Shown: piece after piece, positions 1 to 64,000 of the stretch
How the letters are laid out: every line of letters starts with the position of its first letter
How positions within the stretch are numbered: position 1 is the stretch's first letter
IMG/VR virus record: IMGVR_UViG_2716884207_000004
Span: 1,808-65,807 of that record
Length of the DNA: 64,000 nt
Source: a virus
Taxonomy: Duplodnaviria > Caudoviricetes
Strand: one strand, 5' to 3'
Translations under genes and position numbers: made by a program
The notes under the pieces: generated by a model
The model's input: only the letters and a program-made list of their open reading frames with translations
Databases searched by the model: none
What the model was told of the DNA's origin: nothing

Positions 1-1140
1 GATAAACACGTCCTTTTCCGTTAAGGTTTCCGGCTCGGCTGCCGGTGGCGTTACGTCTTTGATCGGTGATTTCATTACGCAATATGGATTAAGCAGCGCC
101 TTCGCTTCGTTCATTTCGAGATACGGCGCCTGTAGTTCGTAGGTTTTGTCGGCCGCCATTATGAACCGCCCGCTTACGTCCAGCTTCTCGGCGCCCGGCG
201 TATTGACGATTCGGGCCTCCGTTATATCACGCAGCTTAAAGCCCATGCTTACTGTTAGATTCGCGCGGATAGTCGTATCAAGCGTTTTGGCATTCGGCCG
301 CTGCATCGAAAGAATCGCAAATACTCCAAGCGTCCGGCCTATCGCAACGAGCTCAGCTAATACGTCCATGATCTCGGCGTCTTTTCTTAATAGAAGAAAC
401 TCGTCAATGCAAACGACTATATACGGTCGGCGTTGGTCATCCGGGAGCTCATCGATATGGCTTATTTCGAATTGCTCCGTTAGATTACTGCGCTCATCTA
501 GTTCGCGTTTTATGCTTCGTAACATTCTTCGTATGTCTTCCGCGCTCGTTAAAACGCACTGTACGTGTTCTACTTTCCGGAATACGTGGAACTCCGATTT
601 TTTACAGTCCGCCAGGTATAACTGTAGCCGGTCGGGCCGGTTCTGTTTTATCAGCGTTGTAAGGATCGACCGTAGTTGCGTTGACTTTCCGCTTCCCGTT
701 TCGCCCGCAATAAGAATATGCGGCTGCGTCAATAAATCGAAGCTAACGTATCGGCCATGACGATCTTTTCCCGCTATAATACCGAGCTTGTGGCGTTCTA
801 TGACCGGCTGGATCTCCGCAAAGTCATAACGCAATACGGCCGGCATCTCAGCGCTGTAAACCGTGAGCACATACCGCTTTAGGTCGCCGCTTAGCTCAAC
901 GTTACGTCCGAATACTTGTCGGAACACAAATTCCTTTTTCGCGATTTCTTTCGGATCCATTCCGTTTAAAAGCGTAAAGACATATCGCGTTCTTTCTTCG
1001 TTAATATCAACGTCATGAATTTTCGGATATCGGCGCGCTTCTTTTCCGTTAGACAAGCGTTTGGCTACGTACAAGCTGGCGGCATCAAAGGCGTACTTCA
1101 GCGTGTTTTTGGCGTGTAAGTTACGTAAGAACCGTTTCAT
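1..1140 (-). CDS. FtsK/SpoIIIE-family ATPase (3' end runs off the window; missing from ORF track)
   Basis: Manual translation from ATG 1140: MKRFLRNLHAK...PHILIAGETGSGKST (Walker A)...YIVVCIDEF (Walker B)...GRTLGVFAILSMQRP; ATGA overlap with upstream gene. Confidence 0.9.
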   Translation of the reverse strand, partial: MKRFLRNLHAKNTLKYAFDAASLYVAKRLSNGKEARRYPKIHDVDINEERTRYVFTLLNGMDPKEIAKKEFVFRQVFGRNVELSGDLKRYVLTVYSAEMPAVLRYDFAEIQPVIERHKLGIIAGKDRHGRYVSFDLLTQPHILIAGETGSGKSTQLRSILTTLIKQNRPDRLQLYLADCKKSEFHVFRKVEHVQCVLTSAEDIRRMLRSIKRELDERSNLTEQFEISHIDELPDDQRRPYIVVCIDEFLLLRKDAEIMDVLAELVAIGRTLGVFAILSMQRPNAKTLDTTIRANLTVSMGFKLRDITEARIVNTPGAEKLDVSGRFIMAADKTYELQAPYLEMNEAKALLNPYCVMKSPIKDVTPPAAEPETLTEKDVFI

Positions 1141-1424
1141 ATCGCATTCAAAAAACGCAGTAGCAACACGGCATACCCCGCAGGCAAAATGAACCGTAGG
1201 AGCCCGCTTACTGCGTCCCCTATATACGCAAATTTGCCGCCGAACAAGCGTCCTTCTAGCCAAGCCGCTCCGATACAGACCAAGCCTGCGCCACCTACTA
1301 ACGCGTACAAGCCGACTACCTCCGGAGACATATCGAAAAATCCTGCTGCTGTGAATCCGCCGGGCACGAACGAAAATGCTCGCGTGAGTCCCTCCCTGTC
1401 GTTCCTTCGTCTCGCTTCGCTCAT
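1137..1424 (-). CDS. Small membrane protein coupled to the FtsK gene
   Basis: Hydrophobic segments; SD AAGGAG before ATG 1424; stop overlaps FtsK start. Confidence 0.7.
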   Translation of the reverse strand: MSEARRRNDREGLTRAFSFVPGGFTAAGFFDMSPEVVGLYALVGGAGLVCIGAAWLEGRLFGGKFAYIGDAVSGLLRFILPAGYAVLLLRFLNAI

Positions 1425-1704
1425 CTCTCTCACTCCTTAACAAATTTCGTAAACGGATTCGTTACTGGCATTAAACGCGATAAAGTGCGGTAGGTTAACA
1501 CGGTAATAACCGTTACGGAAGTCGTCGCTAAGTGCGGTAACCTTTTTGCAACTCTACCGAACCTACCCGCACCCTACCGTTTAGCTGCCGTGTAGTTGCC
1601 GTTTAATAAACGTTACGCGATACGGATCGTCCAATATCACAGTTTTTTGCCCGCGTTTAACTTTCCGATTTTTTGGACACGCTGATTTTAGGAGGTGTTG
1701 TCCG

Positions 1705-1929
1705 ATGTTTGGACTAGGTAAACGACGCAGCCGATTCGGCCGTTTTTTAGATCGAGAAGGAATCGCGCAGGAAGAAGTTCGCCAAAAGGCCGGCATAGGT
1801 CACGGCACAATGACGAACATGTGTAATGATCGCGATTATGCGCCGCGTATTTCAACGTGGGTAAAAGTACAGCGTGCTTTAAGGTCGCTGGGTTACGAAG
1901 TCGATCGAGAGGATTATTTTGACTGTTGA
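1705..1929 (+). CDS. XRE-family HTH regulator
   Basis: HTH-like IAQEEVRQKAGIGHGTMTNMCN; SD AGGAGG. Confidence 0.8.
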   Translation: MFGLGKRRSRFGRFLDREGIAQEEVRQKAGIGHGTMTNMCNDRDYAPRISTWVKVQRALRSLGYEVDREDYFDC

Positions 1930-1955
1930 TAACCGAACAAACATTCGCATATAAT
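1926..1955 (+). promoter_or_regulatory. SigA promoter with overlapping LexA (SOS)-like box for yolD
   Basis: TTGATA-N18-TATAAT; CGAACAAACATTCG at 1934-1947 (one mismatch to GAAC-N4-GTTC). Confidence 0.65.
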
Positions 1956-1974
1956 AAATGCGGAGGTGTTCGCC

Positions 1975-2310
1975 ATGGAGATCGAGGATAAACGGTGGGC
2001 GATGCGCATTATATTACCGGAGCACAGAGCCGACCTAGCGCGCCAAGCCGAAGAGAAACGGAAGGTTGAGAAGCCGCAGATAGATGCGCAGCAGATTGAG
2101 GATATGGAAATAACGGTCGCTGAGTCGATGGAGTTCGGTGCGCCGCTTGCATTCGAGCTTTACGACGATGGGTACATACGAGAAGTAATTGGCGCAGTAC
2201 ATTACGTGGACCACATACGGAAGGAATTTCGTGTGAAGGACGAACGAGGCGATACTAATTTCGTGAGGTTTGCGGATATCATAAACGTAAAAAACGCCCC
2301 ATCCGGTTAA
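1975..2310 (+). CDS. YolD-like protein
   Basis: KRW-MRIILPEH...KPQID motif typical of YolD family; SD GGAGG. Confidence 0.85.
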   Translation: MEIEDKRWAMRIILPEHRADLARQAEEKRKVEKPQIDAQQIEDMEITVAESMEFGAPLAFELYDDGYIREVIGAVHYVDHIRKEFRVKDERGDTNFVRFADIINVKNAPSG

Positions 2311-2318
2311 GGACGGGG
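2291..2318. terminator. Probable bidirectional terminator between convergent genes
   Basis: GCCCC..TCC/GGA..GGGGC hairpin flanked by A and T runs. Confidence 0.55.
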
Positions 2319-2327
2319 CTGGTTTCG

Positions 2328-2633
2328 TTAGCCGACGTTTTTTACCCAGTCGACCGCTATATTCTGTTTGCAGCGTCGGCAGCTATCGTTAATCTTTCCG
2401 CTCGTTACGAAGTTTTTATCGTGGCCGCAATTCGGGCAAGAATACCGTGCGCCTCCTAACGTGATTGCGAAAAACGGAAGACTGAAGAAGGCGAGTCCTA
2501 AGCCCGGGAGGATACCGATAATTGTGAGACATAAGAGTACCGAAATCAACATTATAAACGATCCAACGCACAAACTGATAATCCTACCAAAGCCGAACTT
2601 TTTCTTCGCCACAGTCACCGTTTTATATTCCAC
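2328..2633 (-). CDS. Membrane hairpin plus zinc-ribbon protein with own promoter (moron)
   Basis: Long hydrophobic stretch then CPNC...CRRC; TTGCGG-N18-TATAAT at 2697-2668. Confidence 0.75.
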   Translation of the reverse strand: MEYKTVTVAKKKFGFGRIISLCVGSFIMLISVLLCLTIIGILPGLGLAFFSLPFFAITLGGARYSCPNCGHDKNFVTSGKINDSCRRCKQNIAVDWVKNVG

Positions 2634-2760
2634 GTTAATTCACCCGTCCTTTAAATGAGTTAGTAAAATTATACTACGGCGCCAAACTTATCCGCAATGA
2701 GTTTTTATGTACGCGAGCACCTACGTTATCATACGTAAGCACTCGCTAAAGGTTTCGTTA

Positions 2761-3018
2761 TTATTTCGTTGTACCTTCGCGTTTTGCTCCGAGTTCAAAA
2801 AGACCTGTCGCAGCTAATCCCGCAAAACCGCCAGCCCATAACCGCAACACCAAGTCGAGGTCGGTAAACGGATAGGCAACCGCGCCCAGACCGATGCCGA
2901 TTACGAAACTTAACGCCGGGATTACATTAGTCGGAAGCTTAACCGTTTTCTTTACGAGTTGAACAAGCGCCGTTAGGATTGGCGCCAGTACAGTCGCGAA
3001 AATTAATACGTCTTGCAT
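2761..3018 (-). CDS. Holin
   Basis: 85 aa with several TM segments, GLAATGLFE motif, adjacent to endolysin. Confidence 0.85.
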   Translation of the reverse strand: MQDVLIFATVLAPILTALVQLVKKTVKLPTNVIPALSFVIGIGLGAVAYPFTDLDLVLRLWAGGFAGLAATGLFELGAKREGTTK

Positions 3019-3038
3019 AGTATCGTCTCCTTTATCGT

Positions 3039-3977
3039 TTACTTTACCGTAGCACCCGTTGATTTCGCAGCATAGATGTTTACCTTTCCGAACTGATCCG
3101 TCTTGATCGTATATACATCAGTTTGTGGGTTCGCAAGGACTTCGTACTTCAGACCGCCGAACTTCTTAGGACGCAATGAGCCGCATTCGTTCCCTTTAAC
3201 CGGCGCTTTATTGGTCGGATAGATGCGCCATGAATCGGCAGAAGCCGGAAGATATACGTATTTCTTACCGCTGGATGACCGCTTAGAAGAGCCGCCTTTA
3301 AGCTTCAGCACCTGACCGACGGAGATTTTATTCGCGTTTTTGATGCCGTTATACGATTGAAGCTTCTCCATACTTACGCCTGTTTTTTGCGCGATTTCGG
3401 ACAGTGTGTCGCCTTTCTTAACGGTATATGTCGAGCCGGAAGTCTTAGGCGCTGAAGATGACGGTTTAGACGTTTTACCGCCGAGCGCTTTAAGTTCCGC
3501 CGCGATGGCCGCTTTTACCGATTCCCAACGTCCTTCAGCAAGGACACGGTGCGGACAATACTTACCGGACCAATCCTGATGCTTACGGACGCGATCAACG
3601 CCCCAGCCGCGCTCTTTTAGTAATTGCGCGATAAATTTAATCGCAAGCTTTTCGGCCGCTTTATACTTGGCACCGCCGGACTTCGAATAGCAAACCTCTA
3701 CGCCGATGGACGTACGGTTTCCGGAATTTACACCGCTACCGTCTCCGCAATGGAATGCGTTACGGTTCGTCGGAATCCCTTGTACGACTTCCTTATCGTC
3801 CACCGCGAAATGAAAGCTTGTTGCACTTGTGTTTCCGATCATATACGAAACCTCATTCGCTGCCGGTGCGTCATTCCACGTATTATGGAACGTAATGTAC
3901 TTCGCGTTCATGGAATACGGACATTTTAATTCGACCTTACTTTCCGCCACCAAATTCTTACGTACTGAAATCGCCAT
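3039..3977 (-). CDS. Endolysin, N-acetylmuramoyl-L-alanine amidase with LysM (XlyA/XlyB-like)
   Basis: ITFHNT, SFHFAVDD, SIGVEVC, KHQDWSGKYCP; LysM YTVKKGDTLSEIA. Confidence 0.95.
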   Translation of the reverse strand: MAISVRKNLVAESKVELKCPYSMNAKYITFHNTWNDAPAANEVSYMIGNTSATSFHFAVDDKEVVQGIPTNRNAFHCGDGSGVNSGNRTSIGVEVCYSKSGGAKYKAAEKLAIKFIAQLLKERGWGVDRVRKHQDWSGKYCPHRVLAEGRWESVKAAIAAELKALGGKTSKPSSSAPKTSGSTYTVKKGDTLSEIAQKTGVSMEKLQSYNGIKNANKISVGQVLKLKGGSSKRSSSGKKYVYLPASADSWRIYPTNKAPVKGNECGSLRPKKFGGLKYEVLANPQTDVYTIKTDQFGKVNIYAAKSTGATVK

Positions 3978-3999
3978 TTTATCGTCTCCTTTCGAAATT

Positions 4000-4032
4000 A
4001 AAAAAGCCCGCCGGGACTCTCACCTGACGGGC
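4000..4032 (-). terminator. Intrinsic terminator between xhlA-like gene and endolysin
   Basis: GCCCGTCAGG...CCGGCGGGC followed by T6 on minus strand. Confidence 0.65.
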
Positions 4033-4045
4033 GTACTTCGTTTAT

Positions 4046-4312
4046 TTACGTAAAAAGCGCGATACCTACCGTAAGTAACATCCCTACTACGGTCAGCATC
4101 ACGCCCCATACCCATTTCGTATTTGCTTTCATATCCGCTATATCTGCGCGATTCTCTTTCGCCATCGCTAAAGCTTCGTCAGATTTTTCGTCAGCCCGCT
4201 CAGCTTTCGTTTTGACTTCGTTAAAGAAATCGACTTTCGTATCTATGCGTACAAGCCATTCGCGAATGTCCGCAATCCTATCGTTGAGCTCGTTGTTACT
4301 CGGCTCCGGCAT
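4046..4312 (-). CDS. XhlA-family lysis accessory protein
   Basis: Coiled coil, then NTKW and C-terminal TM helix; upstream of endolysin. Confidence 0.8.
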   Translation of the reverse strand: MPEPSNNELNDRIADIREWLVRIDTKVDFFNEVKTKAERADEKSDEALAMAKENRADIADMKANTKWVWGVMLTVVGMLLTVGIALFT

Positions 4313-4334
4313 CGGGCCGCCTCCTTTTCGTTAT

Positions 4335-4553
4335 TTACTCAGCCCCAGCAGATCCGTCAGTAGCCTCAGAAGGCTCTTCGCTGGGAGGCGTGTTGGGATC
4401 ATACGGTTCTCCGGTAATTTCTTCGTATTGTTCCGGTGTGATGCGACCGACCGCAACAACATCATAAACTTGTTTTTTCGTCCAACGACCTGTTTCATAA
4501 AACCCCTTGATGTACGTGAACCAATCTATCACATTACGCCCCTCCCATCGCAA
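4335..4553 (-). CDS. XkdX-family protein (true start probably GTG near 4532)
   Basis: W..IK.FY...W...V..G.IT.EQYEEITGEPY motif. Confidence 0.85.
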   Translation of the reverse strand: MRWEGRNVIDWFTYIKGFYETGRWTKKQVYDVVAVGRITPEQYEEITGEPYDPNTPPSEEPSEATDGSAGAE

Positions 4554-4839
4554 TTAGATAGTATAGATCTGCGACCTGTTGAGACAGGACTTCTATTTCG
4601 CTCGGCTTCGGCGCAGGCGGTTTCACACTGTCGATATATTCTTGCGTTGCCGACTCAATCCAAACGCCTTTTTTCGGATCATACTTCGGATCGTAAAGCC
4701 CAGCGGGAATTAAAGCTGTTGTACAATTAGGCGGCAGTTCCTCGCCTTCCTCCGTATTTATTTCGATATCGGCTTCACCGTCATATTTGAAATTATCATC
4801 ATAGAAAAGGACGTGCATATTCATCGCCTCCATTACCAT
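4534..4839 (-). CDS. Tail fibre/chaperone-associated small protein
   Basis: LPPNCT...LYDPKYD...W.ESATQEYID; lies between BppU-like and XkdX genes. Confidence 0.65.
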   Translation of the reverse strand: MVMEAMNMHVLFYDDNFKYDGEADIEINTEEGEELPPNCTTALIPAGLYDPKYDPKKGVWIESATQEYIDSVKPPAPKPSEIEVLSQQVADLYYLIAMGGA

Positions 4840-6200
4840 AGTGGAATTCCGATGTTAAATGAGACTCGCGACACGCTTGAGTTATCGTTTGCCGTCATAC
4901 CATCGTATCTTAAATCGCCATCAGTCGTTAGGGAGAATCGAGCAGTTCCGTAAGATCCGATCGTCGGTACAACAAAGTCGACCAACTGCGTCGGTTTATT
5001 CGTGAATTTCGCGACAGATGTTCCGACAGCAGGAAGTGTTCCAAATGACCCCCGTAACCATAGAACGTTATTGCTGACGGAGAATTTGAACGGATAAACC
5101 GAATCCTGTTTCGCTCCGTTTATAAGGGTTACGTTATTCCATATCGGCGATAAGTCAGACGAAGTTAAAACGCGACGCCACCCTTGCCATCCTGTGTCCA
5201 TATTTAAATAATTCGTAAACATGTTATTTTGCCAATCAACCGCTATAACGTAGCCAAACGTACCTAACCCATTACTATCGGTTGCAGTCATATGAAAAAA
5301 TCCTCGTGTAGAGTTGGCAGAAGGTGCGTTTGTTGCCTTACCTGTGGAATAAAAAGTGCCGAACCGTCTCCCGCTCTGAGTAATCTTCGTATAAAAATCG
5401 TCAGTGTCACCCGCCGAGACAAGAACGTTTCCGACATCATTCGTTATTTTAAGTAACTGACTACCGTTCCACTTTGTTCGCTCATCAGCCGTAATATGCC
5501 GCACGTTATCTCCAACATGAGTATCAAAATCCGTCTTTGCCGCCTGTTTTACGTTATCAACGTTACCTAGGCCGACTTGCGCTTTCGTAACCTTATGCGG
5601 ATTGTCCGTTTTAACTGCGTGCAGGTCCGTATAAGCTTTCGCGTTGGCTTCCGCGGTGGACGCCTTCTCTTGGGCACCGGTCTTTGTTTCGATGTTCTCG
5701 AATTCATCAAACTTCGTTTTTATTTCGTTGAGAGTCTGGTTGATCTCATCCGTAGTTTTGTGGATGTCCGTCTTCAGGTCTTCGAAATCTTCAATATAGT
5801 ATTCCGCAAGTGGAGCGATATTGGCATCGATGAGAGCCTTATCGATCTCGAACGAAAATTTATGAACGCTTAGACTCTGTCCGTTGTCATAATTAACGTA
5901 AAGCTCTGCCGTTACCGTTCCGGCGTGCTTAATTTGATCGTCGGTAAGGACGTAAAAAAGAACGCCCTCAAAAGCGTCCTCGACTTCCGTATTAACGTAA
6001 AACTCGCTGCCGTCCGCCATCCGCATGAATAGCTTACCGTGTGTTGCGTTTGAGATCGGCAAAGGTTCGCCGTCCTTCTTCAGCTTAAACGTTATTTTTG
6101 CCGTCCCGATATCCTGTGTGCTGTATTGAATACCAGTAGTTATTTTCCGTTTGGTTGAGGCGGTAATTTCAAACGACTGTTCCGCATCGTTATAAATCAT
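4833..6200 (-). CDS. BppU-family baseplate upper/receptor-binding protein
   Basis: N-terminal STQDIGTAKITF...G.V.AELY BppU signature; NPHKVTKAQVGLGNVDN fibre motif. Confidence 0.85.
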   Translation of the reverse strand: MIYNDAEQSFEITASTKRKITTGIQYSTQDIGTAKITFKLKKDGEPLPISNATHGKLFMRMADGSEFYVNTEVEDAFEGVLFYVLTDDQIKHAGTVTAELYVNYDNGQSLSVHKFSFEIDKALIDANIAPLAEYYIEDFEDLKTDIHKTTDEINQTLNEIKTKFDEFENIETKTGAQEKASTAEANAKAYTDLHAVKTDNPHKVTKAQVGLGNVDNVKQAAKTDFDTHVGDNVRHITADERTKWNGSQLLKITNDVGNVLVSAGDTDDFYTKITQSGRRFGTFYSTGKATNAPSANSTRGFFHMTATDSNGLGTFGYVIAVDWQNNMFTNYLNMDTGWQGWRRVLTSSDLSPIWNNVTLINGAKQDSVYPFKFSVSNNVLWLRGSFGTLPAVGTSVAKFTNKPTQLVDFVVPTIGSYGTARFSLTTDGDLRYDGMTANDNSSVSRVSFNIGIPLW

Positions 6201-6211
6201 TATCGAACCTC

Positions 6212-8776
6212 CTAGTGCTGCGGCGTAACGATCATTTGCGCTACGCCATAGCCTTTTTCTGCGTCATAAGGCGTTTTTATTTTCATGACCGTTCCATATC
6301 CGTTTGATTCCGCTTTAGTTGCGATTCCATCGATAGCAGTCACGCTATCGCCTACCGAAACCGTAGAGTCGATACGAACGAGTACCTGACCGATTAGTCC
6401 GATCACGTGCCATTCGTCTCTTTCTTCGCGAGGCGTATACTCAACCGTCGGATCGTAGTCCGGATTTTCTGCCGGCACCGTAACGAGACGTTCATCTTCG
6501 TAAATTTCACGATAAATAAGCTCGCCAAATTCATCTCGCAAATAACGGTCGTTCCAATAAAACGCAGCCCCACCGAGAACAAGCCCGGCCGTTTTTGATA
6601 CGACGCCGAGAATTTTATCGCCCGTATTAGCTTTACGAATCTTATCGCCTTCCAACGTTACGAGATACGAAGCATCGATTTTTTGTCCGTCGTTTGATTC
6701 GAAATATTCTCCGAAGTCTTGTAGATTCGAAGCACTTTCGATTGCGCCCGTAGCTCGAACTCTTCCGCCCATCGCGTCAAGCTCGATTTTCTTGTTCGCC
6801 TCCGACGGATCTCCGTCTCCGTGACCTAAACCGACAGTGTATTCTTTCGTGTTTACTACGTTTTTAGACGCGATCACTGCCGAAGAACCGCTCTCGCCTT
6901 TCGTATGTGAATTCCACGAATACAAAACGCCGTTCCGTGAGCCTTCCGTTGTTGCGCCGCCTGCGACACCCGCGATAAAGTTCCGTTCACCTTTTGCGAT
7001 GATCGTCCCTGATCCGGCGATGATAGCGCTTGTGTCCGTTAGAGGAGAACCGGAGGAAGCCGCCGCTCTAAATCCGCCTTTCAGGTTGTTCGGAACCACC
7101 TTGTACTTTTGTCCGGCTAATACTGCTGCGTCTGTATAACCCACCGCACGAACCGCAATAATAGTGGCTTGGTTGTTCGGAGAAGTGATCCCGGCTGTTC
7201 CGCCTCTAGTATGAACAATACCGTTACTCAACGTAACGTAATAGACGCCGCCTCCGATTCCAATACCTATAGGCGCAGAATCATGAATCGTAAAGTTCGA
7301 AATGTATATATCGTCTGTTCGCTGATCCCCGCCGTAAATATGAACGTCTGACCCTGCTGTCGCGAATCCGTACATCTGCAAGCCGTTGACATTTATCTTC
7401 CGGCTCTTATACTGAAACGCGATTATATCCGTACCTTTATAATCATATGTCGGATCGCCAATTGCCCGGAAATTTGAAATCATAACGCGTTGGTAGGCTG
7501 AGATTACAAGGGCTTTCGGCGCTAGACCGGCATACAAATTGTTGTAAATCGGTTCGCGCGCTGTGCAATCAACTAGAGTAACGTCTCTCGCCGTCTCACT
7601 CCACGGTTCTGCCGCTAAGTGGTGGCCGATGTGCCGCAAGTCGAACGCCCGAATGTCGTGGTAAGATTCGTGTCCGCGAATATGGACGTTTTGAGAAGCC
7701 GGCCAAGCTGCGTGTGCTTTCACCTCGACGCCCCTTACGTTTCCTTCGGTATAACAATCGACAACCCATACGTTTTTAGATCCGTCATCTATTTCGATGC
7801 CGTTAGAGTTTGATTTCCCTGTCGCGTGCGCCTTACCGCTAGGATTCGTCATAATACAATTCGAAATAAAAATGTACTCGCTATAATGCGTAGAGATCCC
7901 GTCATCTCCGTATCCAGAGCCAACGCAACGATCGAACCAAATGTATCGGCAGCCTTGTTGCGTATAATCCGTTGCGCTGATATCGTAAGTTGGCGCTGAA
8001 GCATCGAAACTATGAAGCCCCGGATTAATACTTTCCACTTCGCGCACGATGCCGAACTTAACCTGTGCGAGTGTTAAACCGCTCGAGTGTAAGCCACCCG
8101 TTGCCCCGACGCCACCTTGACGATTCGGGTTCCAGTCCAACGTCATGCCTTCAACGGTAATATTTCGGTTGCCGCCGGCATGGTCCGCGTTAGTGACCAC
8201 CCATTCGCTAGCCGGCGTGTCTTCGTGGAGCTTCAACGTTGTAACTCCGATTCCTTGGCCGACCATATAAGTCCACGACGGCAATTTAACGCCCTTTACG
8301 ATATACGTGCCCGCAGATAAATTAACACGGACTTTACCAGTACCGATCGCCCTCTGAAACGCTTCTGTACTATCGTTAACGCCAGTCGGATCTGCTCCGA
8401 AGTCATCAACGTTAACCGTCCGTTTGATTTTCTGCAGAAGCTTAAGGTACTCCCGGTCAAGTCGTTCTTTTAATAACGGAAATACTTCACCGTCAGTTCC
8501 TACGCGCGAATCTACGACTTCTTTTACGTTAGTTCCATCCGCGTTAAGAATCAAATTTTTCATGCGGTTATAAAGACTATCTACGTATGTGCGCAAAGAA
8601 AAACCGCCATGGTCGATTTGATCCGACGTGTGGGCGGTTTCTGCGTTCTTATGTGCGGTAATCTCGTTGTATGAGCCTTTAATATCATCCGCAATATCAT
8701 CGAGGTTTTGGTTGTGGTTATTACGAAAAACACGATCCCATCCCGATCCCGCTTTTCTGTACGGATATTTCGGCAT
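6212..8776 (-). CDS. Tail spike/pre-neck appendage-like protein (beta-helix plus peptidase G2 autocleavage chaperone)
   Basis: VNVDDFGADPTGVNDST beta-helix start; DFGEYFES and PREERDEWHVIGLIGQV C-terminal motifs. Confidence 0.9.
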   Translation of the reverse strand: MPKYPYRKAGSGWDRVFRNNHNQNLDDIADDIKGSYNEITAHKNAETAHTSDQIDHGGFSLRTYVDSLYNRMKNLILNADGTNVKEVVDSRVGTDGEVFPLLKERLDREYLKLLQKIKRTVNVDDFGADPTGVNDSTEAFQRAIGTGKVRVNLSAGTYIVKGVKLPSWTYMVGQGIGVTTLKLHEDTPASEWVVTNADHAGGNRNITVEGMTLDWNPNRQGGVGATGGLHSSGLTLAQVKFGIVREVESINPGLHSFDASAPTYDISATDYTQQGCRYIWFDRCVGSGYGDDGISTHYSEYIFISNCIMTNPSGKAHATGKSNSNGIEIDDGSKNVWVVDCYTEGNVRGVEVKAHAAWPASQNVHIRGHESYHDIRAFDLRHIGHHLAAEPWSETARDVTLVDCTAREPIYNNLYAGLAPKALVISAYQRVMISNFRAIGDPTYDYKGTDIIAFQYKSRKINVNGLQMYGFATAGSDVHIYGGDQRTDDIYISNFTIHDSAPIGIGIGGGVYYVTLSNGIVHTRGGTAGITSPNNQATIIAVRAVGYTDAAVLAGQKYKVVPNNLKGGFRAAASSGSPLTDTSAIIAGSGTIIAKGERNFIAGVAGGATTEGSRNGVLYSWNSHTKGESGSSAVIASKNVVNTKEYTVGLGHGDGDPSEANKKIELDAMGGRVRATGAIESASNLQDFGEYFESNDGQKIDASYLVTLEGDKIRKANTGDKILGVVSKTAGLVLGGAAFYWNDRYLRDEFGELIYREIYEDERLVTVPAENPDYDPTVEYTPREERDEWHVIGLIGQVLVRIDSTVSVGDSVTAIDGIATKAESNGYGTVMKIKTPYDAEKGYGVAQMIVTPQH

Positions 8777-8790
8777 TCTATTCCTCCTCG

Positions 8791-10668
8791 TTATTTATTT
8801 TCTAGCGCTGTTAGCCGTTGGTTTATGGATTCCAGTTGTTGCGGTAATGTGGAGATATCAACGGTTTCGGTACCGACATTTATGTGTTTTAATTTCGTAA
8901 AGTCCGCTGCGCTCATGAGGCCATTATTTGTTTCAGAAGCCAGCGCAATAGATACCTGGCCGTCTGGACCTAAAACGATGCTGGCTAGTTTCGTAAAGTC
9001 CGCCGAACTCATTAATCCGTCAGTCGTTGCGCTCGCAAGCGAATATCGCGGTATCTGAGACGGATCATATCCGGTCTCGAATTGCGTATATTGACCAATC
9101 GTTACAGCGCTGCTTTTTATCTTTCCGGTGGTACCATCGATAACCTTTCCGATTACCTTTTTAGTTCGGTTAAACTCGGAAACGATGTCGGTTGAGCTTT
9201 TCGTGAGCGTTCCGAGTGTATATTTCGGAGACTTACTAGGGTCCGAATAATCCTCTTTTTCGGTCACGCGAAGCTGAACGTCTATACCGAAAGGATCGAG
9301 AATACACCAAACGTAGTCTCCTTTGCGGATGTCCTGAATACCCATTTCGAGGAGCTCAACGTAAGTTAACGTAATAGAGATATCTATACGATCGTATAAT
9401 TCGCTTTTTATTCGCTCAAGTAGATCCGCTTTAATAGTGTAACGATCATCCCGCACCGGATCAGCGTGCCTTATACCGAGAACAGACGCTAGTGGACTTG
9501 TATACTCCGCTTCTATTCCCTTACCGAAACCCCGGATATAGGTTTTTATGTCGCTCGTATCGATTTCCTGTTGCGGATCTTGAACGTTAAATTTATACCG
9601 AATTTGATTATCGGTAACGCGTGCGATTTCTTTCGCGACAAATATCACGTTTTGTACGCATTCGAATTCTGCTCCGAATTTCTCGACGATATCTTCCAGC
9701 AGTGAGAGCGAATTATCATCGCCGAAATTCTCGATAGTTACCGACGTCGGAAGCCCGGTCGTATCAACGCTATAGGCGTAAGCGGTACCGGATAATGCGA
9801 TCTCTAACGCAGCCTCTGGACGATATGCCTTTTCGCCTTTTTGTGTATCGTAGATATAGTTATCGCGCAAATCTATAAACATCTTATGAACCGCAGTAGC
9901 TTCGATTTTAATAGATTCGCCGATGGGCTTAGTATTAAGCTTCTTTATAACGTAAAGTTCCGACTTGTATTCGAATATATTGTCGGTCTTAACTAAAGCA
10001 ACTGCATGTTCGTTTACGTTAGTCCTTACACCCGAAACGCTTATCGTTTTTTCGTTGTTTATACCGCTGTTTCGAGTTACGCTAAATCCAGCGAGCAATT
10101 CAACCGCACCTGTAAGAGAGTGTACGAACAGATCCGTGCTCGCTTCTTCCTCATACGGTAACGTTGTCGGGGTCGCAGGAATTACCGGACTAGTATCACT
10201 AGATGCCGTATCATACTGCGTTAGTTTATACGTTGATATAATGCTGTTTAGCTTAGTCGCGTATGATGGATCGGTTGCGTAACCGGCTTTTACTAATGCG
10301 GATGTGGCTTTTTTATAGTCGGTCTCACCAACGACGGCTTTGTAATGATTCGGGTCCCAGCTCGTTCCGTTAACGTAAAGCTTGGCGAGGTCCTGCATCG
10401 ATTCATACCACGAAGGGTACTTCCGAAACTTTGCGTCCACTTGCACGTTTCTGCCGTCGATAACTTCCCACGTCTTCATAATTACGTACTGACCGTTATA
10501 TTCTCCTTTTACGCCGAAAAGGTTTTTCCCGTTAACTGCGAGGCCGCTAGTTCCGTAGGCACTTTCAAGGCATCCCTGCGCAATAATGAGGCTCGCAAGT
10601 ATTTTATATTTAACGAAAATCTTCTGCGCGTCCGGGGCGATTTCCTTAATAAAGCTGACGCTACTCAT
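8791..10668 (-). CDS. Baseplate hub/tail-associated lysin with N-terminal GH73 glucosaminidase domain
   Basis: IAQGCLES, NLFGVKG, FRKYPSW, GYATDP (GH73) followed by prophage tail hub region (TYIRGFGK). Confidence 0.85.
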   Translation of the reverse strand: MSSVSFIKEIAPDAQKIFVKYKILASLIIAQGCLESAYGTSGLAVNGKNLFGVKGEYNGQYVIMKTWEVIDGRNVQVDAKFRKYPSWYESMQDLAKLYVNGTSWDPNHYKAVVGETDYKKATSALVKAGYATDPSYATKLNSIISTYKLTQYDTASSDTSPVIPATPTTLPYEEEASTDLFVHSLTGAVELLAGFSVTRNSGINNEKTISVSGVRTNVNEHAVALVKTDNIFEYKSELYVIKKLNTKPIGESIKIEATAVHKMFIDLRDNYIYDTQKGEKAYRPEAALEIALSGTAYAYSVDTTGLPTSVTIENFGDDNSLSLLEDIVEKFGAEFECVQNVIFVAKEIARVTDNQIRYKFNVQDPQQEIDTSDIKTYIRGFGKGIEAEYTSPLASVLGIRHADPVRDDRYTIKADLLERIKSELYDRIDISITLTYVELLEMGIQDIRKGDYVWCILDPFGIDVQLRVTEKEDYSDPSKSPKYTLGTLTKSSTDIVSEFNRTKKVIGKVIDGTTGKIKSSAVTIGQYTQFETGYDPSQIPRYSLASATTDGLMSSADFTKLASIVLGPDGQVSIALASETNNGLMSAADFTKLKHINVGTETVDISTLPQQLESINQRLTALENK

Positions 10669-10680
10669 ATCGGACCTCCT

Positions 10681-11508
10681 TTATAAATAATAAAAACGGA
10701 AGTCGAATTTTATTTCGAAGCTTCCGCTTGTTCCTGTCATCTTAAAATCGTTCCATCCGGGAGCTAGTCGAATTACTTTTCGATTCGTCTGTCCGAAAAC
10801 ACTTACGTTATTCTTTTTAACTTGGACTCTATTTAATGATAGAACGTCCTTGGCGCCAGTCGTTCCGCTGTACTGAAAAACGTCTCCCATCGTACTGTTT
10901 GTAATCGTTAGTTTGCTAGACGCTCCTTTATACGTAATAATCAACGGCAGCTCCCTCGGGTCTATTTCTTCAGTACCCGCATTAAAGATTCGGAAAGTAT
11001 TAGTTTTGAACGAGTACTTGTAATCTTCATCGGTTAATCCTTCGCCTATTTGCCAGAGATCGGAATCGAAGATAAAAGGGCTTTGCGTAGTCCCTATCGA
11101 TTCAGAAAACGGTTTAAACGATATGAATGATACATCGAAAAATCCGTATATTCGATTCTGATCGATGGAGTATTCTTGGTTCGTTTTTACAAACCAGCGC
11201 TTGCCCGGATTGTAACCATCAGTAATATAAAACGCTTGTCTCGAATCGAATAACGCAAACACTTCATCTCGCATTAGATGATAATCGGTGAGATCCGCCG
11301 CTTTCATATAAAAGGAACAGTCGATGATACGAGGACCATAAACTGTTCCTAAATCTACTTCGCCTTGCGCGCCCTCTATACTTTCCGATGAGTGGATAGG
11401 CGATGGAGACCTTGGTTTAAATTCTTTAAGCGTTATACCCAACGATTCCAGATCGTAAGTAGTGCCGTTTAATTTCGTTATTGTCAGATTTAACAACCGC
11501 TCCATCAC
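10681..11508 (-). CDS. Distal tail protein (Dit)
   Basis: Position after TMP; RLAPGWN..I and FDFRFYYL ending. Confidence 0.85.
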   Translation of the reverse strand: MMERLLNLTITKLNGTTYDLESLGITLKEFKPRSPSPIHSSESIEGAQGEVDLGTVYGPRIIDCSFYMKAADLTDYHLMRDEVFALFDSRQAFYITDGYNPGKRWFVKTNQEYSIDQNRIYGFFDVSFISFKPFSESIGTTQSPFIFDSDLWQIGEGLTDEDYKYSFKTNTFRIFNAGTEEIDPRELPLIITYKGASSKLTITNSTMGDVFQYSGTTGAKDVLSLNRVQVKKNNVSVFGQTNRKVIRLAPGWNDFKMTGTSGSFEIKFDFRFYYL

Positions 11509-14500
11509 CCCTGCATCAGATTTTTAATCGAAATTTTCCGTCCTTGTTCCGCACTTACAACGCGCTCTGTCCTACGACCGATCTCTTCGCTATCCATTAC
11601 CGTCACAAGCTCGATGTGCATCGGCTGCCCAACGTTCGGCTCCGCAACCGAAGCTTCGAATGCGTGCTTAACCTTCGCCATTTTGCCGCCTGTCAACGCC
11701 ATCGACGGATTGTACGCATAATCCTGTGCGTCAATCATGGCCGCACTTGCCATTGCATCCGCCGCCGACTGAACCGCTCCGATATTACGTTCAATACCTA
11801 CCGCTAAGCCTAACGGTAAGAACTTACCGACTTCGTCACGGAATACGCGAGAAGGCGAATGAATGCCGAAGAAGCTTTTGATTCCGTCCGTAATGCTGCC
11901 GGCAAAGTCACCGATTTTTCCGAGAATCCAGTCCTTTACGGAGTTGATTCCGTTCCAGAGACCCTTGATCAAATCGACCCCGGCGTCGAATACTTTGCTT
12001 ACGTTATCGCCGATCGCGCCTGCCAAATCAGTAACGATTTTTACGCCCATTTGCAGGAGCTTAGGCGCAGCTTGGATCAATCCGTTCACAAGCGCAACTA
12101 GTAACTTAATTCCGAGATCGATTAATTGCGGCATAAATCGGATGATCGTATCAACTAATCGCGTAAGTAACGTAATTGCTGCCGAAACTAATTGCGGAAG
12201 TGCCTGGATCAAACCGTTAACTAGCGCAATGATTAAACGGACGCCCGCATCAATGATTTTCGGTAAATTATCGATCAGCGCTTGGACCAAGCTGACGATT
12301 AAGAAAAGCGCCATTTCAATTAATTGCGGAAGCATCGTAATAATTCCGTCGACCAAAGCCGTCAGTATCTGAATGCCCGCTTCGAGTATTAACGGTAGAT
12401 TCGTCACAATTGCGTTAATGAGCGCCATAATAAGCTGGAGCGCTGCCTCGATTAGTTGCGGAAGAACCTGAATGATTCCGTTAATCAATGCGTTTAGAAT
12501 CTGGATTCCGGCCTCAATGATCATCGGTAGTAACGTCACGATTGTCGTAATCAACATCGTTAATAATTGCGTTGCCGCCGTAATGATTGCCGGAAGCGCC
12601 GTAACAATTCCCTGGATCAGCGACGTAATGATTAAAATTCCCGCGCCAAGAAGCATCGGTAACAACGTTGTGATCGATTGGATCAAAGTCGTTATGACTT
12701 GCGTAATTGCCGTTAGAATATTCGGAAGCGCCTGCGTAAATCCCGTTAGAAGGCCCGTTATGATCTGAACGCCAGCCTGCGCTAGTATCGGTAGATTCGT
12801 AGTTATCGCGTTTACGACAGAAGTTACGAGGTTAACAAATCCGTTTAGAAACGTCGGCAAGTACGTCTGTAAGCCCTGTTCGATTGCCGGCAGAAATTTA
12901 GCGCCCGTTATGATCAAGCCCGGTATGCCGCCGACTAACAATCCGATGATTGTCGGAATGTATTGCGCGATGGAGCTGAAGTCGCCCTGAAACGCTTTAT
13001 TGACGGCGCTTATCAAATTCGTAATCGCGTTCTGCACGGCCGTTGCGCCTGCGATGATTAACTGGACGACTGATTCCGGAAGAATCTGACGCAACTTATC
13101 GGCACCGCTTGCGAAGTCGCCCGTCAGAACCGTTGCTAGTCCGCTAAATAGTGTCTTCAGTGTCGCAAGAGCCGGAGCGAGCTTTGCACCGATTGTGTTC
13201 GCCAAGGCTTCTAGCTTAGTCCGGATGGCTTCGTTGTTTTTGATTAACAACGCGATGGCTGCGACTGCCGCGACGATGGCTCCTACTACTAGACCGATAT
13301 GCGCGATGATAAGAAGAAGCGTCGAACTTGTAACACCCAACGCCGCTGCAACCCCGCCAAAGGCAGCTACCAATGTACCGACTGCGGACACTACTGCACC
13401 TATAAATATTAAAACAACGCCCAACCCTGTGCCAAAGAGAGCGATAACCGCTATCGCCGCTCCAGCATACGCTACAAACTTCTGCATCCCTGGCGAGAGT
13501 TTATTAAACCCATCGACTAGAGACTGCGCAATACTAACGAGTTTAGACAGCGCTGGCAGTAACGCATTACCGACGGAGATTTGTGCCGTTTCAAACGCAC
13601 CGCTAAGCTCCTCGATCTGGCCCTTGAGGTTGTTCATCTTCTCCGCCGCAACTTCTGCCGCAGTGACTTTCGACATTTCCTTCCACATTTCTTTGGCGCC
13701 TTTAGAGCCTTCTTTCATCATGATGTTTGCCGCCCGGATAGCGTCAGTCCCGAACATTGTCTTAAGTGCCGCCTGTTGTTGTTGCGACGTAAGTCCTTTA
13801 AGTTTTTCACGCAGAACTTCCGACATTTCAGCGAAAGACTTAACGTTACCTTCTGCGTCATAGAATGCGTTTGATCCGTCTTCAGTAATGAGCCCCAAAT
13901 CCGCCATCGTGTTATATGCGGCTTCAGAACTTGGTGTTAAATTTAACAGCATCGTTTTGAGCGACGTACCGGCATCCGAACCTTTAAGTCCGTTTTGCGC
14001 GAATATAGCAAGCGCTGTAGACGTATCTTTGAACGACAACCCGACGCCTGAAGCAACCGCCGATACCATAGATAGGCCGTACTTTAATTCGTGAACGTCC
14101 GTCGCTGATGCGTTAGCCGCACCCGCAAGCATATTCGCCGCCTGCGTAACTGAAAGGCCGTCTTTCTTAAATGCATTCAGCGCTGTCGATGCGATTTCCG
14201 CCGCTTCTCCGAGATCTAATTCGCCGGCAACCGCTAAGTCGAGCGCTCCTGCAAGACCGCCACCCATGATATCCTCTAACGAAACGCCGGCTTTAATAAG
14301 TTCCTCGATCCCCTGTCCGGCTTCTAACGAGCTGAATTTCGTCTTCGCGCCCATATCGATTGCTAAGTCCGTAAGTTTTTCCATCGTATCACCGGTTGCG
14401 CCAGATACCGCCTTAACGTTAGACATCTGCGCCTCGAAGTCCATCGCTTTATTAACTGCCGATCCTAACCCAGCACCTACGCCTGCCGCGACTGCCCCGA

Positions 14501-14636
14501 ATCCTAGCGCAATAGATTGGCCCATATTCTGAAGCTGCGAACCGAAGTCTCTAAGCGAGCTCTGCGATCGTTGCAATTCCGTAGTTAGGTTGGAAATATC
14601 GGCGCCAATCCGGACGATAATCGATTGATCCGCCAT
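11505..14636 (-). CDS. Tape measure protein (TP901-like core)
   Basis: 1043 aa; DFEAQMSNVKAVSGAT, GSDAGTSLK, amphipathic repeats, GIHSPSRV. Confidence 0.95.
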   Translation of the reverse strand: MADQSIIVRIGADISNLTTELQRSQSSLRDFGSQLQNMGQSIALGFGAVAAGVGAGLGSAVNKAMDFEAQMSNVKAVSGATGDTMEKLTDLAIDMGAKTKFSSLEAGQGIEELIKAGVSLEDIMGGGLAGALDLAVAGELDLGEAAEIASTALNAFKKDGLSVTQAANMLAGAANASATDVHELKYGLSMVSAVASGVGLSFKDTSTALAIFAQNGLKGSDAGTSLKTMLLNLTPSSEAAYNTMADLGLITEDGSNAFYDAEGNVKSFAEMSEVLREKLKGLTSQQQQAALKTMFGTDAIRAANIMMKEGSKGAKEMWKEMSKVTAAEVAAEKMNNLKGQIEELSGAFETAQISVGNALLPALSKLVSIAQSLVDGFNKLSPGMQKFVAYAGAAIAVIALFGTGLGVVLIFIGAVVSAVGTLVAAFGGVAAALGVTSSTLLLIIAHIGLVVGAIVAAVAAIALLIKNNEAIRTKLEALANTIGAKLAPALATLKTLFSGLATVLTGDFASGADKLRQILPESVVQLIIAGATAVQNAITNLISAVNKAFQGDFSSIAQYIPTIIGLLVGGIPGLIITGAKFLPAIEQGLQTYLPTFLNGFVNLVTSVVNAITTNLPILAQAGVQIITGLLTGFTQALPNILTAITQVITTLIQSITTLLPMLLGAGILIITSLIQGIVTALPAIITAATQLLTMLITTIVTLLPMIIEAGIQILNALINGIIQVLPQLIEAALQLIMALINAIVTNLPLILEAGIQILTALVDGIITMLPQLIEMALFLIVSLVQALIDNLPKIIDAGVRLIIALVNGLIQALPQLVSAAITLLTRLVDTIIRFMPQLIDLGIKLLVALVNGLIQAAPKLLQMGVKIVTDLAGAIGDNVSKVFDAGVDLIKGLWNGINSVKDWILGKIGDFAGSITDGIKSFFGIHSPSRVFRDEVGKFLPLGLAVGIERNIGAVQSAADAMASAAMIDAQDYAYNPSMALTGGKMAKVKHAFEASVAEPNVGQPMHIELVTVMDSEEIGRRTERVVSAEQGRKISIKNLMQG

Positions 14637-14651
14637 ATAGCCCCTCCTTCC

Positions 14652-15035
14652 TTATTTGATGTCAAATTGCGATAGCCATTCGGAGGCCTGCTGCTGCTTT
14701 GCAATAACTTCTTGCGGGATATCGACCTCATCATCCGCAGTCTTGGGCCGCTTGAATAAATCAGATTGCTTAATGCTTTTCTTAGCTGAACGAACTTTTC
14801 CGATCATCATCGCGAGTGAAGCCAAGTCGTCATATTGATCGAACTTCTTGTCTTGCTGCGCTTGGATTAAGATGTGATACTCCCGCGGTGTTAGAGCGTA
14901 GACTTCGTCAGGCTTTAACGATAAGTACCGCCAGGCCTCGCCAAGTACTTGATCTATTCCAAAATCCCCGCCAGCATTTCCGCCGCTTTCGGATCTTTCT
15001 TCAGAAGCTTTTCCGCTGTTTTCTTGTAGAAAAAA
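14652..15035 (-). CDS. Tail assembly chaperone C-terminal extension reached by -1 frameshift (gpGT-like)
   Basis: T TTT TTC slippery heptamer at 15035-15029; -1 frame is open to TAA 14654-14652 and encodes AWRYLSLKPDEVYALTPREY. Confidence 0.8.
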   Translation of the reverse strand, partial: FFLQENSGKASEERSESGGNAGGDFGIDQVLGEAWRYLSLKPDEVYALTPREYHILIQAQQDKKFDQYDDLASLAMMIGKVRSAKKSIKQSDLFKRPKTADDEVDIPQEVIAKQQQASEWLSQFDIK

Positions 15036-15319
15036 CTGTTCGATACGACCTCGTTCGTGATTTTAAGAATCGTATCCATGTCGAGTACTTCTTTCTCGAC
15101 TCCTTCTTCGATAGCTGACCGAACCTTAGAAATCGAAATATTCTTTTCGGTGTGAAAAAGCCCCGCATGCACAACGTGTACAAACGTCTCCAAATCCCCG
15201 ACAAGTGCTTTACCGATTAATTCGAATGAGCCGCCTTTGTATAAACCATCAAGGTGTTTAACGCTCTTGAACGTTAGCTTTAATTCGTACTCTTCTCCTT
15301 CAATTTCAAAACGTGCCAT
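14954..15319 (-). CDS. Tail assembly chaperone (gpG-like)
   Basis: FEIEGEEYELKLTF start; between major tail gene and TMP. Confidence 0.85.
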   Translation of the reverse strand: MARFEIEGEEYELKLTFKSVKHLDGLYKGGSFELIGKALVGDLETFVHVVHAGLFHTEKNISISKVRSAIEEGVEKEVLDMDTILKITNEVVSNSFFYKKTAEKLLKKDPKAAEMLAGILE

Positions 15320-15354
15320 ATAATCGTCTCCTTCTCGTTTTTTATTCGTTAAGT

Positions 15355-15383
15355 AAAAAAAGACACCGCGATTAAGCGATGCC
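15355..15383 (-). terminator. Intrinsic terminator after major tail gene
   Basis: GGCATCGC-TTAATC-GCGGTGTC-T7. Confidence 0.75.
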
Positions 15384-15863
15384 TTAAGGTGCTATCGTAC
15401 CTGTATCTCCACTAGCTGGCGCAGATGAAGACGGTGCCCCTGCCGGAATTTCCGTGAGAGTTTCCTCCGTAACGTCTCCGTTCAATGATCCTTCAAGTGA
15501 ATACGTTGCGAAATCTCCGTTTCCGAATTCGCGTTCAAACGAAGAAATCATATACATACCGCTTTCCGCTTCTTTAGTCCGTGTATCAATCTCGTAGATT
15601 TTGACGAATTCTTTATTTCTGATTTTCTTTTTCATAGCCTTAATAAACGGATCGCCTTCTGTAATAACGCCCTCAAGCGAGACTGATTGCGTTACCTTTC
15701 CGTAGTCACTTCCGGTTTTATCTTTCGTATCCAAGTCGATCGAGTCAGCTTCGATACTAGTTGTTCCGCTCGTTTGGTTAAACGGACGGATCATCTTTTC
15801 GCCCGCATCCGTTTCGATTACCGCTGCATATAAAATCTCTTCTCCGCGATATTCTACCGCCAA
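15384..15863 (-). CDS. Major tail protein (TP901-1-like)
   Basis: IDLDTKD and FATYSLEGSLNG motifs; synteny. Confidence 0.85.
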   Translation of the reverse strand: MAVEYRGEEILYAAVIETDAGEKMIRPFNQTSGTTSIEADSIDLDTKDKTGSDYGKVTQSVSLEGVITEGDPFIKAMKKKIRNKEFVKIYEIDTRTKEAESGMYMISSFEREFGNGDFATYSLEGSLNGDVTEETLTEIPAGAPSSSAPASGDTGTIAP

Positions 15864-15880
15864 ATTAAATCCCCCTTTTG

Positions 15881-16309
15881 TTATGCGCTCAATGTCGTAT
15901 CTATCTCGATGTCAAAATAAACGCGATGATAGTTCGTCTTATCCGCCAATTCTTCCGCAGGCAAAGGAACCTCCGCCGTTAAGTTGACATAAAAAAGACC
16001 GAGCGTTTGGCTCGGTTCATTTGCGTTAATAAGCGCTATTTTATCGAATAAGAATATCCGTTTAAGTTGCTCCTGTACGGTTCCTCGTTCTGTTGCGGTG
16101 TTTGTGTGAAGTCCGATTTGAAATCGGTAAACCATTCGCACAGATTCCCGTTGTTTCGAAACAACTGTCGGAGTGTTCTGCCTCTGCTGGACCGTAATAA
16201 ACGGCTTAGTCTCCGGTAATATAACGCCATCATAAGCCCATACGACCTCAAATCCGGTTTTCTTAGCGAGATGTTGGATGATCGAATATTGAACATCGAT
16301 TTGTCTCAT
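15881..16309 (-). CDS. Tail terminator/completion protein
   Basis: Synteny; start re-called at MRQIDV overlapping the upstream stop. Confidence 0.65.
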   Translation of the reverse strand: MRQIDVQYSIIQHLAKKTGFEVVWAYDGVILPETKPFITVQQRQNTPTVVSKQRESVRMVYRFQIGLHTNTATERGTVQEQLKRIFLFDKIALINANEPSQTLGLFYVNLTAEVPLPAEELADKTNYHRVYFDIEIDTTLSA

Positions 16310-16662
16310 CGGCCTAAACCTTGAACCAAACGAAGTATTTTTCCGCGATAAACACGTTCGTTGCTCCATACAACATCCCGGATAAATCCGCTTTGTGTTT
16401 TATGCGTATATTCCTGGATCTTCGCATAATCTACGTCAGATCCGTATTCCCACATTGCAGGCGCAACCTTTTCTGGACTTGCTACGATACTATTTCGTAG
16501 CTTTCCCGTATCTACAGGCGCCCGTTCAGCCGATTCATTCGCCATCAACAACGTTTGCGCCTCCGTTACCTCGTCGACTTCTTGTACGAATTGTGTAGAA
16601 TCCAATCCCCGAATAACTCGACTAAGTCCTTCGACCGAGATGCGCATATTGGATCGACTCAT
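16306..16662 (-). CDS. HK97 gp10-like neck/tail component
   Basis: APVDTGKLRNSI...YAKIQEY motif. Confidence 0.85.
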   Translation of the reverse strand: MSRSNMRISVEGLSRVIRGLDSTQFVQEVDEVTEAQTLLMANESAERAPVDTGKLRNSIVASPEKVAPAMWEYGSDVDYAKIQEYTHKTQSGFIRDVVWSNERVYRGKILRLVQGLGR

Positions 16663-17054
16663 CTTCTCAGCCTCCCAACGATCTCGGCGCGGTTTCTTGC
16701 TCCGATTCCTTTTTTATCTACGGATAATATCTCGTAAGTCTTTTCGTCATAGATTACGCTTTTAAGAGACCCGTAAATATCTTCGATCAGTTCGACAGCA
16801 ATCGAGAACCAAATATCGCCGGATTGAACTTCGATTCCATCCGCCAGATACCTATCGATCTTAACCTGCGAACTAATTTCGGTGACTACGGAGGGAACAA
16901 TCCGTTTTGGCGGTTCTGTTTGCGGTAAGGGCTCGTTTGTTATCGGATCTCTTACGACTTCCTCTTCGTAAAATAAAACAACGTCATGAGTACGTCCTTG
17001 AATGACTTCTTTTCGCGCATGCTTCATAAACGCGATATCTTCCGGTGTTATCAC
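16659..17054 (-). CDS. Head closure protein (putative)
   Basis: Synteny; DPITNEP and YEILSVD features. Confidence 0.65.
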   Translation of the reverse strand: MITPEDIAFMKHARKEVIQGRTHDVVLFYEEEVVRDPITNEPLPQTEPPKRIVPSVVTEISSQVKIDRYLADGIEVQSGDIWFSIAVELIEDIYGSLKSVIYDEKTYEILSVDKKGIGARNRAEIVGRLRR

Positions 17055-17065
17055 GCAGTCACCTC

Positions 17066-17875
17066 CTATTTGTATTTGTCGTATAGTTCATACGTTAAAT
17101 AGCCGGTACAATTTATGTGCATCATATAAATTTCCGGATCGACCGGCTTATACAGTCCGGCGCCCATTCCGTAACGGTCTTCGAGTTCAAGCTGTGTGCA
17201 TCGGTGATCTGGACGGTTAGCCTTACCGCGATGAACACGCATTGCTTTAACGACTCGGCTTTGCTGCCCGGTGTAAGACGCCGCTACTCTATGCGCCGTA
17301 TTCCCTTCCGTTACGACCAACCGCCTGATTTTCCATGCGTCGTTTTCGTATACTTTACGTACATTAGCGCTAATTTCACTAACTGACTGACCTGTTATAA
17401 TTCCCGTCCGAATAGCTTTCGAAAGCTCATCGCGTTGATCGCCAGCAAATCTCCATACGCGGTCGGACAATACTAAACCATCGTCGCCTACCCGATTTAC
17501 AACGTAACGAACAACGTTTTTATTGATCTTATCGAAAGCAACTCCGGATATAGCTGCGGTGCCTACCGAATCCACAAACGCCGTTTTTATTGCGTCTGAA
17601 GTCGTAGAGGCTGTATCGTCGAATATTTTCTCGAAGGCGTTCATACCGGTAGTTCGCACGAGCTTTTCAATCGTATCTAACTCGCGAAGTAGTTTGTTCA
17701 AGCGCTGCCTTTTAATTTTTCCATCGCTGCCGCTGTACTCCGTAAGTAAGTCAACGATCTCAAGTCGGATTCGTCCGATTTCCTTTATCGCGTACTCTTG
17801 TTGACTCGCGTTTAGCTTGCGGTATTGCATCGAAACCTTTTTAAGCTGGCGATCTAATTCCGTTTGGTTACTCAT
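17066..17875 (-). CDS. Head morphogenesis/minor capsid protein (SPP1 gp7-like)
   Basis: LSDRVW, RLVVTE, HINCT motifs. Confidence 0.8.
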   Translation of the reverse strand: MSNQTELDRQLKKVSMQYRKLNASQQEYAIKEIGRIRLEIVDLLTEYSGSDGKIKRQRLNKLLRELDTIEKLVRTTGMNAFEKIFDDTASTTSDAIKTAFVDSVGTAAISGVAFDKINKNVVRYVVNRVGDDGLVLSDRVWRFAGDQRDELSKAIRTGIITGQSVSEISANVRKVYENDAWKIRRLVVTEGNTAHRVAASYTGQQSRVVKAMRVHRGKANRPDHRCTQLELEDRYGMGAGLYKPVDPEIYMMHINCTGYLTYELYDKYK

Positions 17876-18219
17876 CGATCATCAGCTCGTTTCGGATGCA
17901 TCTGGCCGCCGCTTCTCCGATAAGCTTTACGATAATCTTTTCGGGCGTCTTTTCCGAGTTGCATATAATTAGCGAAAATGTTCGTTTTGTCTACCGATTC
18001 TTCTCCGTCTTGAAAACTAAAGAACCTCGCCGCATCACTCGCGATAGTTTCATATGCGATTGCCATCGCCAAAAATAGGACTGCATTTTCGTTTTCTTCC
18101 GCAGTTAAACCGGACTCAGCTTCGGCTTCGGCGATCCATGCGGCAATATCGTCCGCTGTGACGCCTTCCACTCTACTTAATCGCGTTGCTAGTCGACTTG
18201 ATACCGCCACATGACTCAC
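17872..18219 (-). CDS. Head-tail adaptor (putative)
   Basis: Helical protein with DGEESVDK; synteny. Confidence 0.65.
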   Translation of the reverse strand: MSHVAVSSRLATRLSRVEGVTADDIAAWIAEAEAESGLTAEENENAVLFLAMAIAYETIASDAARFFSFQDGEESVDKTNIFANYMQLGKDARKDYRKAYRRSGGQMHPKRADDR

Positions 18220-18224
18220 CTCCG

Positions 18225-18497
18225 TTATTTTTTCTTCTTAGAAGGACCTTTTGGCTTTTGCTTTCCTTCGTCAGGAGTCGGAGAATCTTCCGCAACTTCT
18301 TCAGCCGAGATTTTCTCCTCTTTATTTTCCTTGATCGGTAAAGGTTCAACATCTACGCGCTGAATAAATGGTGAAGCCGCATCAAGCGCTTTGATTTCCT
18401 TCTCGACATTCGTTTTATATACGCCGTATCCATTAAAAACGAGATGCAAACCGTCTCTCATAAATTCGTAGTTAGGTAACGTCTTATATTCTGCCAC
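18225..18497 (-). CDS. Virion-module hypothetical protein
   Basis: ORF coupled to neighbours. Confidence 0.6.
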   Translation of the reverse strand: MAEYKTLPNYEFMRDGLHLVFNGYGVYKTNVEKEIKALDAASPFIQRVDVEPLPIKENKEEKISAEEVAEDSPTPDEGKQKPKGPSKKKK

Positions 18498-18835
18498 TAC
18501 GCCATCAACCCAGCCGCTTTTAATTTAGCAAGCAACGCATTAAAGTCCGTTACAAGACCGGCAACGTCTGTCGCTGCGCTGTTCGCTTGCGTTGCCGCTT
18601 TTGACGCGGTTAATTTACTGTCTAATGCCGTTTGTAGACCTGTGACATTAGCGATTGTATGTGTATGAGCAGATGGAGGGAAAGTCGAAGGTTTTCCGGT
18701 GACATCCGCCCATTTGATCTCTACAGTTGCGCCCGAACTTGCTTCTAATTTCGCTAATAGGTCGCCGAGTTTGAGGTCATTCGCAACCGGCATCGACATG
18801 TTAAGGCGTTGTACATCCTCTTTACTTAAAGCCAT
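18497..18835 (-). CDS. Head fibre/decoration protein
   Basis: GKPSTFPPSAHTH and DFNALLAKLKAAGLM motifs; follows capsid gene. Confidence 0.8.
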   Translation of the reverse strand: MALSKEDVQRLNMSMPVANDLKLGDLLAKLEASSGATVEIKWADVTGKPSTFPPSAHTHTIANVTGLQTALDSKLTASKAATQANSAATDVAGLVTDFNALLAKLKAAGLMA

Positions 18836-18889
18836 TTACGGCCTCACTCCTTTCAAATTATAGTAGGGGCCATAAGAGGCCCCGTCATA

Positions 18890-20011
18890 TTAGGAAACAG
18901 ATTTAGAGATACCAGAAAGGATTGCAACTGATTCTTTCGCGTTCTTGATCTCGAAGCCGAGTTCGCCACGGATTACACGAGAGAAATAATCTGCACCGTT
19001 TGGTGTAGCATCTTGGTCGTATACAGGAGTTAGATAACGAGCTTTGATGTTATCAAGATCAAGTAAAACAGCGCGGTCCTTCGGCATATTTTGGTCCACA
19101 ACGACTTGAGAAACTGCGCCGCCAGGTAGATCACTCATGAATGACATGATTTGATAACCGACTTGACCTTCTCCGCGAGTAGTACGAATAGTGTCACCTG
19201 CAAGCTTTGTGATCTGGCGAGAAACGTTTGGAGCGCAAAGGATTGTATTAACTCGTCCACCACGCTTGAAAGTCTCTTCGATAGCATCGTTTAAGCCTTT
19301 GGCTTTGATTTCGTTTCCGCCGAAGTCTTGATTATTCGCTCCTTGCTCTTGGGCAAAAGCGAATAATCCGCCAGTAGATCGAGGCTGGGCCGCTGATCCT
19401 TGGTATTTTCGTCCATAAATAAGTGAGTTGTTCATTTCCCGAACCATCTCTTGAAGACGAAGGTTAACCTGATAATCGAGTTCGTCAGAAACTCCGTACG
19501 TATTAACTTGCTGCTGTGTACGGGATACGGAAGCGTAACGAGAGAAAATTTGCGAGTAGTTGAACGACACAATACGATCGTTAATCTCGTTCTTTCTAAA
19601 TACGTCCTCACCTTCTGGACGTGGACGAGAAATTACCTTCAATTCTCCGTCAGCTTCGACTGCTTCAGGAGTAGTCGCATCATAACCACGTTGAACAGTG
19701 ATCTTGTCGGCAGCTTCATCGACTGCTGTTACGCGTAATACTTCAAGGCCGTTTTGCACAAGAGCATTTTCAGTAAATTTACGTGCGTCCCCTTCGGCCA
19801 ACTCGATTTCAGTTGCGTCCGCTGTAGCCGCTGCTTTAGCGACGCCAGTGTCACTATTCAAATAATCGTTCTGCCATTCGAATTTAGTTTGCGTGAGACC
19901 CTCCCCTGTGCCGATAAGCCCGAAAAGAACCGGAGCCTTCGTTAGAATTAAATCTACGTTCGCTTGCATTTGGCGAACCTGTTGCTGGAAATCATAGCTA
20001 GTTGCTACCAT
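18890..20011 (-). CDS. Major capsid protein
   Basis: 373 aa; KFEWQND, NYSQIF...VSRTQQ; follows scaffold gene. Confidence 0.85.
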   Translation of the reverse strand: MVATSYDFQQQVRQMQANVDLILTKAPVLFGLIGTGEGLTQTKFEWQNDYLNSDTGVAKAAATADATEIELAEGDARKFTENALVQNGLEVLRVTAVDEAADKITVQRGYDATTPEAVEADGELKVISRPRPEGEDVFRKNEINDRIVSFNYSQIFSRYASVSRTQQQVNTYGVSDELDYQVNLRLQEMVREMNNSLIYGRKYQGSAAQPRSTGGLFAFAQEQGANNQDFGGNEIKAKGLNDAIEETFKRGGRVNTILCAPNVSRQITKLAGDTIRTTRGEGQVGYQIMSFMSDLPGGAVSQVVVDQNMPKDRAVLLDLDNIKARYLTPVYDQDATPNGADYFSRVIRGELGFEIKNAKESVAILSGISKSVS

Positions 20012-20070
20012 GTGTTAATCCCCCTAATAGTTTTTGTAATTAAAAAAAAGCCGCCAAGAAGGCGACTGAA

Positions 20071-20802
20071 TTACCGTTTGGTTTTTAAACTCAAAAGCTC
20101 ATTGAATATCTTGGTCACTGTTCCGGAGTACCTGCTATCCTTGAGAGCTTTTTGTTTAGCCTCTTCGAGTTCTTTTTCTTTCGCGACAATCTCCGTTTGA
20201 GTGTTGTTTGTCGAAGGATTGCTTCCGCCCAAAGCGTCTGCTCCGATCGGCTGTTTAAACATCCACGGACTTGACGCTTTAAATTCTGCGACCGCTTCTT
20301 CGGCTCCAACTACGTTTCCTTCTTCGTCAATCTGTACCGCTGACTTGTCGAGTAGCGCGAGAACTTGATTCGGATCGTTTGCGTTAAGTGACCGAGCGAT
20401 AGCGCGAAGCTCCGTGTTAATGATCCTCTGGTTCGCAGCTTCTTGTGCCTTTTTCGCAGCTTCTGTAGCCTCTTCCGCTTTCTTGGCCGCTTCTTCTTTT
20501 TCGACTCTTAAACGTTCAGCTTCGGACATTTCCGCCTTTTTGCGCTCTTCTTCCGCTTCCTCATACGCTTTTAATCGTTTAAGCTGGTCCTCTACTTCCG
20601 CCTGCTTCTTTTTCTCGCGTTCAAGCCGTTTATTTAAAATCTCGTCAAGTTCGGCCTGCGTGAACGTCTTTTCCGGCTGTTGTGTTTGCTCTGTCGGTGT
20701 TGGTTCCGGCTCCCCAGCCGTAGTTTGAGCGTTTGTTTCTTCCGGTTCCTGTTCCGCGAAAAATTGTAGGTTTAAACGCAATAACTTTCGTTGTACATCC
20801 AT
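20071..20802 (-). CDS. Capsid scaffolding protein
   Basis: LRLNLQFFAE leader, KTFTQAELD, coiled coil; SD GGAGG before ATG 20802. Confidence 0.9.
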   Translation of the reverse strand: MDVQRKLLRLNLQFFAEQEPEETNAQTTAGEPEPTPTEQTQQPEKTFTQAELDEILNKRLEREKKKQAEVEDQLKRLKAYEEAEEERKKAEMSEAERLRVEKEEAAKKAEEATEAAKKAQEAANQRIINTELRAIARSLNANDPNQVLALLDKSAVQIDEEGNVVGAEEAVAEFKASSPWMFKQPIGADALGGSNPSTNNTQTEIVAKEKELEEAKQKALKDSRYSGTVTKIFNELLSLKTKR

Positions 20803-20889
20803 TTGTATACCTCCGTTTAAAGCCCGTCGGCTATGGATTACGCAAAACAACAACCGATAGTTTAACGACATATCGTAGGTCAAGCGTTG

Positions 20890-22470
20890 TTATGCGTTAG
20901 GGTCTTTGTCGTCTTCTTCCGTTTCATCTTCCGGCGATCCGCCGTTTGTAGACTCACCGTAAGGGTCTTGCGACTGCATTTTAAGATTGCGCTCCTGTAA
21001 AATCTCCATAAATTTAGCTTCCGGATTTTCTTTTCCGCTTCGAGCGATCGCGCCCTTTACGGATTCCATTTCGTTAGAAATTTCTTCGCCTAGCTGCGTA
21101 ATTAACGCCGCTTGGTCTTCCGGTAAAGGAAGTCCGAAGATAATTTTGTTATCGTAATACTCATCGACTTGCGATAGAAGCTTATGGTCGTATTTGAATC
21201 GCGGATGTTCTTGGCGCGCTTTCATATAACGCAAGATATATTCGTTCAACGTTTGTAAACGGGACTGCCAAACGATCCAAGCCCGCTGCGTTTTCGAAAT
21301 GATCGAGCCGTATAGCAGCTTTAGCGCCATGTCGTTAATACCGCCGGTATTCATATCAGCCGTATTGACCATCGGAACTTCGCTGATTTCGTGGAGCCGT
21401 TTCTGCATCCGGTCAAGGTACGCTTCGATCGCTTCTTTAAATTTAAATCCACTTTCAAGCTTCTTCGCGTCTGGCGTCCCTCCGCCTTCTTGGCCCGATT
21501 CTCCGAGGTCCCAAATCGCACTAGGCGAAACTTGAAACGGATTTTTCGGATCATAATCTACGTCAGTTAGTAACGTAATCGCAAACATTTCAAACCGAAG
21601 GGCATCGGAGTAGTCCGATATTTTACGGTCTATTTCGTCGGCCGTGTCGATCAGTTTCTCGATCTCGCTGTAACCTTCGCTATGTCCAGTAAGTTTGTCC
21701 GTTGGGATATGAACAACCGGGATAAAATCGAGCCCCATCGATTTTCTTTCGACTCTCTGATCGCGCAAGGACAGTCCGTCGTCATAAACGGCTTCCTCGA
21801 TCTCGCAATCATAGGCTCCGGTTTCTTCGTCCCCTTTCCATACGAGATAATACGAAAGCTTCCAAAGGCGCGTCTGCTCTTCGTCAAGCCACGCTACAAA
21901 ATGAACAGCGTCTAATTGGTCGGCGTCCCATTCGTTATGAACAGCGATAACTTCCGTCGAAGGGTGCCACAGGATTTTAATTTCGCCGCGTCGAGTGTCG
22001 TAGTGGAGTCTTGCGTACACGCCCGTACGACTGATGGCACGATCTTTAGCCGCCGCGAGAAGCTTTTCGTGCATCCGGTTATCATCCCAAACCCACTTCA
22101 GTAGCCGCTCTTTCGCCTTTGCCCGACTATTTTCCGCTTGCTGCTCCGCGCTTGGTTCGTAACCTGGTTGCATCATTTGCGCTGGATCGTCGATTACATC
22201 AGGCGGTACTGATACTTTCGGCTCTTTCTCGAATTGCCAAGCCGCCATCGTATCGATCAACTTTCGCGGGTAGTTCATCGAAAGTGTAGTCGGCTCATAT
22301 GCGATGTTGTCCGGCTTAATATAGTCGGACCAAACGTTTAGGCTGCCTTCATAGCGCCGATAAAGCTTAATTTCGTCGCAAATACGCTGGAATTCGCGTG
22401 AACCGATTGCTTCTTCGATAGGTATCACGAATTGAAACGGGTTAATAAAATTACGATCAACAATTACGAT
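20890..22470 (-). CDS. Portal protein (SPP1-like); start re-called at ATC 22470
   Basis: RRYEG, NYPRKLID, FIPVVHIP, follows terL; AAGGAGG-N8-ATC in frame. Confidence 0.85.
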   Translation of the reverse strand: MVIVDRNFINPFQFVIPIEEAIGSREFQRICDEIKLYRRYEGSLNVWSDYIKPDNIAYEPTTLSMNYPRKLIDTMAAWQFEKEPKVSVPPDVIDDPAQMMQPGYEPSAEQQAENSRAKAKERLLKWVWDDNRMHEKLLAAAKDRAISRTGVYARLHYDTRRGEIKILWHPSTEVIAVHNEWDADQLDAVHFVAWLDEEQTRLWKLSYYLVWKGDEETGAYDCEIEEAVYDDGLSLRDQRVERKSMGLDFIPVVHIPTDKLTGHSEGYSEIEKLIDTADEIDRKISDYSDALRFEMFAITLLTDVDYDPKNPFQVSPSAIWDLGESGQEGGGTPDAKKLESGFKFKEAIEAYLDRMQKRLHEISEVPMVNTADMNTGGINDMALKLLYGSIISKTQRAWIVWQSRLQTLNEYILRYMKARQEHPRFKYDHKLLSQVDEYYDNKIIFGLPLPEDQAALITQLGEEISNEMESVKGAIARSGKENPEAKFMEILQERNLKMQSQDPYGESTNGGSPEDETEEDDKDPNA

Positions 22471-22489
22471 TTAAAACGCCTCCTTTCGT

Positions 22490-24241
22490 TTAGTAACGGT
22501 AATTACCGACATTACCGCCTTTGCGTCTGCGCGATTTAGCCGCAGCAGAAACCGCCATTTCTAAAGCATCGATAACGTCATCGTGGGCTCCGGTTCCGTA
22601 CTGTTCGAATTGCTCAAGTAATAGCGCATGCCTCCGATCAAACTGGATTGTTCCGTTCTCGATTGAAGGCAATAACGCTTCGATACGGAGCTCTTTACGG
22701 CTACGGTGTTTTATTTTCTTAACGCGAGTATCTGCCGGATAGCCAGCTTTCGTTAATTGTTTCTTGAGCTCATCTACGAAAAACTCTTGCGCCGCCTGTG
22801 CTTCTGCCGCAATTACGGTCGGCTGAAACTTAACGACCTTCTCGACGATGACTTTCATAAACTCGTCCGGCTTCAAACGCTGTCCGAACGCGTCAATAAC
22901 ATAAATAGAGCCGCTAATCTTATCGATAGCGACTGTCGTTATTGCGGAATAGTCTCCACGCTCTTTCCCCATCGCAAAATCCACCGCAAGGGAAACGTCA
23001 TATTTCATGTAATCTATATTACCGTTGTGGTACGTGAACTTTTCCGGATTAAAAATCATCGATTCCTCGTCGATTGGATGGTTCATGTACTCGGTATTGA
23101 ACGCTTTTGATCCGTTATCCCATTTCCAGCGCATTAATTTAAACAACGGCTGGACTTCCGGCCATAAAACTCGGCTGCCGCGCAATAATTCGGCTTCATT
23201 TTCTTTATAAAACCGTTCTGCGTCGGCTAATCGGTTCGGATTTTCGCGATCAATATAAATTAGGCGGCACTTTTCCCAAAGATCGAGTCGTTCCGGTTGT
23301 TTGATAATGGCGCGATAGACTTTCGTGACGAAGTCCGACCGCTTATATAGAACGTGCATTAAGAGAGCGTCCATGTGAACCGTCGTTCCCATGTAAACGA
23401 AGGCCGTCCGCTTTCCTTTCGGATCACCTAACGGCATGACCGTTTGAGAGAACCAGTTCCGGAGACTATTTCGCTGTTCCGGCGTGCTGGCGTTTCCTCC
23501 TGGGCGCGCATCCTCTAAGTCGTCGCAAATAATAAGGTCCGGACGCGTACCGTTCCAGTTACGACCACGCAACGCTTGACCGGTAGATGCCGCTTGGACT
23601 AGCGCGAGCTGCTTTCGACTGTCTCCGTCTGGATGCCACGCGATAAATGATTCGGAGTTATCGATAATATTCGCTTGGTCTTGCGGCGACAATAACGGGC
23701 CGAAGTCGGCGCGCAGCTTCTTGTTAAACTTGAGCTGATTCCGAATCCATTCCATATTCGCTTTCGATACCGAAGGCGTTTCCGAAATGATGATCGTGTA
23801 TTTCCGTCGCCGATAAACGATTTCGTGAACCGGAAAGGCTTTCGATAAGTAAGTCGACTTTGCGTGCGAACGAGGCGCCGCTGCCGCTATCTTTTCGTTA
23901 ACCTTTTCGGAAGACACGACGTTCATAATGTCGCATATCTCTACGTGGAAATCGGGCGCTTCGCTCACATCCGTAACATCGAATCCGTCCCAGTTTCCGT
24001 CATTATCCGGGTTTCGTGCGTCCGAGAAATATTCGATTGAGAACTCGAGCAGATTACCTTCGCATCGATGAATCCGTTTAAGCCGCTCAAGCTCGGTCGC
24101 TTTTTCGTAATAATCGGCGATCTCTGACGCAGGAATGTCGTCGCCGTACGTTTCATCTAACGCGTCTAAGTATTCAGTTAGAACGTTGATTAATTCAGCG
24201 CGTTCAGCCGGTTTGAGCCAGCGTCCGTCAACCCATGCGAT
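22490..24241 (-). CDS. Terminase large subunit (583 aa if started at ATC 24241)
   Basis: APRSHAKST, LRGR, DLIICDDLE, YMGT, AVDFA, HDDVIDA; frame open 91 codons upstream of the track start to AAGGAGG-N8-ATC GCA TGG. Confidence 0.9.
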   Translation of the reverse strand: MAWVDGRWLKPAERAELINVLTEYLDALDETYGDDIPASEIADYYEKATELERLKRIHRCEGNLLEFSIEYFSDARNPDNDGNWDGFDVTDVSEAPDFHVEICDIMNVVSSEKVNEKIAAAAPRSHAKSTYLSKAFPVHEIVYRRRKYTIIISETPSVSKANMEWIRNQLKFNKKLRADFGPLLSPQDQANIIDNSESFIAWHPDGDSRKQLALVQAASTGQALRGRNWNGTRPDLIICDDLEDARPGGNASTPEQRNSLRNWFSQTVMPLGDPKGKRTAFVYMGTTVHMDALLMHVLYKRSDFVTKVYRAIIKQPERLDLWEKCRLIYIDRENPNRLADAERFYKENEAELLRGSRVLWPEVQPLFKLMRWKWDNGSKAFNTEYMNHPIDEESMIFNPEKFTYHNGNIDYMKYDVSLAVDFAMGKERGDYSAITTVAIDKISGSIYVIDAFGQRLKPDEFMKVIVEKVVKFQPTVIAAEAQAAQEFFVDELKKQLTKAGYPADTRVKKIKHRSRKELRIEALLPSIENGTIQFDRRHALLLEQFEQYGTGAHDDVIDALEMAVSAAAKSRRRKGGNVGNYRY

Positions 24242-24270
24242 AAAGATCGCCTCCTTTTCGTTAATTTCGT

Positions 24271-24329
24271 TTGACTTTCGTTATCATTTTCGTTACTATG
24301 AGTGTAACAAAATATAAATTAAGTTACGG
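24271..24329 (+). promoter_or_regulatory. SigA promoter of recombinase with downstream recombinase core-like palindrome
   Basis: TTGACT-N17-TACTAT (24271-24299); GTAAC-N14-GTTAC at 24304-24327. Confidence 0.7.
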
Positions 24330-24341
24330 AGAGTGAACGAA

Positions 24342-24893
24342 ATGGCTAACGAAGTATTCCCGATTAAATCTAAGCGCGATTTTAATAAACTGAAGAACGC
24401 CCTGAACGGTCGCAACCGTCTGTTATTGACGCTCGGCACCGCTTTTGGGCTGCGTATCAGCGACTTATTAACGCTTAAGGTCGGGGATCTTCGCGGCCAA
24501 GATTCGCTAGTCATTACGGAACAAAAACGTAAGAAAAAACGTAAGATTACGTTTAGTTCGTCCGTGCTGCGCGAAATCAAGACGTATTTAAGTGACGCTG
24601 ACGATAAAGACTACGTATTTGCCAGCCGTCAAGGTGGCGGCAAGCCGATTAGTCGCGTTCAAGCGTACCGGATACTCAACGACGCTGCCGAACGGGCCGG
24701 CATTGCGGATAAAATCGGCGCGATAGGAACGCATTCGCTCCGTAAGACGTTCGGCTATCGGCTGCACGAAAACGGCGTTGATATTACGCGCATTATGTCT
24801 ATACTCGGACACTCAAGCGAGCGCGAAACGTTGAGATACATCGGAATAACGGCCGACGAAATATCGGAAGCTTACGAAAGCATCGAGGTTTAA
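24342..24893 (+). CDS. Small tyrosine recombinase (catalytic domain only)
   Basis: GLRISDLL (R), HSLRKTF (HxxR), LGHSS, YIG (Tyr). Confidence 0.92.
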   Translation: MANEVFPIKSKRDFNKLKNALNGRNRLLLTLGTAFGLRISDLLTLKVGDLRGQDSLVITEQKRKKKRKITFSSSVLREIKTYLSDADDKDYVFASRQGGGKPISRVQAYRILNDAAERAGIADKIGAIGTHSLRKTFGYRLHENGVDITRIMSILGHSSERETLRYIGITADEISEAYESIEV

Positions 24894-24970
24894 GCCTGCG
24901 GTGCTTTTTTTATTTACGCAAGCACAAAAAGACCGCCGCCGTAGGGTGCGGAAGCCTCGTTCTGATTGCG

Positions 24971-25037
24971 TTAGACTCACGTAGGCTAAGTCGACCGTCG
25001 GGTTCTAAACCCTTTCGAATGTCGAACGCAAGTCTAA
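24971..25037 (-). ncRNA. Putative structured RNA element upstream of a terminator
   Basis: Nested stems TTAGACTTGCGT/ACGTGAGTCTAA, TCGAC/GTCGA, GGGTT/AACCC. Confidence 0.4.
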
Positions 25038-25225
25038 ATTAATCTCTCGACAGCTGGGCGCCCATGTATCCCGTTATCGCCTAATTCAGCAAGCGCGACT
25101 ATAATCTCTTCATCCGTCAAGTCGATTCCAATTTGTTTTACCTGTAAAAAGGCGTCGATAATCATATCCGTTGTTATGTTGTGACGTTCTGCCGCCGAGT
25201 AAACAAATCGAAGAATACGCTCCAC
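25034..25225 (-). CDS. Hypothetical protein
   Basis: SD GGAGG before GTG. Confidence 0.6.
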   Translation of the reverse strand: MERILRFVYSAAERHNITTDMIIDAFLQVKQIGIDLTDEEIIVALAELGDNGIHGRPAVERLI

Positions 25226-25249
25226 CTTCTCGCCCTCCCTTTGAAATTA

Positions 25250-25331
25250 CACGAAATTAGCGTTTCTAACGTTTACCCTACCGAATACCCTCCGGCTGGA
25301 TTAAAACGGCTGTGGCGCTTTAATTTCGTGG
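25250..25331. repeat. Dispersed ~70-80 bp element, copy 1 (others near 32064-32137 and 60964-61018)
   Basis: TACCCTACCGAATACCCTC identical at 25274 and 60964; CGCTTTRATTTCGTGG shared with the 32.1-kb copy. Confidence 0.65.
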
Positions 25332-25339
25332 TAGAATCG

Positions 25340-25618
25340 TTATCTATTACGTAATTGTTCGATAACCCACTCCGCTCCCATTAAGAAATCGCTCGTCACT
25401 CCGAAATAAGGTGCGTCTGTTAGCGAAATCCCTAGCGCATCTAGCGCTTCTTTTGGCGGGCTGGTGCCGCCGACTACTGCGATTTCAGATTCCGGAAGCT
25501 TTTCGGAAAACTTAACCGCGATAAAATAGCCGTCAGTTGTCAGGCGATCGCTTACCGTTACTTCTTCGCCTTTGAATTCCGTTAAATCAGCGATAATACT
25601 TTCGATTCCTCGTGGCAT
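25340..25618 (-). CDS. Hypothetical protein
   Basis: SD AAGGAGG before ATG. Confidence 0.7.
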   Translation of the reverse strand: MPRGIESIIADLTEFKGEEVTVSDRLTTDGYFIAVKFSEKLPESEIAVVGGTSPPKEALDALGISLTDAPYFGVTSDFLMGAEWVIEQLRNR

Positions 25619-26061
25619 AGTGGACGCCTCCTTTCCGTTAGGTCAAAGTGAATTTTTGAAATACGCGTTTAAAATGTGCCTGGCGTCCGGGCTTTTCGTT
25701 TTTCCTCCCCCGCCCCCTTTTCGTTTTTCATACGGTATGCACCGTTTTGTATATCGAGTGTAACATTATCGGATTAAGTTACAGTGGAGGGGTGGTCCGG
25801 TCGTTGATATAACGGCATTCATTCGTGTTTGTATTGCGTTATGTATTACGTTTTATTTATGCATCGTATGAACCGTGATATATCAACGTTTATATATACG
25901 GCAGTGATAACGCGATATGTATAAGATACTGTATAATTGCGGGGCCTATTCCGAAAGTGATCGAGGGGTCGCGCGCCAATGAGCCTCGGCTGATAAAATA
26001 AAAGCGCCCGTCAAACGGCGTAACCTACCGCTATCAGAACGCTTCATATATTACTGTCCGC

Positions 26062-26448
26062 CTATTCTTCCGTTTTACGTTGCGCCCTCAGACGCTCTAT
26101 TTCCGCCTTGATATCCGCTATGTTATTACCGTCATTCTTAACGTCTACTTCCGTTCTCTCCGTCAGCATATCGTGCCACTGCATATATGTCCGTAGCATC
26201 GCGGCATTTCCATCGTTAATAATATGATCGGGTATTGACGCTATGATATCCGGCATTCTTTCCGCTGATTGCTTCTTAATTCTGCGTTTTAATTCTTCGT
26301 AAAAGTCATCGTTGTTTCGCCAGTTATGCAACGTCTGTCTTGTAACGCCTACTGCATCGGCAATCTGATCGTAAGTCAGTCCGCCTCTGTTCGGCTGCGA
26401 TAAAAATTCGATAGCAGCGATTTGTTTTTCGCTAAGTTTCCGAGCCAT
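26062..26448 (-). CDS. Terminase small subunit-like HTH protein
   Basis: LSEKQIAAIEFL...TYDQIADAVGVTRQTLHNWR; first gene of the late minus-strand block. Confidence 0.75.
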   Translation of the reverse strand: MARKLSEKQIAAIEFLSQPNRGGLTYDQIADAVGVTRQTLHNWRNNDDFYEELKRRIKKQSAERMPDIIASIPDHIINDGNAAMLRTYMQWHDMLTERTEVDVKNDGNNIADIKAEIERLRAQRKTEE

Positions 26449-26497
26449 TTCCGCCCTCCTTTCCGTTAAGTTTTACGTAGCTTTACGTCCTTCTATT

Positions 26498-26530
26498 ACG
26501 TATAGACAGCTAACGAAGTAAAAGTCACTA
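26498..26530 (-). promoter_or_regulatory. Candidate late promoter motif TGTCTATACGT
   Basis: Same 11-mer at 26498-26508 and 33517-33527, each ~50 nt upstream of a start codon. Confidence 0.5.
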
Positions 26531-26786
26531 TATTACCGTTAAATTAACGTAATAAATTTCGATAGATTAGCGCAATTCTTTCCGTATGTATTTAAACATA
26601 GCGCTAATTCCGGTCGCTTCGCTCCCTACATACGCGCAGATATTAATTAATAAGTACTTGATCGCGATAATACTGGACGAAGTGAAACGGAGTTCCAGAG
26701 GCTTGTGATTCACAAGACTAAGAAGTGATTGGCGGCCTAAAATCGCTGTATCCCTTGCGGCTCTAAGCGCGAACCCACTTTTCAGG

Positions 26787-26837
26787 TGTACGAATAAAGT
26801 CGTGTTTTTCGCCGATTTGTACGAATAAAGTCGTGTT
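26787..26837. repeat. Two perfect 20-bp direct repeats, 31-bp period (iteron-like)
   Basis: TGTACGAATAAAGTCGTGTT at 26787 and 26818. Confidence 0.85.
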
Positions 26838-26897
26838 CATTATCAATTAGTTTTCCGTAATTGAGAATCGAACTATACGAAAAAAGATGACGCCAAC

Positions 26898-27923
26898 TCA
26901 ACGCCACCTCAACGACAGTATTTTCCCCGCTAGAAATAACCCGAATACCGCCTTCCGTTTTAGCATCGCCAGGTAAATCCGCCGCGCCAAACTCTCCTCG
27001 TGCTGCAACGCTATCTCTACCGCCTTCCCTACGTTCGGATGCTCGACTATGCGCTCAATCAACGCTAATTTTTCGCGCATCCCTTTATCGCAGCCCGGCT
27101 TAAATTCGTTCTGTATACACCCGTTTACCGCGATATAACACTTCCGCCGAGCTAAGTCTACCGCAACCTTTTCGTCGTATAACCTCCATCGTTTCGCATA
27201 CGTTTCTAGCGTGTTTCCGTTTATGTACGAATCGAATAGCTCAGGATTATATTTGCGCATTAAACTGGCGTCGTTTATTTGCCGGTAATGGTACAACGGT
27301 TTATCGATATAATAAGCCGTCTGACAATACGTAAACGCGTCCATATTAAACAGCCAATCTTCGCCGAGATACTTACCGTCAGGAAACGCTAAACCATACG
27401 TATCTATTAAACTTTTTCGGATTAACTTCCATACGCCGCCATATGAGCCGTTATATAAAAAGTCCGTTAATATTTCCGCTTTAATTTCGTCCCGACCTAA
27501 CGGCGTATTTGCTTTTGTGCGATAACTTTTCGTATAGTTTTTCGTAGGGTCTTCGTAATCCCAGCAGATATCCGTAAATACAATATCGGCGTTATTTGCG
27601 ACGGCGGCTTCGTACATGGTCGCGTATGTCTCTCGTTCGATCCAATCGTCGGCGTCGATAAATGCGACGAATTCGCCGCGCGCCTGCTCCAGCGCATTAT
27701 TTCGCGCCGTGGCCGGTCCCTGATTCGCTTGGTAGATCGGCTTGACACGTTCGTCAATGGCTTCGTAGTATCGTAAAATATTGCGCGTTGAATCGGTCGA
27801 GCCGTCATCTACGATCAAAACTTCGATATTCTTCAGCGTCTGGCCGAGCACGCTGTCTAAGCATTCGCGCAGGTACTTTTCGCCGTTGTATACCGGTATA
27901 ATAACGCTCATTTTCGGAGTCAT
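26898..27923 (-). CDS. Family 2 glycosyltransferase (EpsH/EpsJ-like)
   Basis: SVIIPVYN, VDDGSTD, FIDADD, GEDWLFN, LYHYR; own promoter TTGAAA-N16-TATAAT (28001-27974). Confidence 0.92.
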   Translation of the reverse strand: MTPKMSVIIPVYNGEKYLRECLDSVLGQTLKNIEVLIVDDGSTDSTRNILRYYEAIDERVKPIYQANQGPATARNNALEQARGEFVAFIDADDWIERETYATMYEAAVANNADIVFTDICWDYEDPTKNYTKSYRTKANTPLGRDEIKAEILTDFLYNGSYGGVWKLIRKSLIDTYGLAFPDGKYLGEDWLFNMDAFTYCQTAYYIDKPLYHYRQINDASLMRKYNPELFDSYINGNTLETYAKRWRLYDEKVAVDLARRKCYIAVNGCIQNEFKPGCDKGMREKLALIERIVEHPNVGKAVEIALQHEESLARRIYLAMLKRKAVFGLFLAGKILSLRWR

Positions 27924-27939
27924 TTCGTCCACCCTTTCG

Positions 27940-27957
27940 GTTCGGGAATTCCCGAAC
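27940..27957. promoter_or_regulatory. Perfect 18-bp palindrome in the GT2 leader (operator-like)
   Basis: GTTCGGGAATTCCCGAAC; one-mismatch copy at 54758-54775. Confidence 0.6.
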
Positions 27958-28021
27958 TTGTATCGATAGGATAATTATACCAACTCGAATCCGAATTTCA
28001 AGACGAAAAAAAGACGCCGAT

Positions 28022-28243
28022 TTATTCAGCGTCCTCTTCCGTTTCTTTTACTTCGAATAATTCTTCGTATTTGGCTCCGGTTGCTTTCATAATCGATGCG
28101 ACATGCCAATCGTAGTGTCTTTCGGAATTATCAAACCGAGATATCGACGCCTGTGGAACGCCGGATCTCCGCGATAATTCGGATTGCGACCAATCTAGCT
28201 GCGAAAGAACCGCACCAAGACGAGGCTTTACCGTAAGTTTCAT
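28022..28243 (-). CDS. XRE-family repressor divergent from the hydrolase operon
   Basis: SQSELSRRSGVPQASISRF HTH. Confidence 0.88.
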   Translation of the reverse strand: MKLTVKPRLGAVLSQLDWSQSELSRRSGVPQASISRFDNSERHYDWHVASIMKATGAKYEELFEVKETEEDAE

Positions 28244-28296
28244 TTCGATCACCTCGCGACAATTATACGCCAGAGAATATTTTTTCGCAATTCCTC

Positions 28297-28325
28297 TTGA
28301 CGCCTCTTATACGCTAGCGTATAGT
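28297..28325 (+). promoter_or_regulatory. SigA promoter with operator TATACGCTAGCGTATA
   Basis: TTGACG-N17-TATAGT; perfect 16-bp palindrome at 28308-28323. Confidence 0.85.
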
Positions 28326-28375
28326 TTATTGTAACGAAGGGCCCTCGTTAATAAAATCCGAGAGGGGTTAACGAA

Positions 28376-29182
28376 ATGATTAACGAAACACAAAAACTGA
28401 ATAAGGCGATTTTAGAACGAAACGGAGGCGCAGCCCCACCGACCAAAGCAAAGCTGCACCGTCCGAATCGAGCGAAGCACTTCCAGTATATCACAGCGTT
28501 TATTCTATGCGCAATGTTATCCGCATTCACAGCAGTCACCGCAGTCACCGCGCAAGCCACCGATGTTTACCGCAACTTTGCCGAACTCCAAGCAAACGAA
28601 CCCGAGACGAATTACAACATATTCGCGACCGATCACGCCACACCCGTTTTGATACTCGCGCCACACGGCGGCAGTATTGAAGGCGGAACTAGCGAACTTG
28701 CCCGCGAACTCAGCAACGACTATTCAACGTATCTTTTCGAATCGCTTAAGACGCCGAATGGCTTCGACCTCCACATCACGAGCACTCACTTCGACGAACC
28801 GACCGCGCTTGACCTGGTTACGCGCCACCAACGCGTTATATCGCTCCATGGTTATAGCGACAGCGCCGAACACATTATCGTAGGTGGCACCGATCCAATA
28901 CGCGGTCAGGCGTTAGTGGACCGCTTGAATGCTGCCGGCTTTAGCGCCGAACTCGTAGGCGAAGGACATCGATTTGCGGGCGCCAGTGCTGCGAATATAG
29001 CGAATAAGTGCGTAACCGGCGAAAGTCTGCAGCTGGAACTTAGTACCGGTTTGCGGAAAAGCATGTTCGGTACGTTCTCGCTTACTGGACGCGCTGGAAC
29101 CGAAACCGAGACGTTCTATAAATTTACCGGGTTGCTGTCGGCCTTTATTAACGAAAATTATAACGTTGGAGGTAACGAATAA
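28376..29182 (+). CDS. Poly-gamma-glutamate hydrolase (PghP/YoqZ/YmaC family), probably exported
   Basis: APHGGSIEGGTSE, LHITSTHFDEP, SLHGY, QLELS; hydrophobic signal-like segment before the domain. Confidence 0.92.
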   Translation: MINETQKLNKAILERNGGAAPPTKAKLHRPNRAKHFQYITAFILCAMLSAFTAVTAVTAQATDVYRNFAELQANEPETNYNIFATDHATPVLILAPHGGSIEGGTSELARELSNDYSTYLFESLKTPNGFDLHITSTHFDEPTALDLVTRHQRVISLHGYSDSAEHIIVGGTDPIRGQALVDRLNAAGFSAELVGEGHRFAGASAANIANKCVTGESLQLELSTGLRKSMFGTFSLTGRAGTETETFYKFTGLLSAFINENYNVGGNE

Positions 29183-30945
29183 TGATGCGATATACGTTGG
29201 AAGTCGAAAAGTACGGTATTTACTGCGATGGAACTGAGGCGGCCGCAACTACGCAAGGAATCAATCGCGCAATTTTCGAAGCCGCTGAGGCCGGTTATTC
29301 TGAGGTTTATATACCGAAAGGTAAATATCTTATAGACGCAGTAAATCGACTTTCTGTTAAGCCGGAAGAAGGAGCCGGGATACGTGTGCCATCGTGCATA
29401 ACTCTAATATTGCATCCAAAAGCAGAATTCATCGTTGAGTCAAATAGTTCTTACGGTTATTCATGCATCTATATTGGAGAGGTCAAGGATGTAACGATAA
29501 AAGGCGGCAAGATCCGAGGCGAGCGTTATCAGCACGATTTTACCGGTCACGGCGACCTCGAAAAGAGGAAAACGCACGAATGGGGTTACGGCATAAACGT
29601 ACATGGCTCGAAAAACGTCGTAATTGAAGGCGTTGATATTGCGGACTTTACTGGCGACTGTATTATGGTTAACGCGCAAGGAATGCTTAACGTTTCCTGG
29701 ACGACTTACCGCCCCGCTCGCAATATAACGATTAAAAACTGCAAGTTAGACGGAGCACGCCGTAATAACATATCGGTTACAGGCGGCGAGGACGTTAAGA
29801 TTCATGATAACGAAATTACCAACGCGGGCATAAACGATGGCTGTATGCCAATGTTGGGCATTGACATCGAAGGATATGGTGAAGGCGACATTGATTACGA
29901 AGAGCCACGCAACGTCAAAATAACGAATAATACTTTCGTAGGCAACGTGGCACAGTCGGTGTGTAACTTCAGCGGTTATGAGGTCGTTATATCCGAAAAC
30001 CATTCGGACAATACGATCTCTTACGGATATGGAACCGATACAAACATCGAAAATAATATATTTGTTCGTAAGGATAAAAAATACACTGCAATTGCGGGGC
30101 TCGGTGTTTCGGCAGGTTTCATAGGAAATAACGCAACCATTTCCGGTAATACAATAAAAGGCTTCAGCAGTGGTATAGATGTTCGCGGCGGTGACGTTAC
30201 CGTTTCAGACAATACGATTTCAGAATTAAGCGTGGACGGTATTGCCTTAGCCACATTCGAAGCCAAGAACGTTAAATTCTCGGATAATACCGTAAACCAC
30301 TGTCCAGGAAAGCTGTGTTGCGCGCGCAATTCTAGAGATATAACGTTCGAAGGTAACGAATTAAATGACTCGGATATCACCGCGATGGAGATCATCGATT
30401 CTACCAACGTTAAAGCAAAGTCGAATGATATAAAGCGAAGCAAACAAGGCGTCGTAATTACGAGGTCCTCAGCGAAAGTATTCGATAATGACGTCGATCT
30501 TACCGAGTATCCTAACGCTGCGGGATACTCGGTAGCTTTCGATAAAGGCAGTGACGTATTTATTAAAAACACTCACATCCCATCGCCAACAAACATGGCT
30601 ATATACGGAGAAAGCGCTGAAGGTCGAACGGTGCGCATCAAAGACAACGATATAACTGACGCGAAGTGTTTGATACCGATTTACGTTATAGGCGGTAAAA
30701 AACCCGAGATATCAGGAAATGATATAACGTTTAACCGGACGTCTTCCGGTGGTTACGGCATTCAAACGAAGAACACAGACGGCGCGTTAGTAAAGGAAAA
30801 CGTTGTTTATTCCGTTAGTTCTTTCGCGTTGTATAATCCGATAAAGACCTCCGAGTCTATTAATTCGCGAGTTATCGGAAACAAAATATCCGGCAACCTT
30901 TCGCTTAATCAAACGGACATAGAGACGAATAATATTCCAATTTAG
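29182..30945 (+). CDS. Right-handed parallel beta-helix protein (SPbeta YorA-like; possible polysaccharide lyase)
   Basis: Repeated beta-helix rungs; THEWGYGI, RRNNIS, GIDIEG; coupled to pgh as in SPbeta yoqZ-yorA. Confidence 0.8.
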   Translation: MMRYTLEVEKYGIYCDGTEAAATTQGINRAIFEAAEAGYSEVYIPKGKYLIDAVNRLSVKPEEGAGIRVPSCITLILHPKAEFIVESNSSYGYSCIYIGEVKDVTIKGGKIRGERYQHDFTGHGDLEKRKTHEWGYGINVHGSKNVVIEGVDIADFTGDCIMVNAQGMLNVSWTTYRPARNITIKNCKLDGARRNNISVTGGEDVKIHDNEITNAGINDGCMPMLGIDIEGYGEGDIDYEEPRNVKITNNTFVGNVAQSVCNFSGYEVVISENHSDNTISYGYGTDTNIENNIFVRKDKKYTAIAGLGVSAGFIGNNATISGNTIKGFSSGIDVRGGDVTVSDNTISELSVDGIALATFEAKNVKFSDNTVNHCPGKLCCARNSRDITFEGNELNDSDITAMEIIDSTNVKAKSNDIKRSKQGVVITRSSAKVFDNDVDLTEYPNAAGYSVAFDKGSDVFIKNTHIPSPTNMAIYGESAEGRTVRIKDNDITDAKCLIPIYVIGGKKPEISGNDITFNRTSSGGYGIQTKNTDGALVKENVVYSVSSFALYNPIKTSESINSRVIGNKISGNLSLNQTDIETNNIPI

Positions 30946-30946
30946 C

Positions 30947-30975
30947 TTGACTTTACCTATACGCTAGCGTATAAT
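30947..30975 (+). promoter_or_regulatory. Second SigA promoter with the same operator TATACGCTAGCGTATA
   Basis: TTGACT-N17-TATAAT; palindrome at 30958-30973. Confidence 0.85.
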
Positions 30976-31003
30976 TTAATTATAGAAAGGAGGGAAAAAC
31001 GAA

Positions 31004-31117
31004 TTAAACGCGGAAACGGTACTAATTATAACGGCGATAGTAAACTTCGTCATTGCGGTAACGAATTTGGCAACCGCCTGCGTTAACGCAAAAAACGCTA
31101 ATCGCAAAAACGACTAG
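31004..31117 (+). CDS. 37-aa hydrophobic micro-peptide without a canonical start (TTA); may be a pseudogene
   Basis: SD AAAGGAGG then frame LNAETVLIITAIVNFVIAVTNLATACVNAKNANRKND*. Confidence 0.45.
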   Translation, partial: LNAETVLIITAIVNFVIAVTNLATACVNAKNANRKND

Positions 31118-31213
31118 CGCCAGAAACGTTGATACGGGGATAGATGTGAGAGTCCTCCCCGTGTCTCCTATAGTACCGTATCAAAAACGAAAACACAAGG
31201 AGGCGAGCGCGCC

Positions 31214-31303
31214 ATGTTAACGGCTTTATCTATCGTAATTACGGCGGCGGCCCTGATCGTTGCAATCGCGGGCCTGGTCGTCGCATTCAAACGGAGGCGA
31301 TAA
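31214..31303 (+). CDS. 29-aa single-TM peptide with basic tail (type I toxin-like)
   Basis: SD AAGGAGG; MLTALSIVITAAALIVAIAGLVVAFKRRR*. Confidence 0.7.
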   Translation: MLTALSIVITAAALIVAIAGLVVAFKRRR

Positions 31304-31307
31304 CGGT

Positions 31308-31511
31308 ATGCAGCAGCTTATGATTCGCAAAATATGGTCGGATACACCGGCACTTACACCGCAGCAGGAAGCGCAGATCCTCGACCTATACGAGCGCCCC
31401 GCCGCCGAATTCGGTCGATGTGGGCGCGCTTACCAAATTGGCATCAATTCGATGTTACAATACTTCGGCTATCGGATCGAAAATGAGATCGGAGACGCTA
31501 ACGATGGTTGA
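31308..31511 (+). CDS. Hypothetical protein
   Basis: SD GGAGG before ATG CAG. Confidence 0.65.
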   Translation: MQQLMIRKIWSDTPALTPQQEAQILDLYERPAAEFGRCGRAYQIGINSMLQYFGYRIENEIGDANDG

Positions 31512-31620
31512 ATACGCTTGTAACGAATGTAATTACGCAAGACTTGACGTAAAAATAGAGCCTGACGCGTGCCGCCCTACGTGTGGAGCGCGCCTACAGG
31601 TCGAGGAGGAAATCGTATGA
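31504..31620 (+). CDS. Small zinc-ribbon-like peptide (one Cys apparently lost)
   Basis: CNEC...CRPTC; SD GGAG; overlaps neighbours. Confidence 0.45.
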   Translation: MVEYACNECNYARLDVKIEPDACRPTCGARLQVEEEIV

Positions 31621-32054
31621 AACGTTTATTTAAATCAATCGTAATCACCGCGGCTCTTTTAACGAGTACAATCGCCTTAGCACCGCAAGCAGACGCAGCA
31701 TGGTCGGGCTGGCAGACGGAAAAGTTCGGACATAAAGCGCGTGTATATACGGATGCGACTACGTATACTAGCAGCGCGAAGACGGTCGATTGGAAAGCCG
31801 AAAAGAAAGGCGCGGCCACGCTTTATTATACGGCCGGCGTTTATAAAAAGCGTTCAGGTGGCGGGCTGACTGACACTGGCTTGGTACAGCGCGGAAGCTT
31901 TAAGACCGCAACGCCGCTGAAGTCATTTAGCGTAAAGTCGATCCGTGGTAAAACTGGCTCCGGAAGCTACGTAATCCAGATCGATTGTTATACGGATTCA
32001 GGCAAGCGCCATTATATCGGGACTTTTGAGTCAGCGCGTTTTAACGTGAAATAA
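31617..32054 (+). CDS. Secreted beta-rich protein
   Basis: MKRLFK-hydrophobic-ADA signal peptide; SD GAGGAGG. Confidence 0.8.
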   Translation: MKRLFKSIVITAALLTSTIALAPQADAAWSGWQTEKFGHKARVYTDATTYTSSAKTVDWKAEKKGAATLYYTAGVYKKRSGGGLTDTGLVQRGSFKTATPLKSFSVKSIRGKTGSGSYVIQIDCYTDSGKRHYIGTFESARFNVK

Positions 32055-32233
32055 GCGTGTGTGAGCCGTTTTAAGCTGCGGGGTACCCTAGCGTACCTGA
32101 TCGGCGTTATGGCGACTCTTTCGCTTTGATTTCGTGGGAAATTTGAGGCTGGCGCACAGTTTCGTCGGTTTTTCCGCATACTAACGTGTTATAATTTACC
32201 TATACAACGCGAATAGACACGGAGGTTTAGCGG

Positions 32234-32416
32234 ATGGAGGAAAAGGATTACGAAACAAAGGGATACAATACGACGATAACGTACGAATATAAGGAAATGC
32301 CGGATGTTCGCGCAGGGCGTTGCGATAACTGCGACTATACGTTATTTAAGAGCTCGGTAAAGAACGGAAAGTTTTTGCGCGAATGTAGAAGATGCGGCAT
32401 GAAAAAGAATATATGA
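32234..32416 (+). CDS. Small zinc-ribbon protein
   Basis: CDNC...CRRC; SD GGAGG. Confidence 0.7.
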   Translation: MEEKDYETKGYNTTITYEYKEMPDVRAGRCDNCDYTLFKSSVKNGKFLRECRRCGMKKNI

Positions 32417-32429
32417 GGGGGAAATATTA

Positions 32430-32621
32430 ATGGGAGGTATATGTAAGGCCTGCGGATTTGAGGAGACCGAAAAGGAAAAATTCAGAAGAGTAGTTAATGG
32501 CGGAGCTGTTGAACGTCTAGCAAGCCCTGATAGCTTTTTAACCGAAATCGATATGGAATCTTACTTAGGCATGTGTCCTAAATGCTTTACTGTTCGCGTT
32601 CTAAATGTTGATTCCAATTAA
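32430..32621 (+). CDS. Small zinc-ribbon protein
   Basis: CKAC...CPKC. Confidence 0.65.
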   Translation: MGGICKACGFEETEKEKFRRVVNGGAVERLASPDSFLTEIDMESYLGMCPKCFTVRVLNVDSN

Positions 32622-32625
32622 AGAA

Positions 32626-32656
32626 AAATAAAGACGCCTTAGCGGGCGTCCTTTTT
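32626..32656. terminator. Bidirectional terminator
   Basis: GACGCC-TTAGCG-GGCGTC flanked by A and T runs. Confidence 0.75.
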
Positions 32657-32660
32657 CGTT

Positions 32661-33464
32661 TTATACCTCCTTGACGTTAAACAGCGCGATCAACGTTTTG
32701 TCCGGCGTCTTAGATTGTCGATAGAAAACGTTAGGGTTAAACGTAAATCGCTCCGGCTCTGTACCAACTTTAATGCGCGCGACAACGTACTCACCGTCAA
32801 ACTTCATCTGCTTAAGGCGGCGACCTAGTGTGTCCGACGTTACTCCGATAGCTTCCGCAAGCTCTTTCTTATTAAACCACCGGATGCGTTTCGGATTCTT
32901 TTCGAAAGGATTTTCGCAAAGTGCATTCGTCTCGAAATGTATGAACGGCAACATGCGATAAATAAGACCGATGTCCGTCGCCTTCACTTCGCTATATACG
33001 CGTTTAATTTTCGCAGTATACAGCTTAACAACGTATTGGCTACCGAAGTTGCCTTTAAAGTGGTAGTGCTCGTTTACGCTGTAACCATCGTTGGTCTCTC
33101 GGATAATGTCACGTTCAATGCATGCGGATAAGAAATCATAGAAGGTCATTCGTTTCTTGCCGAGCTGTAATACGTCCATCATATCCGTAGTTGACATAGG
33201 CGTTTTATTTCGGCTCGATTTAACGAGAACACCGTTATAGTCAACGTAACACTGAAGAAGCATTAAATAACCGCACTGTGCCGTTGTAAGAGCGTTATAG
33301 ACTTCGTGAATATTAGACATATTCGCGTTAGAGAAGTCGCGTCGATCGGCCGTCTTTTCTTGTTGCTGGCGGAAGGCTTCGTCTTGGTTTCGGTGACGCA
33401 GCGTATAGCTTTCTGATAGATCCTCGCCGGTTTCTGTGTTCACAACTCGTAATCTTCTACTCAT
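32661..33464 (-). CDS. RepL-like replication protein (two winged-helix-like halves)
   Basis: VVNTETGE start; YSVNEHYHFKG and FTFNPNVFYR motifs; HTH KELAEAIGV. Confidence 0.6.
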   Translation of the reverse strand: MSRRLRVVNTETGEDLSESYTLRHRNQDEAFRQQQEKTADRRDFSNANMSNIHEVYNALTTAQCGYLMLLQCYVDYNGVLVKSSRNKTPMSTTDMMDVLQLGKKRMTFYDFLSACIERDIIRETNDGYSVNEHYHFKGNFGSQYVVKLYTAKIKRVYSEVKATDIGLIYRMLPFIHFETNALCENPFEKNPKRIRWFNKKELAEAIGVTSDTLGRRLKQMKFDGEYVVARIKVGTEPERFTFNPNVFYRQSKTPDKTLIALFNVKEV

Positions 33465-33528
33465 ATAAACGTCCCCTTTTCGATAAAATAAAAAGCGCTG
33501 TATAAGCGCTCTCATAACGTATAGACAA

Positions 33529-34017
33529 CTAGTGGTAGGTTTTTTCGCCTGTAGCGATATTTACGGTGAATTGCCCTGGCGTCTTTCCGTTAACAAACGC
33601 GGAGTAACATTTCCTGCGCTCTAAATTTCGAGCCTTGGCACGCTTATCGAGTAGTTTATTTTCGTAATTGGATCGTGTTCTGCGGATTGGTAGACCTTTG
33701 TACGCACCGTTTTGGTCGTACTCTTCCGCCAACTTATCGGAGGCTTCTCGTTTATAACGCTCCTCCAACTGTGTCTCGCTCATAATCGGGTATTCATTTC
33801 GCGTAACTTTATCCGGGTGTGAATCGGAAAGCTCCTCGTAAATTATGAGATTAGCCAATCGGTCAAGCGCGGTAACGTCCGGCTGTTCTCCGGTAGAGTC
33901 ATAATAAGCGTTTACTAACGCCATAGTTTCTTTGATACGTTCCTGGCGCGCCAGCTTTCCGGCCTTAGTACGTTGGTACATTTCCTTAATTGTTTCGTGC
34001 AGCAAAGGTTTATCCAT
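33529..34017 (-). CDS. Phage protein coupled to sigma-70 region 4 gene
   Basis: SD GGAGG; start overlaps upstream stop. Confidence 0.7.
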   Translation of the reverse strand: MDKPLLHETIKEMYQRTKAGKLARQERIKETMALVNAYYDSTGEQPDVTALDRLANLIIYEELSDSHPDKVTRNEYPIMSETQLEERYKREASDKLAEEYDQNGAYKGLPIRRTRSNYENKLLDKRAKARNLERRKCYSAFVNGKTPGQFTVNIATGEKTYH

Positions 34018-34399
34018 TGATTCGCCCTCCCGTCGTATACCCTTCGTTATGACTCGCCCAGTAGTAGTAAATGTCCGCAACCTTTTCGGCAGACCTCGAT
34101 ATATAAGCCTCTACATTTTGTTTAGCGATGCCCATCCGTTCGCCCGCCTCTGCTTGCGTTAGTTCTCCGAAGTAAACGAGCTCGATCGCCTGACGCTGGC
34201 GGTCCGTTAGATTCGCTAATTCGATCGCCTTGTGAATATCGATAAGAATCGTCGCCGCGTCGTAATCTCCGCATCGCTTGCGGCTGACGAACTTCTGATA
34301 ATCGGCGAGTAATAGTTTCACGCCTTCTGCGTTATCGAGCGCATAAGTTGCGTCGAATTCGCGTTCCTTTCGGTGTAGATCAACTTTTACTGAACCGAT
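34010..34399 (-). CDS. Sigma-70 region 4 protein (late regulator); start re-called at ATC 34399
   Basis: LTDRQRQAIELVYFGELTQAEAGERMGI; AAAGGGG-N9-ATC GGT TCA in frame. Confidence 0.8.
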   Translation of the reverse strand: MGSVKVDLHRKEREFDATYALDNAEGVKLLLADYQKFVSRKRCGDYDAATILIDIHKAIELANLTDRQRQAIELVYFGELTQAEAGERMGIAKQNVEAYISRSAEKVADIYYYWASHNEGYTTGGRING

Positions 34400-34478
34400 G
34401 TTAACCGTCCCCTTTCGTTGACTCCTTCGTTAATTTCGTTTATGATTAACGTAAACGCTTCCGAAAGGAGTTTCGTTT

Positions 34479-34874
34479 ATGGTTCTTACGTGGATATCTA
34501 ACGACTTTGAGCGCAACCTCAAAGCGTACATAACTATCGAAAAGCAGCGCCGCCTGTTCATCTCGGCAGGAGCGCGTCGTATTATCGGATTACCTACGGA
34601 CGGTCCGTTTTATTTGACGGTCGCCTATGACGCGGATGAAAAGCGTATCGTAGTCGGCAAGCCCGAGTTAATAAACCAACCGGACGTCAAGCCGTTCAAG
34701 TTCGATAAGCGCGGCAACGTGTCGGCCATTCCGTTCTTGCGTAAGGTCGGCATTGATTTTGATAGCCTACCGCAGCGCTATTATTTGATCGGCGATGGCG
34801 AGGCGTCCAAGCAACCGTATTTAGCGTATCCTTCACATACATACGCGTTTCAGTTAGACGCCGACGCCAATTGA
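34479..34874 (+). CDS. Counter-oriented hypothetical protein with own SigA promoter (AbrB-like N-terminus possible)
   Basis: TTGACT-N17-TATGAT at 34418-34446; SD AAGGAG; YITIEKQRRLFIS. Confidence 0.75.
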   Translation: MVLTWISNDFERNLKAYITIEKQRRLFISAGARRIIGLPTDGPFYLTVAYDADEKRIVVGKPELINQPDVKPFKFDKRGNVSAIPFLRKVGIDFDSLPQRYYLIGDGEASKQPYLAYPSHTYAFQLDADAN

Positions 34875-35797
34875 TCCGCAAGCGCCCTTCCGATATACCA
34901 CGCAACGCGCGAAGCAATTCCGTTACCGACAATCCGATATTGCGCCGATAAAGAAATATCGTCTGGCAGGACGTAAGTATCTGGCGCAGATTGGATTCGG
35001 AGACATTCGCGAACGGTGAAACGGCGCGGCGCTTCCGTTGGGTGGATCGGCTGTCCGCTGTTGTGGTGTGCTGGAATCGTATTAGACGGCTTATCTAGCG
35101 ATTGCACGCGATTGGCTTGATCGTATGTGTATTCGCTTTTTGGCGTCCAATATTTTCCGCAGTCTTGACGTTCGGGTTCCGGTAAATCGCCGATAACATC
35201 CCGCAATACTCGCGTCCGATAATCGCCTTCTAACGGCTTCGGAAACTCGAAAGTAAAGCCGAGGTCTTTCCGTACACCGACGATAAACACCCGCTCGCGC
35301 TTCTGTGCTACACCGTAATGCCACGCATTTATAACCTGCCAACTAATCTCGTAACCTATTTCGTTAAATTTCTCGATAAGCGCATCAAATGTAGGACGGT
35401 GGCGCTTCGTTATCAACCCTTTTACGTTTTCAAACACGAAGGCTTTCGGCTGCTTTGCCGCAATGATTTCGAGGTAGCGCCATACTAATTTTCCGCGTTC
35501 TCCGTCAGCGCCGGCGCCTTTGCCTGCGACCGAGAAGTCCTGACACGGAGGGCCTCCGAATATAACGTCTGTGTTCGGTAAACTATCGATATCTACTGCG
35601 TTAATATCCGCCTGTTCAACGTGATCGCCGAAATTATGGCGGTAGGCTTTAACGGCATTCTTATCGAAGTCCAGCGCCTTTACAATATCGTATCCAGCCG
35701 CTTTAAAGCCGATTGCTCCAAGTCCGCCTCCGCAAAAAAGTTCCAGTACCGTAAGTCCGGTTGCCGGCTGTTGCGGCGTTAAGTTAAACTCCGTCAT
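34850..35797 (-). CDS. Orphan DNA (cytosine-5) methyltransferase
   Basis: LFCGGG, GGPPCQDFS, ENVKG, QKRERVF, RRFTVREC, YRIVGN. Confidence 0.95.
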   Translation of the reverse strand: MTEFNLTPQQPATGLTVLELFCGGGLGAIGFKAAGYDIVKALDFDKNAVKAYRHNFGDHVEQADINAVDIDSLPNTDVIFGGPPCQDFSVAGKGAGADGERGKLVWRYLEIIAAKQPKAFVFENVKGLITKRHRPTFDALIEKFNEIGYEISWQVINAWHYGVAQKRERVFIVGVRKDLGFTFEFPKPLEGDYRTRVLRDVIGDLPEPERQDCGKYWTPKSEYTYDQANRVQSLDKPSNTIPAHHNSGQPIHPTEAPRRFTVRECLRIQSAPDTYVLPDDISLSAQYRIVGNGIASRVAWYIGRALADQLASASN

Positions 35798-36360
35798 AGT
35801 ATCGCCTCCATCAACGCATCCAGTTTCGCGTATAATTCATCGATCGTACCGTCGTTTGTAATTTCGTAATCAACTTCGAAATCCAGCAGCGCAAGCTCGG
35901 TCGGATGCTTCAACGCGACCAAGTCGAAATCATCGCCGGCTTTTCTTGCGCGTTCAATCCGTAGTTCCTCCGGCGCCATGATGCGTATTAGCGTAAACCC
36001 TTCGGCGCGCAGTCGAGCGTATTCGTTTGGCTGTCGGCAATCTTCGACCAACACGCGGTTTTTGAGCATTGGCGCTAGGCCGCAATCACAGTCGCAGGCA
36101 TATCGCGCCAGGTAAGCGTCGACTTTCGTCATGGTGGCGTTAACCCAAACGTCTTCGCCGAAAGCTTCTCGCGCCCACTGTCCGAACTTTTGATAATGCG
36201 CGCGTGGCTTCGGCTTTTCGGGCACGGACGGGAAAGCCCGATGAAAGGCGGCTTTGAGTTCGTCGCCGAATGCGAACGGATGGAAATCGTAATGCAGCGC
36301 CAAGTACCCGGCGGCTTCCGACTTGCCTGCGCGTAACGGTGCGGTTAGGGCGATCTTCAT
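35794..36360 (-). CDS. Deoxynucleoside monophosphate kinase-like
   Basis: P-loop APLRAGKS, DCRQPNE, HPTE, ITNDGT. Confidence 0.8.
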   Translation of the reverse strand: MKIALTAPLRAGKSEAAGYLALHYDFHPFAFGDELKAAFHRAFPSVPEKPKPRAHYQKFGQWAREAFGEDVWVNATMTKVDAYLARYACDCDCGLAPMLKNRVLVEDCRQPNEYARLRAEGFTLIRIMAPEELRIERARKAGDDFDLVALKHPTELALLDFEVDYEITNDGTIDELYAKLDALMEAIL

Positions 36361-37133
36361 GGGCGCATCAACAACCTTTCGATAATTGCCGCCAATTCGT
36401 CCGCGGTAAATAACTTTTCGCCTTTAACTCCGGTCGCACTTTCCTTTAACCGTTCCAATTCCTCGCCGAGCGTCCGATTGTCTTTGTGCAGCGTGTCGAT
36501 TTCGTCTTTTAGCGCTAAGTACCTGCGAGTGTTTTCGGATCGGATTTTCATGTCCTCGTCCAAAGCCGCATGTAGTTTTTTATTCTCGCGCTCTAAGTCC
36601 GCAACACGCGCTGCCAGATTAGATACGACGTCGATTAGGTCGGCTGGCTGTGGTTCGTCGGCTTCGGCTGATTCTACCGGGACGAGTACGCGATAATTAG
36701 TTTTCACGACAATCCCAACGCCCCATTCACCAACGCTATCGTCAACGAAGACATCGGTCACGGTTAGGACTTTTCCGACTGGCAATCGACCTAATTGCGT
36801 TTGAGTAGTAAGAATCTTCTCGCCCACTTCCGCCTTGCGCTCGGTTAATTCGTAGCGCCCACCGTCAATGTGTACGATGTCGGTCGGTTCGAGTACGCGG
36901 TATGCTCCGTGGAGGATATACCACGATTCGTCCTCGTATTTACTTTCGAATTCGACTTCAGCATCGTCAATATCAACGTCAATAACCTTTCCGTATTCCT
37001 TTTCTGAATAGTACGGACAGTTTCCGAAAATAGATACGATCTTCTCGATGACCTCCGCCTTCCGATCGACCTCTACGTATTCTCGCTTGATGCCGCCAAG
37101 TGTTTCGTCAGCCAGTACGTGGATTTTCGTCAT
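36357..37133 (-). CDS. Hypothetical protein with tandem RKAEV(G)EKI modules and coiled coil
   Basis: Internal repeat visible in translation. Confidence 0.7.
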   Translation of the reverse strand: MTKIHVLADETLGGIKREYVEVDRKAEVIEKIVSIFGNCPYYSEKEYGKVIDVDIDDAEVEFESKYEDESWYILHGAYRVLEPTDIVHIDGGRYELTERKAEVGEKILTTQTQLGRLPVGKVLTVTDVFVDDSVGEWGVGIVVKTNYRVLVPVESAEADEPQPADLIDVVSNLAARVADLERENKKLHAALDEDMKIRSENTRRYLALKDEIDTLHKDNRTLGEELERLKESATGVKGEKLFTADELAAIIERLLMRP

Positions 37134-37148
37134 TTATTCCGCCTCCCA

Positions 37149-37739
37149 TTAATTTATTACGCGAACCTGCACCGACTGCCGTCCGAACTGCACAGCGTCG
37201 GCTTCGTCCGCAACCAATACGTCAATCTTGGCGCCTTTAATCGCGCCCCCAGTATCGAGCGCCACGGCTTCAAACGTCGTGCCGTCCGCCTGCTTTACTT
37301 CAACCGCCGAACCCAACGCAATCACTGACGGATCGACCGCTATAATGCGCTTGCCTGCGTGATAGATCGTTCCGGTTACGTCTATGCCCGTTGCGGTAAT
37401 TCCGCTGCAACCTTCGGGACATCGCGCGGTATACGCAGACGCTTGAAACGTTTGCCACGCGTTTGGATTCGCGGGTTTATTTTCGTTAGTATTTTCGTTA
37501 TTTTCCTTCGGTTTTGGTCGCGCCTTTGGCTTCGCTTTGACTTCCGCCCTCAACGTCGCCACTTCGTCCTCAAGCGCCTGGATACGCGCGTCTTTCTTTT
37601 CCGCCTCAGCTTCCGCTTTCTGCAACGCCGCATCTTCTTCCGTGATGCGCGGCGGATCTGGCGGTGGTGGCTCCGGCGGCTTGGCGGTTGGATTCGTAAG
37701 TAATTGCGTTGACATCGCTAGATTCGTTAGTATACCGAT
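37149..37739 (-). CDS. 3D-domain protein (lytic transglycosylase-like); start re-called at ATC 37739
   Basis: ASAY, GITATG, IAVDPSVIALGS, DTGGAIKG.KIDV; GAGGAGG-N7-ATC. Confidence 0.88.
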   Translation of the reverse strand: MGILTNLAMSTQLLTNPTAKPPEPPPPDPPRITEEDAALQKAEAEAEKKDARIQALEDEVATLRAEVKAKPKARPKPKENNENTNENKPANPNAWQTFQASAYTARCPEGCSGITATGIDVTGTIYHAGKRIIAVDPSVIALGSAVEVKQADGTTFEAVALDTGGAIKGAKIDVLVADEADAVQFGRQSVQVRVIN

Positions 37740-37741
37740 GC

Positions 37742-38566
37742 TTACACCTCCTCGAAAAACTGGTCCGTCCACGGTTCCACGTCGACCACTTCGCGCCTTA
37801 ACGCTTCGGCTAATTCGGTGATTTCCGCCTGTGCGCCGCGTCCCTTTTTACGTTTAGAATAGAACGACAACAACGCGGTAAGATTCGCAGTCATTACGAG
37901 ATTCGTTGCAGATGCGTTCGGTAGGACGGCGCGGGCGTCTTCGGCGGGCACTCCGGCTCTGCGCAAAAGATCGTAGGCTTGCTGCGCTATTTCCATAGCC
38001 TCCGCGAATATTTCCGTAGCAGGACGATCAGTAATTGGCGCTCCGTACACAAAGTCGTACATATCCGCCGTTTTATCGCTCGTAACTTTATCCGGAACTA
38101 CGTAATCGAACCCGCCGATCTTATCATCGCTTCCCATCCGTACATAACGCTGTGACTGAACGCTGAAGCTGAAGCCGACTCGGTGTCTCGTAAGCTGCGC
38201 TAGTAACGCCCGACTGACGCCCTCAATCGAAAAGGTGAACGTTAGGTGTTCGAGGGTCGACGTGTGTTTGGACGCGAAGATATGTCGGAAAAGCCGATCG
38301 GCATCCGTGCCTGCGCCGCCGTCTGACGCTTTGGAGCCGAAATACTTGGCGCCTTCCTTTGCGACGATTTCGGACGGCTTATTGGCGCTGTAGCATGTTC
38401 TGATTGCGGTTAGGGCGACCGCTTGGCCGTCAGTTACGCCCTCACGAAATAATTCGCCAACGTCAGTCAATGCGTCCTCAGTTTCGTTAAGCGTGAACAT
38501 TTTCGCAAATTTCTCTGAAACCAGTGTATGTGCGATTAGATGTACGTTCATTTTGGTTTCCGCCAT
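37742..38566 (-). CDS. thyX: FAD-dependent thymidylate synthase
   Basis: H.S.LEH, QLTRHR...SVQSQRY, EDARAVLP, AQAEI. Confidence 0.95.
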   Translation of the reverse strand: MAETKMNVHLIAHTLVSEKFAKMFTLNETEDALTDVGELFREGVTDGQAVALTAIRTCYSANKPSEIVAKEGAKYFGSKASDGGAGTDADRLFRHIFASKHTSTLEHLTFTFSIEGVSRALLAQLTRHRVGFSFSVQSQRYVRMGSDDKIGGFDYVVPDKVTSDKTADMYDFVYGAPITDRPATEIFAEAMEIAQQAYDLLRRAGVPAEDARAVLPNASATNLVMTANLTALLSFYSKRKKGRGAQAEITELAEALRREVVDVEPWTDQFFEEV

Positions 38567-38770
38567 TTATTCTCCTCCTCCGTATCCACTATGAGAACTA
38601 CTTCCGAATAATCCGATTGAAACAATTAAGGTTGTTATAAGCGCCGACATTATAAGGGGAATCAAAAATACTGCCGAGCCTATGAGGTAATCCGACTCAA
38701 ACGTAATAAGCTGTGTGATCAAATATGCGAAAAAGAAAACACATGCCCCGTATATAATCCAAAACCGCAT
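38567..38770 (-). CDS. Small membrane protein
   Basis: Two hydrophobic helices; tightly packed in operon. Confidence 0.65.
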   Translation of the reverse strand: MRFWIIYGACVFFFAYLITQLITFESDYLIGSAVFLIPLIMSALITTLIVSIGLFGSSSHSGYGGGE

Positions 38771-38992
38771 TTATTCGTCCTCCAATCGTTTTAACGCTCC
38801 GCCGTTTTCGTAAATAGTTTCGTTAATTAATAATCTGCGAGCTTTCTCCTTCGTAGTTATTCGGAATGTACAATCGTCTCTCCCGTACATTTCGCAGTTA
38901 ACAACGTAATCGCGAAATAGGTCGTTCATATACTCGATGTCGCCGCATCCGTACAGCTTACCGTTTAGAAAACACGCATATATTTGCGTCAT
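38771..38992 (-). CDS. Hypothetical protein
   Basis: ORF packed in operon. Confidence 0.65.
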   Translation of the reverse strand: MTQIYACFLNGKLYGCGDIEYMNDLFRDYVVNCEMYGRDDCTFRITTKEKARRLLINETIYENGGALKRLEDE

Positions 38993-39571
38993 CTAAGCGT
39001 CTTCCTTCGCCAGTCTCTCTAGCGCGCCGCCGTTTCTATCGTTAGCTTTTTCGTAAGACTCCGCAATAACCCCGCTACTCCCGAAGCCGCCCGCACCTCG
39101 ATCGCTATCGCCGAGCGCATCAACTTCCGTAAACACCGCCTGCTCGACCGGCTTGATAACGGCTTGCGCGATACGATCGCCTTTGCGGATTTTTATAACG
39201 TTATAATCCGTAGGTTTGACGCCATTAAAGTCGTCGTCCCCTGCTAGTATCCCGCGCATGATTCGTGGTTGTGATGCGTATCTAACTTGCGCAATATTAT
39301 CGACAATCACGCCAACCTCGCCCGTATATCCGCAATCTACAGTACCGAGCTGCACACGCAAAGGCGTCTTCAGCGTAATACCGGACCGTGGTCGGATCTG
39401 CATTTCGTAGCCCTCCGGAATCTCGAACGCCAAGCCCGTCGGCACACATGCGGTGGCGCCCGGCTCGATAATTACGTCCTCCGCCGCGACTAGATCGAAG
39501 CCAGCGTCCGTTGCGTGTGCGTAGGTTGGCGTTTGAGCGTCCGGTGATAAGCGTTTTATATTTACGTTCAT
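38993..39571 (-). CDS. dut: Trimeric dUTPase
   Basis: AGFDL, RPRSG, GTVD.GY.GE, RIAQ, RGAGGFGSSG. Confidence 0.95.
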   Translation of the reverse strand: MNVNIKRLSPDAQTPTYAHATDAGFDLVAAEDVIIEPGATACVPTGLAFEIPEGYEMQIRPRSGITLKTPLRVQLGTVDCGYTGEVGVIVDNIAQVRYASQPRIMRGILAGDDDFNGVKPTDYNVIKIRKGDRIAQAVIKPVEQAVFTEVDALGDSDRGAGGFGSSGVIAESYEKANDRNGGALERLAKEDA

Positions 39572-39600
39572 TTCGTTTCCTCCTTCGTAACGTCCTCATA

Positions 39601-39677
39601 TATAACTGCGAGGTTAGGTATCGGATTGGCACGTTTTCCTCATAAATAGATGCGTATAAAGTTCGGATAACGGACAC
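39601..39677 (-). promoter_or_regulatory. Tandem phage-specific promoter-like motifs (CC-N17-CGCA)
   Basis: GTGTCC-N17-CGCATCTATT and GTGCC-N17-CGCAGTTATA; same pair at 62833-62925. Confidence 0.7.
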
Positions 39678-40661
39678 TTAGTCTCCGAAATAAAAATCCG
39701 AATCCCTAAGCGCCTCGACCGTCGCTTTCTTATAGCCGTTACCCTTCTGCGAAAAGAAGTCATGCGATTTCGTCTTCGTACTTAGTCCGTTCATCACGAT
39801 CGAATTCGGCGTTTCGTCTTCAAAGTACGGATCGAACGCAAGGTTTTGCAGCGCTTTATTCGCGTTATAACGCATGAACCGTTTGACATCGTGCGTCAGA
39901 CCGACCGCATCGTAAAGGTCCTCGGCATAGGCGACCTCGTTTTCGTAGAGCTCCGTCAATAAATCAATGGCAAAGTCGCGTAATTCTAACTGAACGCTAT
40001 GAGCTTGACGGTTATAGATTTCCTGCGCGACCAAGCCGGTATAAACGCCGTGGATCGCTTCATCGCGAATAATAAGCGATATAATTTCACCGGAGTTCGT
40101 AAGCTTGCCTTGGCCCGCGAAATATAACGGATAATAAAAGCCGCTATAGAACAAAAAGCTTTCGAGGTATACCGAAGCGACCAGCGCCTTATACAGCGAA
40201 ATATCATCGTCCGCCTCAATCGCGTTATACAGGCCGACGATCCGTTCCGCCTTCCGTTGCAAATACGGGTTGGTCTTAACCCATTCGAAAACTTCGTTAA
40301 TTGTTTCGGTAGGCGCGAGCGTCATAAAAATATTCGAATACGACTTCGCATGAACAGCGTTCTCCATCATCGCCATGAAATTAAGGACGGCTTTGCGTTG
40401 GTGTCCGTCGATGTGCTGCGCGATGATAGGCATGCCGGTGTTTCCCTGCTCCGTATCCAGTAGCGTTAGGCCCGCAAGATCGCGCATATATACGAGTTGC
40501 TCGGTCGGACTCAGCGCCTTCCACGTCAAGAGATCGCCGTTTAGCGAAATCTCTTCCGGAAGCCAGAATTGCTTAACGTTCTGCGCGTAGAACATTTGCG
40601 TAAAGTCGTCTTCGTGGCGCGACCAATCGGCCGCCGTGTGGATTGCGTTTGCGTTCGTCAA
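39678..40661 (-). CDS. nrdF: Class Ib ribonucleotide reductase beta subunit
   Basis: [46 protein letters not shown]. Confidence 0.97.
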
Positions 40662-40868
40662 TTATTCGTCCTCCTTCTGCGTACTCTCTATAGGTAGCTC
40701 TGCCGTTTCATATCGACTAAATATCGTTGCTCTATCCGTATCCGTTGCGTAAGGATGCACCGATTTTGCCGGGAGCGTAGTTACAAATGTCCAGCCTTTC
40801 TCGTTCATTTGCGTTATTGTATCTCGATCCACATACTCGCTAGTTATAATAACTTGAAACTTAATCAT
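40662..40868 (-). CDS. Small hypothetical protein between nrdE and nrdF
   Basis: SD GAGGAGG; MNEKGWTFV. Confidence 0.6.
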   Translation of the reverse strand: MIKFQVIITSEYVDRDTITQMNEKGWTFVTTLPAKSVHPYATDTDRATIFSRYETAELPIESTQKEDE

Positions 40869-40887
40869 CTTTCCGCCTCCTCTTCGT

Positions 40888-42972
40888 TTAAACAACGCAA
40901 CTCAAGCACGAATCCTGGCCGGTATCCTTTGTTCGCGCATAATACAGCGTTTTAATACCTCGATGATGCGCGTATAAGTCAATCCGGTTCAGATCGCGCG
41001 TCGTCATCGTATCTTTCAAGAACAGCGTAAACGAAATGCCCTGATCGACGTGCTGCTGAATCGTTGCGATCATATCAACAACTTTAAACATATCCATGTC
41101 GTACGCTTCCTTATAGAAGAACCAATTCTGCGGCGACAACCCCGGCATCGGATAATACGTCTTCGAATTTCCGTACGTACGCTCCTCGATACGCTCCATA
41201 ATCGGCATGACAGACGCCGTAGCCGACTGCACATACGATATTGAACCCGTCGGCGCAATCGCAAGTCTGTACGAATGGTAAAGACCGTACATCACAACGT
41301 TATCCCGCAACGCTTCCCATTCAATCGGCGCCGGAATTGTAACGCCTTCAAATAGCTGCGCAACCTTCTCTGTTTTAGGACGGAAATCTCCTGCGACGTA
41401 CTTGTCGAAGTAACTACCGCCTGCATACGTAGAACCCTCGAACCCTTCGTACGCGGTTCCAGTCTGCTGCGCTAATTCATTCGAACGTACAAGCGACCAA
41501 TAATTCACCAACGCGAAGAATACATTAGCGAAATCCCTCGCTTCTTCCGATTCATAAGCGATACCGTTTTGCGCTAAATAGCCGTGTAAATTCATCGCGC
41601 CAAGTCCAATCGAACGCATCTCACGGTTAGCTCGCGCAACAGCCGGCGCATTCTTGATATTCGAAGTTTCCGAGACTCGTGTTAGAGCATCAACGGATAA
41701 CTTAACGATCGTTTCGAAGTCGCCGTTTTTCATTACGTTTGCAATGTTTAGCGAGCCGAGGTTACACGAAATATCGAGGCCGATTTCGTCCGGTTCGCCA
41801 TAGTCGGTGTACTCCGAAACCTGCGATGCTTGAAGCACTTCGCTACAGAGGTTCGAAAACTTAACCTTCGAAATGTGATTGTTCGTGTGGTCTGCGTTAA
41901 CGTTACCTTCGAACATGATGTACGGATAGCCCGATTCGGATCGCAGTACGGCGAGCTTTTCGAGTAGCTTCCGCGGATTAATCTTTTCCTTACGCACGGC
42001 CGGATTATCGACGAGCTGATCGTACATCTCTCCGATATCCATTTCGTCTAGGTACTGGCCGTACGCTTTGTATACGGTGTGCGGATAGAAAACGTAAGCC
42101 GGCCGATCTTCTCGCGCCAGTTCGATGAATTTATCCGGAATGACAACGCCGATTGATAACGTTTTAACGCGTACGTCTTCATCTGCCGAGATTTTCTTCG
42201 TATCCAAGAAATCGTTAATGTCAGCATGGAATACGTTAAGGTACGCTACGCCGGAACCCTGCCGCTGACCCATCTGATCCGCATAACGGAACGCATTATC
42301 GAGCAGCTTCATAACGCCGACTACGCCCTTCGTCGCGTTCTCTACGTCTTTAATCGCTTCGCCCTTCGCTCTAAGCTTCGATAGATTAAGCGAGACGCCG
42401 CCGCCAAGCTTCGAGAGCTGCATCGAAATGTCAATAGCGCGACTAATATCGTTAAGGGAATCGTTAACTTCGAGCAGGAAACACGAAACTAATTCGCCGC
42501 GACGCTTCCGACCCGCGTTCAAGAACGTCGGCGTGGACGGCTGATATTCCTGGCGCATCATTAAATCGACGTACTCAAGCGCCTTGGTTGCGTCTCCCTC
42601 CGCGAAAAACAACGCACAGCAAGCGACCCGGTCTTCGTAGCGTTCGAGAATCTTCTTGCCATCATTCGTCTTCAGCGCATAGTCGTTATAAAATTTGAAC
42701 GCGCTCATGAACGAAGGGAATCGGAACTTGTGCGCATAGGCCGCTTTATAGACCGCCTTGATTTCCTCGAACGTATAGGCGTCCAGGAATTCGGTTTCGT
42801 AGTATTCGTTATCGCGTAGGTAGTCGAGCTTTTCGCGAAGGTCGTGGAAAAATACGGTGTTTTGATTTACGTAGTCAATAAAATAAGCGCGGACGGCTTC
42901 AAGATCCTTTTCGAATTGGAACCGGCCGTCCTTCTGTAGCATAATTTCGTTATTAAGTTCGATGTAATTCGT
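40888..42972 (-). CDS. nrdE: Class Ib ribonucleotide reductase alpha subunit (no intron or intein)
   Basis: PSTPTFLNAG, SCFLL, SNLCSE, CNLGS, APTGSISY, KTLYY, C-terminal CLSC. Confidence 0.97.
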   Translation of the reverse strand, partial: TNYIELNNEIMLQKDGRFQFEKDLEAVRAYFIDYVNQNTVFFHDLREKLDYLRDNEYYETEFLDAYTFEEIKAVYKAAYAHKFRFPSFMSAFKFYNDYALKTNDGKKILERYEDRVACCALFFAEGDATKALEYVDLMMRQEYQPSTPTFLNAGRKRRGELVSCFLLEVNDSLNDISRAIDISMQLSKLGGGVSLNLSKLRAKGEAIKDVENATKGVVGVMKLLDNAFRYADQMGQRQGSGVAYLNVFHADINDFLDTKKISADEDVRVKTLSIGVVIPDKFIELAREDRPAYVFYPHTVYKAYGQYLDEMDIGEMYDQLVDNPAVRKEKINPRKLLEKLAVLRSESGYPYIMFEGNVNADHTNNHISKVKFSNLCSEVLQASQVSEYTDYGEPDEIGLDISCNLGSLNIANVMKNGDFETIVKLSVDALTRVSETSNIKNAPAVARANREMRSIGLGAMNLHGYLAQNGIAYESEEARDFANVFFALVNYWSLVRSNELAQQTGTAYEGFEGSTYAGGSYFDKYVAGDFRPKTEKVAQLFEGVTIPAPIEWEALRDNVVMYGLYHSYRLAIAPTGSISYVQSATASVMPIMERIEERTYGNSKTYYPMPGLSPQNWFFYKEAYDMDMFKVVDMIATIQQHVDQGISFTLFLKDTMTTRDLNRIDLYAHHRGIKTLYYARTKDTGQDSCLSCVV

Positions 42973-43321
42973 CAAGCGCATTCACCCTTTCGATAAATTG
43001 TCGTACATCTGCGTCCGTTCCCGCTAATTCAAAGCGCCCGATCACCGGCACGCTGTATTGCGCCGCGATTATGTCCGCCGCCTTTGCGTAGTTTCCGCCC
43101 CAGTTACGGTTGCCCGACGCAGCCACACCCGTCAAGTACGCGCTATTAACCGCAAGGAAATCATCCACCGGCCGCGCCACCTGACCGAAGCCGTACGTTC
43201 CAGTCACGCAAACGAACGGCTCGGTTAGCGTTAGGTCTGGCGCTAGTTCAACGGCGCGTAAACCGGTCTTTGCGACGAATCGGCGTACGTTGCCAGTCCG
43301 CGAATAGTAAGCGATTAGCAT
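42953..43321 (-). CDS. nrdI: Flavoprotein NrdI
   Basis: YSRTGNVRRF, TYGFG, SGNRNWG, FELAGT. Confidence 0.95.
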   Translation of the reverse strand: MLIAYYSRTGNVRRFVAKTGLRAVELAPDLTLTEPFVCVTGTYGFGQVARPVDDFLAVNSAYLTGVAASGNRNWGGNYAKAADIIAAQYSVPVIGRFELAGTDADVRQFIERVNALDELHRT

Positions 43322-43509
43322 TCGGAATCATCTTCGTCTTCTAACGAATCAAGTTCGTCTTCGATGTCAGCGATTTGATCTTCGATATCGTCAATATCGT
43401 TTTGAACGTCCTGTATCTCATCGCGTAAGTCTTCTAGCTTGTCTTCCTGCGCATCGAGTTCGAATTGCAACGCTAATAGTGCGCTTTCTAGTTCTTCGCG
43501 TTTATGCAT
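43315..43509 (-). CDS. Highly acidic coiled-coil protein
   Basis: D/E-rich heptad pattern. Confidence 0.65.
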   Translation of the reverse strand: MHKREELESALLALQFELDAQEDKLEDLRDEIQDVQNDIDDIEDQIADIEDELDSLEDEDDSEC

Positions 43510-43514
43510 CCGAT

Positions 43515-43700
43515 CTACCCCTTCCGTCTCTCGATTTCCGCCTCTAATTCGTCCAGCTGCGCTTGTGTCCGATCACGTTCGATTCTCGCTTCGATAATCT
43601 TCCGGTCATGAAACCTAATTGCGGAATCACTATCGGTAAGTTTTTCGTTAAGCCATCGCCGCATGTCATGTAGTTCTCCGTCGGTTGCTGTATAGATCAT
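43515..43700 (-). CDS. Hypothetical coiled-coil protein
   Basis: Coupled ORF. Confidence 0.6.
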   Translation of the reverse strand: MIYTATDGELHDMRRWLNEKLTDSDSAIRFHDRKIIEARIERDRTQAQLDELEAEIERRKG

Positions 43701-43987
43701 TCGGCCGGTCCCTCCGTTTCGCGTTTAACGTCCGCCTCTAGGCGTTTATGATTGCGATAAGGCTCGACGATCAGCCAGTTAATGAATTCGATGACCACCG
43801 CACAGATAACGATTAAGAAAGCGCCGACGATACCAACCTTGATTATCGCGCCGATAACCGGAAAGCCAAGAAGCGCGTACATATTAAACACGGAACTGAC
43901 GATTAATACTCCGGTCACTGCGCCGAGTAGCGCTGCGCTTAGATACGTAACAGCCATCGTAAATCTCTCTTTAAACATTCGTATCAC
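43697..43987 (-). CDS. Membrane protein
   Basis: Two TM segments. Confidence 0.6.
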   Translation of the reverse strand: MIRMFKERFTMAVTYLSAALLGAVTGVLIVSSVFNMYALLGFPVIGAIIKVGIVGAFLIVICAVVIEFINWLIVEPYRNHKRLEADVKRETEGPAE

Positions 43988-44550
43988 TCCTTCGGTTTAT
44001 CTATTACGCCTTCGTGAATCAGCCACGCAAGCCCAATCGCAGCCGCATCGCTTTCATCGAAATTAGCGAACTCGCCAGTATACCCGGTCATACGCCGCAC
44101 TGCCGCCTCTACTACGTCCTTTTCTGCGCTGCCCGATCCGGCTACCAACGACTTAACCCGCGTTGCTGATATTCCGAGCTGTGGTTGCTTTGTAGTCGGA
44201 GTTTTCCGGTATCTATCGAACGTCAACCCGAAGCGCGATGTTGCCCGTTCACACGCGTTCCATGCCGCCAGCACCGGATAATTCGAGGTCGACGTTTTGC
44301 CGGCGAAGTCCTCCCGCACCACATAGTCGAAACCGTCTCGCGGGCAGTTTTTATCGAGAAAGACCTTCGCCCATCCTTCGATGACTTCCGCTCTGTGCGC
44401 ATGATCGCGGTCTCTGTTTGGCTTAACGTGCGATAGCGCTTTGATCGTAGGCTTTCGGTTGCGTACCTCGATTATCGCGACGCCAGGGCAGGTCATCGAC
44501 GTATCGAACGCGAGGCACCGGATAGGCTTGGCGCTACTCACGAACACCAC
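43984..44550 (-). CDS. RuvC-like Holliday junction resolvase
   Basis: LAFDTS, VVRED, VKSLVAGSGSAEK, DESDAAAIG. Confidence 0.85.
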   Translation of the reverse strand: MVFVSSAKPIRCLAFDTSMTCPGVAIIEVRNRKPTIKALSHVKPNRDRDHAHRAEVIEGWAKVFLDKNCPRDGFDYVVREDFAGKTSTSNYPVLAAWNACERATSRFGLTFDRYRKTPTTKQPQLGISATRVKSLVAGSGSAEKDVVEAAVRRMTGYTGEFANFDESDAAAIGLAWLIHEGVIDKPKE

Positions 44551-44738
44551 CGCTGGAAGTCGATATCCTGAGTATTCAACGCCGCCTCTGCTAATTCTGA
44601 CGCGTTCTCGGCGCCGGTAGCGATCGCCATTAAAACGTTTAGATATAACGAATCTTCCAGCGAGTGAGCAATTTCGTTATCTCCTGCCGATTCCCTAATC
44701 CTTTCGACTGTTTTAAGAACGTCTTCTTTCGTCATCAA
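44538..44738 (-). CDS. Hypothetical protein
   Basis: Coupled ORF. Confidence 0.6.
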   Translation of the reverse strand: MMTKEDVLKTVERIRESAGDNEIAHSLEDSLYLNVLMAIATGAENASELAEAALNTQDIDFQRWCS

Positions 44739-45793
44739 ACCGCCTCCCCTTTGCGTACTTTTTCGATAAACTCTAGCGCACCGGCGTACTGCCGCTTAGT
44801 AGATTCGTACACATTCGACCGCCTTACCTGCGAAACTTTATCGCGTATGGCCGCCAATTCAGCATCCGTCAATGTTTGCGCAATAGCCGTTTTGTATCCG
44901 TTAAACGTCCAGCCGTTAAGATCCAGTGTCATCGGCTTGCGTTCATCTACCGACGTCTGTATTTCTACGAATCTATCGAGCAGTGCGTCAATGTCCGCCT
45001 GGCTAATTTCGATGCCGAACGCTCGGATGTCCGGGCTCTTTTCGAATTCGCCTTCTGGATATTCCCACGCTTTCTTCGCCGCGTTTACGTAGAGAATTAC
45101 GTACAGGTCAACGCCGTACATTTCCGCATAGGCAACGCATTGTTTAACGTGTTTTTCGTCCGGCTTCTTCAGCGAATGGAACGACGTACGGGCCGCCGAC
45201 GTTTGCTTCGACTTGATTTCGAGGCCGACGCGTAAAATCTCGCCGTCTTCCGTTACATAACGCATAATACCGTCGCATGTTCCGTATAGATGAAACGTCT
45301 TGCCGCCGCGCTCGATCTTATGGCTCCGTTTTGCGAAGTCCTCGAACATTGGCGTGCCGTCTTCGTTGCGTTCGAAGCTGAACGGGCAGGGCCGGCCGGT
45401 TTTCTTTTCGAAGTGTTTTTCCATAAAGAGAATATCGCGCTGGATCATATCGCCAATCGCCGTTCCGATACGCGTCCAACGGCCTTGATACGGAGGCTTT
45501 CGCGTTTCGTCTTTCGGTGATCCGATCGCTTTGTGATAGAGCTCGCGCGGGCAGGCGTTTGCAGATGACGGTGAAAAATACGGCTTCTTCGGAAATACTT
45601 TCGGAGCGTCTGCGTACCATCGGTGTATCTGCGCGTCTAAAGCGTTATCCCACGTCTCAGGCAGCGAGTGCCATTCGTTTAGATATTCGATGAGTTCATC
45701 CGCAATCTGCTGCGCATATGTGGTCAGCTCGGGCGCCGGCGCTAATTGGGCGCGCAGTGAGTTTGCGGCTGATCGTGCGTTTGCGTTCGTCAA
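44735..45793 (-). CDS. PD-(D/E)XK exonuclease
   Basis: SPSS..CPRELY, GTCDG, LEIKS, QCVAY. Confidence 0.8.
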   Translation of the reverse strand: MTNANARSAANSLRAQLAPAPELTTYAQQIADELIEYLNEWHSLPETWDNALDAQIHRWYADAPKVFPKKPYFSPSSANACPRELYHKAIGSPKDETRKPPYQGRWTRIGTAIGDMIQRDILFMEKHFEKKTGRPCPFSFERNEDGTPMFEDFAKRSHKIERGGKTFHLYGTCDGIMRYVTEDGEILRVGLEIKSKQTSAARTSFHSLKKPDEKHVKQCVAYAEMYGVDLYVILYVNAAKKAWEYPEGEFEKSPDIRAFGIEISQADIDALLDRFVEIQTSVDERKPMTLDLNGWTFNGYKTAIAQTLTDAELAAIRDKVSQVRRSNVYESTKRQYAGALEFIEKVRKGEAV

Positions 45794-46086
45794 ACTGCCA
45801 CCCACTTCGTTACTGCGATCTCGCGTTTTTCTACTTCGGTAATTTCGGCCGGATCGTCGGCTCCGTACATTTCGCTATCATACGTCCAGTAAGTCCAGTC
45901 CGATCCCGACCTGCCGATTTCTCCCCTATAGTGCTTATTTCCATCGGTGAAAATAACGGTTTTACTTTGGTACTTGTGTTCGTGCTTCCATTCGCTTTCC
46001 TCTACGACTGTATAGGTCACATCGCCGATATCAATTCCGCCTTCAAACGTCATATCTTCCAGTTGTTCAATCGTCAATTTAACCAA
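45790..46086 (-). CDS. Hypothetical protein
   Basis: SD AAGGAGG before TTG. Confidence 0.7.
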   Translation of the reverse strand: MVKLTIEQLEDMTFEGGIDIGDVTYTVVEESEWKHEHKYQSKTVIFTDGNKHYRGEIGRSGSDWTYWTYDSEMYGADDPAEITEVEKREIAVTKWVAV

Positions 46087-48252
46087 TTAAACCGCCTCCT
46101 TGTTTTTAAACCATTCGTCCACCGACATACCATCGCCCCAACGACGCATTATTTCGATGTCGGTTTTATTCGGGATATTACCGAAAACGTACGTATTAAC
46201 CATTACGTCTTCGAAATCTTTTACGTCCTCTTTCGTAAGTGTTTCCGGAACTAAAAGCAATGCTTCGTCGTGTACTACGCACCATATTCGCCATTCTCCT
46301 CGTCCTTCTGCCGTTTTACGATCGCATAACTCTTGAAGCGCAATCATAGTCGCCTTAGTTTGAATCGCTGCGGAGCCTTGAACCCTGGCGTTTGTTGATT
46401 GCGTATAGACAGCCGAATAGTACCCTTTTGCATTCCGATCCTTTGCGTCCGGCAGCCGTCTCTTTCGCTGGCTATGATCCATCCATACGTATCCGTGTTT
46501 TTTAACGAAAGCTTGATTCGATTCGACCCACTTCTTAACCACCGGAAACCTTTCGAAGAAGTTATCGAGGAACTTTTGCGCTTCCTGCTTCGTAATTCCA
46601 ATCGCGTCTTTGAGCATGTTAGCGCCACCACCGTAAGCAACCGCGAGCATGATAACTTTCGCTTGTTTACGATATACCGAGCCGTCTCCGCAGTCTTCTA
46701 TCGGCTTGTTAAAAACCTCCGAAGCAATGGACGCGTATAGGTCGTTTCCTTGCAAGTAATTATCGACTAGCTTCGGATCTTGCGAGAAGTACGCCAGGCA
46801 CCGGTATTCTTGCTGGCTCCAGTCTCCGCCAAGTATTGCGTAACCTTTAGGAGCAACGAATAACTTACGTGCTTCTTTCGGCTGATTCTGAAGATTGACG
46901 CCGGTACCTCCGGATGAAAAGCGCCCAGTTTTTGCGCCGTTTTGATTAAAGTTCGTGTAAAGCTTTCGGGTCTTACGGTCAATCAATTCCGGCAAAGCGT
47001 TGATATACGTTGAGTAAAGTTTGAATAGTTCTTTATATTCGAGAAGCTTCTTGATAATCGGATATTTTTTCGCGAGTGGTTTCAATACTTTCTTCGCATC
47101 TGTTGACGCTAGCTTTTCTCCTGTCGCTTTTTCTAACGCTGGCTTAAGCTGCGCCGGCGAGTTAATGTTAATATCGCCTAATTCATCGATGATCTCCGCA
47201 TATAAACGGTCAATCTGCGCTTTGATTTCCTTACCGTATTCCTTCGCGAAACCTAGGTCGATATTGAAGCCGGTAGACTCCAGTTTTTGCACGACGCTGA
47301 TCAACGGAACTTCCACCGTTTCGTAATAACGAAGGATCTCCGGGAATTTCGTAAGCTGATAGCGTTGGAAATCTCGTAGTTTACGCGTTACATCTCCGTC
47401 TTTAGCAGCGTAGGCAAGCGCAATATTCAAGTCGCTGATTTCGTCAAAGCCGATCTTTCCGAATAAGTCCCCGTAGGTATCTGATTTAATCCGCAGGTAC
47501 TTAGTAACGAGATTCTTTAGAGCAAAGGACGGCTCGTTTTCGTTAAGCAACCGCATAGCTTCCTGAGTGTCCCACGTCAGTCCACGCAACTTAATACCTT
47601 CGCGATCCAGCATGTGTATATCGAACTTGGCGTTATGGGCGAGCTTACCGATCGACTCGTCTTCATAGTACGGACACAACTTTTCGAGCACATATTCGTT
47701 GTCTAATTGCGGATGATCCGTTTTATGCTTCGTTGGTATATACGCATGTACGTCCGCTTTAATGGCCGTAATTACATGGCCGACAATATAGTCGTTCCAT
47801 ACATCTGTACCCGTCGTCTCTACGTCAAATACGATTTCTTCTTCGTTATCCAGCAACGCCAGGAATTCGTCTAAGCGCGCTTCAGTCGTTATCAGCCAGT
47901 AATTGTCCGGCGTGTTCTCGACCATCTGCCGCAAGGTTTCTTCGCGCTGTGCTTCCTGTAGCGTCTTCCATAACCGCAGCGCCTCCGCCTTGCTGAACGC
48001 TTTAGGGTTTCCGGCCTTGTTTACGCAGTCAGCCGGATCACGCGCCAACTTGCCCGCATCCATAGCCGCCTTGACTTCTGTGAGCCGTTTGCGATCGGCA
48101 TCCGATAGTTTCATCGCGAATATCTTGCGCCAGCTTTCCTCGATCGGCTCGGCGGTCTTGGCTTTCGCCTTCCGCTTGGCCGTCGCCTGGACCGCGTCAG
48201 TTTTCGGTGCTGCCGGCTTCAGCGCGTCCAAGTTTAACCGTAAGCCTTCCAT
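46087..48252 (-). CDS. Family A DNA polymerase with 3'-5' exonuclease
   Basis: FDVETTG, HNAKFD, YAAKD, TGRFSS, DWSQQEYR, RKQAK...YG, VHDE; SD-supported ATG at 48252. Confidence 0.95.
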   Translation of the reverse strand: MEGLRLNLDALKPAAPKTDAVQATAKRKAKAKTAEPIEESWRKIFAMKLSDADRKRLTEVKAAMDAGKLARDPADCVNKAGNPKAFSKAEALRLWKTLQEAQREETLRQMVENTPDNYWLITTEARLDEFLALLDNEEEIVFDVETTGTDVWNDYIVGHVITAIKADVHAYIPTKHKTDHPQLDNEYVLEKLCPYYEDESIGKLAHNAKFDIHMLDREGIKLRGLTWDTQEAMRLLNENEPSFALKNLVTKYLRIKSDTYGDLFGKIGFDEISDLNIALAYAAKDGDVTRKLRDFQRYQLTKFPEILRYYETVEVPLISVVQKLESTGFNIDLGFAKEYGKEIKAQIDRLYAEIIDELGDININSPAQLKPALEKATGEKLASTDAKKVLKPLAKKYPIIKKLLEYKELFKLYSTYINALPELIDRKTRKLYTNFNQNGAKTGRFSSGGTGVNLQNQPKEARKLFVAPKGYAILGGDWSQQEYRCLAYFSQDPKLVDNYLQGNDLYASIASEVFNKPIEDCGDGSVYRKQAKVIMLAVAYGGGANMLKDAIGITKQEAQKFLDNFFERFPVVKKWVESNQAFVKKHGYVWMDHSQRKRRLPDAKDRNAKGYYSAVYTQSTNARVQGSAAIQTKATMIALQELCDRKTAEGRGEWRIWCVVHDEALLLVPETLTKEDVKDFEDVMVNTYVFGNIPNKTDIEIMRRWGDGMSVDEWFKNKEAV

Positions 48253-48403
48253 CCGTCGTCCTCCTTCCTCGCGAAGTAATTTCGTTAAATTTATACGCCG
48301 AATACTTTGTCTAATCCGAAAATAATTAATATGCTTGTGAAAATTGCGATGAGGACGCATAACACCGTAGTCAGAAAATGATCGACGTTAAATTTATCCC
48401 GTT

Positions 48404-48583
48404 TCATAAATCGACCGCCTCCGTCCATCTTCGTTTATATTCCGCTTCATTGTCCGCATACCACTCCGACCAACACGCCGCCCCGCACGCATAGACCTCG
48501 AAGAGCGAATCGTAAGTGGCGGATCGCCCTTCGTAGAGGTTAGCGTTGCAATTGGCGCAGACGGCGGCCGGCTTAGCGGTCAA
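48404..48583 (-). CDS. Small zinc-finger protein
   Basis: CANC...CGAAC; TTG start overlapping upstream stop. Confidence 0.6.
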   Translation of the reverse strand: MTAKPAAVCANCNANLYEGRSATYDSLFEVYACGAACWSEWYADNEAEYKRRWTEAVDL

Positions 48584-49619
48584 AGCGAGCCTCGACTGGC
48601 GTGATGAGTTCGACTCTAAGATAGTATTCATGCACTGTATCCAAGACGGACCCGCTAGAGTCTTGTCTGAGGACTTCGATAATATCCCCGTTTGATACAT
48701 GTCCAGCACACTGATTGTCTACTACTCGCGCGATATCGCCTTTCTTATACTCGCCAACCTCGCGTCCGATTTCCGCCCACTTCTTGTGCTCGGCGGCTTC
48801 GGCGGCTACGCGTTTAGCTTCGGCAACTTCTTTGTCAGTGGCACGTACTAGTTCATCTTCATAGAACCAACCGCTGCGCTCCCCATTTAATTTATCGCAT
48901 TTGTAAGGAATTTCGATTTTATCGTCCATTTTCACGATTACAATTTCTCCGATTTCTGCGGAATGATCGCGGATGCGTTTAACCACCTTCGCATAATCAC
49001 CGACCTTCAGACGATAAGGCTTCGGCTCGGCCTCTACACTTGCGGCGTTGACTTTGCGATAGACTTCGAACACTTCGAGCGAGACTCCACAATTTTTGTC
49101 GCCATCATCGTCGATAAAGTCCAAATATCCTTCGTAATCTATATTCACAATCTCGTACATTTTGCCGACAGTAATAGAAGAGTCGTTAGTTTCGATAAAC
49201 TTTACGTAATCGCCCGCTCGCGCTTCGCTTTTGCCGATCCGCGTATATTCCGCCTCACCCTTCAGCGCAGCCACGTCGGATTTTAACGATTCGATTTCGC
49301 CTTCCGCCTTTGCTACGCGTTCTTCTACGGACGGGTTGGTTGCGTCGGCGATTTTGCGGAAGAGATCGTACCACTCCTCCGTCCAATTATGATGCGCCCC
49401 GTAATCGTCTAAAACACAAACTGCGCTACGTCCGCCCGCAATTACGTCATAGAATCCGCCAGGAGTTGACTGGAATTCCGCTTTATCTGCTAGGCGTACG
49501 ATATCGCCCTTTCTCGCCCCGCCTTCCACGCGCTCGTAAGCCGCACCGCCATACGCAACCTTCGTAATTTCACCGTTCACCATATCGAGTGTCTTAACGC
49601 CTTCTAACTTCGCCATCAT
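48573..49619 (-). CDS. Mosaic protein of tandem small beta-barrel-like modules
   Basis: Four x-x-GD-x-(V/A) repeats (RKGDIV, RAGDYV, KVGDYA, KKGDIA). Confidence 0.7.
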   Translation of the reverse strand: MMAKLEGVKTLDMVNGEITKVAYGGAAYERVEGGARKGDIVRLADKAEFQSTPGGFYDVIAGGRSAVCVLDDYGAHHNWTEEWYDLFRKIADATNPSVEERVAKAEGEIESLKSDVAALKGEAEYTRIGKSEARAGDYVKFIETNDSSITVGKMYEIVNIDYEGYLDFIDDDGDKNCGVSLEVFEVYRKVNAASVEAEPKPYRLKVGDYAKVVKRIRDHSAEIGEIVIVKMDDKIEIPYKCDKLNGERSGWFYEDELVRATDKEVAEAKRVAAEAAEHKKWAEIGREVGEYKKGDIARVVDNQCAGHVSNGDIIEVLRQDSSGSVLDTVHEYYLRVELITPVEARFDR

Positions 49620-50050
49620 ACCGCCTCCGCTTCCGTTTTTTCTTCGTACATGTTTCGGTTGAGTGACAACGGCAGTTCAACCCACCGTTTACTCGCCTGT
49701 ATCGTAGACTTCGCCCAATATTCGCGCTGATTCGGTTCGTTCTCAAACATCCAGACACGAGGTGGTTCGCCAGGATCGCCCAATACGCCAACAAAATAAT
49801 CAACGTCGGACCGATCGTAGCACTGCCCCTTTCCGTTAGTCGTATAGAGAACGAGCTCGTTATTGCGATCGTGCCTGCGCCGGAACGTTTTCACCTGAAC
49901 TTTATATTCTTTACCGGTAATAGGATCTTCCGCCTTAAAGTCGTATGGCTGAGCAAGTTGCGGACGGGAAACCGCAAACCCGTTCGCAAGTAATGCCAGT
50001 TCTGCGACAACCTCCGAATACTTGCCAACAACTTCGGTTAAGTGCGCCAT
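49616..50050 (-). CDS. Free-standing PD-(D/E)XK endonuclease (I-Ssp6803I-like)
   Basis: G..SE...L...GF.VS.P...YDF...KVQVKT...VDYF. Confidence 0.8.
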   Translation of the reverse strand: MAHLTEVVGKYSEVVAELALLANGFAVSRPQLAQPYDFKAEDPITGKEYKVQVKTFRRRHDRNNELVLYTTNGKGQCYDRSDVDYFVGVLGDPGEPPRVWMFENEPNQREYWAKSTIQASKRWVELPLSLNRNMYEEKTEAEAV

Positions 50051-50089
50051 CTAAGCGCCTCCTTTTCGTTTGGTTAGGTTTGATCGCGA

Positions 50090-50872
50090 TTAAAAATCGA
50101 ATGAATCTTCGGCAGGTGCTTCGTTAGATTCCGTACCCGCTCCGAGCGACAATCCGATCAAGCTAATATCGAAGCCCGCCGCGACTAGGTTTTCGGTCTG
50201 CGTTTTTTCGTCCGCTTCGAACAACAACCCGTCAAACAGCGCCGAGTTAAATTCCTTGCCATCAAACTTGGCGAAGTTCTCGCGTTCCTTTTCGTTAAGA
50301 TCTTCGTCAAAGTCGATCAGAGGTGTCAGCGCGACCTTAGTATCTTTCGCCTGTCCTGTTGCGTTCGTTTTCGTTAATTCAAACGCAAGCTTGCCGAGCT
50401 TCTTTTCGTATTTCGTAATTGTTGCGTATACGTCCAGCGCTTGGTTGCGCGTTAAATCTACAACGATTTCTTTTCCGGTAGCTAGATCAACGAAGCCCAT
50501 AGCGAATCGTTCCTTGCCGCGATACTTGCTGGCCTCCTGGCTTTGCGCTTTCTCTTCTTTCTCGTTGCCTGCGTCTTTGGCTGCGAATTGGAGTTCGCGG
50601 TGATACTTTTCGGCTAAATCCCACGGCGTGTGATCGCTAACTACGAAGCCCTTTTCGTTACGCGTAGAAGGATTCTTCGCAACAAACGTATTTACTTTCT
50701 TGTAAACGCCATAACCGAAATACTGCATGAGGTCTTCCGTACCGAGCACGCGCACCTTATAAGAAGAACCTACGCTAAACTTTGCGAAGTCGATCGTATT
50801 TAAGTTACCGCCCTCGCTTCCACCTGACTGTAAAGCTCCTAGTGCCGCTGCGCCTTTTTGAAATTGTGTCAT
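50090..50872 (-). CDS. Single-stranded DNA-binding protein (putative)
   Basis: Position in replication module; acidic tail ending EDSFDF. Confidence 0.7.
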   Translation of the reverse strand: MTQFQKGAAALGALQSGGSEGGNLNTIDFAKFSVGSSYKVRVLGTEDLMQYFGYGVYKKVNTFVAKNPSTRNEKGFVVSDHTPWDLAEKYHRELQFAAKDAGNEKEEKAQSQEASKYRGKERFAMGFVDLATGKEIVVDLTRNQALDVYATITKYEKKLGKLAFELTKTNATGQAKDTKVALTPLIDFDEDLNEKERENFAKFDGKEFNSALFDGLLFEADEKTQTENLVAAGFDISLIGLSLGAGTESNEAPAEDSFDF

Positions 50873-50898
50873 TCGTTTTCCCCCTACGTTTTAATATT

Positions 50899-51019
50899 GA
50901 GCGTTAAGCCCTCGCAAAATGCCGGTATCTGCGCCCGAAACGCCGCCAGCGCTTGGCAGTAGCGACGCGACCCGAATTACTTAACGGACACCCCGACATT
51001 CTCCGAGGGCCTGGCGCCC
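50899..51019 (-). ncRNA. Long structured leader upstream of ssb
   Basis: Nested stems GGCCCTCG/CGAGGGCT, GAATGTCGG/CCGGCATTT, GTGTCCG/CGGGCGC, CGTCGCTA/TGGCGGCG with G-U pairs on minus strand. Confidence 0.6.
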
Positions 51020-51127
51020 TTACTGCGTTTTCTTCGCGTCGTTTTTGTACGTTTCCCACGCCATACCGCCGATAATGACCGCGCTGATAACCGCGACAAT
51101 AGGAACGATCCATACTGCGTCAGACAT
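51020..51127 (-). CDS. 35-aa single-TM peptide
   Basis: MSDAVWIVPIVAVISAVIIGGMAW; SD AAGGAG. Confidence 0.6.
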   Translation of the reverse strand: MSDAVWIVPIVAVISAVIIGGMAWETYKNDAKKTQ

Positions 51128-51686
51128 ATGCCGCAACTCCTTTTTCAATCGACTTGATTTCGGATTTAATTGCGTTAACTTTTTCGTTAATATCTGCGTA
51201 TTCTTTCTTCGCAATGTCTATTTTCGCGTCGATAACAGCGATAATCTTGTGTGCTCTTGCTCTAGCGCGATTCAATTCGAGTTGGGCGAGTTCGAGATTC
51301 TTTTCCGCAAGCTGAATCGTAAGAGTTCGTAATTCGCGATTACGACGGACAATCAAAGCGTCAGACTTGCGTTTAAGTACCGCCTTAAGTTCGTCAGGAA
51401 GATCGGTAATTGGCGGCGTACTTGCGGTCGGCGTATCTTCGACTGGCGCCAAAGGATCGGCCATTTTGTAAAGGGTCACTACGCGAATACCATCGACGAT
51501 CAATCGTGTTCTTGATTTAATATGATCGAAAGCTTTTACTCGTTTCCCATATTCGTTGGTAAGATCGCCTACATAGAAAGCCGTTTGCATTAGCTGCCGA
51601 ATATGTCCAGCGGCCTGTGGGCGACTGATGCCTAATCGTTCTACAGCGCGGTCAACAGCGTGCTTTGTGACCTCGTAATGTTTCAT
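51120..51686 (-). CDS. Hypothetical protein (TKHAVDR..ER N-terminus plus coiled coil)
   Basis: ORF track; coupled genes. Confidence 0.7.
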   Translation of the reverse strand: MKHYEVTKHAVDRAVERLGISRPQAAGHIRQLMQTAFYVGDLTNEYGKRVKAFDHIKSRTRLIVDGIRVVTLYKMADPLAPVEDTPTASTPPITDLPDELKAVLKRKSDALIVRRNRELRTLTIQLAEKNLELAQLELNRARARAHKIIAVIDAKIDIAKKEYADINEKVNAIKSEIKSIEKGVAAYV

Positions 51687-51838
51687 CCGACGCGCACCGC
51701 CTTAATGGCCGGATAGTAGTCGGCCGGATCTTCGTCGTGCGGCCATGCGCCTTGGTAAATAAATTCGGTAAGTTTGCGCTCATCTAGCGCGATTAACGTT
51801 TGGATTTCGTTAGGATTGGGTAAATTTGAAGTAGTCAT
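51683..51838 (-). CDS. 51-aa hypothetical protein
   Basis: SD GGAGG; MTTSNLPNPNEIQTLIALDERKL...; ATGA overlap. Confidence 0.6.
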   Translation of the reverse strand: MTTSNLPNPNEIQTLIALDERKLTEFIYQGAWPHDEDPADYYPAIKAVRVG

Positions 51839-51908
51839 AGTACGTTAGCCTCCGTTTAAATTGAGATTATCGTACTAGGTCGCGAGGGCGTGTTCGCATA
51901 TCGTTCGC

Positions 51909-51937
51909 TTGAATCTGTTGCCAACAGATTGTATTAT
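51909..51937 (+). promoter_or_regulatory. Antisense SigA promoter with palindromic operator inside a long inverted repeat
   Basis: TTGAAT-N17-TATTAT; AATCTGTTG-C-CAACAGATT at 51912-51930. Confidence 0.65.
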
Positions 51938-51980
51938 AGAGGAGTAACGAACGTCCTCGGACCTAGTTACGTATAGCGTG

Positions 51981-52615
51981 TTATACAGCTAGAAAAGCGT
52001 TAAGTTCGCCGTGTTGAGAAGCGTCGTAATTTTTCGCTAAACCTTTGATCACACGTTCTACTTTTTTGTAGTGAACGCCTACCTTACTGCCGATCGAAGC
52101 GTATGTAGGTCGCTCACTCGAAAGATGCTCATTAACGATTGCAGTCGTTATGGCATCGGAATTTACTGTTAGGGCCTTGATAAGTTGCAGCTTATCTTGG
52201 TCCGTTTTTATTTCTCCGTCTAATTGAGAAATCACCTTATCTTCTATATGGATAACAGCGCCAGATTCGAATGTTGCAGCATTCTCTTCTGCGGTTGAAT
52301 CCATTAATTTATGTCGTTTAACATATGTTCCATTCTTCCCGCGAATAATATCTATAGATGATTTCTTTAGTTCGTAGATTATCGCGTTTTCCGCGTTTTT
52401 TATTTTTTTGTATCGACTGATGAAGACCACTTCCAAAGTTTTTCGTGTAAGGCACTAAGTATGTCTTCGCGAATAACTTGTCTAGTTTTAGAAAAATCAG
52501 ATAAAACCTTAGAAATTAAGTCTCTTGATTCTTCAAATAGTAGGTTGAAGTCCTCATCCTGCCTAGTTATTTGATAGGCGTTGATTAGCTGTATTAACTT
52601 TTCGTGTTTCTTCAA
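51981..52615 (-). pseudogene. Sigma-factor-like regulator split into two ORFs at an A7 run (frameshifted or recoded)
   Basis: ORF 52615-52400 ends ACA AAA AAA TAA; -1 frame continues to C-terminal HTH (TYASIGSKVGVHYKKVERVI); fused length ~211 aa. Confidence 0.65.
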
Positions 52616-52783
52616 CTAAAATCCCTCCTCATTTATTGATGCGTATAAACTTTCCTTTTTGGACACCATTTCATAAAAGAAATAATATTTTCTTTCATGT
52701 CCATATATTAGCATGTCTAACATTATAATTATCTAAATAGGAACAATATTTTGATTTAGCAAACTTGTTCAGGTATGTAAACA

Positions 52784-52817
52784 AAATAAAAAGCCCACCT
52801 ACCGTGAGATGGGCTTT
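52784..52817 (-). terminator. Terminator after aimP
   Basis: AAAGCCCATCT-CACGGT-AGGTGGGCTTT then T-rich tail. Confidence 0.8.
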
Positions 52818-52822
52818 AAAAC

Positions 52823-52942
52823 TTATCCTCCGATCGCGTTGATTGCTACTTCTTTACCTGGATCTGATACCTGGTTACTATACAGCAACCCTAGAGTTAA
52901 CACACTCACCAATGTTAAAACAACTAATAAAGTCTTCTTCAA
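52823..52942 (-). CDS. aimP: Arbitrium signalling pre-pro-peptide (predicted mature peptide INAIGG)
   Basis: SD AAGGAG, TTG start; MKKTLLVVLTLVSVLTLGLLYSNQVSDPGKEVA-INAIGG*; overlaps 3' end of aimR. Confidence 0.85.
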   Translation of the reverse strand: MKKTLLVVLTLVSVLTLGLLYSNQVSDPGKEVAINAIGG

Positions 52943-54116
52943 AAACAACATCTCCTTTTTTCGATGAGGTTCCCCTCAAGTTTATTGTCAGGTTTTTGAT
53001 GAAATCAGTACATTCGCCTGCCTCCATCAAATCCCTTACAATTATAGATGCGTAATACAAATTAGAATCGGACACGAAATCACAAAACTTTTTATAAAGG
53101 CTTTTCCGATCTCCTGAAATCGCCTCGAAATATCCGGTAAGGTCAGGGTCGCCTATTTTCCCAACGCAATCTAGTGCATCTTCATAGGAGACTTTTCCTT
53201 TTCTAAACCCCTCAACCTTTTTCAAAACATCAGGTGCGCTTTCTTCAACTTTCTTTGATAAGAGGATTCTAGCAAAGTTATAATTATAAACCGCGTACCC
53301 TTCTAATCGCTCGTCTTTTAATTCTTTAGCTACTTCAACACTGTCTTTTAAGTAGCTCAAACAAATTGATTCATCTGTTTGCAAGTAAGTCATACCAATG
53401 ATGTACAAAGCGTCTGAATTCACTCTCTTGTTAATATTAGCATTGAGGAGAATATTTGAGTAGCGTCTAGCTTCTTCTAAGTTGTTTGAAAAAAGGTGTG
53501 CATATGCTAAAATCTCAGATAGCCTGTACAAATAACACTCCTTTAAAAACAGATGAGATTTATCATTCAATCCATTTATTTGAACTTCGAGTTCTGAAGC
53601 TTTGTTTATTACATATGAGAACTGTCTTTTATGAAGTAAAGTGATACAACCGTAGATGTCTACAAGAATTTTAAGGATTGGGTCGTTGAGGTTTGATAGT
53701 TTGTCTAGTTCTTCGTTCATTGAATCGAACTTAACTTTTCCGTGCATGTACTTACTGATAAAAGAATACACCTTGACGTACTTCTCGATAATATTCCGCT
53801 TTTCGCATTTATAAGTCTCGATATGTTTATCCAGAAGCTCGATATCTCTAGTTATAGCAGCATACTCAAAAGTCTTTCTTATACAATCGGAGCTCTCGGT
53901 TAATTGAGGGCATACGTCTCTCATAAAGGATCTATAATTTTCAGGATCTGCTAATTGCGAAAGGACAAGAAGGCTTCTTAATGTCAGTTTCCGCTTTCCA
54001 GCTCTAAGGTTTCCTACTTGTTTTGTAGACAGTTTTAAATATGACGCGATTAATGAGTCGTTTAAATCATCTCTATCCGAAATACGATCAAATAGAAAGT
54101 TTCTAACTTTGTCCAT
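52878..54116 (-). CDS. aimR: AimR-family peptide receptor (HTH plus TPR)
   Basis: N-terminal HTH, FEYA, FLKECYLYRL, NNLEEARRY, YIIGMTY; followed by small secreted peptide gene and terminator. Confidence 0.85.
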   Translation of the reverse strand: MDKVRNFLFDRISDRDDLNDSLIASYLKLSTKQVGNLRAGKRKLTLRSLLVLSQLADPENYRSFMRDVCPQLTESSDCIRKTFEYAAITRDIELLDKHIETYKCEKRNIIEKYVKVYSFISKYMHGKVKFDSMNEELDKLSNLNDPILKILVDIYGCITLLHKRQFSYVINKASELEVQINGLNDKSHLFLKECYLYRLSEILAYAHLFSNNLEEARRYSNILLNANINKRVNSDALYIIGMTYLQTDESICLSYLKDSVEVAKELKDERLEGYAVYNYNFARILLSKKVEESAPDVLKKVEGFRKGKVSYEDALDCVGKIGDPDLTGYFEAISGDRKSLYKKFCDFVSDSNLYYASIIVRDLMEAGECTDFIKNLTINLRGTSSKKGDVVFEEDFISCFNIGECVNSRVAV

Positions 54117-54186
54117 GTTGTTCACCCCAGTTTTAAGTAAATGAATGACATTTCCACCACGTTTAAGTATAATTGAATTATATCTC

Positions 54187-54210
54187 ATATGTTTATATAC
54201 GTAAACATAT
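54187..54210. promoter_or_regulatory. Operator-like inverted repeat between divergent aimR and HTH genes
   Basis: ATATGTTTA-N6-TAAACATAT. Confidence 0.55.
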
Positions 54211-54230
54211 TATTAGGAGGATTTTTAAAA

Positions 54231-54440
54231 ATGATCGATTTTTCCCCTTTGATGGAGACTTTAAAAGAAAAAGAAATGAATCTGAGTGATTTACGTCAGG
54301 TTATGAGTTCAGCTACTCAAGCTAAAATAAAGAAAAATCATAAAGTGTCTGACTCTAAAATGCGTCTAGGAACTATTGAGAAAATATGTTTATTATTAGA
54401 CGTTCCTGTGGAAAGAGTCATTAGGATTGTCAAGGAATAA
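54231..54440 (+). CDS. Cro/CI-type HTH regulator
   Basis: MIDFSPL..TL...TIEKICLLLDVPVERVI; SD AGGAGG. Confidence 0.8.
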   Translation: MIDFSPLMETLKEKEMNLSDLRQVMSSATQAKIKKNHKVSDSKMRLGTIEKICLLLDVPVERVIRIVKE

Positions 54441-54504
54441 ATATTGGTAAATGTTCTTTCTATAAGTTAAAATGTTACGGACACCTTTACGAATGGAGGT
54501 GTTT

Positions 54505-54738
54505 ATTACGTTTAAGGTCGGCAAATGCCGGATACCCGAATTATGCAAAGATATCGGAATTGAACACGCACAACTCGCAGCCAAGGTCGGACTAGATAAA
54601 TCGCGTATTTCCGATTACGCCAGTCTTCGCAATATACCGAATATCGAGCTCGCCTATAATATCGCTCGTGCACTCGGCTGTAGACTCGAAGACTTATACG
54701 AATGGGTAGAGGTATCCGGCGACGAAACGGAGGGCTAG
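54505..54738 (+). CDS. XRE-family regulator; start uncertain (ATT after GGAGG)
   Basis: HAQLAAKVGLDKSRISDY...IARALGCRLEDLYEW. Confidence 0.8.
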   Translation: MTFKVGKCRIPELCKDIGIEHAQLAAKVGLDKSRISDYASLRNIPNIELAYNIARALGCRLEDLYEWVEVSGDETEG

Positions 54739-55748
54739 AACCTCCGGCCGACCTGAAGTTCGGAAATTCCCGAACCGACACGTAATACTGTTCGTACACC
54801 CTCCGCACGATCATAAACGTTTCTCAACGCCTCTGCACCGCGCTTTACCAATAGTTCATTAGCGTCTTTCACCTCCGTTATATAACCGTGCGCAAGGCGC
54901 ACCTTTCCGTTTAAATAACGCTCAATCGCCGCACGTAATTTATCGCCAGCTTTGTCGTTATCTGTAACTACCGTTAAATATTCGATAGGTGACTGCGTAA
55001 TTATGTCCGCCTTTTTCAAATTAAATGCGCTTCCGCCGGTTCCGATCGCCGGGATACCTACCGAACGCCACGCCATAGCATCGATTTCCGCCTCGCAAAT
55101 GACCGCGCGCCTTATCCGCTGTCCATAAACGAGGTCCATTCCGTAGACTAAATCGCGAATAGGCCAGCCGCCTTTTACGTACCAGAACGCTTTGCCACGC
55201 GTTGAACGATATTTCACGTTAGCGAGGCGCCCGTTCGGAAGCCGCCACGGAATCGCGACCGCATTGCCTACAAGACCCACGCCGGCCTCGCGCTGTACTT
55301 CAGCCGCTATGCCGCGTCCGGTCAGATAATCGTTAGGTCCGGTCTGAACGTCCGCTAAAATAGATTCCGGCAAAGGTTCCGGTTTTGAGACAGCCTTAAG
55401 TTTCGGAAGGCGAAGCGTTAGGCGCCCGTCTTTATCCGTCGGTGCATACGTTTCCAATAAGTACTCAACGGTCTCGTCTTCGGTTTCAGCGCGCAGGAAA
55501 GCGAGCAATTTAACGAACCCACCGCGCGCAAACTCGGCATCATACGCGCCTGAATCTCCCCAATATCCGGCTTTTGCGGACGCTGTGTCTTCAAGATAAA
55601 CGTAGAAGCTCGGCGTTCGATCGTAACGGAACGGACTGGCTGCGAGTAACCGATCTTCCGTCCATGTGGGTCGCGTCCATTCGAATTGTTCGAGTTCGTA
55701 TCGGATATCTACGTCGACGTGACGCCCATTTAGTATTAAAGTCGGCAT
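54735..55748 (-). CDS. DNA primase (TOPRIM)
   Basis: ICEAEIDA, TDNDKAG, KDANE. Confidence 0.9.
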   Translation of the reverse strand: MPTLILNGRHVDVDIRYELEQFEWTRPTWTEDRLLAASPFRYDRTPSFYVYLEDTASAKAGYWGDSGAYDAEFARGGFVKLLAFLRAETEDETVEYLLETYAPTDKDGRLTLRLPKLKAVSKPEPLPESILADVQTGPNDYLTGRGIAAEVQREAGVGLVGNAVAIPWRLPNGRLANVKYRSTRGKAFWYVKGGWPIRDLVYGMDLVYGQRIRRAVICEAEIDAMAWRSVGIPAIGTGGSAFNLKKADIITQSPIEYLTVVTDNDKAGDKLRAAIERYLNGKVRLAHGYITEVKDANELLVKRGAEALRNVYDRAEGVRTVLRVGSGISELQVGRRF

Positions 55749-55858
55749 GCGAACACCTCCTAAAGATGTATTTGTAAAACATATTACACGAATGTTACAT
55801 TTTATACAGTCGGTTTTTGTCGAAACTATTCAGAATTTTATATGAAATTCTTTCCAAT

Positions 55859-57253
55859 CTAGAAATCGAACTGTGCGGCCGCTGCTTCTCCGGCTTCTGG
55901 CTGCTTCACGACGCCGATTTGCGGTAGGTAGATAATCTCCGCGGACTCTCCTTCGCCGCCGTCACGCCCTTTATTTAAGCCGATCATGCCGCGCCCTTCC
56001 TTTGCGTTCGTATCAACCGCGATTAATAACGCAGCATCTTCGAGCAAGGCTTTCGTTTTCTTAACGTCTTTACGCTGCGGTAATTTAAGTTCTCGCTCGC
56101 CATCTTCGCCTGCCTTTTCGTCTTCCTCGTCCGCCTGGGTAAGCGCAAAGATAGTCGCCTTTGTATGGCCCGCTAAACGACGTAGCTTTTGCGATGTATT
56201 GGCCGCGTCACCGCCCGCCGTCTTAGACGTATTGGCTTCGTAGTCTAAATAATAAAATGGATCTACGAGCACAACGTCGGCTTTCGTTTCGATGATGTCC
56301 GATTTCAGATCGCGCAATGTACGAGAACCAAAGTCTTCGTCATCTACGCCGCGTACCGTAATGTTACCCGGCAATATATCGTTAAGCTTTCCGAGGAATT
56401 CCATAAAGCCCGCTTCGAACTCATCGTTTAGGTTTCCCTGGCGGACGTCGCGCGAATTAAATCCGGCCTCCATATTGACGCCGTTAAGAGTCGCAGTCGT
56501 AACGCCAAGGCTTCCGGAGATTGAAACGTATAAGCGCACTAGGACTTCGTACCATCCCATTTCCATCGACCATATCAGAACGTTCGCGCCTTGCATCGCA
56601 CAGTTAACGACTTCCTCTAGCGCAATGGCCGACTTACCGCGCCCCGACTTTCCGTAAATAACGTAGACGTTCGACGATACATAGCCGCCCATAGCACGAT
56701 TAATAAAGTCGAACTTACTGCGCCATATCCGAAAAGACTCGCCAGCCTTGCGGTTTTCGTATTCGGCTTTGAATTTATCGATGTCGCGCTTGATGTCCGT
56801 TCCAACCGAATTTCGAACGTTTGTTCTCATTTTAAGACTTTCGGCCTGCTCCGTCAACCACTCGAAGAAACTTCCCATGTCGCCGCTTTTTTGCGCTGCT
56901 TCGAATTTTTCCGCAAGCTGTGGCGCCTTGACTTGCCGGTTAGTTTCCGGATCGATTCGTCCGTTAACAAGCTCGATAAATTCGCGTTCAGCCGCCTGTT
57001 CCTTAAGGTTTTTCGCTAAATAGTCGTAGCTCGCCTCGATGTTAAAGTCCGGCTGGAAGTCCGGCACTTCATTCGTAACCATTTCGGCAGTCGGCGCCTG
57101 ACCTCGGTGCTGCTCGGCGTATTGCATGACATACCGGAAGGCTTTGCGTTCACCTTGCGTTGGCAGGTCGTTTTCAGCGATATTAAAGCGCAATAGAGCG
57201 TTCGGGTCGTTCGCTTCGATGGCTTTCGATATTAGTAAAGTTCCGTAGTTCAT
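55859..57253 (-). CDS. DnaB-like replicative helicase
   Basis: GKSGRGKS, SMEM, VLVDPFY, ALTQ, NKGRDG. Confidence 0.92.
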   Translation of the reverse strand: MNYGTLLISKAIEANDPNALLRFNIAENDLPTQGERKAFRYVMQYAEQHRGQAPTAEMVTNEVPDFQPDFNIEASYDYLAKNLKEQAAEREFIELVNGRIDPETNRQVKAPQLAEKFEAAQKSGDMGSFFEWLTEQAESLKMRTNVRNSVGTDIKRDIDKFKAEYENRKAGESFRIWRSKFDFINRAMGGYVSSNVYVIYGKSGRGKSAIALEEVVNCAMQGANVLIWSMEMGWYEVLVRLYVSISGSLGVTTATLNGVNMEAGFNSRDVRQGNLNDEFEAGFMEFLGKLNDILPGNITVRGVDDEDFGSRTLRDLKSDIIETKADVVLVDPFYYLDYEANTSKTAGGDAANTSQKLRRLAGHTKATIFALTQADEEDEKAGEDGERELKLPQRKDVKKTKALLEDAALLIAVDTNAKEGRGMIGLNKGRDGGEGESAEIIYLPQIGVVKQPEAGEAAAAQFDF

Positions 57254-57762
57254 TCGTCAGCCTCCCGTCTCAATTTCGTCATCACACCGTCAGCCTTCGT
57301 TTTATATTCCGCATCTTCAAACGTTGCGTACAGACGCATGTAATCGTTATATTCGTCTAGCAGTCCGTCGATTTGTTTCGCCTCTTCCTTCGCTTTCTTT
57401 TTCGCCATATTACTCGCCACCTTTTTGAGTCCTTTTCCTATCTCCGCGACGCTTTCTACGCTGGGCAATGACGGAAAAATGTCCGCAATATTAATCTCAG
57501 TGCTCGTCGGCTCTGGATAGTTCGTCATGTCGTAGTCCAGTAGGTAATCTTCCGCGAATTGTTCCCGACATATCAACTTTAGATCTGTTTCGAACGCGTC
57601 AAGGAATTCACCGTTAATTACGTCAGTCAACTCGAACTCGACGTATTCACTTACGCCCCACTCCTCGGTTCTCTTTATTTCGCTCCAAGACTCGACGTAG
57701 AAAATCCGATCTTTGTATCCGTCTACTGCGACAATATCTCCGATTGCGAATTTCGGCTTCAT
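57250..57762 (-). CDS. Hypothetical protein (KF.IGDIV N-terminus; IDGLLDEYNDY C-terminus)
   Basis: Coupled ORF. Confidence 0.7.
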   Translation of the reverse strand: MKPKFAIGDIVAVDGYKDRIFYVESWSEIKRTEEWGVSEYVEFELTDVINGEFLDAFETDLKLICREQFAEDYLLDYDMTNYPEPTSTEINIADIFPSLPSVESVAEIGKGLKKVASNMAKKKAKEEAKQIDGLLDEYNDYMRLYATFEDAEYKTKADGVMTKLRREADE

Positions 57763-58541
57763 CTACGCATCCCCCTTTTCGATTCACCTACGAATTCAAT
57801 CTCGCGGCACAAGTCGCCAATACGGTCGGCCAGCCGCTTTTCTCCGAACACGGTCGCCAGCGATCCAAGCGCAACGTTACTCGTATAGATCGTCGGTAAT
57901 TGATTCGTTACTCTCGCGTTGATTACAGCGTGCAAATCGCCGCGAAAGCCGTCCGTTGCATCCCGAACCCCTATATCGTCTAGCACCGCAAATGGCGCCG
58001 TTTTAGCCGCTTCTAACGCGCGATAATAACGGGCCGCCGCTGGCTCTGCGACTGAATCCGGAACTCGCGGACGGTTGAATTCGTTGTAGTCGTTCTGCCA
58101 CGCATTCACGTCGAGAAAGTACGCCGGACGCTGAGACGGCCCTAAACCTCTCCGTAATGAGCCGCTGTAATGGACGCGCATCCATTCGTTAAGGAGCGCC
58201 GCCGCTGTCGTTGTTTTACCAGTACCCGGTTCCTCTCCGACTAGATACAAGTCTTTAATGCGTTCAGCAGGCGTTATTGTGCCGTCTTGCTGATCGAATT
58301 GACGATCGAATGTAGACGCGTAAGCATCGACCGCTTTATAAGCCTCCGGTTGGTCACCTCGCGCCGGCGAATTGCCTAGCGTCACGAGCCGGTATTCACG
58401 CGGAAGCCCTGCCGCTGCCGACCGTCCGCCGTTGCCGCTTACGCCGTGCATTGCGATGAAATACGGACAGTGTTGCGTACAGGCGCTGGAGCCCGCCGCT
58501 TTGCATCCGTTAGCAAGTACGCAATTATTTTCGTTAGTCAT
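57759..58541 (-). CDS. DnaC/IstB-like helicase loader ATPase
   Basis: N-terminal Cys cluster, PGTGKT, VLDDIG, TIYTSN, DRI, GESKR. Confidence 0.9.
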   Translation of the reverse strand: MTNENNCVLANGCKAAGSSACTQHCPYFIAMHGVSGNGGRSAAAGLPREYRLVTLGNSPARGDQPEAYKAVDAYASTFDRQFDQQDGTITPAERIKDLYLVGEEPGTGKTTTAAALLNEWMRVHYSGSLRRGLGPSQRPAYFLDVNAWQNDYNEFNRPRVPDSVAEPAAARYYRALEAAKTAPFAVLDDIGVRDATDGFRGDLHAVINARVTNQLPTIYTSNVALGSLATVFGEKRLADRIGDLCREIEFVGESKRGMRR

Positions 58542-58560
58542 ATTCGGGGACCTCCTTTCG

Positions 58561-58896
58561 TTAGTTCTCGTTTCTTAAATACGCCTCTTTCTCTTCTTCG
58601 GTTAAGACTTCGTAATCATCGTTCTCAAGGAAAAACATCGTTCCGAAGCATTCTTCGTGAATGTTTACATCCATCCGAACCCATGTCGGAAAAGCAGTAA
58701 CTTCATCCGCCGCAGTCCCTTCCGGATAGTTGATTTCTACATATTCCCGATCATACTCGCCGTTCGCAATCTTTTCTCTAATCGGAGACATATCAATAAT
58801 TTTATGAACACGTAGAACGCTTCCCTCCGGATAATTCTTGCCTCCGTGAATATTCAACCGAATCAAATCCCCGACACTAGCTTTTGCCTTTGTCAT
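58561..58896 (-). CDS. Hypothetical protein
   Basis: SD AAGGAGG. Confidence 0.7.
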   Translation of the reverse strand: MTKAKASVGDLIRLNIHGGKNYPEGSVLRVHKIIDMSPIREKIANGEYDREYVEINYPEGTAADEVTAFPTWVRMDVNIHEECFGTMFFLENDDYEVLTEEEKEAYLRNEN

Positions 58897-58913
58897 TTGC
58901 GGACCTCCTTTCG

Positions 58914-59120
58914 TTATAACAAATCCGATAGTAACTGCGTTATCCGCGCAACTCTTCCTCGCTGTTCGGTCGTTCCAATGTTGTATCTCCCGCCTCTAAA
59001 GAGTTCTTCCGTTAAATTTTCGATTTTATCGATTACTGCATCCGTCTGACCTTCTCTTTCGGCTAACTTCGTAACCTCAACGTATTCCGGTGTTCCAAAC
59101 GTTAGCTGTCCGATTTTCAT
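58914..59120 (-). CDS. Hypothetical protein
   Basis: Coupled ORF. Confidence 0.6.
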   Translation of the reverse strand: MKIGQLTFGTPEYVEVTKLAEREGQTDAVIDKIENLTEELFRGGRYNIGTTEQRGRVARITQLLSDLL

Positions 59121-59944
59121 TCGCCCACCTCTTCGCGTGAGTCGTCGATGATTCTAAATTCGTATTGACGCGCATATTTCAGCGGTACCCACACGCCGGA
59201 TATAGGCGGCCATGCATCGTCTGAAATAACTAGCGCAGTGTCCTTAACTGCATGGCCTTCAACAACGTCCCCCACACGAACCTCAGTCGGCTGCGGCGCG
59301 TTCAAGTATTCGTCCGGCACCGCCAAGCCTAGCGCACGTCTTAGCGCGATTGCTTTACCGATGTGAACGTTGAAGCAGTCGGACGGGGCGGCTTTGGCGA
59401 TTCCTTTTGCGTATACAAACCCAGTACGAACGCCTCGTAATAGCGTAACAACCGTTCGTTTATCTCGATTAATTACGAACTCCACGTCGCACATTGCAAA
59501 GGACCACATATCGGTCTCATATCGCACTCCATCACCGTAATTAGTCAGTTTCTCAACGTCCGCCCTCGCTATCTCAACGATTTCATCCCGGTGGGCTTGG
59601 GCGCTTACAGTCGGAGCCTTCGCGTTTAACTGCCGTCTAGCATCTTCGTAGCCTTGTTCATACGCTGCCAACCGTAATTCCTCGATCGCTTCTCTCGCGT
59701 TCTCTACCGCTAGGTCGTACCGTGTTTTTCCGTTTTTCATTTCGTCATCCTCCTCGTTTTTAACTTCGCTATTGACGATGACTTCGGCGTCTTCTTTACG
59801 GATTGCCGATAAATGATGCGGACCTGTTCGGGTAAAATAGTTAGGGCCCTCGCGTTCTACTTCGAATACCTGACCGATTTTATCTGCATACCAAGCCGAT
59901 TTACACGTCGCCTTCTTAATCCGTACATACTTCTTCGTTTCCAT
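59117..59944 (-). CDS. Phage protein (GIAKA.P.DCFN.HIGKAIALRRA motif)
   Basis: SD-supported ORF. Confidence 0.7.
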   Translation of the reverse strand: METKKYVRIKKATCKSAWYADKIGQVFEVEREGPNYFTRTGPHHLSAIRKEDAEVIVNSEVKNEEDDEMKNGKTRYDLAVENAREAIEELRLAAYEQGYEDARRQLNAKAPTVSAQAHRDEIVEIARADVEKLTNYGDGVRYETDMWSFAMCDVEFVINRDKRTVVTLLRGVRTGFVYAKGIAKAAPSDCFNVHIGKAIALRRALGLAVPDEYLNAPQPTEVRVGDVVEGHAVKDTALVISDDAWPPISGVWVPLKYARQYEFRIIDDSREEVGE

Positions 59945-59971
59945 TCCGCAACCCCTCCTCGTTAATTTACG

Positions 59972-60322
59972 TCAAAACCACGTATTATCTACGCCTTCAT
60001 TGCGCTCGGCTCTCTGCTGTTCGGCCTGGACTTCCGTAAGCACACGCGATAAAACACTTTCGCGCATATACGAGAACATGAACGCAAAGTTACAGCCCGG
60101 ATACTTCAGCGTCGGCTTTTTCTCCGCGAAACATTTATCGATGAACCTCCGCGTTACCTCGGCGCCTTGCTCGTCGATCATCAGTTTTAAGTTCTTCGCC
60201 TCCATGCCGCGATTGTTCGTTACGTAAGGAATTCCGTAAGTTTCTTTGTGCTTGGCGTGTAGGTAGCCGATAAAATCGCGCGTGTTCCACTTGGCGGCCG
60301 GCTTATCTACTTTTTCGGACAT
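59972..60322 (-). CDS. Putative C-terminal-type replication initiator/loader-binding domain as a separate gene
   Basis: WNTRDFIGY helical domain ending DNTWF; upstream of DnaC-like gene. Confidence 0.5.
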   Translation of the reverse strand: MSEKVDKPAAKWNTRDFIGYLHAKHKETYGIPYVTNNRGMEAKNLKLMIDEQGAEVTRRFIDKCFAEKKPTLKYPGCNFAFMFSYMRESVLSRVLTEVQAEQQRAERNEGVDNTWF

Positions 60323-60662
60323 AGACATCGCTCCCTTTCTCCGCGAATTTCGCAATAATACGGAGTCGCGCTTCGGATTTTTCTAAGTGATCCCGCAGGA
60401 CCTCCGCCTCTTTTTCCAGTGCTTCGATGTGACCGAGTAAACCCGCAATATTACGAGGAGCCTCTTCGATGAACTCCGCATCGTGTTCGCTGATCTCGAT
60501 ATACTTTCCGCCTTCCACGACATCTATGGCGACTCCTTCTACTCCGGAAAGGCACGTTGCGTAATATCCTTCCCACTCCCACGTCCATTCCGCATCAGTA
60601 ATTCGTTCGACCCTTTTACGAATTTCTGCGAGCCCCGTATTTGTCAGCTTTCCGCCCATCAT
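60303..60662 (-). CDS. Hypothetical protein (DAEFI..A motif)
   Basis: Coupled ORF. Confidence 0.6.
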   Translation of the reverse strand: MMGGKLTNTGLAEIRKRVERITDAEWTWEWEGYYATCLSGVEGVAIDVVEGGKYIEISEHDAEFIEEAPRNIAGLLGHIEALEKEAEVLRDHLEKSEARLRIIAKFAEKGSDVYVRKSR

Positions 60663-60778
60663 TCGTCCTCCTCTAACGAGTTTAATTCGCGTTCTAAATC
60701 GTGGAGCTCTTCGCGTAGATCATTGATCTCCACGTTAATCTGCCGAATGTCCTCAATAAGTTCGTCTTTCCGGCTCAT
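60659..60778 (-). CDS. 39-aa coiled-coil peptide
   Basis: SD AAGGAGG; MSRKDELIEDIRQINVEINDLREELHDLERELNSLEEDE. Confidence 0.55.
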   Translation of the reverse strand: MSRKDELIEDIRQINVEINDLREELHDLERELNSLEEDE

Positions 60779-60967
60779 TTTAGCGCCTCCTTTATACCGA
60801 TAAGCAGTTCGTTTTCCGCCTTTAACCGCTCATTCTCGCCAATCAATCCGGCGATAGTGCAGCGTAAATCTTCAACCGTTTTAACATTTTCCGCAAAAGA
60901 ATTCGTTAGTAACTCCGATCTCCAAAGTTCCACGTTTTCGCCGCCTCTCCGCATTTTATCGTCTACC

Positions 60968-61291
60968 CTACCGAATACCCTCGACCGTCAGTAACGACGC
61001 TAATTCGTCGCGAAATTCCCGTATTAATCGTGCTAATTCCGCCAGCGATTGCGCATCCGAAGACCTCAACCGCCGGTTCATTACGTCCATAAGCGCACGT
61101 TCGACCGTCAAGTGAAACGCTACCTCGCGCCACTTTTCCTGCGGCGTTGGGTCGGCGTCCGGGTTCTCCGCCAGGCGCTTCGCCCAGTTCGGCGCTTTCG
61201 TCGGGTCACTGAAGTAGCGCTCCTTTACGATGATATTGCGTTCGTCTGACGTGAGTTTGTAATCGGGTGATACCGGAATATTAATCGTCAT
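60968..61291 (-). CDS. Hypothetical phage protein
   Basis: YKLTSDERNII; SD AAGGAG. Confidence 0.7.
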   Translation of the reverse strand: MTINIPVSPDYKLTSDERNIIVKERYFSDPTKAPNWAKRLAENPDADPTPQEKWREVAFHLTVERALMDVMNRRLRSSDAQSLAELARLIREFRDELASLLTVEGIR

Positions 61292-61319
61292 AGTTATCGT
61301 TACTCCTTTCGTTATTTAA

Positions 61320-61540
61320 TAAGACATAGCAATCGTCCGCTTTCGCTCACTCTTGCAGATATTCTTTATCGCGATAAGATTCTATTAATCAATAAATATC
61401 TGCGCGAAAGGTTTTTAATTGAGCGCTATTATTAGTTTAGTTAAATAAGTCTAGTTAAATGAGTTTAGTTCGTCTTCAAACTGTGAAGTACCTTACTTCA
61501 AATCTTGCAGGGGGCTATTATCGTTTTTTGAAGTGCCGCC
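61320..61540. other. Putative replication origin
   Basis: Three tandem 14-mers AGTYTAGTTAAATR (61434-61472), CTTCAAA/TTGAAG iteron-like repeats, AT-rich; at end of initiator HTH gene. Confidence 0.65.
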
Positions 61541-61870
61541 CGCCACGAACCAATCCGGAGGCTCCCACAGCGTGTATTCATTCGAAGTCTGACCGTTACC
61601 ATTTTTGCGTTCTTTGACGTCAATGAGTTCGAGTTCCTTGAGCCTACGCAACGCTGACCGCACCGTATTAGTTGAGCATCGGCATTTATCCGCGATAGTC
61701 TGGACGCTGGGATGAGACTTCTTACTCGTATTGTCTGCGTGGAAGCACAGAACGGCGTATACGAGCTTTTGCACCGGCTTATCTAAATACGTTTCGTCTG
61801 CGATAACCGACTTCGTAACACGTACGAATCTGTGGTCGTGAAAGTCGATCGGACGCTTTGCGTTTGTCAT
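61493..61870 (-). CDS. Winged-HTH replication initiator N-terminal domain
   Basis: KLVYAVLCFHAD...PSVQTIA...L.ELELI...SNEY. Confidence 0.8.
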   Translation of the reverse strand: MTNAKRPIDFHDHRFVRVTKSVIADETYLDKPVQKLVYAVLCFHADNTSKKSHPSVQTIADKCRCSTNTVRSALRRLKELELIDVKERKNGNGQTSNEYTLWEPPDWFVAGGTSKNDNSPLQDLK

Positions 61871-62814
61871 GCCACATCGACTCCTCTCTTCATTTTTATT
61901 TCCTCGGATTTTAGTTCCGCCAAAAACGAGTTTAATCGAGAAACTAGTTCGCTATTTCCGTTCTTCAAAAGATTTGGGATGAACTCGCTGATGTGTGTAA
62001 GAGTAACGTTAGGATGTGCGAAACTACCTTCGGACTCTTTGGCGTAAATGATCGTAAGATGATCCGTATGGCGCAAATACTTGTCGAACGTTTTACTAGC
62101 GCGATTAAATGCGGTATTCTCGCTTAACTTAGCATCGATCCATTTAGTTCCGTCAACAATGAAATCCGGGATGCAGTCATAAATTCGCTTTTGTTCCTCG
62201 ACCGATCCGGGATGTAGCGCCTTGAGAACTTCACCAACAAGCAACTCAAATTCGCGTCCCTTCGTTATATAGAAAGATGCGTAAGATTCGTTGATAAGTT
62301 CGTATGACAATCCCCATTCTTCGCATAATTTCCTAACACTATGGTCGTAATATTTCCGTAAGTAATTTTCGATGTGCCACAGTTTATTTCCGTAAATATA
62401 CTCACGTCTCAAACCATGCGGAAACGTAGCTCTAACGTAGGCATCCAGCGCCTCTTTTTCGAGATTTTCAAGAACCCCTTTTCTGTATTCGCGAAACTTT
62501 GTATCCGAAATGTTGTACAATTCTTTTACTTCTTCGGAAATAAATTTGTTCTCGGATACTGTATACTCGTCGTCGATGTAGAAACATCTTTCAATTTCCA
62601 GATGAGAAGGTTCTGCGACTTGCTCGTAGAGACCGTATGCAATTAGAGAGTCTTTCGTACTGCCGAAAGCCCTCTCCAGACGCTTTCTCACAGTGTTGTA
62701 ATTGTATTTTGTGGAGTCCATCAACTCCTTCCTTAAGTTAGTTACATCAATACCATCATCTATTAAGTCATCTATAAGAAGTAATGCGTTTTCTTGTGTT
62801 TGTGTAAGAACCAT
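61867..62814 (-). CDS. Putative PD-(D/E)XK endonuclease (homing-like)
   Basis: GREFE...IPDFIV...WIDAK at C-terminus. Confidence 0.65.
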   Translation of the reverse strand: MVLTQTQENALLLIDDLIDDGIDVTNLRKELMDSTKYNYNTVRKRLERAFGSTKDSLIAYGLYEQVAEPSHLEIERCFYIDDEYTVSENKFISEEVKELYNISDTKFREYRKGVLENLEKEALDAYVRATFPHGLRREYIYGNKLWHIENYLRKYYDHSVRKLCEEWGLSYELINESYASFYITKGREFELLVGEVLKALHPGSVEEQKRIYDCIPDFIVDGTKWIDAKLSENTAFNRASKTFDKYLRHTDHLTIIYAKESEGSFAHPNVTLTHISEFIPNLLKNGNSELVSRLNSFLAELKSEEIKMKRGVDVA

Positions 62815-62832
62815 CTTTTTTCACCTCTCATA

Positions 62833-62925
62833 TATAACTGCGAGTTTAACTTCCAGAATGGCACATCTTTTCACCGAAATTTATTCTGTCACTAATAGAT
62901 GCGTAGGCACTTCGAAAAATGGACA
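62833..62925 (-). promoter_or_regulatory. Tandem phage-specific promoter-like motifs (CC-N17-CGCA) heading the replication operon
   Basis: TTGTCC-N17-CGCATCTATT and GTGCC-N17-CGCAGTTATA. Confidence 0.7.
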
Positions 62926-62953
62926 AAAAAAATAACCCGGCCGTTAAGCCGAG

Positions 62954-64000
62954 TCATCTTCGTTTTATTTTACGCTGCTTATTTAGTTTTCCACGCACCT
63001 TATTTATTGCGGAATATTTTTCGTGTTGGGCCGTAAGTGAACTTCCGGATAGGTGCGTATACCTTTGCACCATCCGTAAATCACTATGCCCCAATAACAT
63101 TTGTAAATGGCGCATATCTCCGCCGCTTTCCAAATACATAGTGGCCGCCGTATGTCGGAATAAATGCGGATGCACCCGCTTCTTTATACCGACCTCTTTC
63201 GCATATTCAACGAGCCGTTTACGGAAATGATCGCGCGTTAAACGTTCACCGTAGTTAGCTAGAAAAATATATTCACTCTCAAAATCCGCACGATTTTCTA
63301 CTATTAATTCGTTTAGCATTTTCGCTGTACCAAACTCGATAGGAACCGTACGAGCTCGTCTGTTTTTCGCAATAGTAGCCGGAATATAAAGAGTACGCGC
63401 TGCAAAGTCGAAGTTTTCCTGCTTAAGTCCGAGCGCTTCCGAAATACGCATCATACCGTCTAATAAAACGTTCATTAAAACGTAGTCCCTAAAATCGGCA
63501 TACTCACGTTGATTTGGCGCAGCAAATAACATCCGAAGCTCGTCCTCGTCTAAGATCACGATTTCCTCTTCGGGCTCTCTGACGTTCTTTATGCCGTGCA
63601 TCGGATTATGTTCGATAAGTCCTTCGTCATAAAGCGTCTTAAAGAAAACGCGTAATGTTTTCAGTCGCGTGTTAATCGTGCCAGGCGCAAGTCCTTTCGT
63701 CATATGCTCGTCCTTCTTAAAGTAATGATCCTCGAATTTAACCCATTCGTCTTGCATATAGACGATATATTTCCGAATCACATCCCGGTTCATTTCGTGA
63801 ATGGATCGCGCGATTCCTTTGCGGTCTAGAAACTCGAGAAAAAAGCCGTAGTTGTCTTCGTATTGGCCGAGGGTAGATTCCGCCCGTCCCTCCGATTTCT
63901 TGATTGCGCGAAACTGGACGAAAAGCACATCGAGATTGCTCGTTGTCTTTCGTAACGTACGTTCCTTTTTAACGCGTTTTCCTGTTCTATTTGCGGACAT
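62954..64000 (-). CDS. Tyrosine integrase
   Basis: GMMRISEAL, HPHLFRHT, LLGHSD, RYTH; N-terminal core-binding domain. Confidence 0.95.
   Translation of the reverse strand: MSANRTGKRVKKERTLRKTTSNLDVLFVQFRAIKKSEGRAESTLGQYEDNYGFFLEFLDRKGIARSIHEMNRDVIRKYIVYMQDEWVKFEDHYFKKDEHMTKGLAPGTINTRLKTLRVFFKTLYDEGLIEHNPMHGIKNVREPEEEIVILDEDELRMLFAAPNQREYADFRDYVLMNVLLDGMMRISEALGLKQENFDFAARTLYIPATIAKNRRARTVPIEFGTAKMLNELIVENRADFESEYIFLANYGERLTRDHFRKRLVEYAKEVGIKKRVHPHLFRHTAATMYLESGGDMRHLQMLLGHSDLRMVQRYTHLSGSSLTAQHEKYSAINKVRGKLNKQRKIKRR

Follow-up and report, generated by a model that had tools for sequence, protein, structure and literature searches.

Which codon starts a phage gene when the strongest Shine-Dalgarno (SD) sequence of its reading frame lies in front of an ATC? 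This question is raised by four genes, encoding the large terminase subunit (terL), the portal protein, a small sigma-70 region-4-only protein and a 3D-domain protein, which all lie on the minus strand of an integrated Bacillus prophage of the phi18-2/268TH007 type. The 64,000 nt of this prophage that were analysed are called the window in the following, and all coordinates are window positions (Table 1). According to a preliminary description of the same DNA, each of the four genes has a strong SD that is followed after 7-9 nt by an in-frame ATC, and re-reading of the letters found exactly this arrangement, with an intact open frame downstream of every ATC.

Table 1. The four genes with their proposed ATC starts and the SD sequences in front of them.
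Feature	Position	Strand	Remarks
terL (terminase large subunit)	22490..24241	-	583 codons plus stop; ATC GCA start at 24241
terL extended SD, GAAAAGGAGG	24250..24259	-	8-nt spacer to ATC; T at -1
Portal gene (SPP1 Gp6-like)	20890..22470	-	526 codons plus stop; ATC GTA start at 22470
Portal extended SD, GAAAGGAGG	22479..22487	-	8-nt spacer to ATC
Gene for sigma-70 region-4-only protein	34010..34399	-	129 codons plus stop; ATC GGT start at 34399
SD of the sigma-like gene, GAAAGGGG	34409..34416	-	9-nt spacer to ATC
Gene for 3D-domain (YorM-like) protein	37149..37739	-	196 codons plus stop if ATC GGT at 37739 is used
SD of the 3D gene, GAGGAGG	37747..37753	-	at the 3' end of thyX; 7-nt spacer to ATC

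SD strength and the N-terminus of TerL

The SD-anti-SD duplex energies of the four ATC sites range from -13.7 to -17.4 kcal/mol, and in every gene the best canonical start in the same frame is weaker: -6.6 compared to -17.4 kcal/mol at ATC for terL, -8.8 compared to -15.8 for the portal gene, -8.2 compared to -15.5 for the 3D gene and -9.6 compared to -13.7 for the sigma-like gene. All four sites read ATC-G, the second codons encoding Ala, Gly or Val. In the region 20300-45900, six ORFs have a non-canonical candidate whose lead over all canonical ones exceeds 3 kcal/mol; four of them are these genes, and the remaining two (ATA 30563 and ATT 26937) are located within other genes or antisense to them. 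Moreover, the genome was scanned for GGAGG followed after 6-9 nt by any triplet with at least 100 open codons behind it, a stop no more than 20 codons upstream and no canonical start up to 10 codons away. ATC leads these triplets with 7 of 71 sites, one of them counted twice, and the 12 most frequent triplets given for a control spacing of 12-15 nt do not include it.

TerL matches the Pfam families Terminase_6C and T7 RNaseH-like (PF17289, E = 1.1e-11; PF22530, E = 2.8e-6) and carries behind its N-terminal region, at residues ~121-130, the sequence AAPRSHAKST, which is invariant or nearly so among homologues and which we take to be the Walker A-like motif. The first ATG, GTG or TTG of the terL frame is GTG 23968, which lies 91 codons past ATC. 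The preliminary description had added these 91 amino acids to the called ORF, and they are indeed conserved at the protein level over 14 aligned homologues, with W3, W8, R14, F67, E70, Y71, F72 and others among the many invariant residues. The first eight codons vary synonymously in a wider set of homologues, and the ATC aligns with the annotated GTG start of phage Lietuvens as well as with the annotated ATG start of phage Heath. The second codon of terL homologues with a canonical start encodes Ala as well, and Ser in one of them.

If the frame in front of them were open by accident, the true starts could be GTG 23968 (terL), GTG 22428 (portal), GTG 34321 (sigma-like gene) and ATG 37715 (3D gene). 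These are the ORFs that a standard gene caller gives, and truncated forms are annotated in the GenBank entries of 268TH007 and phi18-2; in the 3D gene, ribosomes that terminate at the thyX stop could reinitiate at the ATG, which is just 8 codons away. However, duplex energies reveal no usable SD at the downstream canonical codons of any of the four genes, as the preliminary description had noted, and the conserved 91 codons of terL speak against such starts, as do the canonical-start homologues of terL and of the sigma-like gene, which begin exactly at the ATC position. We consider initiation at the downstream codons very unlikely. Regarding annotation, terL and the portal gene are truncated in the GenBank entries of 268TH007 and 268TH002, and terL of phi18-2 is extended to an upstream TTG that lacks an SD. 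Sorting the best 120 TerL relatives in the database by their N-terminus placed 28 in a mostly N-truncated group; further ones start before the IAW motif, at an upstream codon. As long as ATC is not an allowed start, gene callers will go on mis-calling the terL and portal genes of this family.

Conservation of ATC at the start of terL

The terL start was compared in 65 homologues from prophages of different Bacillales species, which share 46-72% identity, and in a second set of 75 IMG/VR contigs. The first set has ATC in 47 loci, ATG in 8, TTG in 6, ATT in 3 and GTG in 1, and the second has ATC in 56, ATG in 11, TTG in 5 and ATA, ATT and GTG in 1 each. The two sets (GTDB and IMG/VR) are likely to share members, and related loci do not count as phylogenetically independent observations. 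In the terL tree ATC is found in all clades, and the other start codons are dispersed among them and require at least 15 changes. A canonical start originated no fewer than 14 times, which shows that efficient initiation is tolerated. In 18 further columns of terL with conserved Ile, the codons are ATC (423), ATT (363) and ATA (203), compared to 48, 3 and 0 in the start column. Since ATC is almost the only Ile codon at the start and the other Ile columns vary, the nucleotide itself appears to be selected. A simple model in which any weak start would do does not account for this preference for ATC.

The surroundings of the codon differ as well. On average, the SD duplex energy amounts to -17.5 kcal/mol for loci with ATC, compared to -13.9 for those with ATG and -15.2 for those with TTG, and the SDs of ATC loci are stronger than those of the 15 loci with a canonical start taken together (Mann-Whitney p = 3e-4). 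Furthermore, T is present at -1 in 42 of the 47 loci with ATC and in 7 of the 15 with a canonical start (Fisher p = 0.0013). Both features, as far as the comparison of loci goes, may compensate for a weak start. The portal, sigma-like and 3D ATC sites of the window have A or C at -1.

Another possibility is that ribosomes start upstream or out of frame and reach the terL frame by frameshifting or by termination and reinitiation, the ATC being read as Ile or passed through. An out-of-frame ATG at +5 (ATC GCA TGG), which usually opens a mini-ORF of 2-4 codons, is present in 32 of 47 ATC loci versus 6 of 15 canonical loci, and in the window an upstream ORF of 8 codons (ATG ... TAA) terminates at a distance of 4 nt from the terL SD, a short ORF preceding the SD in 268TH007 as well. 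However, the +5 ATG is missing in the other 15 ATC loci and lies ~13 nt from the SD core, a slippery motif is not evident at the terL start, and reinitiation would still need an in-frame start codon, which is again the ATC. As an ordinary Ile codon, the ATC should be replaced by ATT or ATA as often as elsewhere in terL, and in 32 of the 47 ATC loci the stretch from the upstream stop to the ATC is free of in-frame canonical codons. In the 15 loci with such a codon, an ATG 1-2 codons upstream of the ATC may be the real start in three (L014, L020 and L063). For the family as a whole, a start upstream or out of frame is improbable.

As the window is an integrated prophage, and genes commonly decay through a single-base change in the start codon, the ATCs could also be ATG-to-ATC mutations that inactivate the genes of a decaying prophage, or simply assembly errors. 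The same ATC is however found in three independently sequenced phages, two of them plaque-purified: 268TH002 and 268TH007, which were plaque-purified three times (PMC9476937), have ATC in both terL and portal, and that they form plaques argues against gene decay. ATC starts are nowhere mentioned in the full text of the announcement of these phages (PMC9476937). Moreover, the majority of ATC in both sets of diverged homologues and the four intact frames are not expected from decay or error, and four further public runs gave contigs that are ~95% identical, with none of the differences listed falling on the portal codon 22468-22470, in a list that ends before the terL site. The chance that decay or error is the cause is close to negligible.

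Start codons of the portal, sigma-like and 3D genes

The portal protein matches SPP1_portal (PF05133, E = 2.2e-19, residues 34-495), and its ATC is directly preceded by an in-frame TAA and is kept in 268TH007, 268TH002 and phi18-2. The downstream GTG of the window (22428) reads GTA in 268TH007, where the first ATG follows only 64 codons into the gene, which speaks further against a downstream start; codons 2-15 of 268TH007 differ from the window by five changes, four of them synonymous. The N-terminus has the same length as that of the Lietuvens portal protein, with an identity of only 24%. In relatives the portal start is mostly TTG or ATG, and AUH starts behind strong SDs are seen in seven prophages (ATC in L015, L020, L044 and L070, ATA in L011 and L022, ATT in L046), in a table whose codons were picked automatically by SD energy and which includes ambiguous cases.

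The product of the sigma-like gene matches Sigma70_r4 and r4_2 (PF08281, PF04545) at residues 61-106. Pfam did not find a sigma-70 region 2 in the 129-aa protein, which therefore has one of the two regions that define a sigma-70 factor and is a sigma-region-4-like HTH protein. Relatives of the gene are labelled sigma factor or SigK-like in GenBank. At the start position, 268TH007 and phage Tripp have ATG and phi18-2 has ATA; ATC is present in Bacillus prophages (L079, L080) and Paenibacillaceae prophages (L093, L094, L097, L101), and across relatives the start is mostly ATG. The ATC trait is thus fixed neither for the portal gene nor for the sigma-like gene.

The 3D product matches the Pfam family 3D. 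Two canonical codons lie in frame near its ATC, ATG 37715, which is 8 codons downstream and has no SD, and GTG 37772, which is 11 codons upstream inside thyX; due to these two the start of this gene is less certain. The upstream GTG is TTG in 268TH007, which keeps the ATC and has two synonymous changes between ATC and ATG. SPbetaL5 has an ATG four codons upstream, where phi18-2 has AGG.

Taken together, the claim that the genes start at ATC is strongly supported for terL, portal and the sigma-like gene and moderately for the 3D gene; judged from sequence comparison, ATC is almost certainly the initiation codon of the first three and probably that of the 3D gene. When relatives were inspected for ATG at these positions, terL and portal were found to keep ATC in close relatives, terL also in most distant ones, and the sigma-like gene gave a mixed picture. 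What is not supported is the proposal of a gate shared by exactly these four genes: the start codons differ among relatives gene by gene, ATC prevailing in terL, TTG or ATG in the portal gene and ATG in the sigma-like gene, so that the set of ATC-carrying genes varies.

AUC as a putative translational attenuator

The explanation that we prefer, at a probability of about 80%, is genuine near-cognate AUC initiation (for the 3D gene: probably) which would serve as a selected translational attenuator. A long SD of the GAAAGGAGG type at optimal spacing would anchor the 30S subunits, fMet-tRNA would decode the near-cognate AUC in the P site, and in terL the U at -1 may assist by forming a pair with A37 of this tRNA. 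Translation from such a poor start is proposed to run at a low and fixed fraction of the AUG level. Selection would in this way keep TerL scarce, a nuclease/ATPase needed in few copies, and in sub-lineages presumably also the portal protein and the late regulator. The likely purpose would be the stoichiometry of the late operon and/or the avoidance of harmful leaky expression.

Pairing of A37 with an mRNA U at -1, which gives a quadruplet, is described in a study on E. coli, where it modestly boosts initiation in AUG contexts (PMC10018350). Similarly, the terL ATC loci mostly have T at -1 and the initiator tRNA of the host has A37 (anticodon loop CTCATAA), and by analogy the -1 U would compensate for the AUC mismatch. 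In Staphylococcus aureus, conserved AUU and AUA starts behind extended SDs (cvfC1 AUU, ccpN AUA, infC AUA, citZ AUA) were mapped by Ribo-RET and reached ~10% of the AUG output in reporters (PMC13009471). Firmicute ribosomes, an AUH codon, a strong extended SD that guides the choice of the start and an odd codon that is kept in relatives are common to both cases, and with the S. aureus starts as a model the ATC would act as a throttle. However, the S. aureus genes are regulatory or metabolic host genes with AUU or AUA, whereas here AUC is found in genes for phage morphogenesis and late control, and the trait spans many genera and is read from sequence. A literature search of the main text of openly accessible papers found no description of AUC starts in phage terL genes. 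In E. coli, infC encoding IF3 is autoregulated through its AUU start, and IF3 discriminates against near-cognate starts; the AUU start of pcnB reportedly limits its translation. An inefficient near-cognate start would act as the limit here as well, and infC of this prophage's host also begins with ATT, but E. coli infC is a host gene with AUU and IF3 feedback and here AUC occurs in phage genes.

Instead of setting a fixed level, the AUC start could be regulated by the IF3:ribosome ratio, the growth state or a phage factor, so that TerL, and in some lineages also the portal protein and the late regulator, would be made efficiently only in a particular state of the cell. The host infC has its ATT behind GGAGGTG, which implies that IF3-sensitive initiation exists in this cell, and selection acts on ATC specifically and not on any weak codon. 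Moreover, the relative efficiency of the S. aureus ccpN AUA rises from ~10% to ~30% in rich medium (PMC13009471). Against regulation stands that the ATC-bearing gene set differs between relatives, and a control via tRNA is not supported, as no tRNA gene was found within the 64,000 nt of the window and no initiator-like tRNA with a GAU anticodon was found in the host. A regulated start is for us conceivable and rather doubtful.

With similar reservation, U-AUC plus an extended SD might be a distinct, maintained start signal that forms an IF3- or growth-state-dependent checkpoint of packaging commitment in a large family of temperate Bacillales siphophages, which we regard as unlikely. If it were true, synthesis of the packaging ATPase/nuclease, and in sub-lineages that of the late activator and the portal protein, would be tied to the initiation fidelity of the host, and ATT and ATA would be nearly missing owing to something particular to AUC in these ribosomes.

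The terL AUC, held against ATG, ATT and ATA over 46-72% identity, is among the clearest comparative cases known to us of a specific non-canonical bacterial start codon under selection, and this in an essential phage gene. It would thereby offer a natural system for AUC use in Firmicutes, for compensation by -1 U and SD, and for setting the dosage or timing of a packaging enzyme by the choice of its start codon.

Prophage setting and the probable ATC start sites

The window corresponds to G000:C12:136818-200817, which lies on contig C12 of the host genome G000 (4.07 Mb, 44% G+C), and contains a Bacillus prophage of approximately 60 kb that reads chiefly on the minus strand. Among sequenced phages, phi18-2, 268TH007 and 268TH002 of B. 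subtilis are nearest to it, with a TerL identity of 99%. The best matches among public sequencing runs, all of them contigs, carry at most 0.29 of the window's words and therefore represent relatives. Four genes had been described preliminarily as starting at ATC, and all four sites were confirmed on the minus strand with a Shine-Dalgarno sequence (SD), a spacer and an open frame. Their products belong to the Pfam families Terminase_6C/T7-RNaseH-like (terL), SPP1_portal (portal) and 3D domain (3D gene), and the sigma-like protein of 129 aa contains Sigma70_r4, i.e., region 4 only.

Putative ATC start sites and further features of the window (SD duplex energies in kcal/mol; canonical, ATG/GTG/TTG in the same frame)
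Feature	Coordinates	Strand	SD	Spacer	Start	Energy at ATC	Best canonical
terL	24241	minus	GAAAAGGAGG	cgatcttt	ATC GCA	-17.4	-6.6
portal	22470	minus	GAAAGGAGG	cgttttaa	ATC GTA, in-frame TAA directly before	-15.8	-8.8
sigma-r4	34399	minus	GAAAGGGG	acggttaac	ATC GGT	-13.7	-9.6
3D	37739	minus	GAGGAGG	tgtaagc	ATC GGT	-15.5	-8.2
Candidate fifth ATC gene	51981-52421	minus	GGAAGTGGT (weak)	N4	ATC (52421)
Tyrosine recombinase	24342-24893	plus
Cargo-gene block	26898-32054
HTH_3 gene	54493-54738	plus
AACGAAA, four copies upstream of terL	24256-24294	minus
AACGAAA, three copies upstream of sigma-like gene	34413-34477	minus
AACGAAA, further site	25694-25725	minus

The first ATG, GTG or TTG in the terL frame is GTG 23968, 91 codons in. 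AACGAAA(A)GGAGG with a spacer of 7-9 nt is also found ahead of ordinary ATG starts of the phage (58915, 58562, 50070, 40888 and 4332), and therefore the ATC sites stand in the phage's normal initiation context. In a genome-wide scan for GGAGG-N6-9 sites with a long open frame behind them and no canonical codon nearby, ATC was the top triplet with 7 of 71 sites (one site counted twice); in the control scan with N12-15 it was absent from the 12 commonest triplets listed. Counts from a crude gene census, which over-calls non-canonical starts beside canonical codons, were set aside. A fifth candidate, an ORF of 146 codons, belongs to no Pfam family and lacks a canonical start preceded by an SD.

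Several neighbouring genes were noted in addition. The tyrosine recombinase (183 aa, catalytic domain only, Pfam Phage_integrase) is divergent to terL and adjoins it upstream, a layout common to 268TH007, 268TH002, phi18-2 and Sporosarcina phage Lietuvens; for phages with this recombinase-terL arrangement, the records and the paper give direct terminal repeats. The cargo block is located between the late-control region and an HTH_Tnp_1_2 protein, the homolog of which in KLEB27-1 is annotated as small terminase. Judged from translations, it contains a glycosyltransferase-like gene on the minus strand, followed on the plus strand by genes for a poly-gamma-glutamate hydrolase-like protein and a right-handed beta-helix protein of 587 aa. 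The Cro/CI-type HTH_3 (Pfam) gene in the low-G+C block reads ATG GAG GTG TTT ATT, so that its own GGAGGTG overlaps the ATG and the ATT lies 5 nt past the GGAGG core; leaderless ATG, GTG and ATT are the candidate starts.

The terL start across the family

Matches of terL in other phages (tblastn) start at query residue 1, and the annotated starts of Lietuvens (GTG GCG TGG) and Paenibacillus phage Heath (ATG GCG TGG) align exactly with ATC GCA TGG of the window. A scan with one genome per species gave 68 loci from Bacillaceae, Paenibacillaceae, Thermoactinomycetaceae and others, four genomes giving two loci each. Three distant loci (L076-L078) with matches not beginning at residue 1 were left out before counting, and the 65 used align from residue 1 onward with 46-72% identity. 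The ATC is kept at 47 of these 65 loci, next to ATG (8), TTG (6), ATT (3) and GTG (1). At 32 of the 47, the stretch from the upstream stop to the ATC contains no in-frame canonical codon, and at L014, L020 and L063 an ATG 1-2 codons upstream may be the start. The IMG/VR set, which probably overlaps the first one, gave a similar picture for 75 of 80 loci (five without a match from residue 1 left out), with ATC 56, ATG 11, TTG 5, and ATA, ATT and GTG once each. Contigs assigned to isolate genomes by their ids have ATC in 35 of 39 cases vs. 21 of 36 for metagenome contigs.

The maximum-likelihood tree (65 rows) was computed after removal of the first residue and excludes L074 on account of its truncation at 301 aa; in it, ATC occurs in all major clades and the other states are scattered, with at least 15 changes. 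The 18 other terL columns with at least 70% Ile contain 423 ATC, 363 ATT and 203 ATA codons, the start column 48 ATC, three ATT and no ATA, and the third positions of the adjoining Ala, Val and Asn codons vary freely. Judged from these codon comparisons, the nucleotide sequence of the terL start is itself constrained. Mean SD pairing is -17.5 kcal/mol at ATC loci vs. -13.9 at ATG and -15.2 at TTG loci, and it is stronger at ATC loci than at the 15 canonical-start loci taken together (Mann-Whitney p = 3e-4, shared ancestry ignored). A T at -1 is found at 42 of 47 ATC loci vs. 7 of 15 canonical-start loci (Fisher p = 0.0013, shared ancestry ignored). An out-of-frame ATG at +5, arising from ATC GCA TGG and mostly opening a mini-ORF of 2-4 codons, is present at 32/47 vs. 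6/15 loci, respectively.

Portal, sigma-like and 3D starts in relatives

The portal ATC, which follows an in-frame stop, is kept in 268TH007, 268TH002 and phi18-2. In 268TH007, GTA replaces the downstream GTG of the window, the first ATG lies 64 codons in, and codons 2-15 contain five changes, four of which are synonymous. As 268TH002 and 268TH007 were isolated from plaques with three rounds of purification (PMC9476937), a functional phage can carry ATC in both terL and portal. In GenBank, both genes of these two phages are annotated in truncated form, and the phi18-2 record annotates terL from an upstream TTG lacking an SD. The portal census used the first long ORF to follow terL, present at 60 of 65 loci, with the start picked automatically by SD energy, and gave TTG 23, ATG 17, GTG 6, ATC 6, ATA 4, ATT 3 and CTG 1. 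Inspection revealed clean AUH (AUU/AUC/AUA) starts at L011 and L022 (ATA), L015, L020, L044 and L070 (ATC), and L046 (ATT); the picks at L018, L032, L037, L045, L047 and L048 are ambiguous.

In the sigma-like gene, the position of the window's ATC is taken by ATG in 268TH007 (ATG GGT TCA GTA AAA) and in phage Tripp (ATG GGC AGT GTA AAA), and by ATA in phi18-2, behind AAGGGGG-N8. Prophages of B. glycinifermentans and B. paralicheniformis have ATC behind AAAAGGAGG-N8 or GAGGAGG-N8. The 21 matches from model position 1 in 30 further genomes start with ATG (15), ATC (4; L093, L094, L097, L101) or GTG (2). The 3D gene of 268TH007 keeps the ATC, with two synonymous changes between it and the ATG downstream. 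Four codons ahead of the ATC position, SPbetaL5 carries an ATG and phi18-2 an AGG, the latter giving AAAGGA-N8-ATC. Due to the alternatives, namely the downstream ATG and GTG 37772 within thyX (TTG in 268TH007), and to the mixed relatives, an ATC start of the 3D gene is probable but not settled; a genome scan for its relatives gave one irrelevant partial match only.

Probable initiation at ATC and its possible role

Comparative sequence evidence establishes both the position of the translation start and the selection for ATC. ATC is likely (probability roughly 0.8) to be the functional start codon of terL, portal and the sigma-like gene and to act as an attenuator, and the same is favored, with less confidence, for the 3D gene. 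The fMet-tRNA would read AUC as a near-cognate codon on a 30S subunit held by an SD duplex of 9-10 nt, and in terL the U at -1 may pair with A37 of the initiator tRNA, a pairing described in PMC10018350; the anticodon loop of the host initiator is CTCATAA. Protein output would then be a small fraction of the AUG-driven level. A special tRNA is not involved: the window contains no tRNA, the host tRNA-Ile(GAU) is ordinary, and the three host initiator copies are all CAU. The host infC starts at ATT (ATT ATT behind GGAGGTG, G000:C9:410939-410942, minus), and therefore IF3-sensitive initiation is available in the host. Possible host ATC starts behind GGAGG were seen in a GerQ-family gene (G000:C8:699856, plus) and in a gene for a Lys-rich protein of 349 aa (G000:C12:64387, minus), and a possible ATT start near G000:C12:238294 (minus) in what appears from translation to be a multi-pass membrane protein.

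The preliminary description, which took the ATC codons for starts and suggested a shared throttle, an IF3-sensitive gate or a stoichiometry control, is partly supported: the ATC codons are retained in relatives, in terL as well as in portal. Operon position does not explain the trait: ATC terL loci have an abutting same-strand ORF upstream in 27 cases, a divergent ORF in 6 and neither in 11, so that a tie to the first-cistron position was rejected. Stoichiometry inside the polycistronic late mRNA fits as a reason for weak starts because portal starts are rich in TTG and AUH. Curbing leaky synthesis of TerL nuclease, cell-wall hydrolase or late activator in lysogens fits as well, because of the kinds of genes affected and the greater proportion of ATC among prophages from isolates, and a fidelity-sensing gate fits because of the specificity for ATC.

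Leader RNA structure was also considered. The leaders of terL (z = -1.17), portal (z = +0.70) and 3D (z = +0.80) fold no better than shuffles, and only that of the sigma-like gene (34400-34470, minus) does (z = -2.54; 5 of 200 shuffles as good). In its predicted hairpin the SD CGAAAGGGG pairs with the upstream CUCCUUUCG; read on the opposite strand, this upstream stretch is the SD of the divergent gene at 34479 (plus). Since the effect concerns the sigma-like gene only and its context is absent from 268TH007, this explanation was rejected. Aligned terL upstream regions conserve only SD, spacer and start, plus loose ACG-spaced elements that also precede terL in relatives. The heptamer AACGAAA, in part a 5' extension of the SD, occurs 61 times in the window vs. 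approximately 32 expected, chiefly on the coding strand, with the copies upstream of terL spaced 9-12 nt; it may act as a late promoter or as a site for a regulator.

The closest published case are conserved AUU/AUA starts found by Ribo-RET in Staphylococcus aureus, for which PMC13009471 reports cvfC1, ccpN, infC and citZ, all with extended SDs as here, and an output of ~10% of AUG, with ccpN reaching up to ~30% in rich medium. In contrast to those AUU/AUA genes, the phage uses AUC in essential genes. A literature search, covering neither supplements nor most subscription journals, found no report of a phage terminase or portal gene starting at AUC. Attenuation by a non-canonical start with an extended SD is of a known kind; its putative phage form described here is AUC-specific, concerns essential phage genes and is conserved family-wide.

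Follow-up and report, generated by a model that had tools for sequence, protein, structure and literature searches.

A 64-kb temperate siphophage of the Bacillus subtilis group carries an arbitrium module whose signal is predicted to be the peptide INAIGG and whose output, if the locus is read as a whole, is probably a sigma factor. The window, i.e. the whole stretch of 64,000 nucleotides that was analysed, belongs to this phage, which is a prophage in the genome carrying it. In the direction of transcription, the module comprises the gene of an AimR receptor, an overlapping gene encoding the AimP pre-pro-peptide, an intrinsic terminator, an inverted repeat and, in the position of aimX, a gene encoding a divergent sigma-70/ECF-like protein (Table 1). 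It is located between the primase and DNA-polymerase genes and is separated from the integrase gene (62954..64000) by about 9 kb containing replication genes (PHROGs), in agreement with an earlier note on this DNA, which had placed the locus within the replication region, far from the integrase.

Three phages from GenBank (phi18-2, 268TH002 and 268TH007) are near-identical to that of the window, whose relatives are isolated phages described as temperate (PMC9476937). Related loci were gathered by a genus search and by an alignment-based scan of viral contigs. The comparison covers 77 loci (the window, 8 genus genomes and 68 IMG/VR contigs), a number that overstates their independence since these loci are kin and many of them are near-identical. 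A search of genome contigs with the single AimR gave no relative (89 pattern matches, none confirmed). All the sequencing runs that contain the locus share about 0.73 of the sampled words and therefore none of them corresponds to the strain of the window.

Table 1. Position of the arbitrium module, its putative control sites and the neighbouring genes in the window
Feature	Position	Strand	Basis	Remarks
aimR, arbitrium peptide receptor	52878..54116	-	profile matches	412 aa, N-terminal HTH and TPR-like body
aimP, pre-pro-peptide	52823..52951	-	ORF and sequence	overlaps aimR 3' end
INAIGG codons, predicted mature signal	52826..52843	-	conservation and Wbeta analogy	with the preceding Ala codon, AINAIGG
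Intrinsic terminator	52790..52817	-		directly 3' of aimP; 11-bp stem and T run
Inverted repeat GAACAA-N18-TTGTTC, candidate AimR operator	52741..52770	.		about 20 nt past the terminator
Extended -10-like element TGCTAATAT(ATGGACATG)	52696..52713	-		no -35 match; before the sigma gene
Divergent sigma-70/ECF-like gene	51981..52615	-	profile and fold comparison	aimX position
Bipartite motif, copy 1	52638..52665	-		directly before the sigma-like gene, ends 22 nt ahead of its start codon
Bipartite motif, copy 2	53047..53074	-		inside aimR 3' part, about 100 nt before aimP; candidate sigma-dependent aimP promoter
Bipartite motif, copy 3	62898..62925	-		in the interval separating the integrase gene from the replication operon's first gene
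Bipartite motif, copy 4	39649..39676	-		after the RNR small-subunit gene, before dUTPase / thymidylate synthase genes (PHROGs)
Overlapping divergent sigma-A-like promoters	54145..54205	.	consensus scan
PaimR, TTTACG-17-TATAAT	54205-54177	-
Promoter of the HTH genes, ATGACA-17-TATAAT	54145-54173	+
Two small XRE-type HTH genes	54231..54738	+	Pfam HTH_26, HTH_3	54231-54440 and 54493-54738; divergent from aimR

Every sequence test run places the HTH-TPR protein in the AimR family, as the earlier note had proposed. HMM searches with Pfam PF22871 (E 5.2e-25, 88.7 bits for a cut-off of 26.7) and NCBIfam NF038310 lysogeny_AimR (191.4 bits for a cut-off of 70), the comparison with PHROG 1728 (E 4e-61) and the comparison of the family profile with the PDB all agree. 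Indeed, the four PDB matches obtained at E <= 1e-3 are all solved arbitrium receptors, and the relationship of this family to them is distant (profile E 4e-12 to 1e-7). The start of aimR at 54116 agrees with an alignment of 18 homologues and is located downstream of a sigma-A-like promoter.

The small gene aimP overlaps the end of aimR in another frame, by 74 nt if it starts at the first ATG (52951; 42 codons) or by 65 nt if it starts at a TTG (52942; 39 codons). The 39-codon model, already put forward in the earlier note, is preferred because the TTG lies 9 nt after the ribosome-binding site AAGGAG (52952-52957) and gives the usual MKK start. The product consists of MKK, an 18-residue hydrophobic stretch, SNQVSDPGKEVA and INAIGG, its C-terminus reading ...KEVAINAIGG. 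The signal peptide and the Val-Ala preceding INAIGG that had been described are thus both present, but the intervening linker had been called acidic with some exaggeration, as it holds one D, one E and one K. The absence of this ORF from the annotation, also pointed out before, extends to the closest phages: no AimP is annotated in phi18-2, 268TH002 and 268TH007, the status of the latter being judged from the names of the features under the match. A comparison of AimP with a collection of 5.8 billion proteins gave zero matches, which shows merely that the ORF goes uncalled as a gene; gene callers miss it because it overlaps the receptor gene.

An equivalent signal-peptide ORF is found at the 3' end of aimR in 75 of the 77 loci, the two others being L024, in which aimR is disrupted, and L082, which reaches the end of its contig. 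These ORFs overlap aimR by 47-113 nt, except in L068 and L081, where they lie 53 and 81 nt beyond a shortened aimR ORF. INAIGG itself is encoded in six of the 77 loci, beside three types of AimR (99-100, 71 and 56% identity), and the bases of its codons are unchanged among the window, phi18-2 and 268TH002. Within the subgroup of the window, the pro-region drifts and the final ten residues, (K/E)EVAINAIGG, remain constant. The next relatives change position 3 of the peptide alone (INIIGG, INKIGG), and the neighbouring groups as a whole display INIIGG, INKIGG or ANQLGG. Ala precedes the hexapeptide in the closest groups, and elsewhere this position holds S, Q, Y, M, F, E, V, L or G. The recurrence of the same ending beside AimRs that are only 56-71% identical and the presence of the ORF in almost all the loci make INAIGG (or AINAIGG) a well-supported prediction for the signal of this phage. 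The length of the mature peptide is proposed by analogy with the Wbeta-type signal EIKPGG, which is active as a hexapeptide according to the available parts of PMC8878798 and PMC11945551, citing Stokar-Avihail 2019. We infer likewise the processing site of AimP, the binding of the peptide to AimR and the resulting phenotype.

The terminator reported earlier behind the peptide ORF stands: it folds with an energy of -19.5 kcal/mol (z -4.9), which 0 of 200 shuffled sequences match. The inverted repeat that comes next has a single match within the 64 kb at <=1 mismatch (chance mean 0.18). In the relatives, an inverted repeat is found at the same place and changes with the AimR/peptide group (GTGAACAA/TTGTTCAC, AAGTACAC/GTGTACTT, AGTAAACAA/TTGTTTACT). 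The repeat of the window was spotted by eye and then tested by a DNA pattern search; an automated search for inverted repeats was noisy in these AT-rich spacers and missed the 6-bp arms of the window. This repeat is likely to be the AimR operator, and a terminator followed by an AimR binding site is the layout shown for phi3T and SPbeta in the available part of PMC10769878.

Between the repeat and the sigma gene, the extended -10-like element is conserved as TGNTANNNT at equal distance in most related loci and is a candidate for an AimR-dependent promoter of the sigma gene. The idea that it might be a repeated self-activation site was rejected, as it occurs once in the window. A weak hint comes from the contigs of the RNA run X16, which end at 52828 and resume at 52690, the contigs from two DNA runs being continuous over this interval.

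No small output protein or RNA of the aimX type was found at the locus, where the next conserved gene is the 211-aa sigma-like ORF. In 46 of the 77 loci, aimP has a sigma-like ORF of type A at most 800 nt away, which follows it by 170-290 nt in 45 of these loci and by 743 nt in L033, and this position is kept across groups whose AimRs share <35% identity. A second, unrelated-looking family of 209-213 aa occupies the same place in eight loci. The two families are treated as separate, since their profile-profile comparison gives a probability of 2%. In the window itself, the sigma gene is frameshifted: a run of seven A (52403-52409), 1 nt shorter than the A8 found elsewhere, breaks it into two ORFs, 52400-52615 (71 aa) and 51981-52436 (151 aa). 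The gene is intact (211 aa) in phi18-2, 268TH002 and locus L015 and unbroken in the four sequencing runs compared, none of them from the strain of the window. The switch of this prophage may therefore be dead, or the assembly may be wrong. This downstream gene had gone unnoticed in the earlier note and is the less ordinary part of the locus.

A small ORF of 35 codons (52616-52723) also lies between aimP and the sigma gene, and the real output could be this ORF, or another small ORF or RNA of the aimX type, the sigma gene being then simply the following gene in the replication region and escaping the control of AimR. Small ORFs of 29-80 aa right behind aimP are usual in the extended arbitrium systems, as described in the available part of Kabel et al. 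2025 (bioRxiv 10.1101/2025.11.23.689978); moreover, the first nine codons of the ORF of the window (MLIYGHxRK) recur in distant loci and the sigma gene is itself preceded by a promoter-like site. However, these nine codons fall on the conserved extended -10, and the frame behind them is not kept as an ORF in the relatives, stopping after 9-13 codons in L018, L020 and L026. Furthermore, its ATG is devoid of any RBS, the X16 RNA contig begins downstream of its start, no convergent aimC-type HTH gene follows, and the sigma gene holds its place after aimP even among loci with highly diverged receptors. Globally, a small output of this kind appears improbable, and the sigma-like gene is retained as the probable output.

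The nature of the 211-aa protein was approached by profile and fold comparisons. The best matches of the family profile in the PDB are the ECF factor SigE (E 7.7e-4) and another sigma factor (E 0.0038). Among the best 50 Foldseek matches listed, the titles are all sigma factors or RNA polymerase initiation complexes, with weak E values (best 2.2e-3) and TM scores of 0.26-0.39. Of 23 homologues (45-99% identity), 11 have a PF04542 domain on record, and several sources name homologues as sigma factors; in the L007/L028 protein, which is 56% identical, this domain scores 26.0 bits for a cut-off of 24. In L007 and L009, the matches of TIGR02937 extend over both region 2 (core binding, -10 recognition) and region 4 (HTH, -35 recognition), with scores of 33.1 and 38.1 bits that do not reach the cut-off of 42.9.

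A comparison of the leaders of related sigma genes led to a bipartite motif, TGTCC-N15-TACGCATC, of which the window has four exact copies, each on the lytic strand (0 in 100 shuffles). The whole 4.07-Mb genome carries five copies, four of which belong to the prophage, and the reversed control gives none. Two further sites, at 2083 and 51627, each with two mismatches, were dropped, the chance expectation being 1.16. An unaided k-mer enrichment screen of the intergenic regions did not recover the motif and yielded no clear promoter. The copy that precedes the sigma gene suggests autoregulation.

In seven phage types (those of the window and of loci L016, L018, L020, L026, L007 and L029), the -35 and -10 parts change together in the aimR-internal copy and in the copy preceding the sigma gene, the co-varying pairs of half-sites including TGTCC/TACGCATC, TGTCC/T(A/G)CGCAAC, TGCC/TTCGCAGT and TGGCC/TACGCAAC. 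The six types other than that of the window thus carry their own variant of both half-sites at the aimR-internal place. Coding constraint explains part of the conservation of this internal copy, as it lies in a conserved segment of the protein (DFVxxSNLxxAxIIVRD). The distant ETRPGG and xxKVGG groups have no copy of the motif inside aimR. Beyond the locus, phage G049 carries a third copy of its own variant just after the integrase, as in the window; phages G050 and G051 carry the two local copies alone, even at one mismatch, so that a regulon extending beyond aimP and the sigma gene is seen in two of the four phages tested.

ECF sigma factors typically read a promoter ahead of their own gene, and the promoters that they recognise are bipartite, with a fixed gap and a downstream half containing CG. 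Likewise, the gap of the motif is fixed at 15 nt and its downstream half contains CG. The sigma-like protein would be the factor that reads these sites. Alternatively, it could be an activator, an antirepressor or some other DNA-binding regulator with two domains, the motif corresponding either to its operators or to sites of a host ECF sigma factor. The phage's own protein, taken from the intact copy of L001, gives no match in Pfam or NCBIfam; besides the weakness of the structural matches, the middle third of its AlphaFold model is disordered (pLDDT 70.4, with one third of the residues under 50), and a different family stands at the same place in some loci. Nevertheless, all the informative sequence or fold matches are sigma factors, and the motif not only has the appearance of an ECF promoter but also co-varies with the phage and not with the host, in whose chromosome it is nearly absent (one copy outside the prophage). 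A regulator other than a sigma factor is therefore doubtful in our opinion, and the protein is considered below as sigma-like.

On the other side of aimR, the two small HTH genes are annotated in relatives, flank aimR in most loci of the genus and are candidates for the repressor and Cro-like genes of the switch. Compared with the product of Wbeta-type aimC, one of the HTH proteins shows a weak likeness (E 0.004 over 55 residues) and the other gives no alignment. A perfect 9-bp inverted repeat covers the -35 box of PaimR; phi18-2 keeps its arms with a changed spacer. No convergent HTH gene was seen after aimP, where all the ORFs of at least 120 aa share the direction of aimR.

This arrangement raises the question of whether AimR-AimP acts on the divergent CI/Cro-like pair, either through AimR itself or through read-through from the aimR promoter, the sigma factor being a separate, constitutively wired early activator. 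Such a scheme would account for the aimR and HTH promoters overlapping back to back, for the inverted repeat over PaimR and for the proximity of the HTH genes in most loci of the genus, and small HTH repressors are the target in most arbitrium systems according to the available part of Kabel 2025. However, the repeat that depends on the AimR group is confined to the region downstream of aimP and has no counterpart between aimR and the HTH genes, the HTH proteins display no significant likeness to the Wbeta-type aimC product, and their genes, located upstream of aimR and co-directional with each other, are not arranged like aimC and aimL. Control through the HTH pair is therefore unlikely, and the sigma gene remains the preferred target of AimR.

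Outside the phage type of the window, the nearest AimRs among named phages are those of the Wbeta-type systems of B. cereus-group phages (29-30% identity over 96-98% of the length). As in the window, their aimP overlaps the 3' end of aimR and their peptide ends in GG (EIKPGG or TIKPGG), with Pro at position 4 where the window has Ile. However, aimP is followed there by a small ORF, a convergent HTH gene and a Cro-like gene, in this order (Kabel 2025, available part), and these systems are located beside the recombinase, whereas in the window a sigma-like gene follows, no HTH gene is convergent and the locus separates a primase gene from a DNA-polymerase gene. The SPbeta/phi3T systems (clade 2) share with the window the receptor family, the peptide logic and the order receptor, peptide, terminator, inverted-repeat site and output gene, as described in the available part of PMC10769878. 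According to the same source, AimR acts there as an antiterminator and the output is the 51-aa AimX, which acts on MazEF, whereas the output in the window is a 211-aa sigma-like protein; in addition, the SPbeta/phi3T peptides end in GA and not in GG, and the promoter-like element that the window carries between the AimR site and the output has no counterpart found in phi3T in what is available of this source. The SPbeta-like clade 2 is characterised by an adjacent sroDEF/yop operon and by a clade-2 receptor with an xxxRGA-type peptide. Judged by peptide, receptor and genome, the window does not belong to this clade, as its peptide ends in IGG, its receptor matches the solved arbitrium receptors at E 4e-12 or weaker and the 64-kb siphophage is unlike SPbeta.

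In the extended systems (aimX antirepressor, aimC repressor and aimL), as in the window, the arbitrium core belongs to a wider lysis-lysogeny module and has small HTH genes in its neighbourhood, and replication genes are under the control of the switch in these systems (Kabel 2025, available part). The aimX-aimC-aimL layout itself is absent from the window, where the HTH genes are upstream of aimR and none is convergent after aimP. The survey by the same authors, as far as its available part goes, leaves one clade dominated by subtilis (3a) outside both known schemes, with its mechanism unexplained, and the layout of the window fits this remainder. The proposal that a branch of the B. subtilis-group arbitrium systems, probably clade 3a, gates a self-amplifying sigma factor and not AimX, with a shared INAIGG pherotype, seems to us evenly poised between acceptance and rejection. 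The alternative sigma factors of the Bacillus phages SPO1 and SP10 and the self-activating ECF sigma factors act in lytic cascades or in envelope-stress circuits held by anti-sigma factors, whereas the sigma gene of the window stands behind a peptide-quorum receptor in a temperate phage, with no evident anti-sigma gene. Those of phages (gp28 and gp33/34 of SPO1, Orf199-200 of SP10) redirect the host RNA polymerase to phage-specific promoters. The SP10 factors are mentioned in the available part of PMC8270828.

The following mechanism can be proposed. The aimR gene would be transcribed from a sigma-A-type promoter, and aimP would encode a Sec-exported pre-pro-peptide, cut outside the cell to INAIGG or possibly AINAIGG, which would be re-imported and bind the TPR body of AimR. 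Peptide-free AimR would bind the repeat just behind the aimP terminator, and this binding would let RNA polymerase reach the next gene, either by antitermination, as in phi3T and SPbeta, or by activation of the extended -10 promoter that lacks a -35 box and lies about 45 nt beyond the repeat. Gene order and the repeat are the only links through which AimR is presumed to control this gene, whose product would be a divergent sigma-70/ECF-like factor instead of an aimX-type mini-protein. The sigma factor would recognise the phage-specific promoter and, through its four copies, amplify its own synthesis, raise aimP expression and turn on the replication and nucleotide-metabolism operons, the outcome being lytic commitment. 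At high INAIGG concentration, AimR would release its site, no sigma factor would be made and lysogeny would follow.

INAIGG, possibly a new signal, did not turn up in the arbitrium literature searched, which excludes the Stokar-Avihail 2019 tables and the Kabel 2025 Supplementary File 1. The supplements of PMC10075063, PMC12700828 and PMC9232636 lack it as well, but these contain none of four test peptides and, as even the published EIKPGG is missing, probably hold no peptide lists and are uninformative. The literature search returned no published experiment on INAIGG or on this AimR and no paper describing an arbitrium system wired to a sigma factor; the word sigma is absent from the text of Kabel et al. 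2025. These data suggest that an arbitrium signal feeding a phage sigma factor is an undescribed route to the lysis-lysogeny decision.

The known routes from signal to decision are AimX acting on MazEF in SPbeta-like phages and the AimX antirepressor acting on AimC in the extended systems. If the proposed wiring is true, a sigma output would add to these a third and simpler one, whose regulon can be read and whose positive feedback is built in, and a sigma factor driving aimP would couple the output of signal to commitment, leading to a bistable switch triggered by a quorum peptide. The occurrence of INAIGG beside diverged receptors also bears on cross-talk between phages: if this pherotype is common to phages whose receptors are 56% identical, unrelated-looking phages would hear one another. 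The isolated phages 268TH002, 268TH007 and phi18-2 make the wiring testable in B. subtilis.

The window, in which nearly all genes are carried by the - strand, corresponds to an almost complete temperate siphophage according to PHROG scans of 50 ORFs, which identified genes for endolysin, tail, head, terminase, ribonucleotide reductase, DNA polymerase, helicase, primase and a tyrosine integrase. As it forms part of contig 12 in a genome of 4.07 Mb, it is a prophage here, and the sole AimR of this genome is that of the window. The region 51900-54800 shows 98.6-98.9% identity with the Bacillus subtilis phages 268TH002, 268TH007 and phi18-2, the first two of which are called temperate in a genome announcement where arbitrium goes unmentioned (PMC9476937).

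An earlier note, made from the sequence alone, had read an HTH-TPR gene of this prophage as an AimR-type receptor gene. This is borne out by HMM matches (Pfam, NCBIfam and PHROG 1728) and by a structure-database profile, the solved structures matched by the AimR family profile being arbitrium receptors only. The note had also described an unannotated 39-codon ORF overlapping the receptor gene and followed by a terminator, and both were found again, together with a suitable RBS spacing. Because the first ATG of the aimP ORF abuts an AAGGAG box whereas the TTG lies 9 nt behind this box and gives MKKTLLVV..., the 39-codon model is preferred. Depending on the start, aimP overlaps aimR by 65-74 nt in a different frame, and a strong terminator directly follows it. 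The ORF is annotated in none of the three GenBank relatives (268TH002, 268TH007, phi18-2), and a sequence search among 5.8 billion predicted proteins found nothing like its product.

Features of the arbitrium locus and of associated elements (window coordinates)
Feature	Position	Strand	Remarks
tyrosine integrase gene	62954-64000		PHROG scan
aimR	52878-54116	-	Pfam AimR, NCBIfam lysogeny_AimR and PHROG 1728, all well above thresholds
aimP ORF	52823-52951	-	42 codons from first ATG; 39 from TTG at 52942
inverted repeat GAACAA-N18-TTGTTC	52741-52770		unique match in the window at <=1 mismatch
conserved TGCTAATAT element	52705-52713	-	without -35 match
motif copy	39649-39676	-	before dUTPase/thymidylate-synthase genes
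motif copy	52638-52665	-	22 nt before sigma start codon
motif copy	53047-53074	-	within aimR, ~100 nt before aimP
motif copy	62898-62925	-	between integrase gene and replication operon

The locus was compared within a set of 77 loci (the window, 8 loci of same-genus genomes and 68 IMG/VR loci), which are kin and many of which are nearly identical. In 75 of them, the 3' end of aimR is accompanied by an ORF of 39-60 codons whose predicted product begins like a signal peptide. The overlap with aimR amounts to 47-113 nt, the exceptions being L068 and L081, in which the aimR ORF is shortened and the small ORF lies 53 and 81 nt beyond it. The two loci without such an ORF are L082, at a contig end, and L024, whose aimR is disrupted. 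In the latter, an IMG/VR contig, the AimR frame is interrupted, with a piece of 206 aa left, and tblastn aligns over 1413 nt rather than the usual ~1200, which suggests an insertion or frameshift.

A C-terminal GG is predicted for the products of 72 loci, GA for those of two (L008, L011) and GM for that of one (L027). INAIGG is found in six loci whose adjoining AimRs are 100, 99, 71, 71, 56 and 56% identical; their pro-regions vary while the final ten residues, (K/E)EVAINAIGG, are constant. The next groups are INIIGG (AimR 49% identity), INKIGG (50%) and ANQLGG (41-43%). The residue before the last six is Ala in all of these and in several groups further away; this would fit cleavage to a hexapeptide, although the rule is not general. 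The comparison of related loci thus supports the proposal of the earlier note that INAIGG is the signal of this phage. The nearest named relatives are Wbeta-like phages (AimR ~30% identity), where aimP also overlaps aimR; passages of PMC8878798 and PMC11945551, citing Stokar-Avihail 2019, report their EIKPGG to be active as a hexapeptide. In some AimP precursors (L036, L041, L070, L075), the mature-peptide unit is present twice in tandem, e.g. ...AEIKPGGIQYAEIKPGG and ...SDKVGGFILFSDKVGG; the repeat delimits the borders of this unit, and such precursors could yield two signal molecules.

Downstream of aimP lies a gene whose 211-aa product is called 'RNA polymerase sigma factor' or hypothetical in the annotation of the relatives. 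In 46 of the 77 loci, a member of its family is found no more than 800 nt past aimP. The best PDB sequence matches of the family profile (18 members) are ECF SigE (E 7.7e-4) and other sigma factors. In the AlphaFold model (mean pLDDT 70.4), the middle 40 residues are disordered; the best 50 Foldseek rows are all titled sigma factors or RNA polymerase initiation complexes, with weak E-values (2.2e-3 or worse). PF04542 is recorded in 11 of 23 homologues, which several sources name sigma factors, and its cut-off is also exceeded by the L007 protein. The protein of the window phage itself has no direct match to a Pfam or NCBIfam family. On this evidence, it is classified as sigma-70/ECF-like, with moderate confidence.

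Elsewhere, the gene is shifted by 2.5 kb in one locus, two loci have too little DNA, and a second family occupies the position in seven loci as well as, with an earlier ORF start, in L077. The remaining 19 loci (L077 counted) are devoid of such a gene, the other 18 being mostly from the cereus group, with xxKPGG or xxRPGG peptides. The second family (L010, L012, L013, L014, L072-L074, L077) lies directly 3' of aimP, encodes proteins of 209-213 aa ending in ...HRKFIRRFRLHCQRELTA that match no family model, and adjoins AimRs with ELRPGG or xIKVGG peptides. No likeness to the sigma-like family is detectable (hhalign probability 2%), and the two are treated as separate families.

In the window, the sigma-like gene is split by a frameshift at an A7 run (52403-52409). 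Three GenBank phages, the IMG/VR locus L015 and all four public runs compared have A8; these runs come from other strains, each sharing ~0.73 of the sampled words. As no run is of this strain, the A7 run may be either a genuine mutation that inactivates the gene, leaving a dead switch in the present prophage, or a homopolymer assembly error.

Past the terminator, the - strand displays in order an inverted repeat, the TGCTAATAT element, an A-rich leader and the sigma-like gene. The repeat found at the same place has arms GTGAACAA/TTGTTCAC in the INIIGG group, AAGTACAC/GTGTACTT in the ETRPGG group and AGTAAACAA/TTGTTTACT in the xxKVGG group. Arms differing by AimR group are the pattern expected of the receptor's operator, and GAACAA-N18-TTGTTC is a putative AimR site. 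In the RNA library X16, a public sequencing run, contigs stop at 52828 and resume at 52690, a gap that DNA contigs of two runs span. This pattern, from one study only, hints weakly that transcription terminates after aimP and starts close to the extended -10.

The stretch 52696-52723, like its counterparts in L014, L016, L018, L020 and L026, reads ATGCTAATATATGG(A/T)CATG(G/A)AAGAAAA and is taken as a putative promoter with the initial transcribed region. It is conserved far beyond the needs of a -10 box and can be read as a mini-ORF (MLIYGHxRK), which in some phages is only 9-13 codons long; a leader peptide or an RNA element is a possible alternative to a promoter.

Comparing the leaders of sigma genes revealed a two-part element, TGTCC-N15-TACGCATC, with four exact copies in the window, all on the - strand, and none in 100 shuffles. 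Of five copies in the 4.07-Mb genome, four lie in the present prophage, and the reversed control gives no match; the fifth, outside the prophage (contig 8 of host genome G000, 724282-724309, locus L083), is probably due to chance. Both halves of the aimR-internal and pre-sigma copies co-vary in seven phage types. The AimR coding sequence must explain part of the conservation of the internal copy but not its tracking of the non-coding one. In phage G049 (AimR 71% identity), a third copy of the motif, in the variant of this phage, directly follows the integrase gene, and only two local copies were found in phages G050 and G051; therefore, the conserved core of the putative regulon consists of aimP and the sigma gene, a wider one being seen in two of four phages. 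The bases after the internal copy (TATAATTGTAAGGGATTTGATGG, 53030-53047) resemble those after the pre-sigma copy, including the RBS (AATAAATGAGGAGGGATTTTAGTTG, 52615-52638). As the internal ATG that follows is an in-frame Met of AimR, a transcript from this motif could in principle yield a short C-terminal AimR fragment.

From the control of the sigma gene by AimR onwards, we infer the following steps. Peptide-free AimR would allow transcription to reach the sigma gene, whose product would reinforce its own expression, raise aimP and switch on replication and nucleotide metabolism; INAIGG would close the entry point to sigma expression. According to passages of PMC10769878, AimR of phi3T and SPbeta was shown to act as an antiterminator, and its binding site is fixed a short way behind a terminator, as is the site predicted here. 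Unlike in phi3T as described there, a promoter-like element lies between the AimR site and the output gene, and activation is therefore a live alternative to antitermination. In passages of Kabel et al. 2025 (bioRxiv 10.1101/2025.11.23.689978), ~75% of arbitrium systems have an aimX-aimC-aimL layout and ~4% the SPbeta layout. The word sigma is absent from the text of that study and from a 2026 review, and the sigma factors mentioned in PMC8270828 are host or SP10 ones. The proposed wiring of arbitrium to a sigma-like gene with co-varying promoters appears to be unpublished, and it is readily testable.

A low-GC island (30-40% G+C, flanks ~50%) at ~52000-54500 comprises aimR, aimP, the sigma gene and the first HTH gene, which suggests that this regulatory module is transferred as a whole from phage to phage. 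Over the -35 of the aimR promoter, in the 114 nt that separate aimR from the divergent HTH gene, lies a perfect inverted repeat, ATATGTTTA-N6-TAAACATAT (54187-54210); its arms are retained in phi18-2 with an altered spacer, and it is a candidate operator of one of the two XRE-type proteins. Two genes at 28376-30945, one poly-gamma-glutamate hydrolase-like and one tail-spike-like, are on the + strand and thus run against almost all others of the phage; accessory blocks of this type are common in B. subtilis phages.
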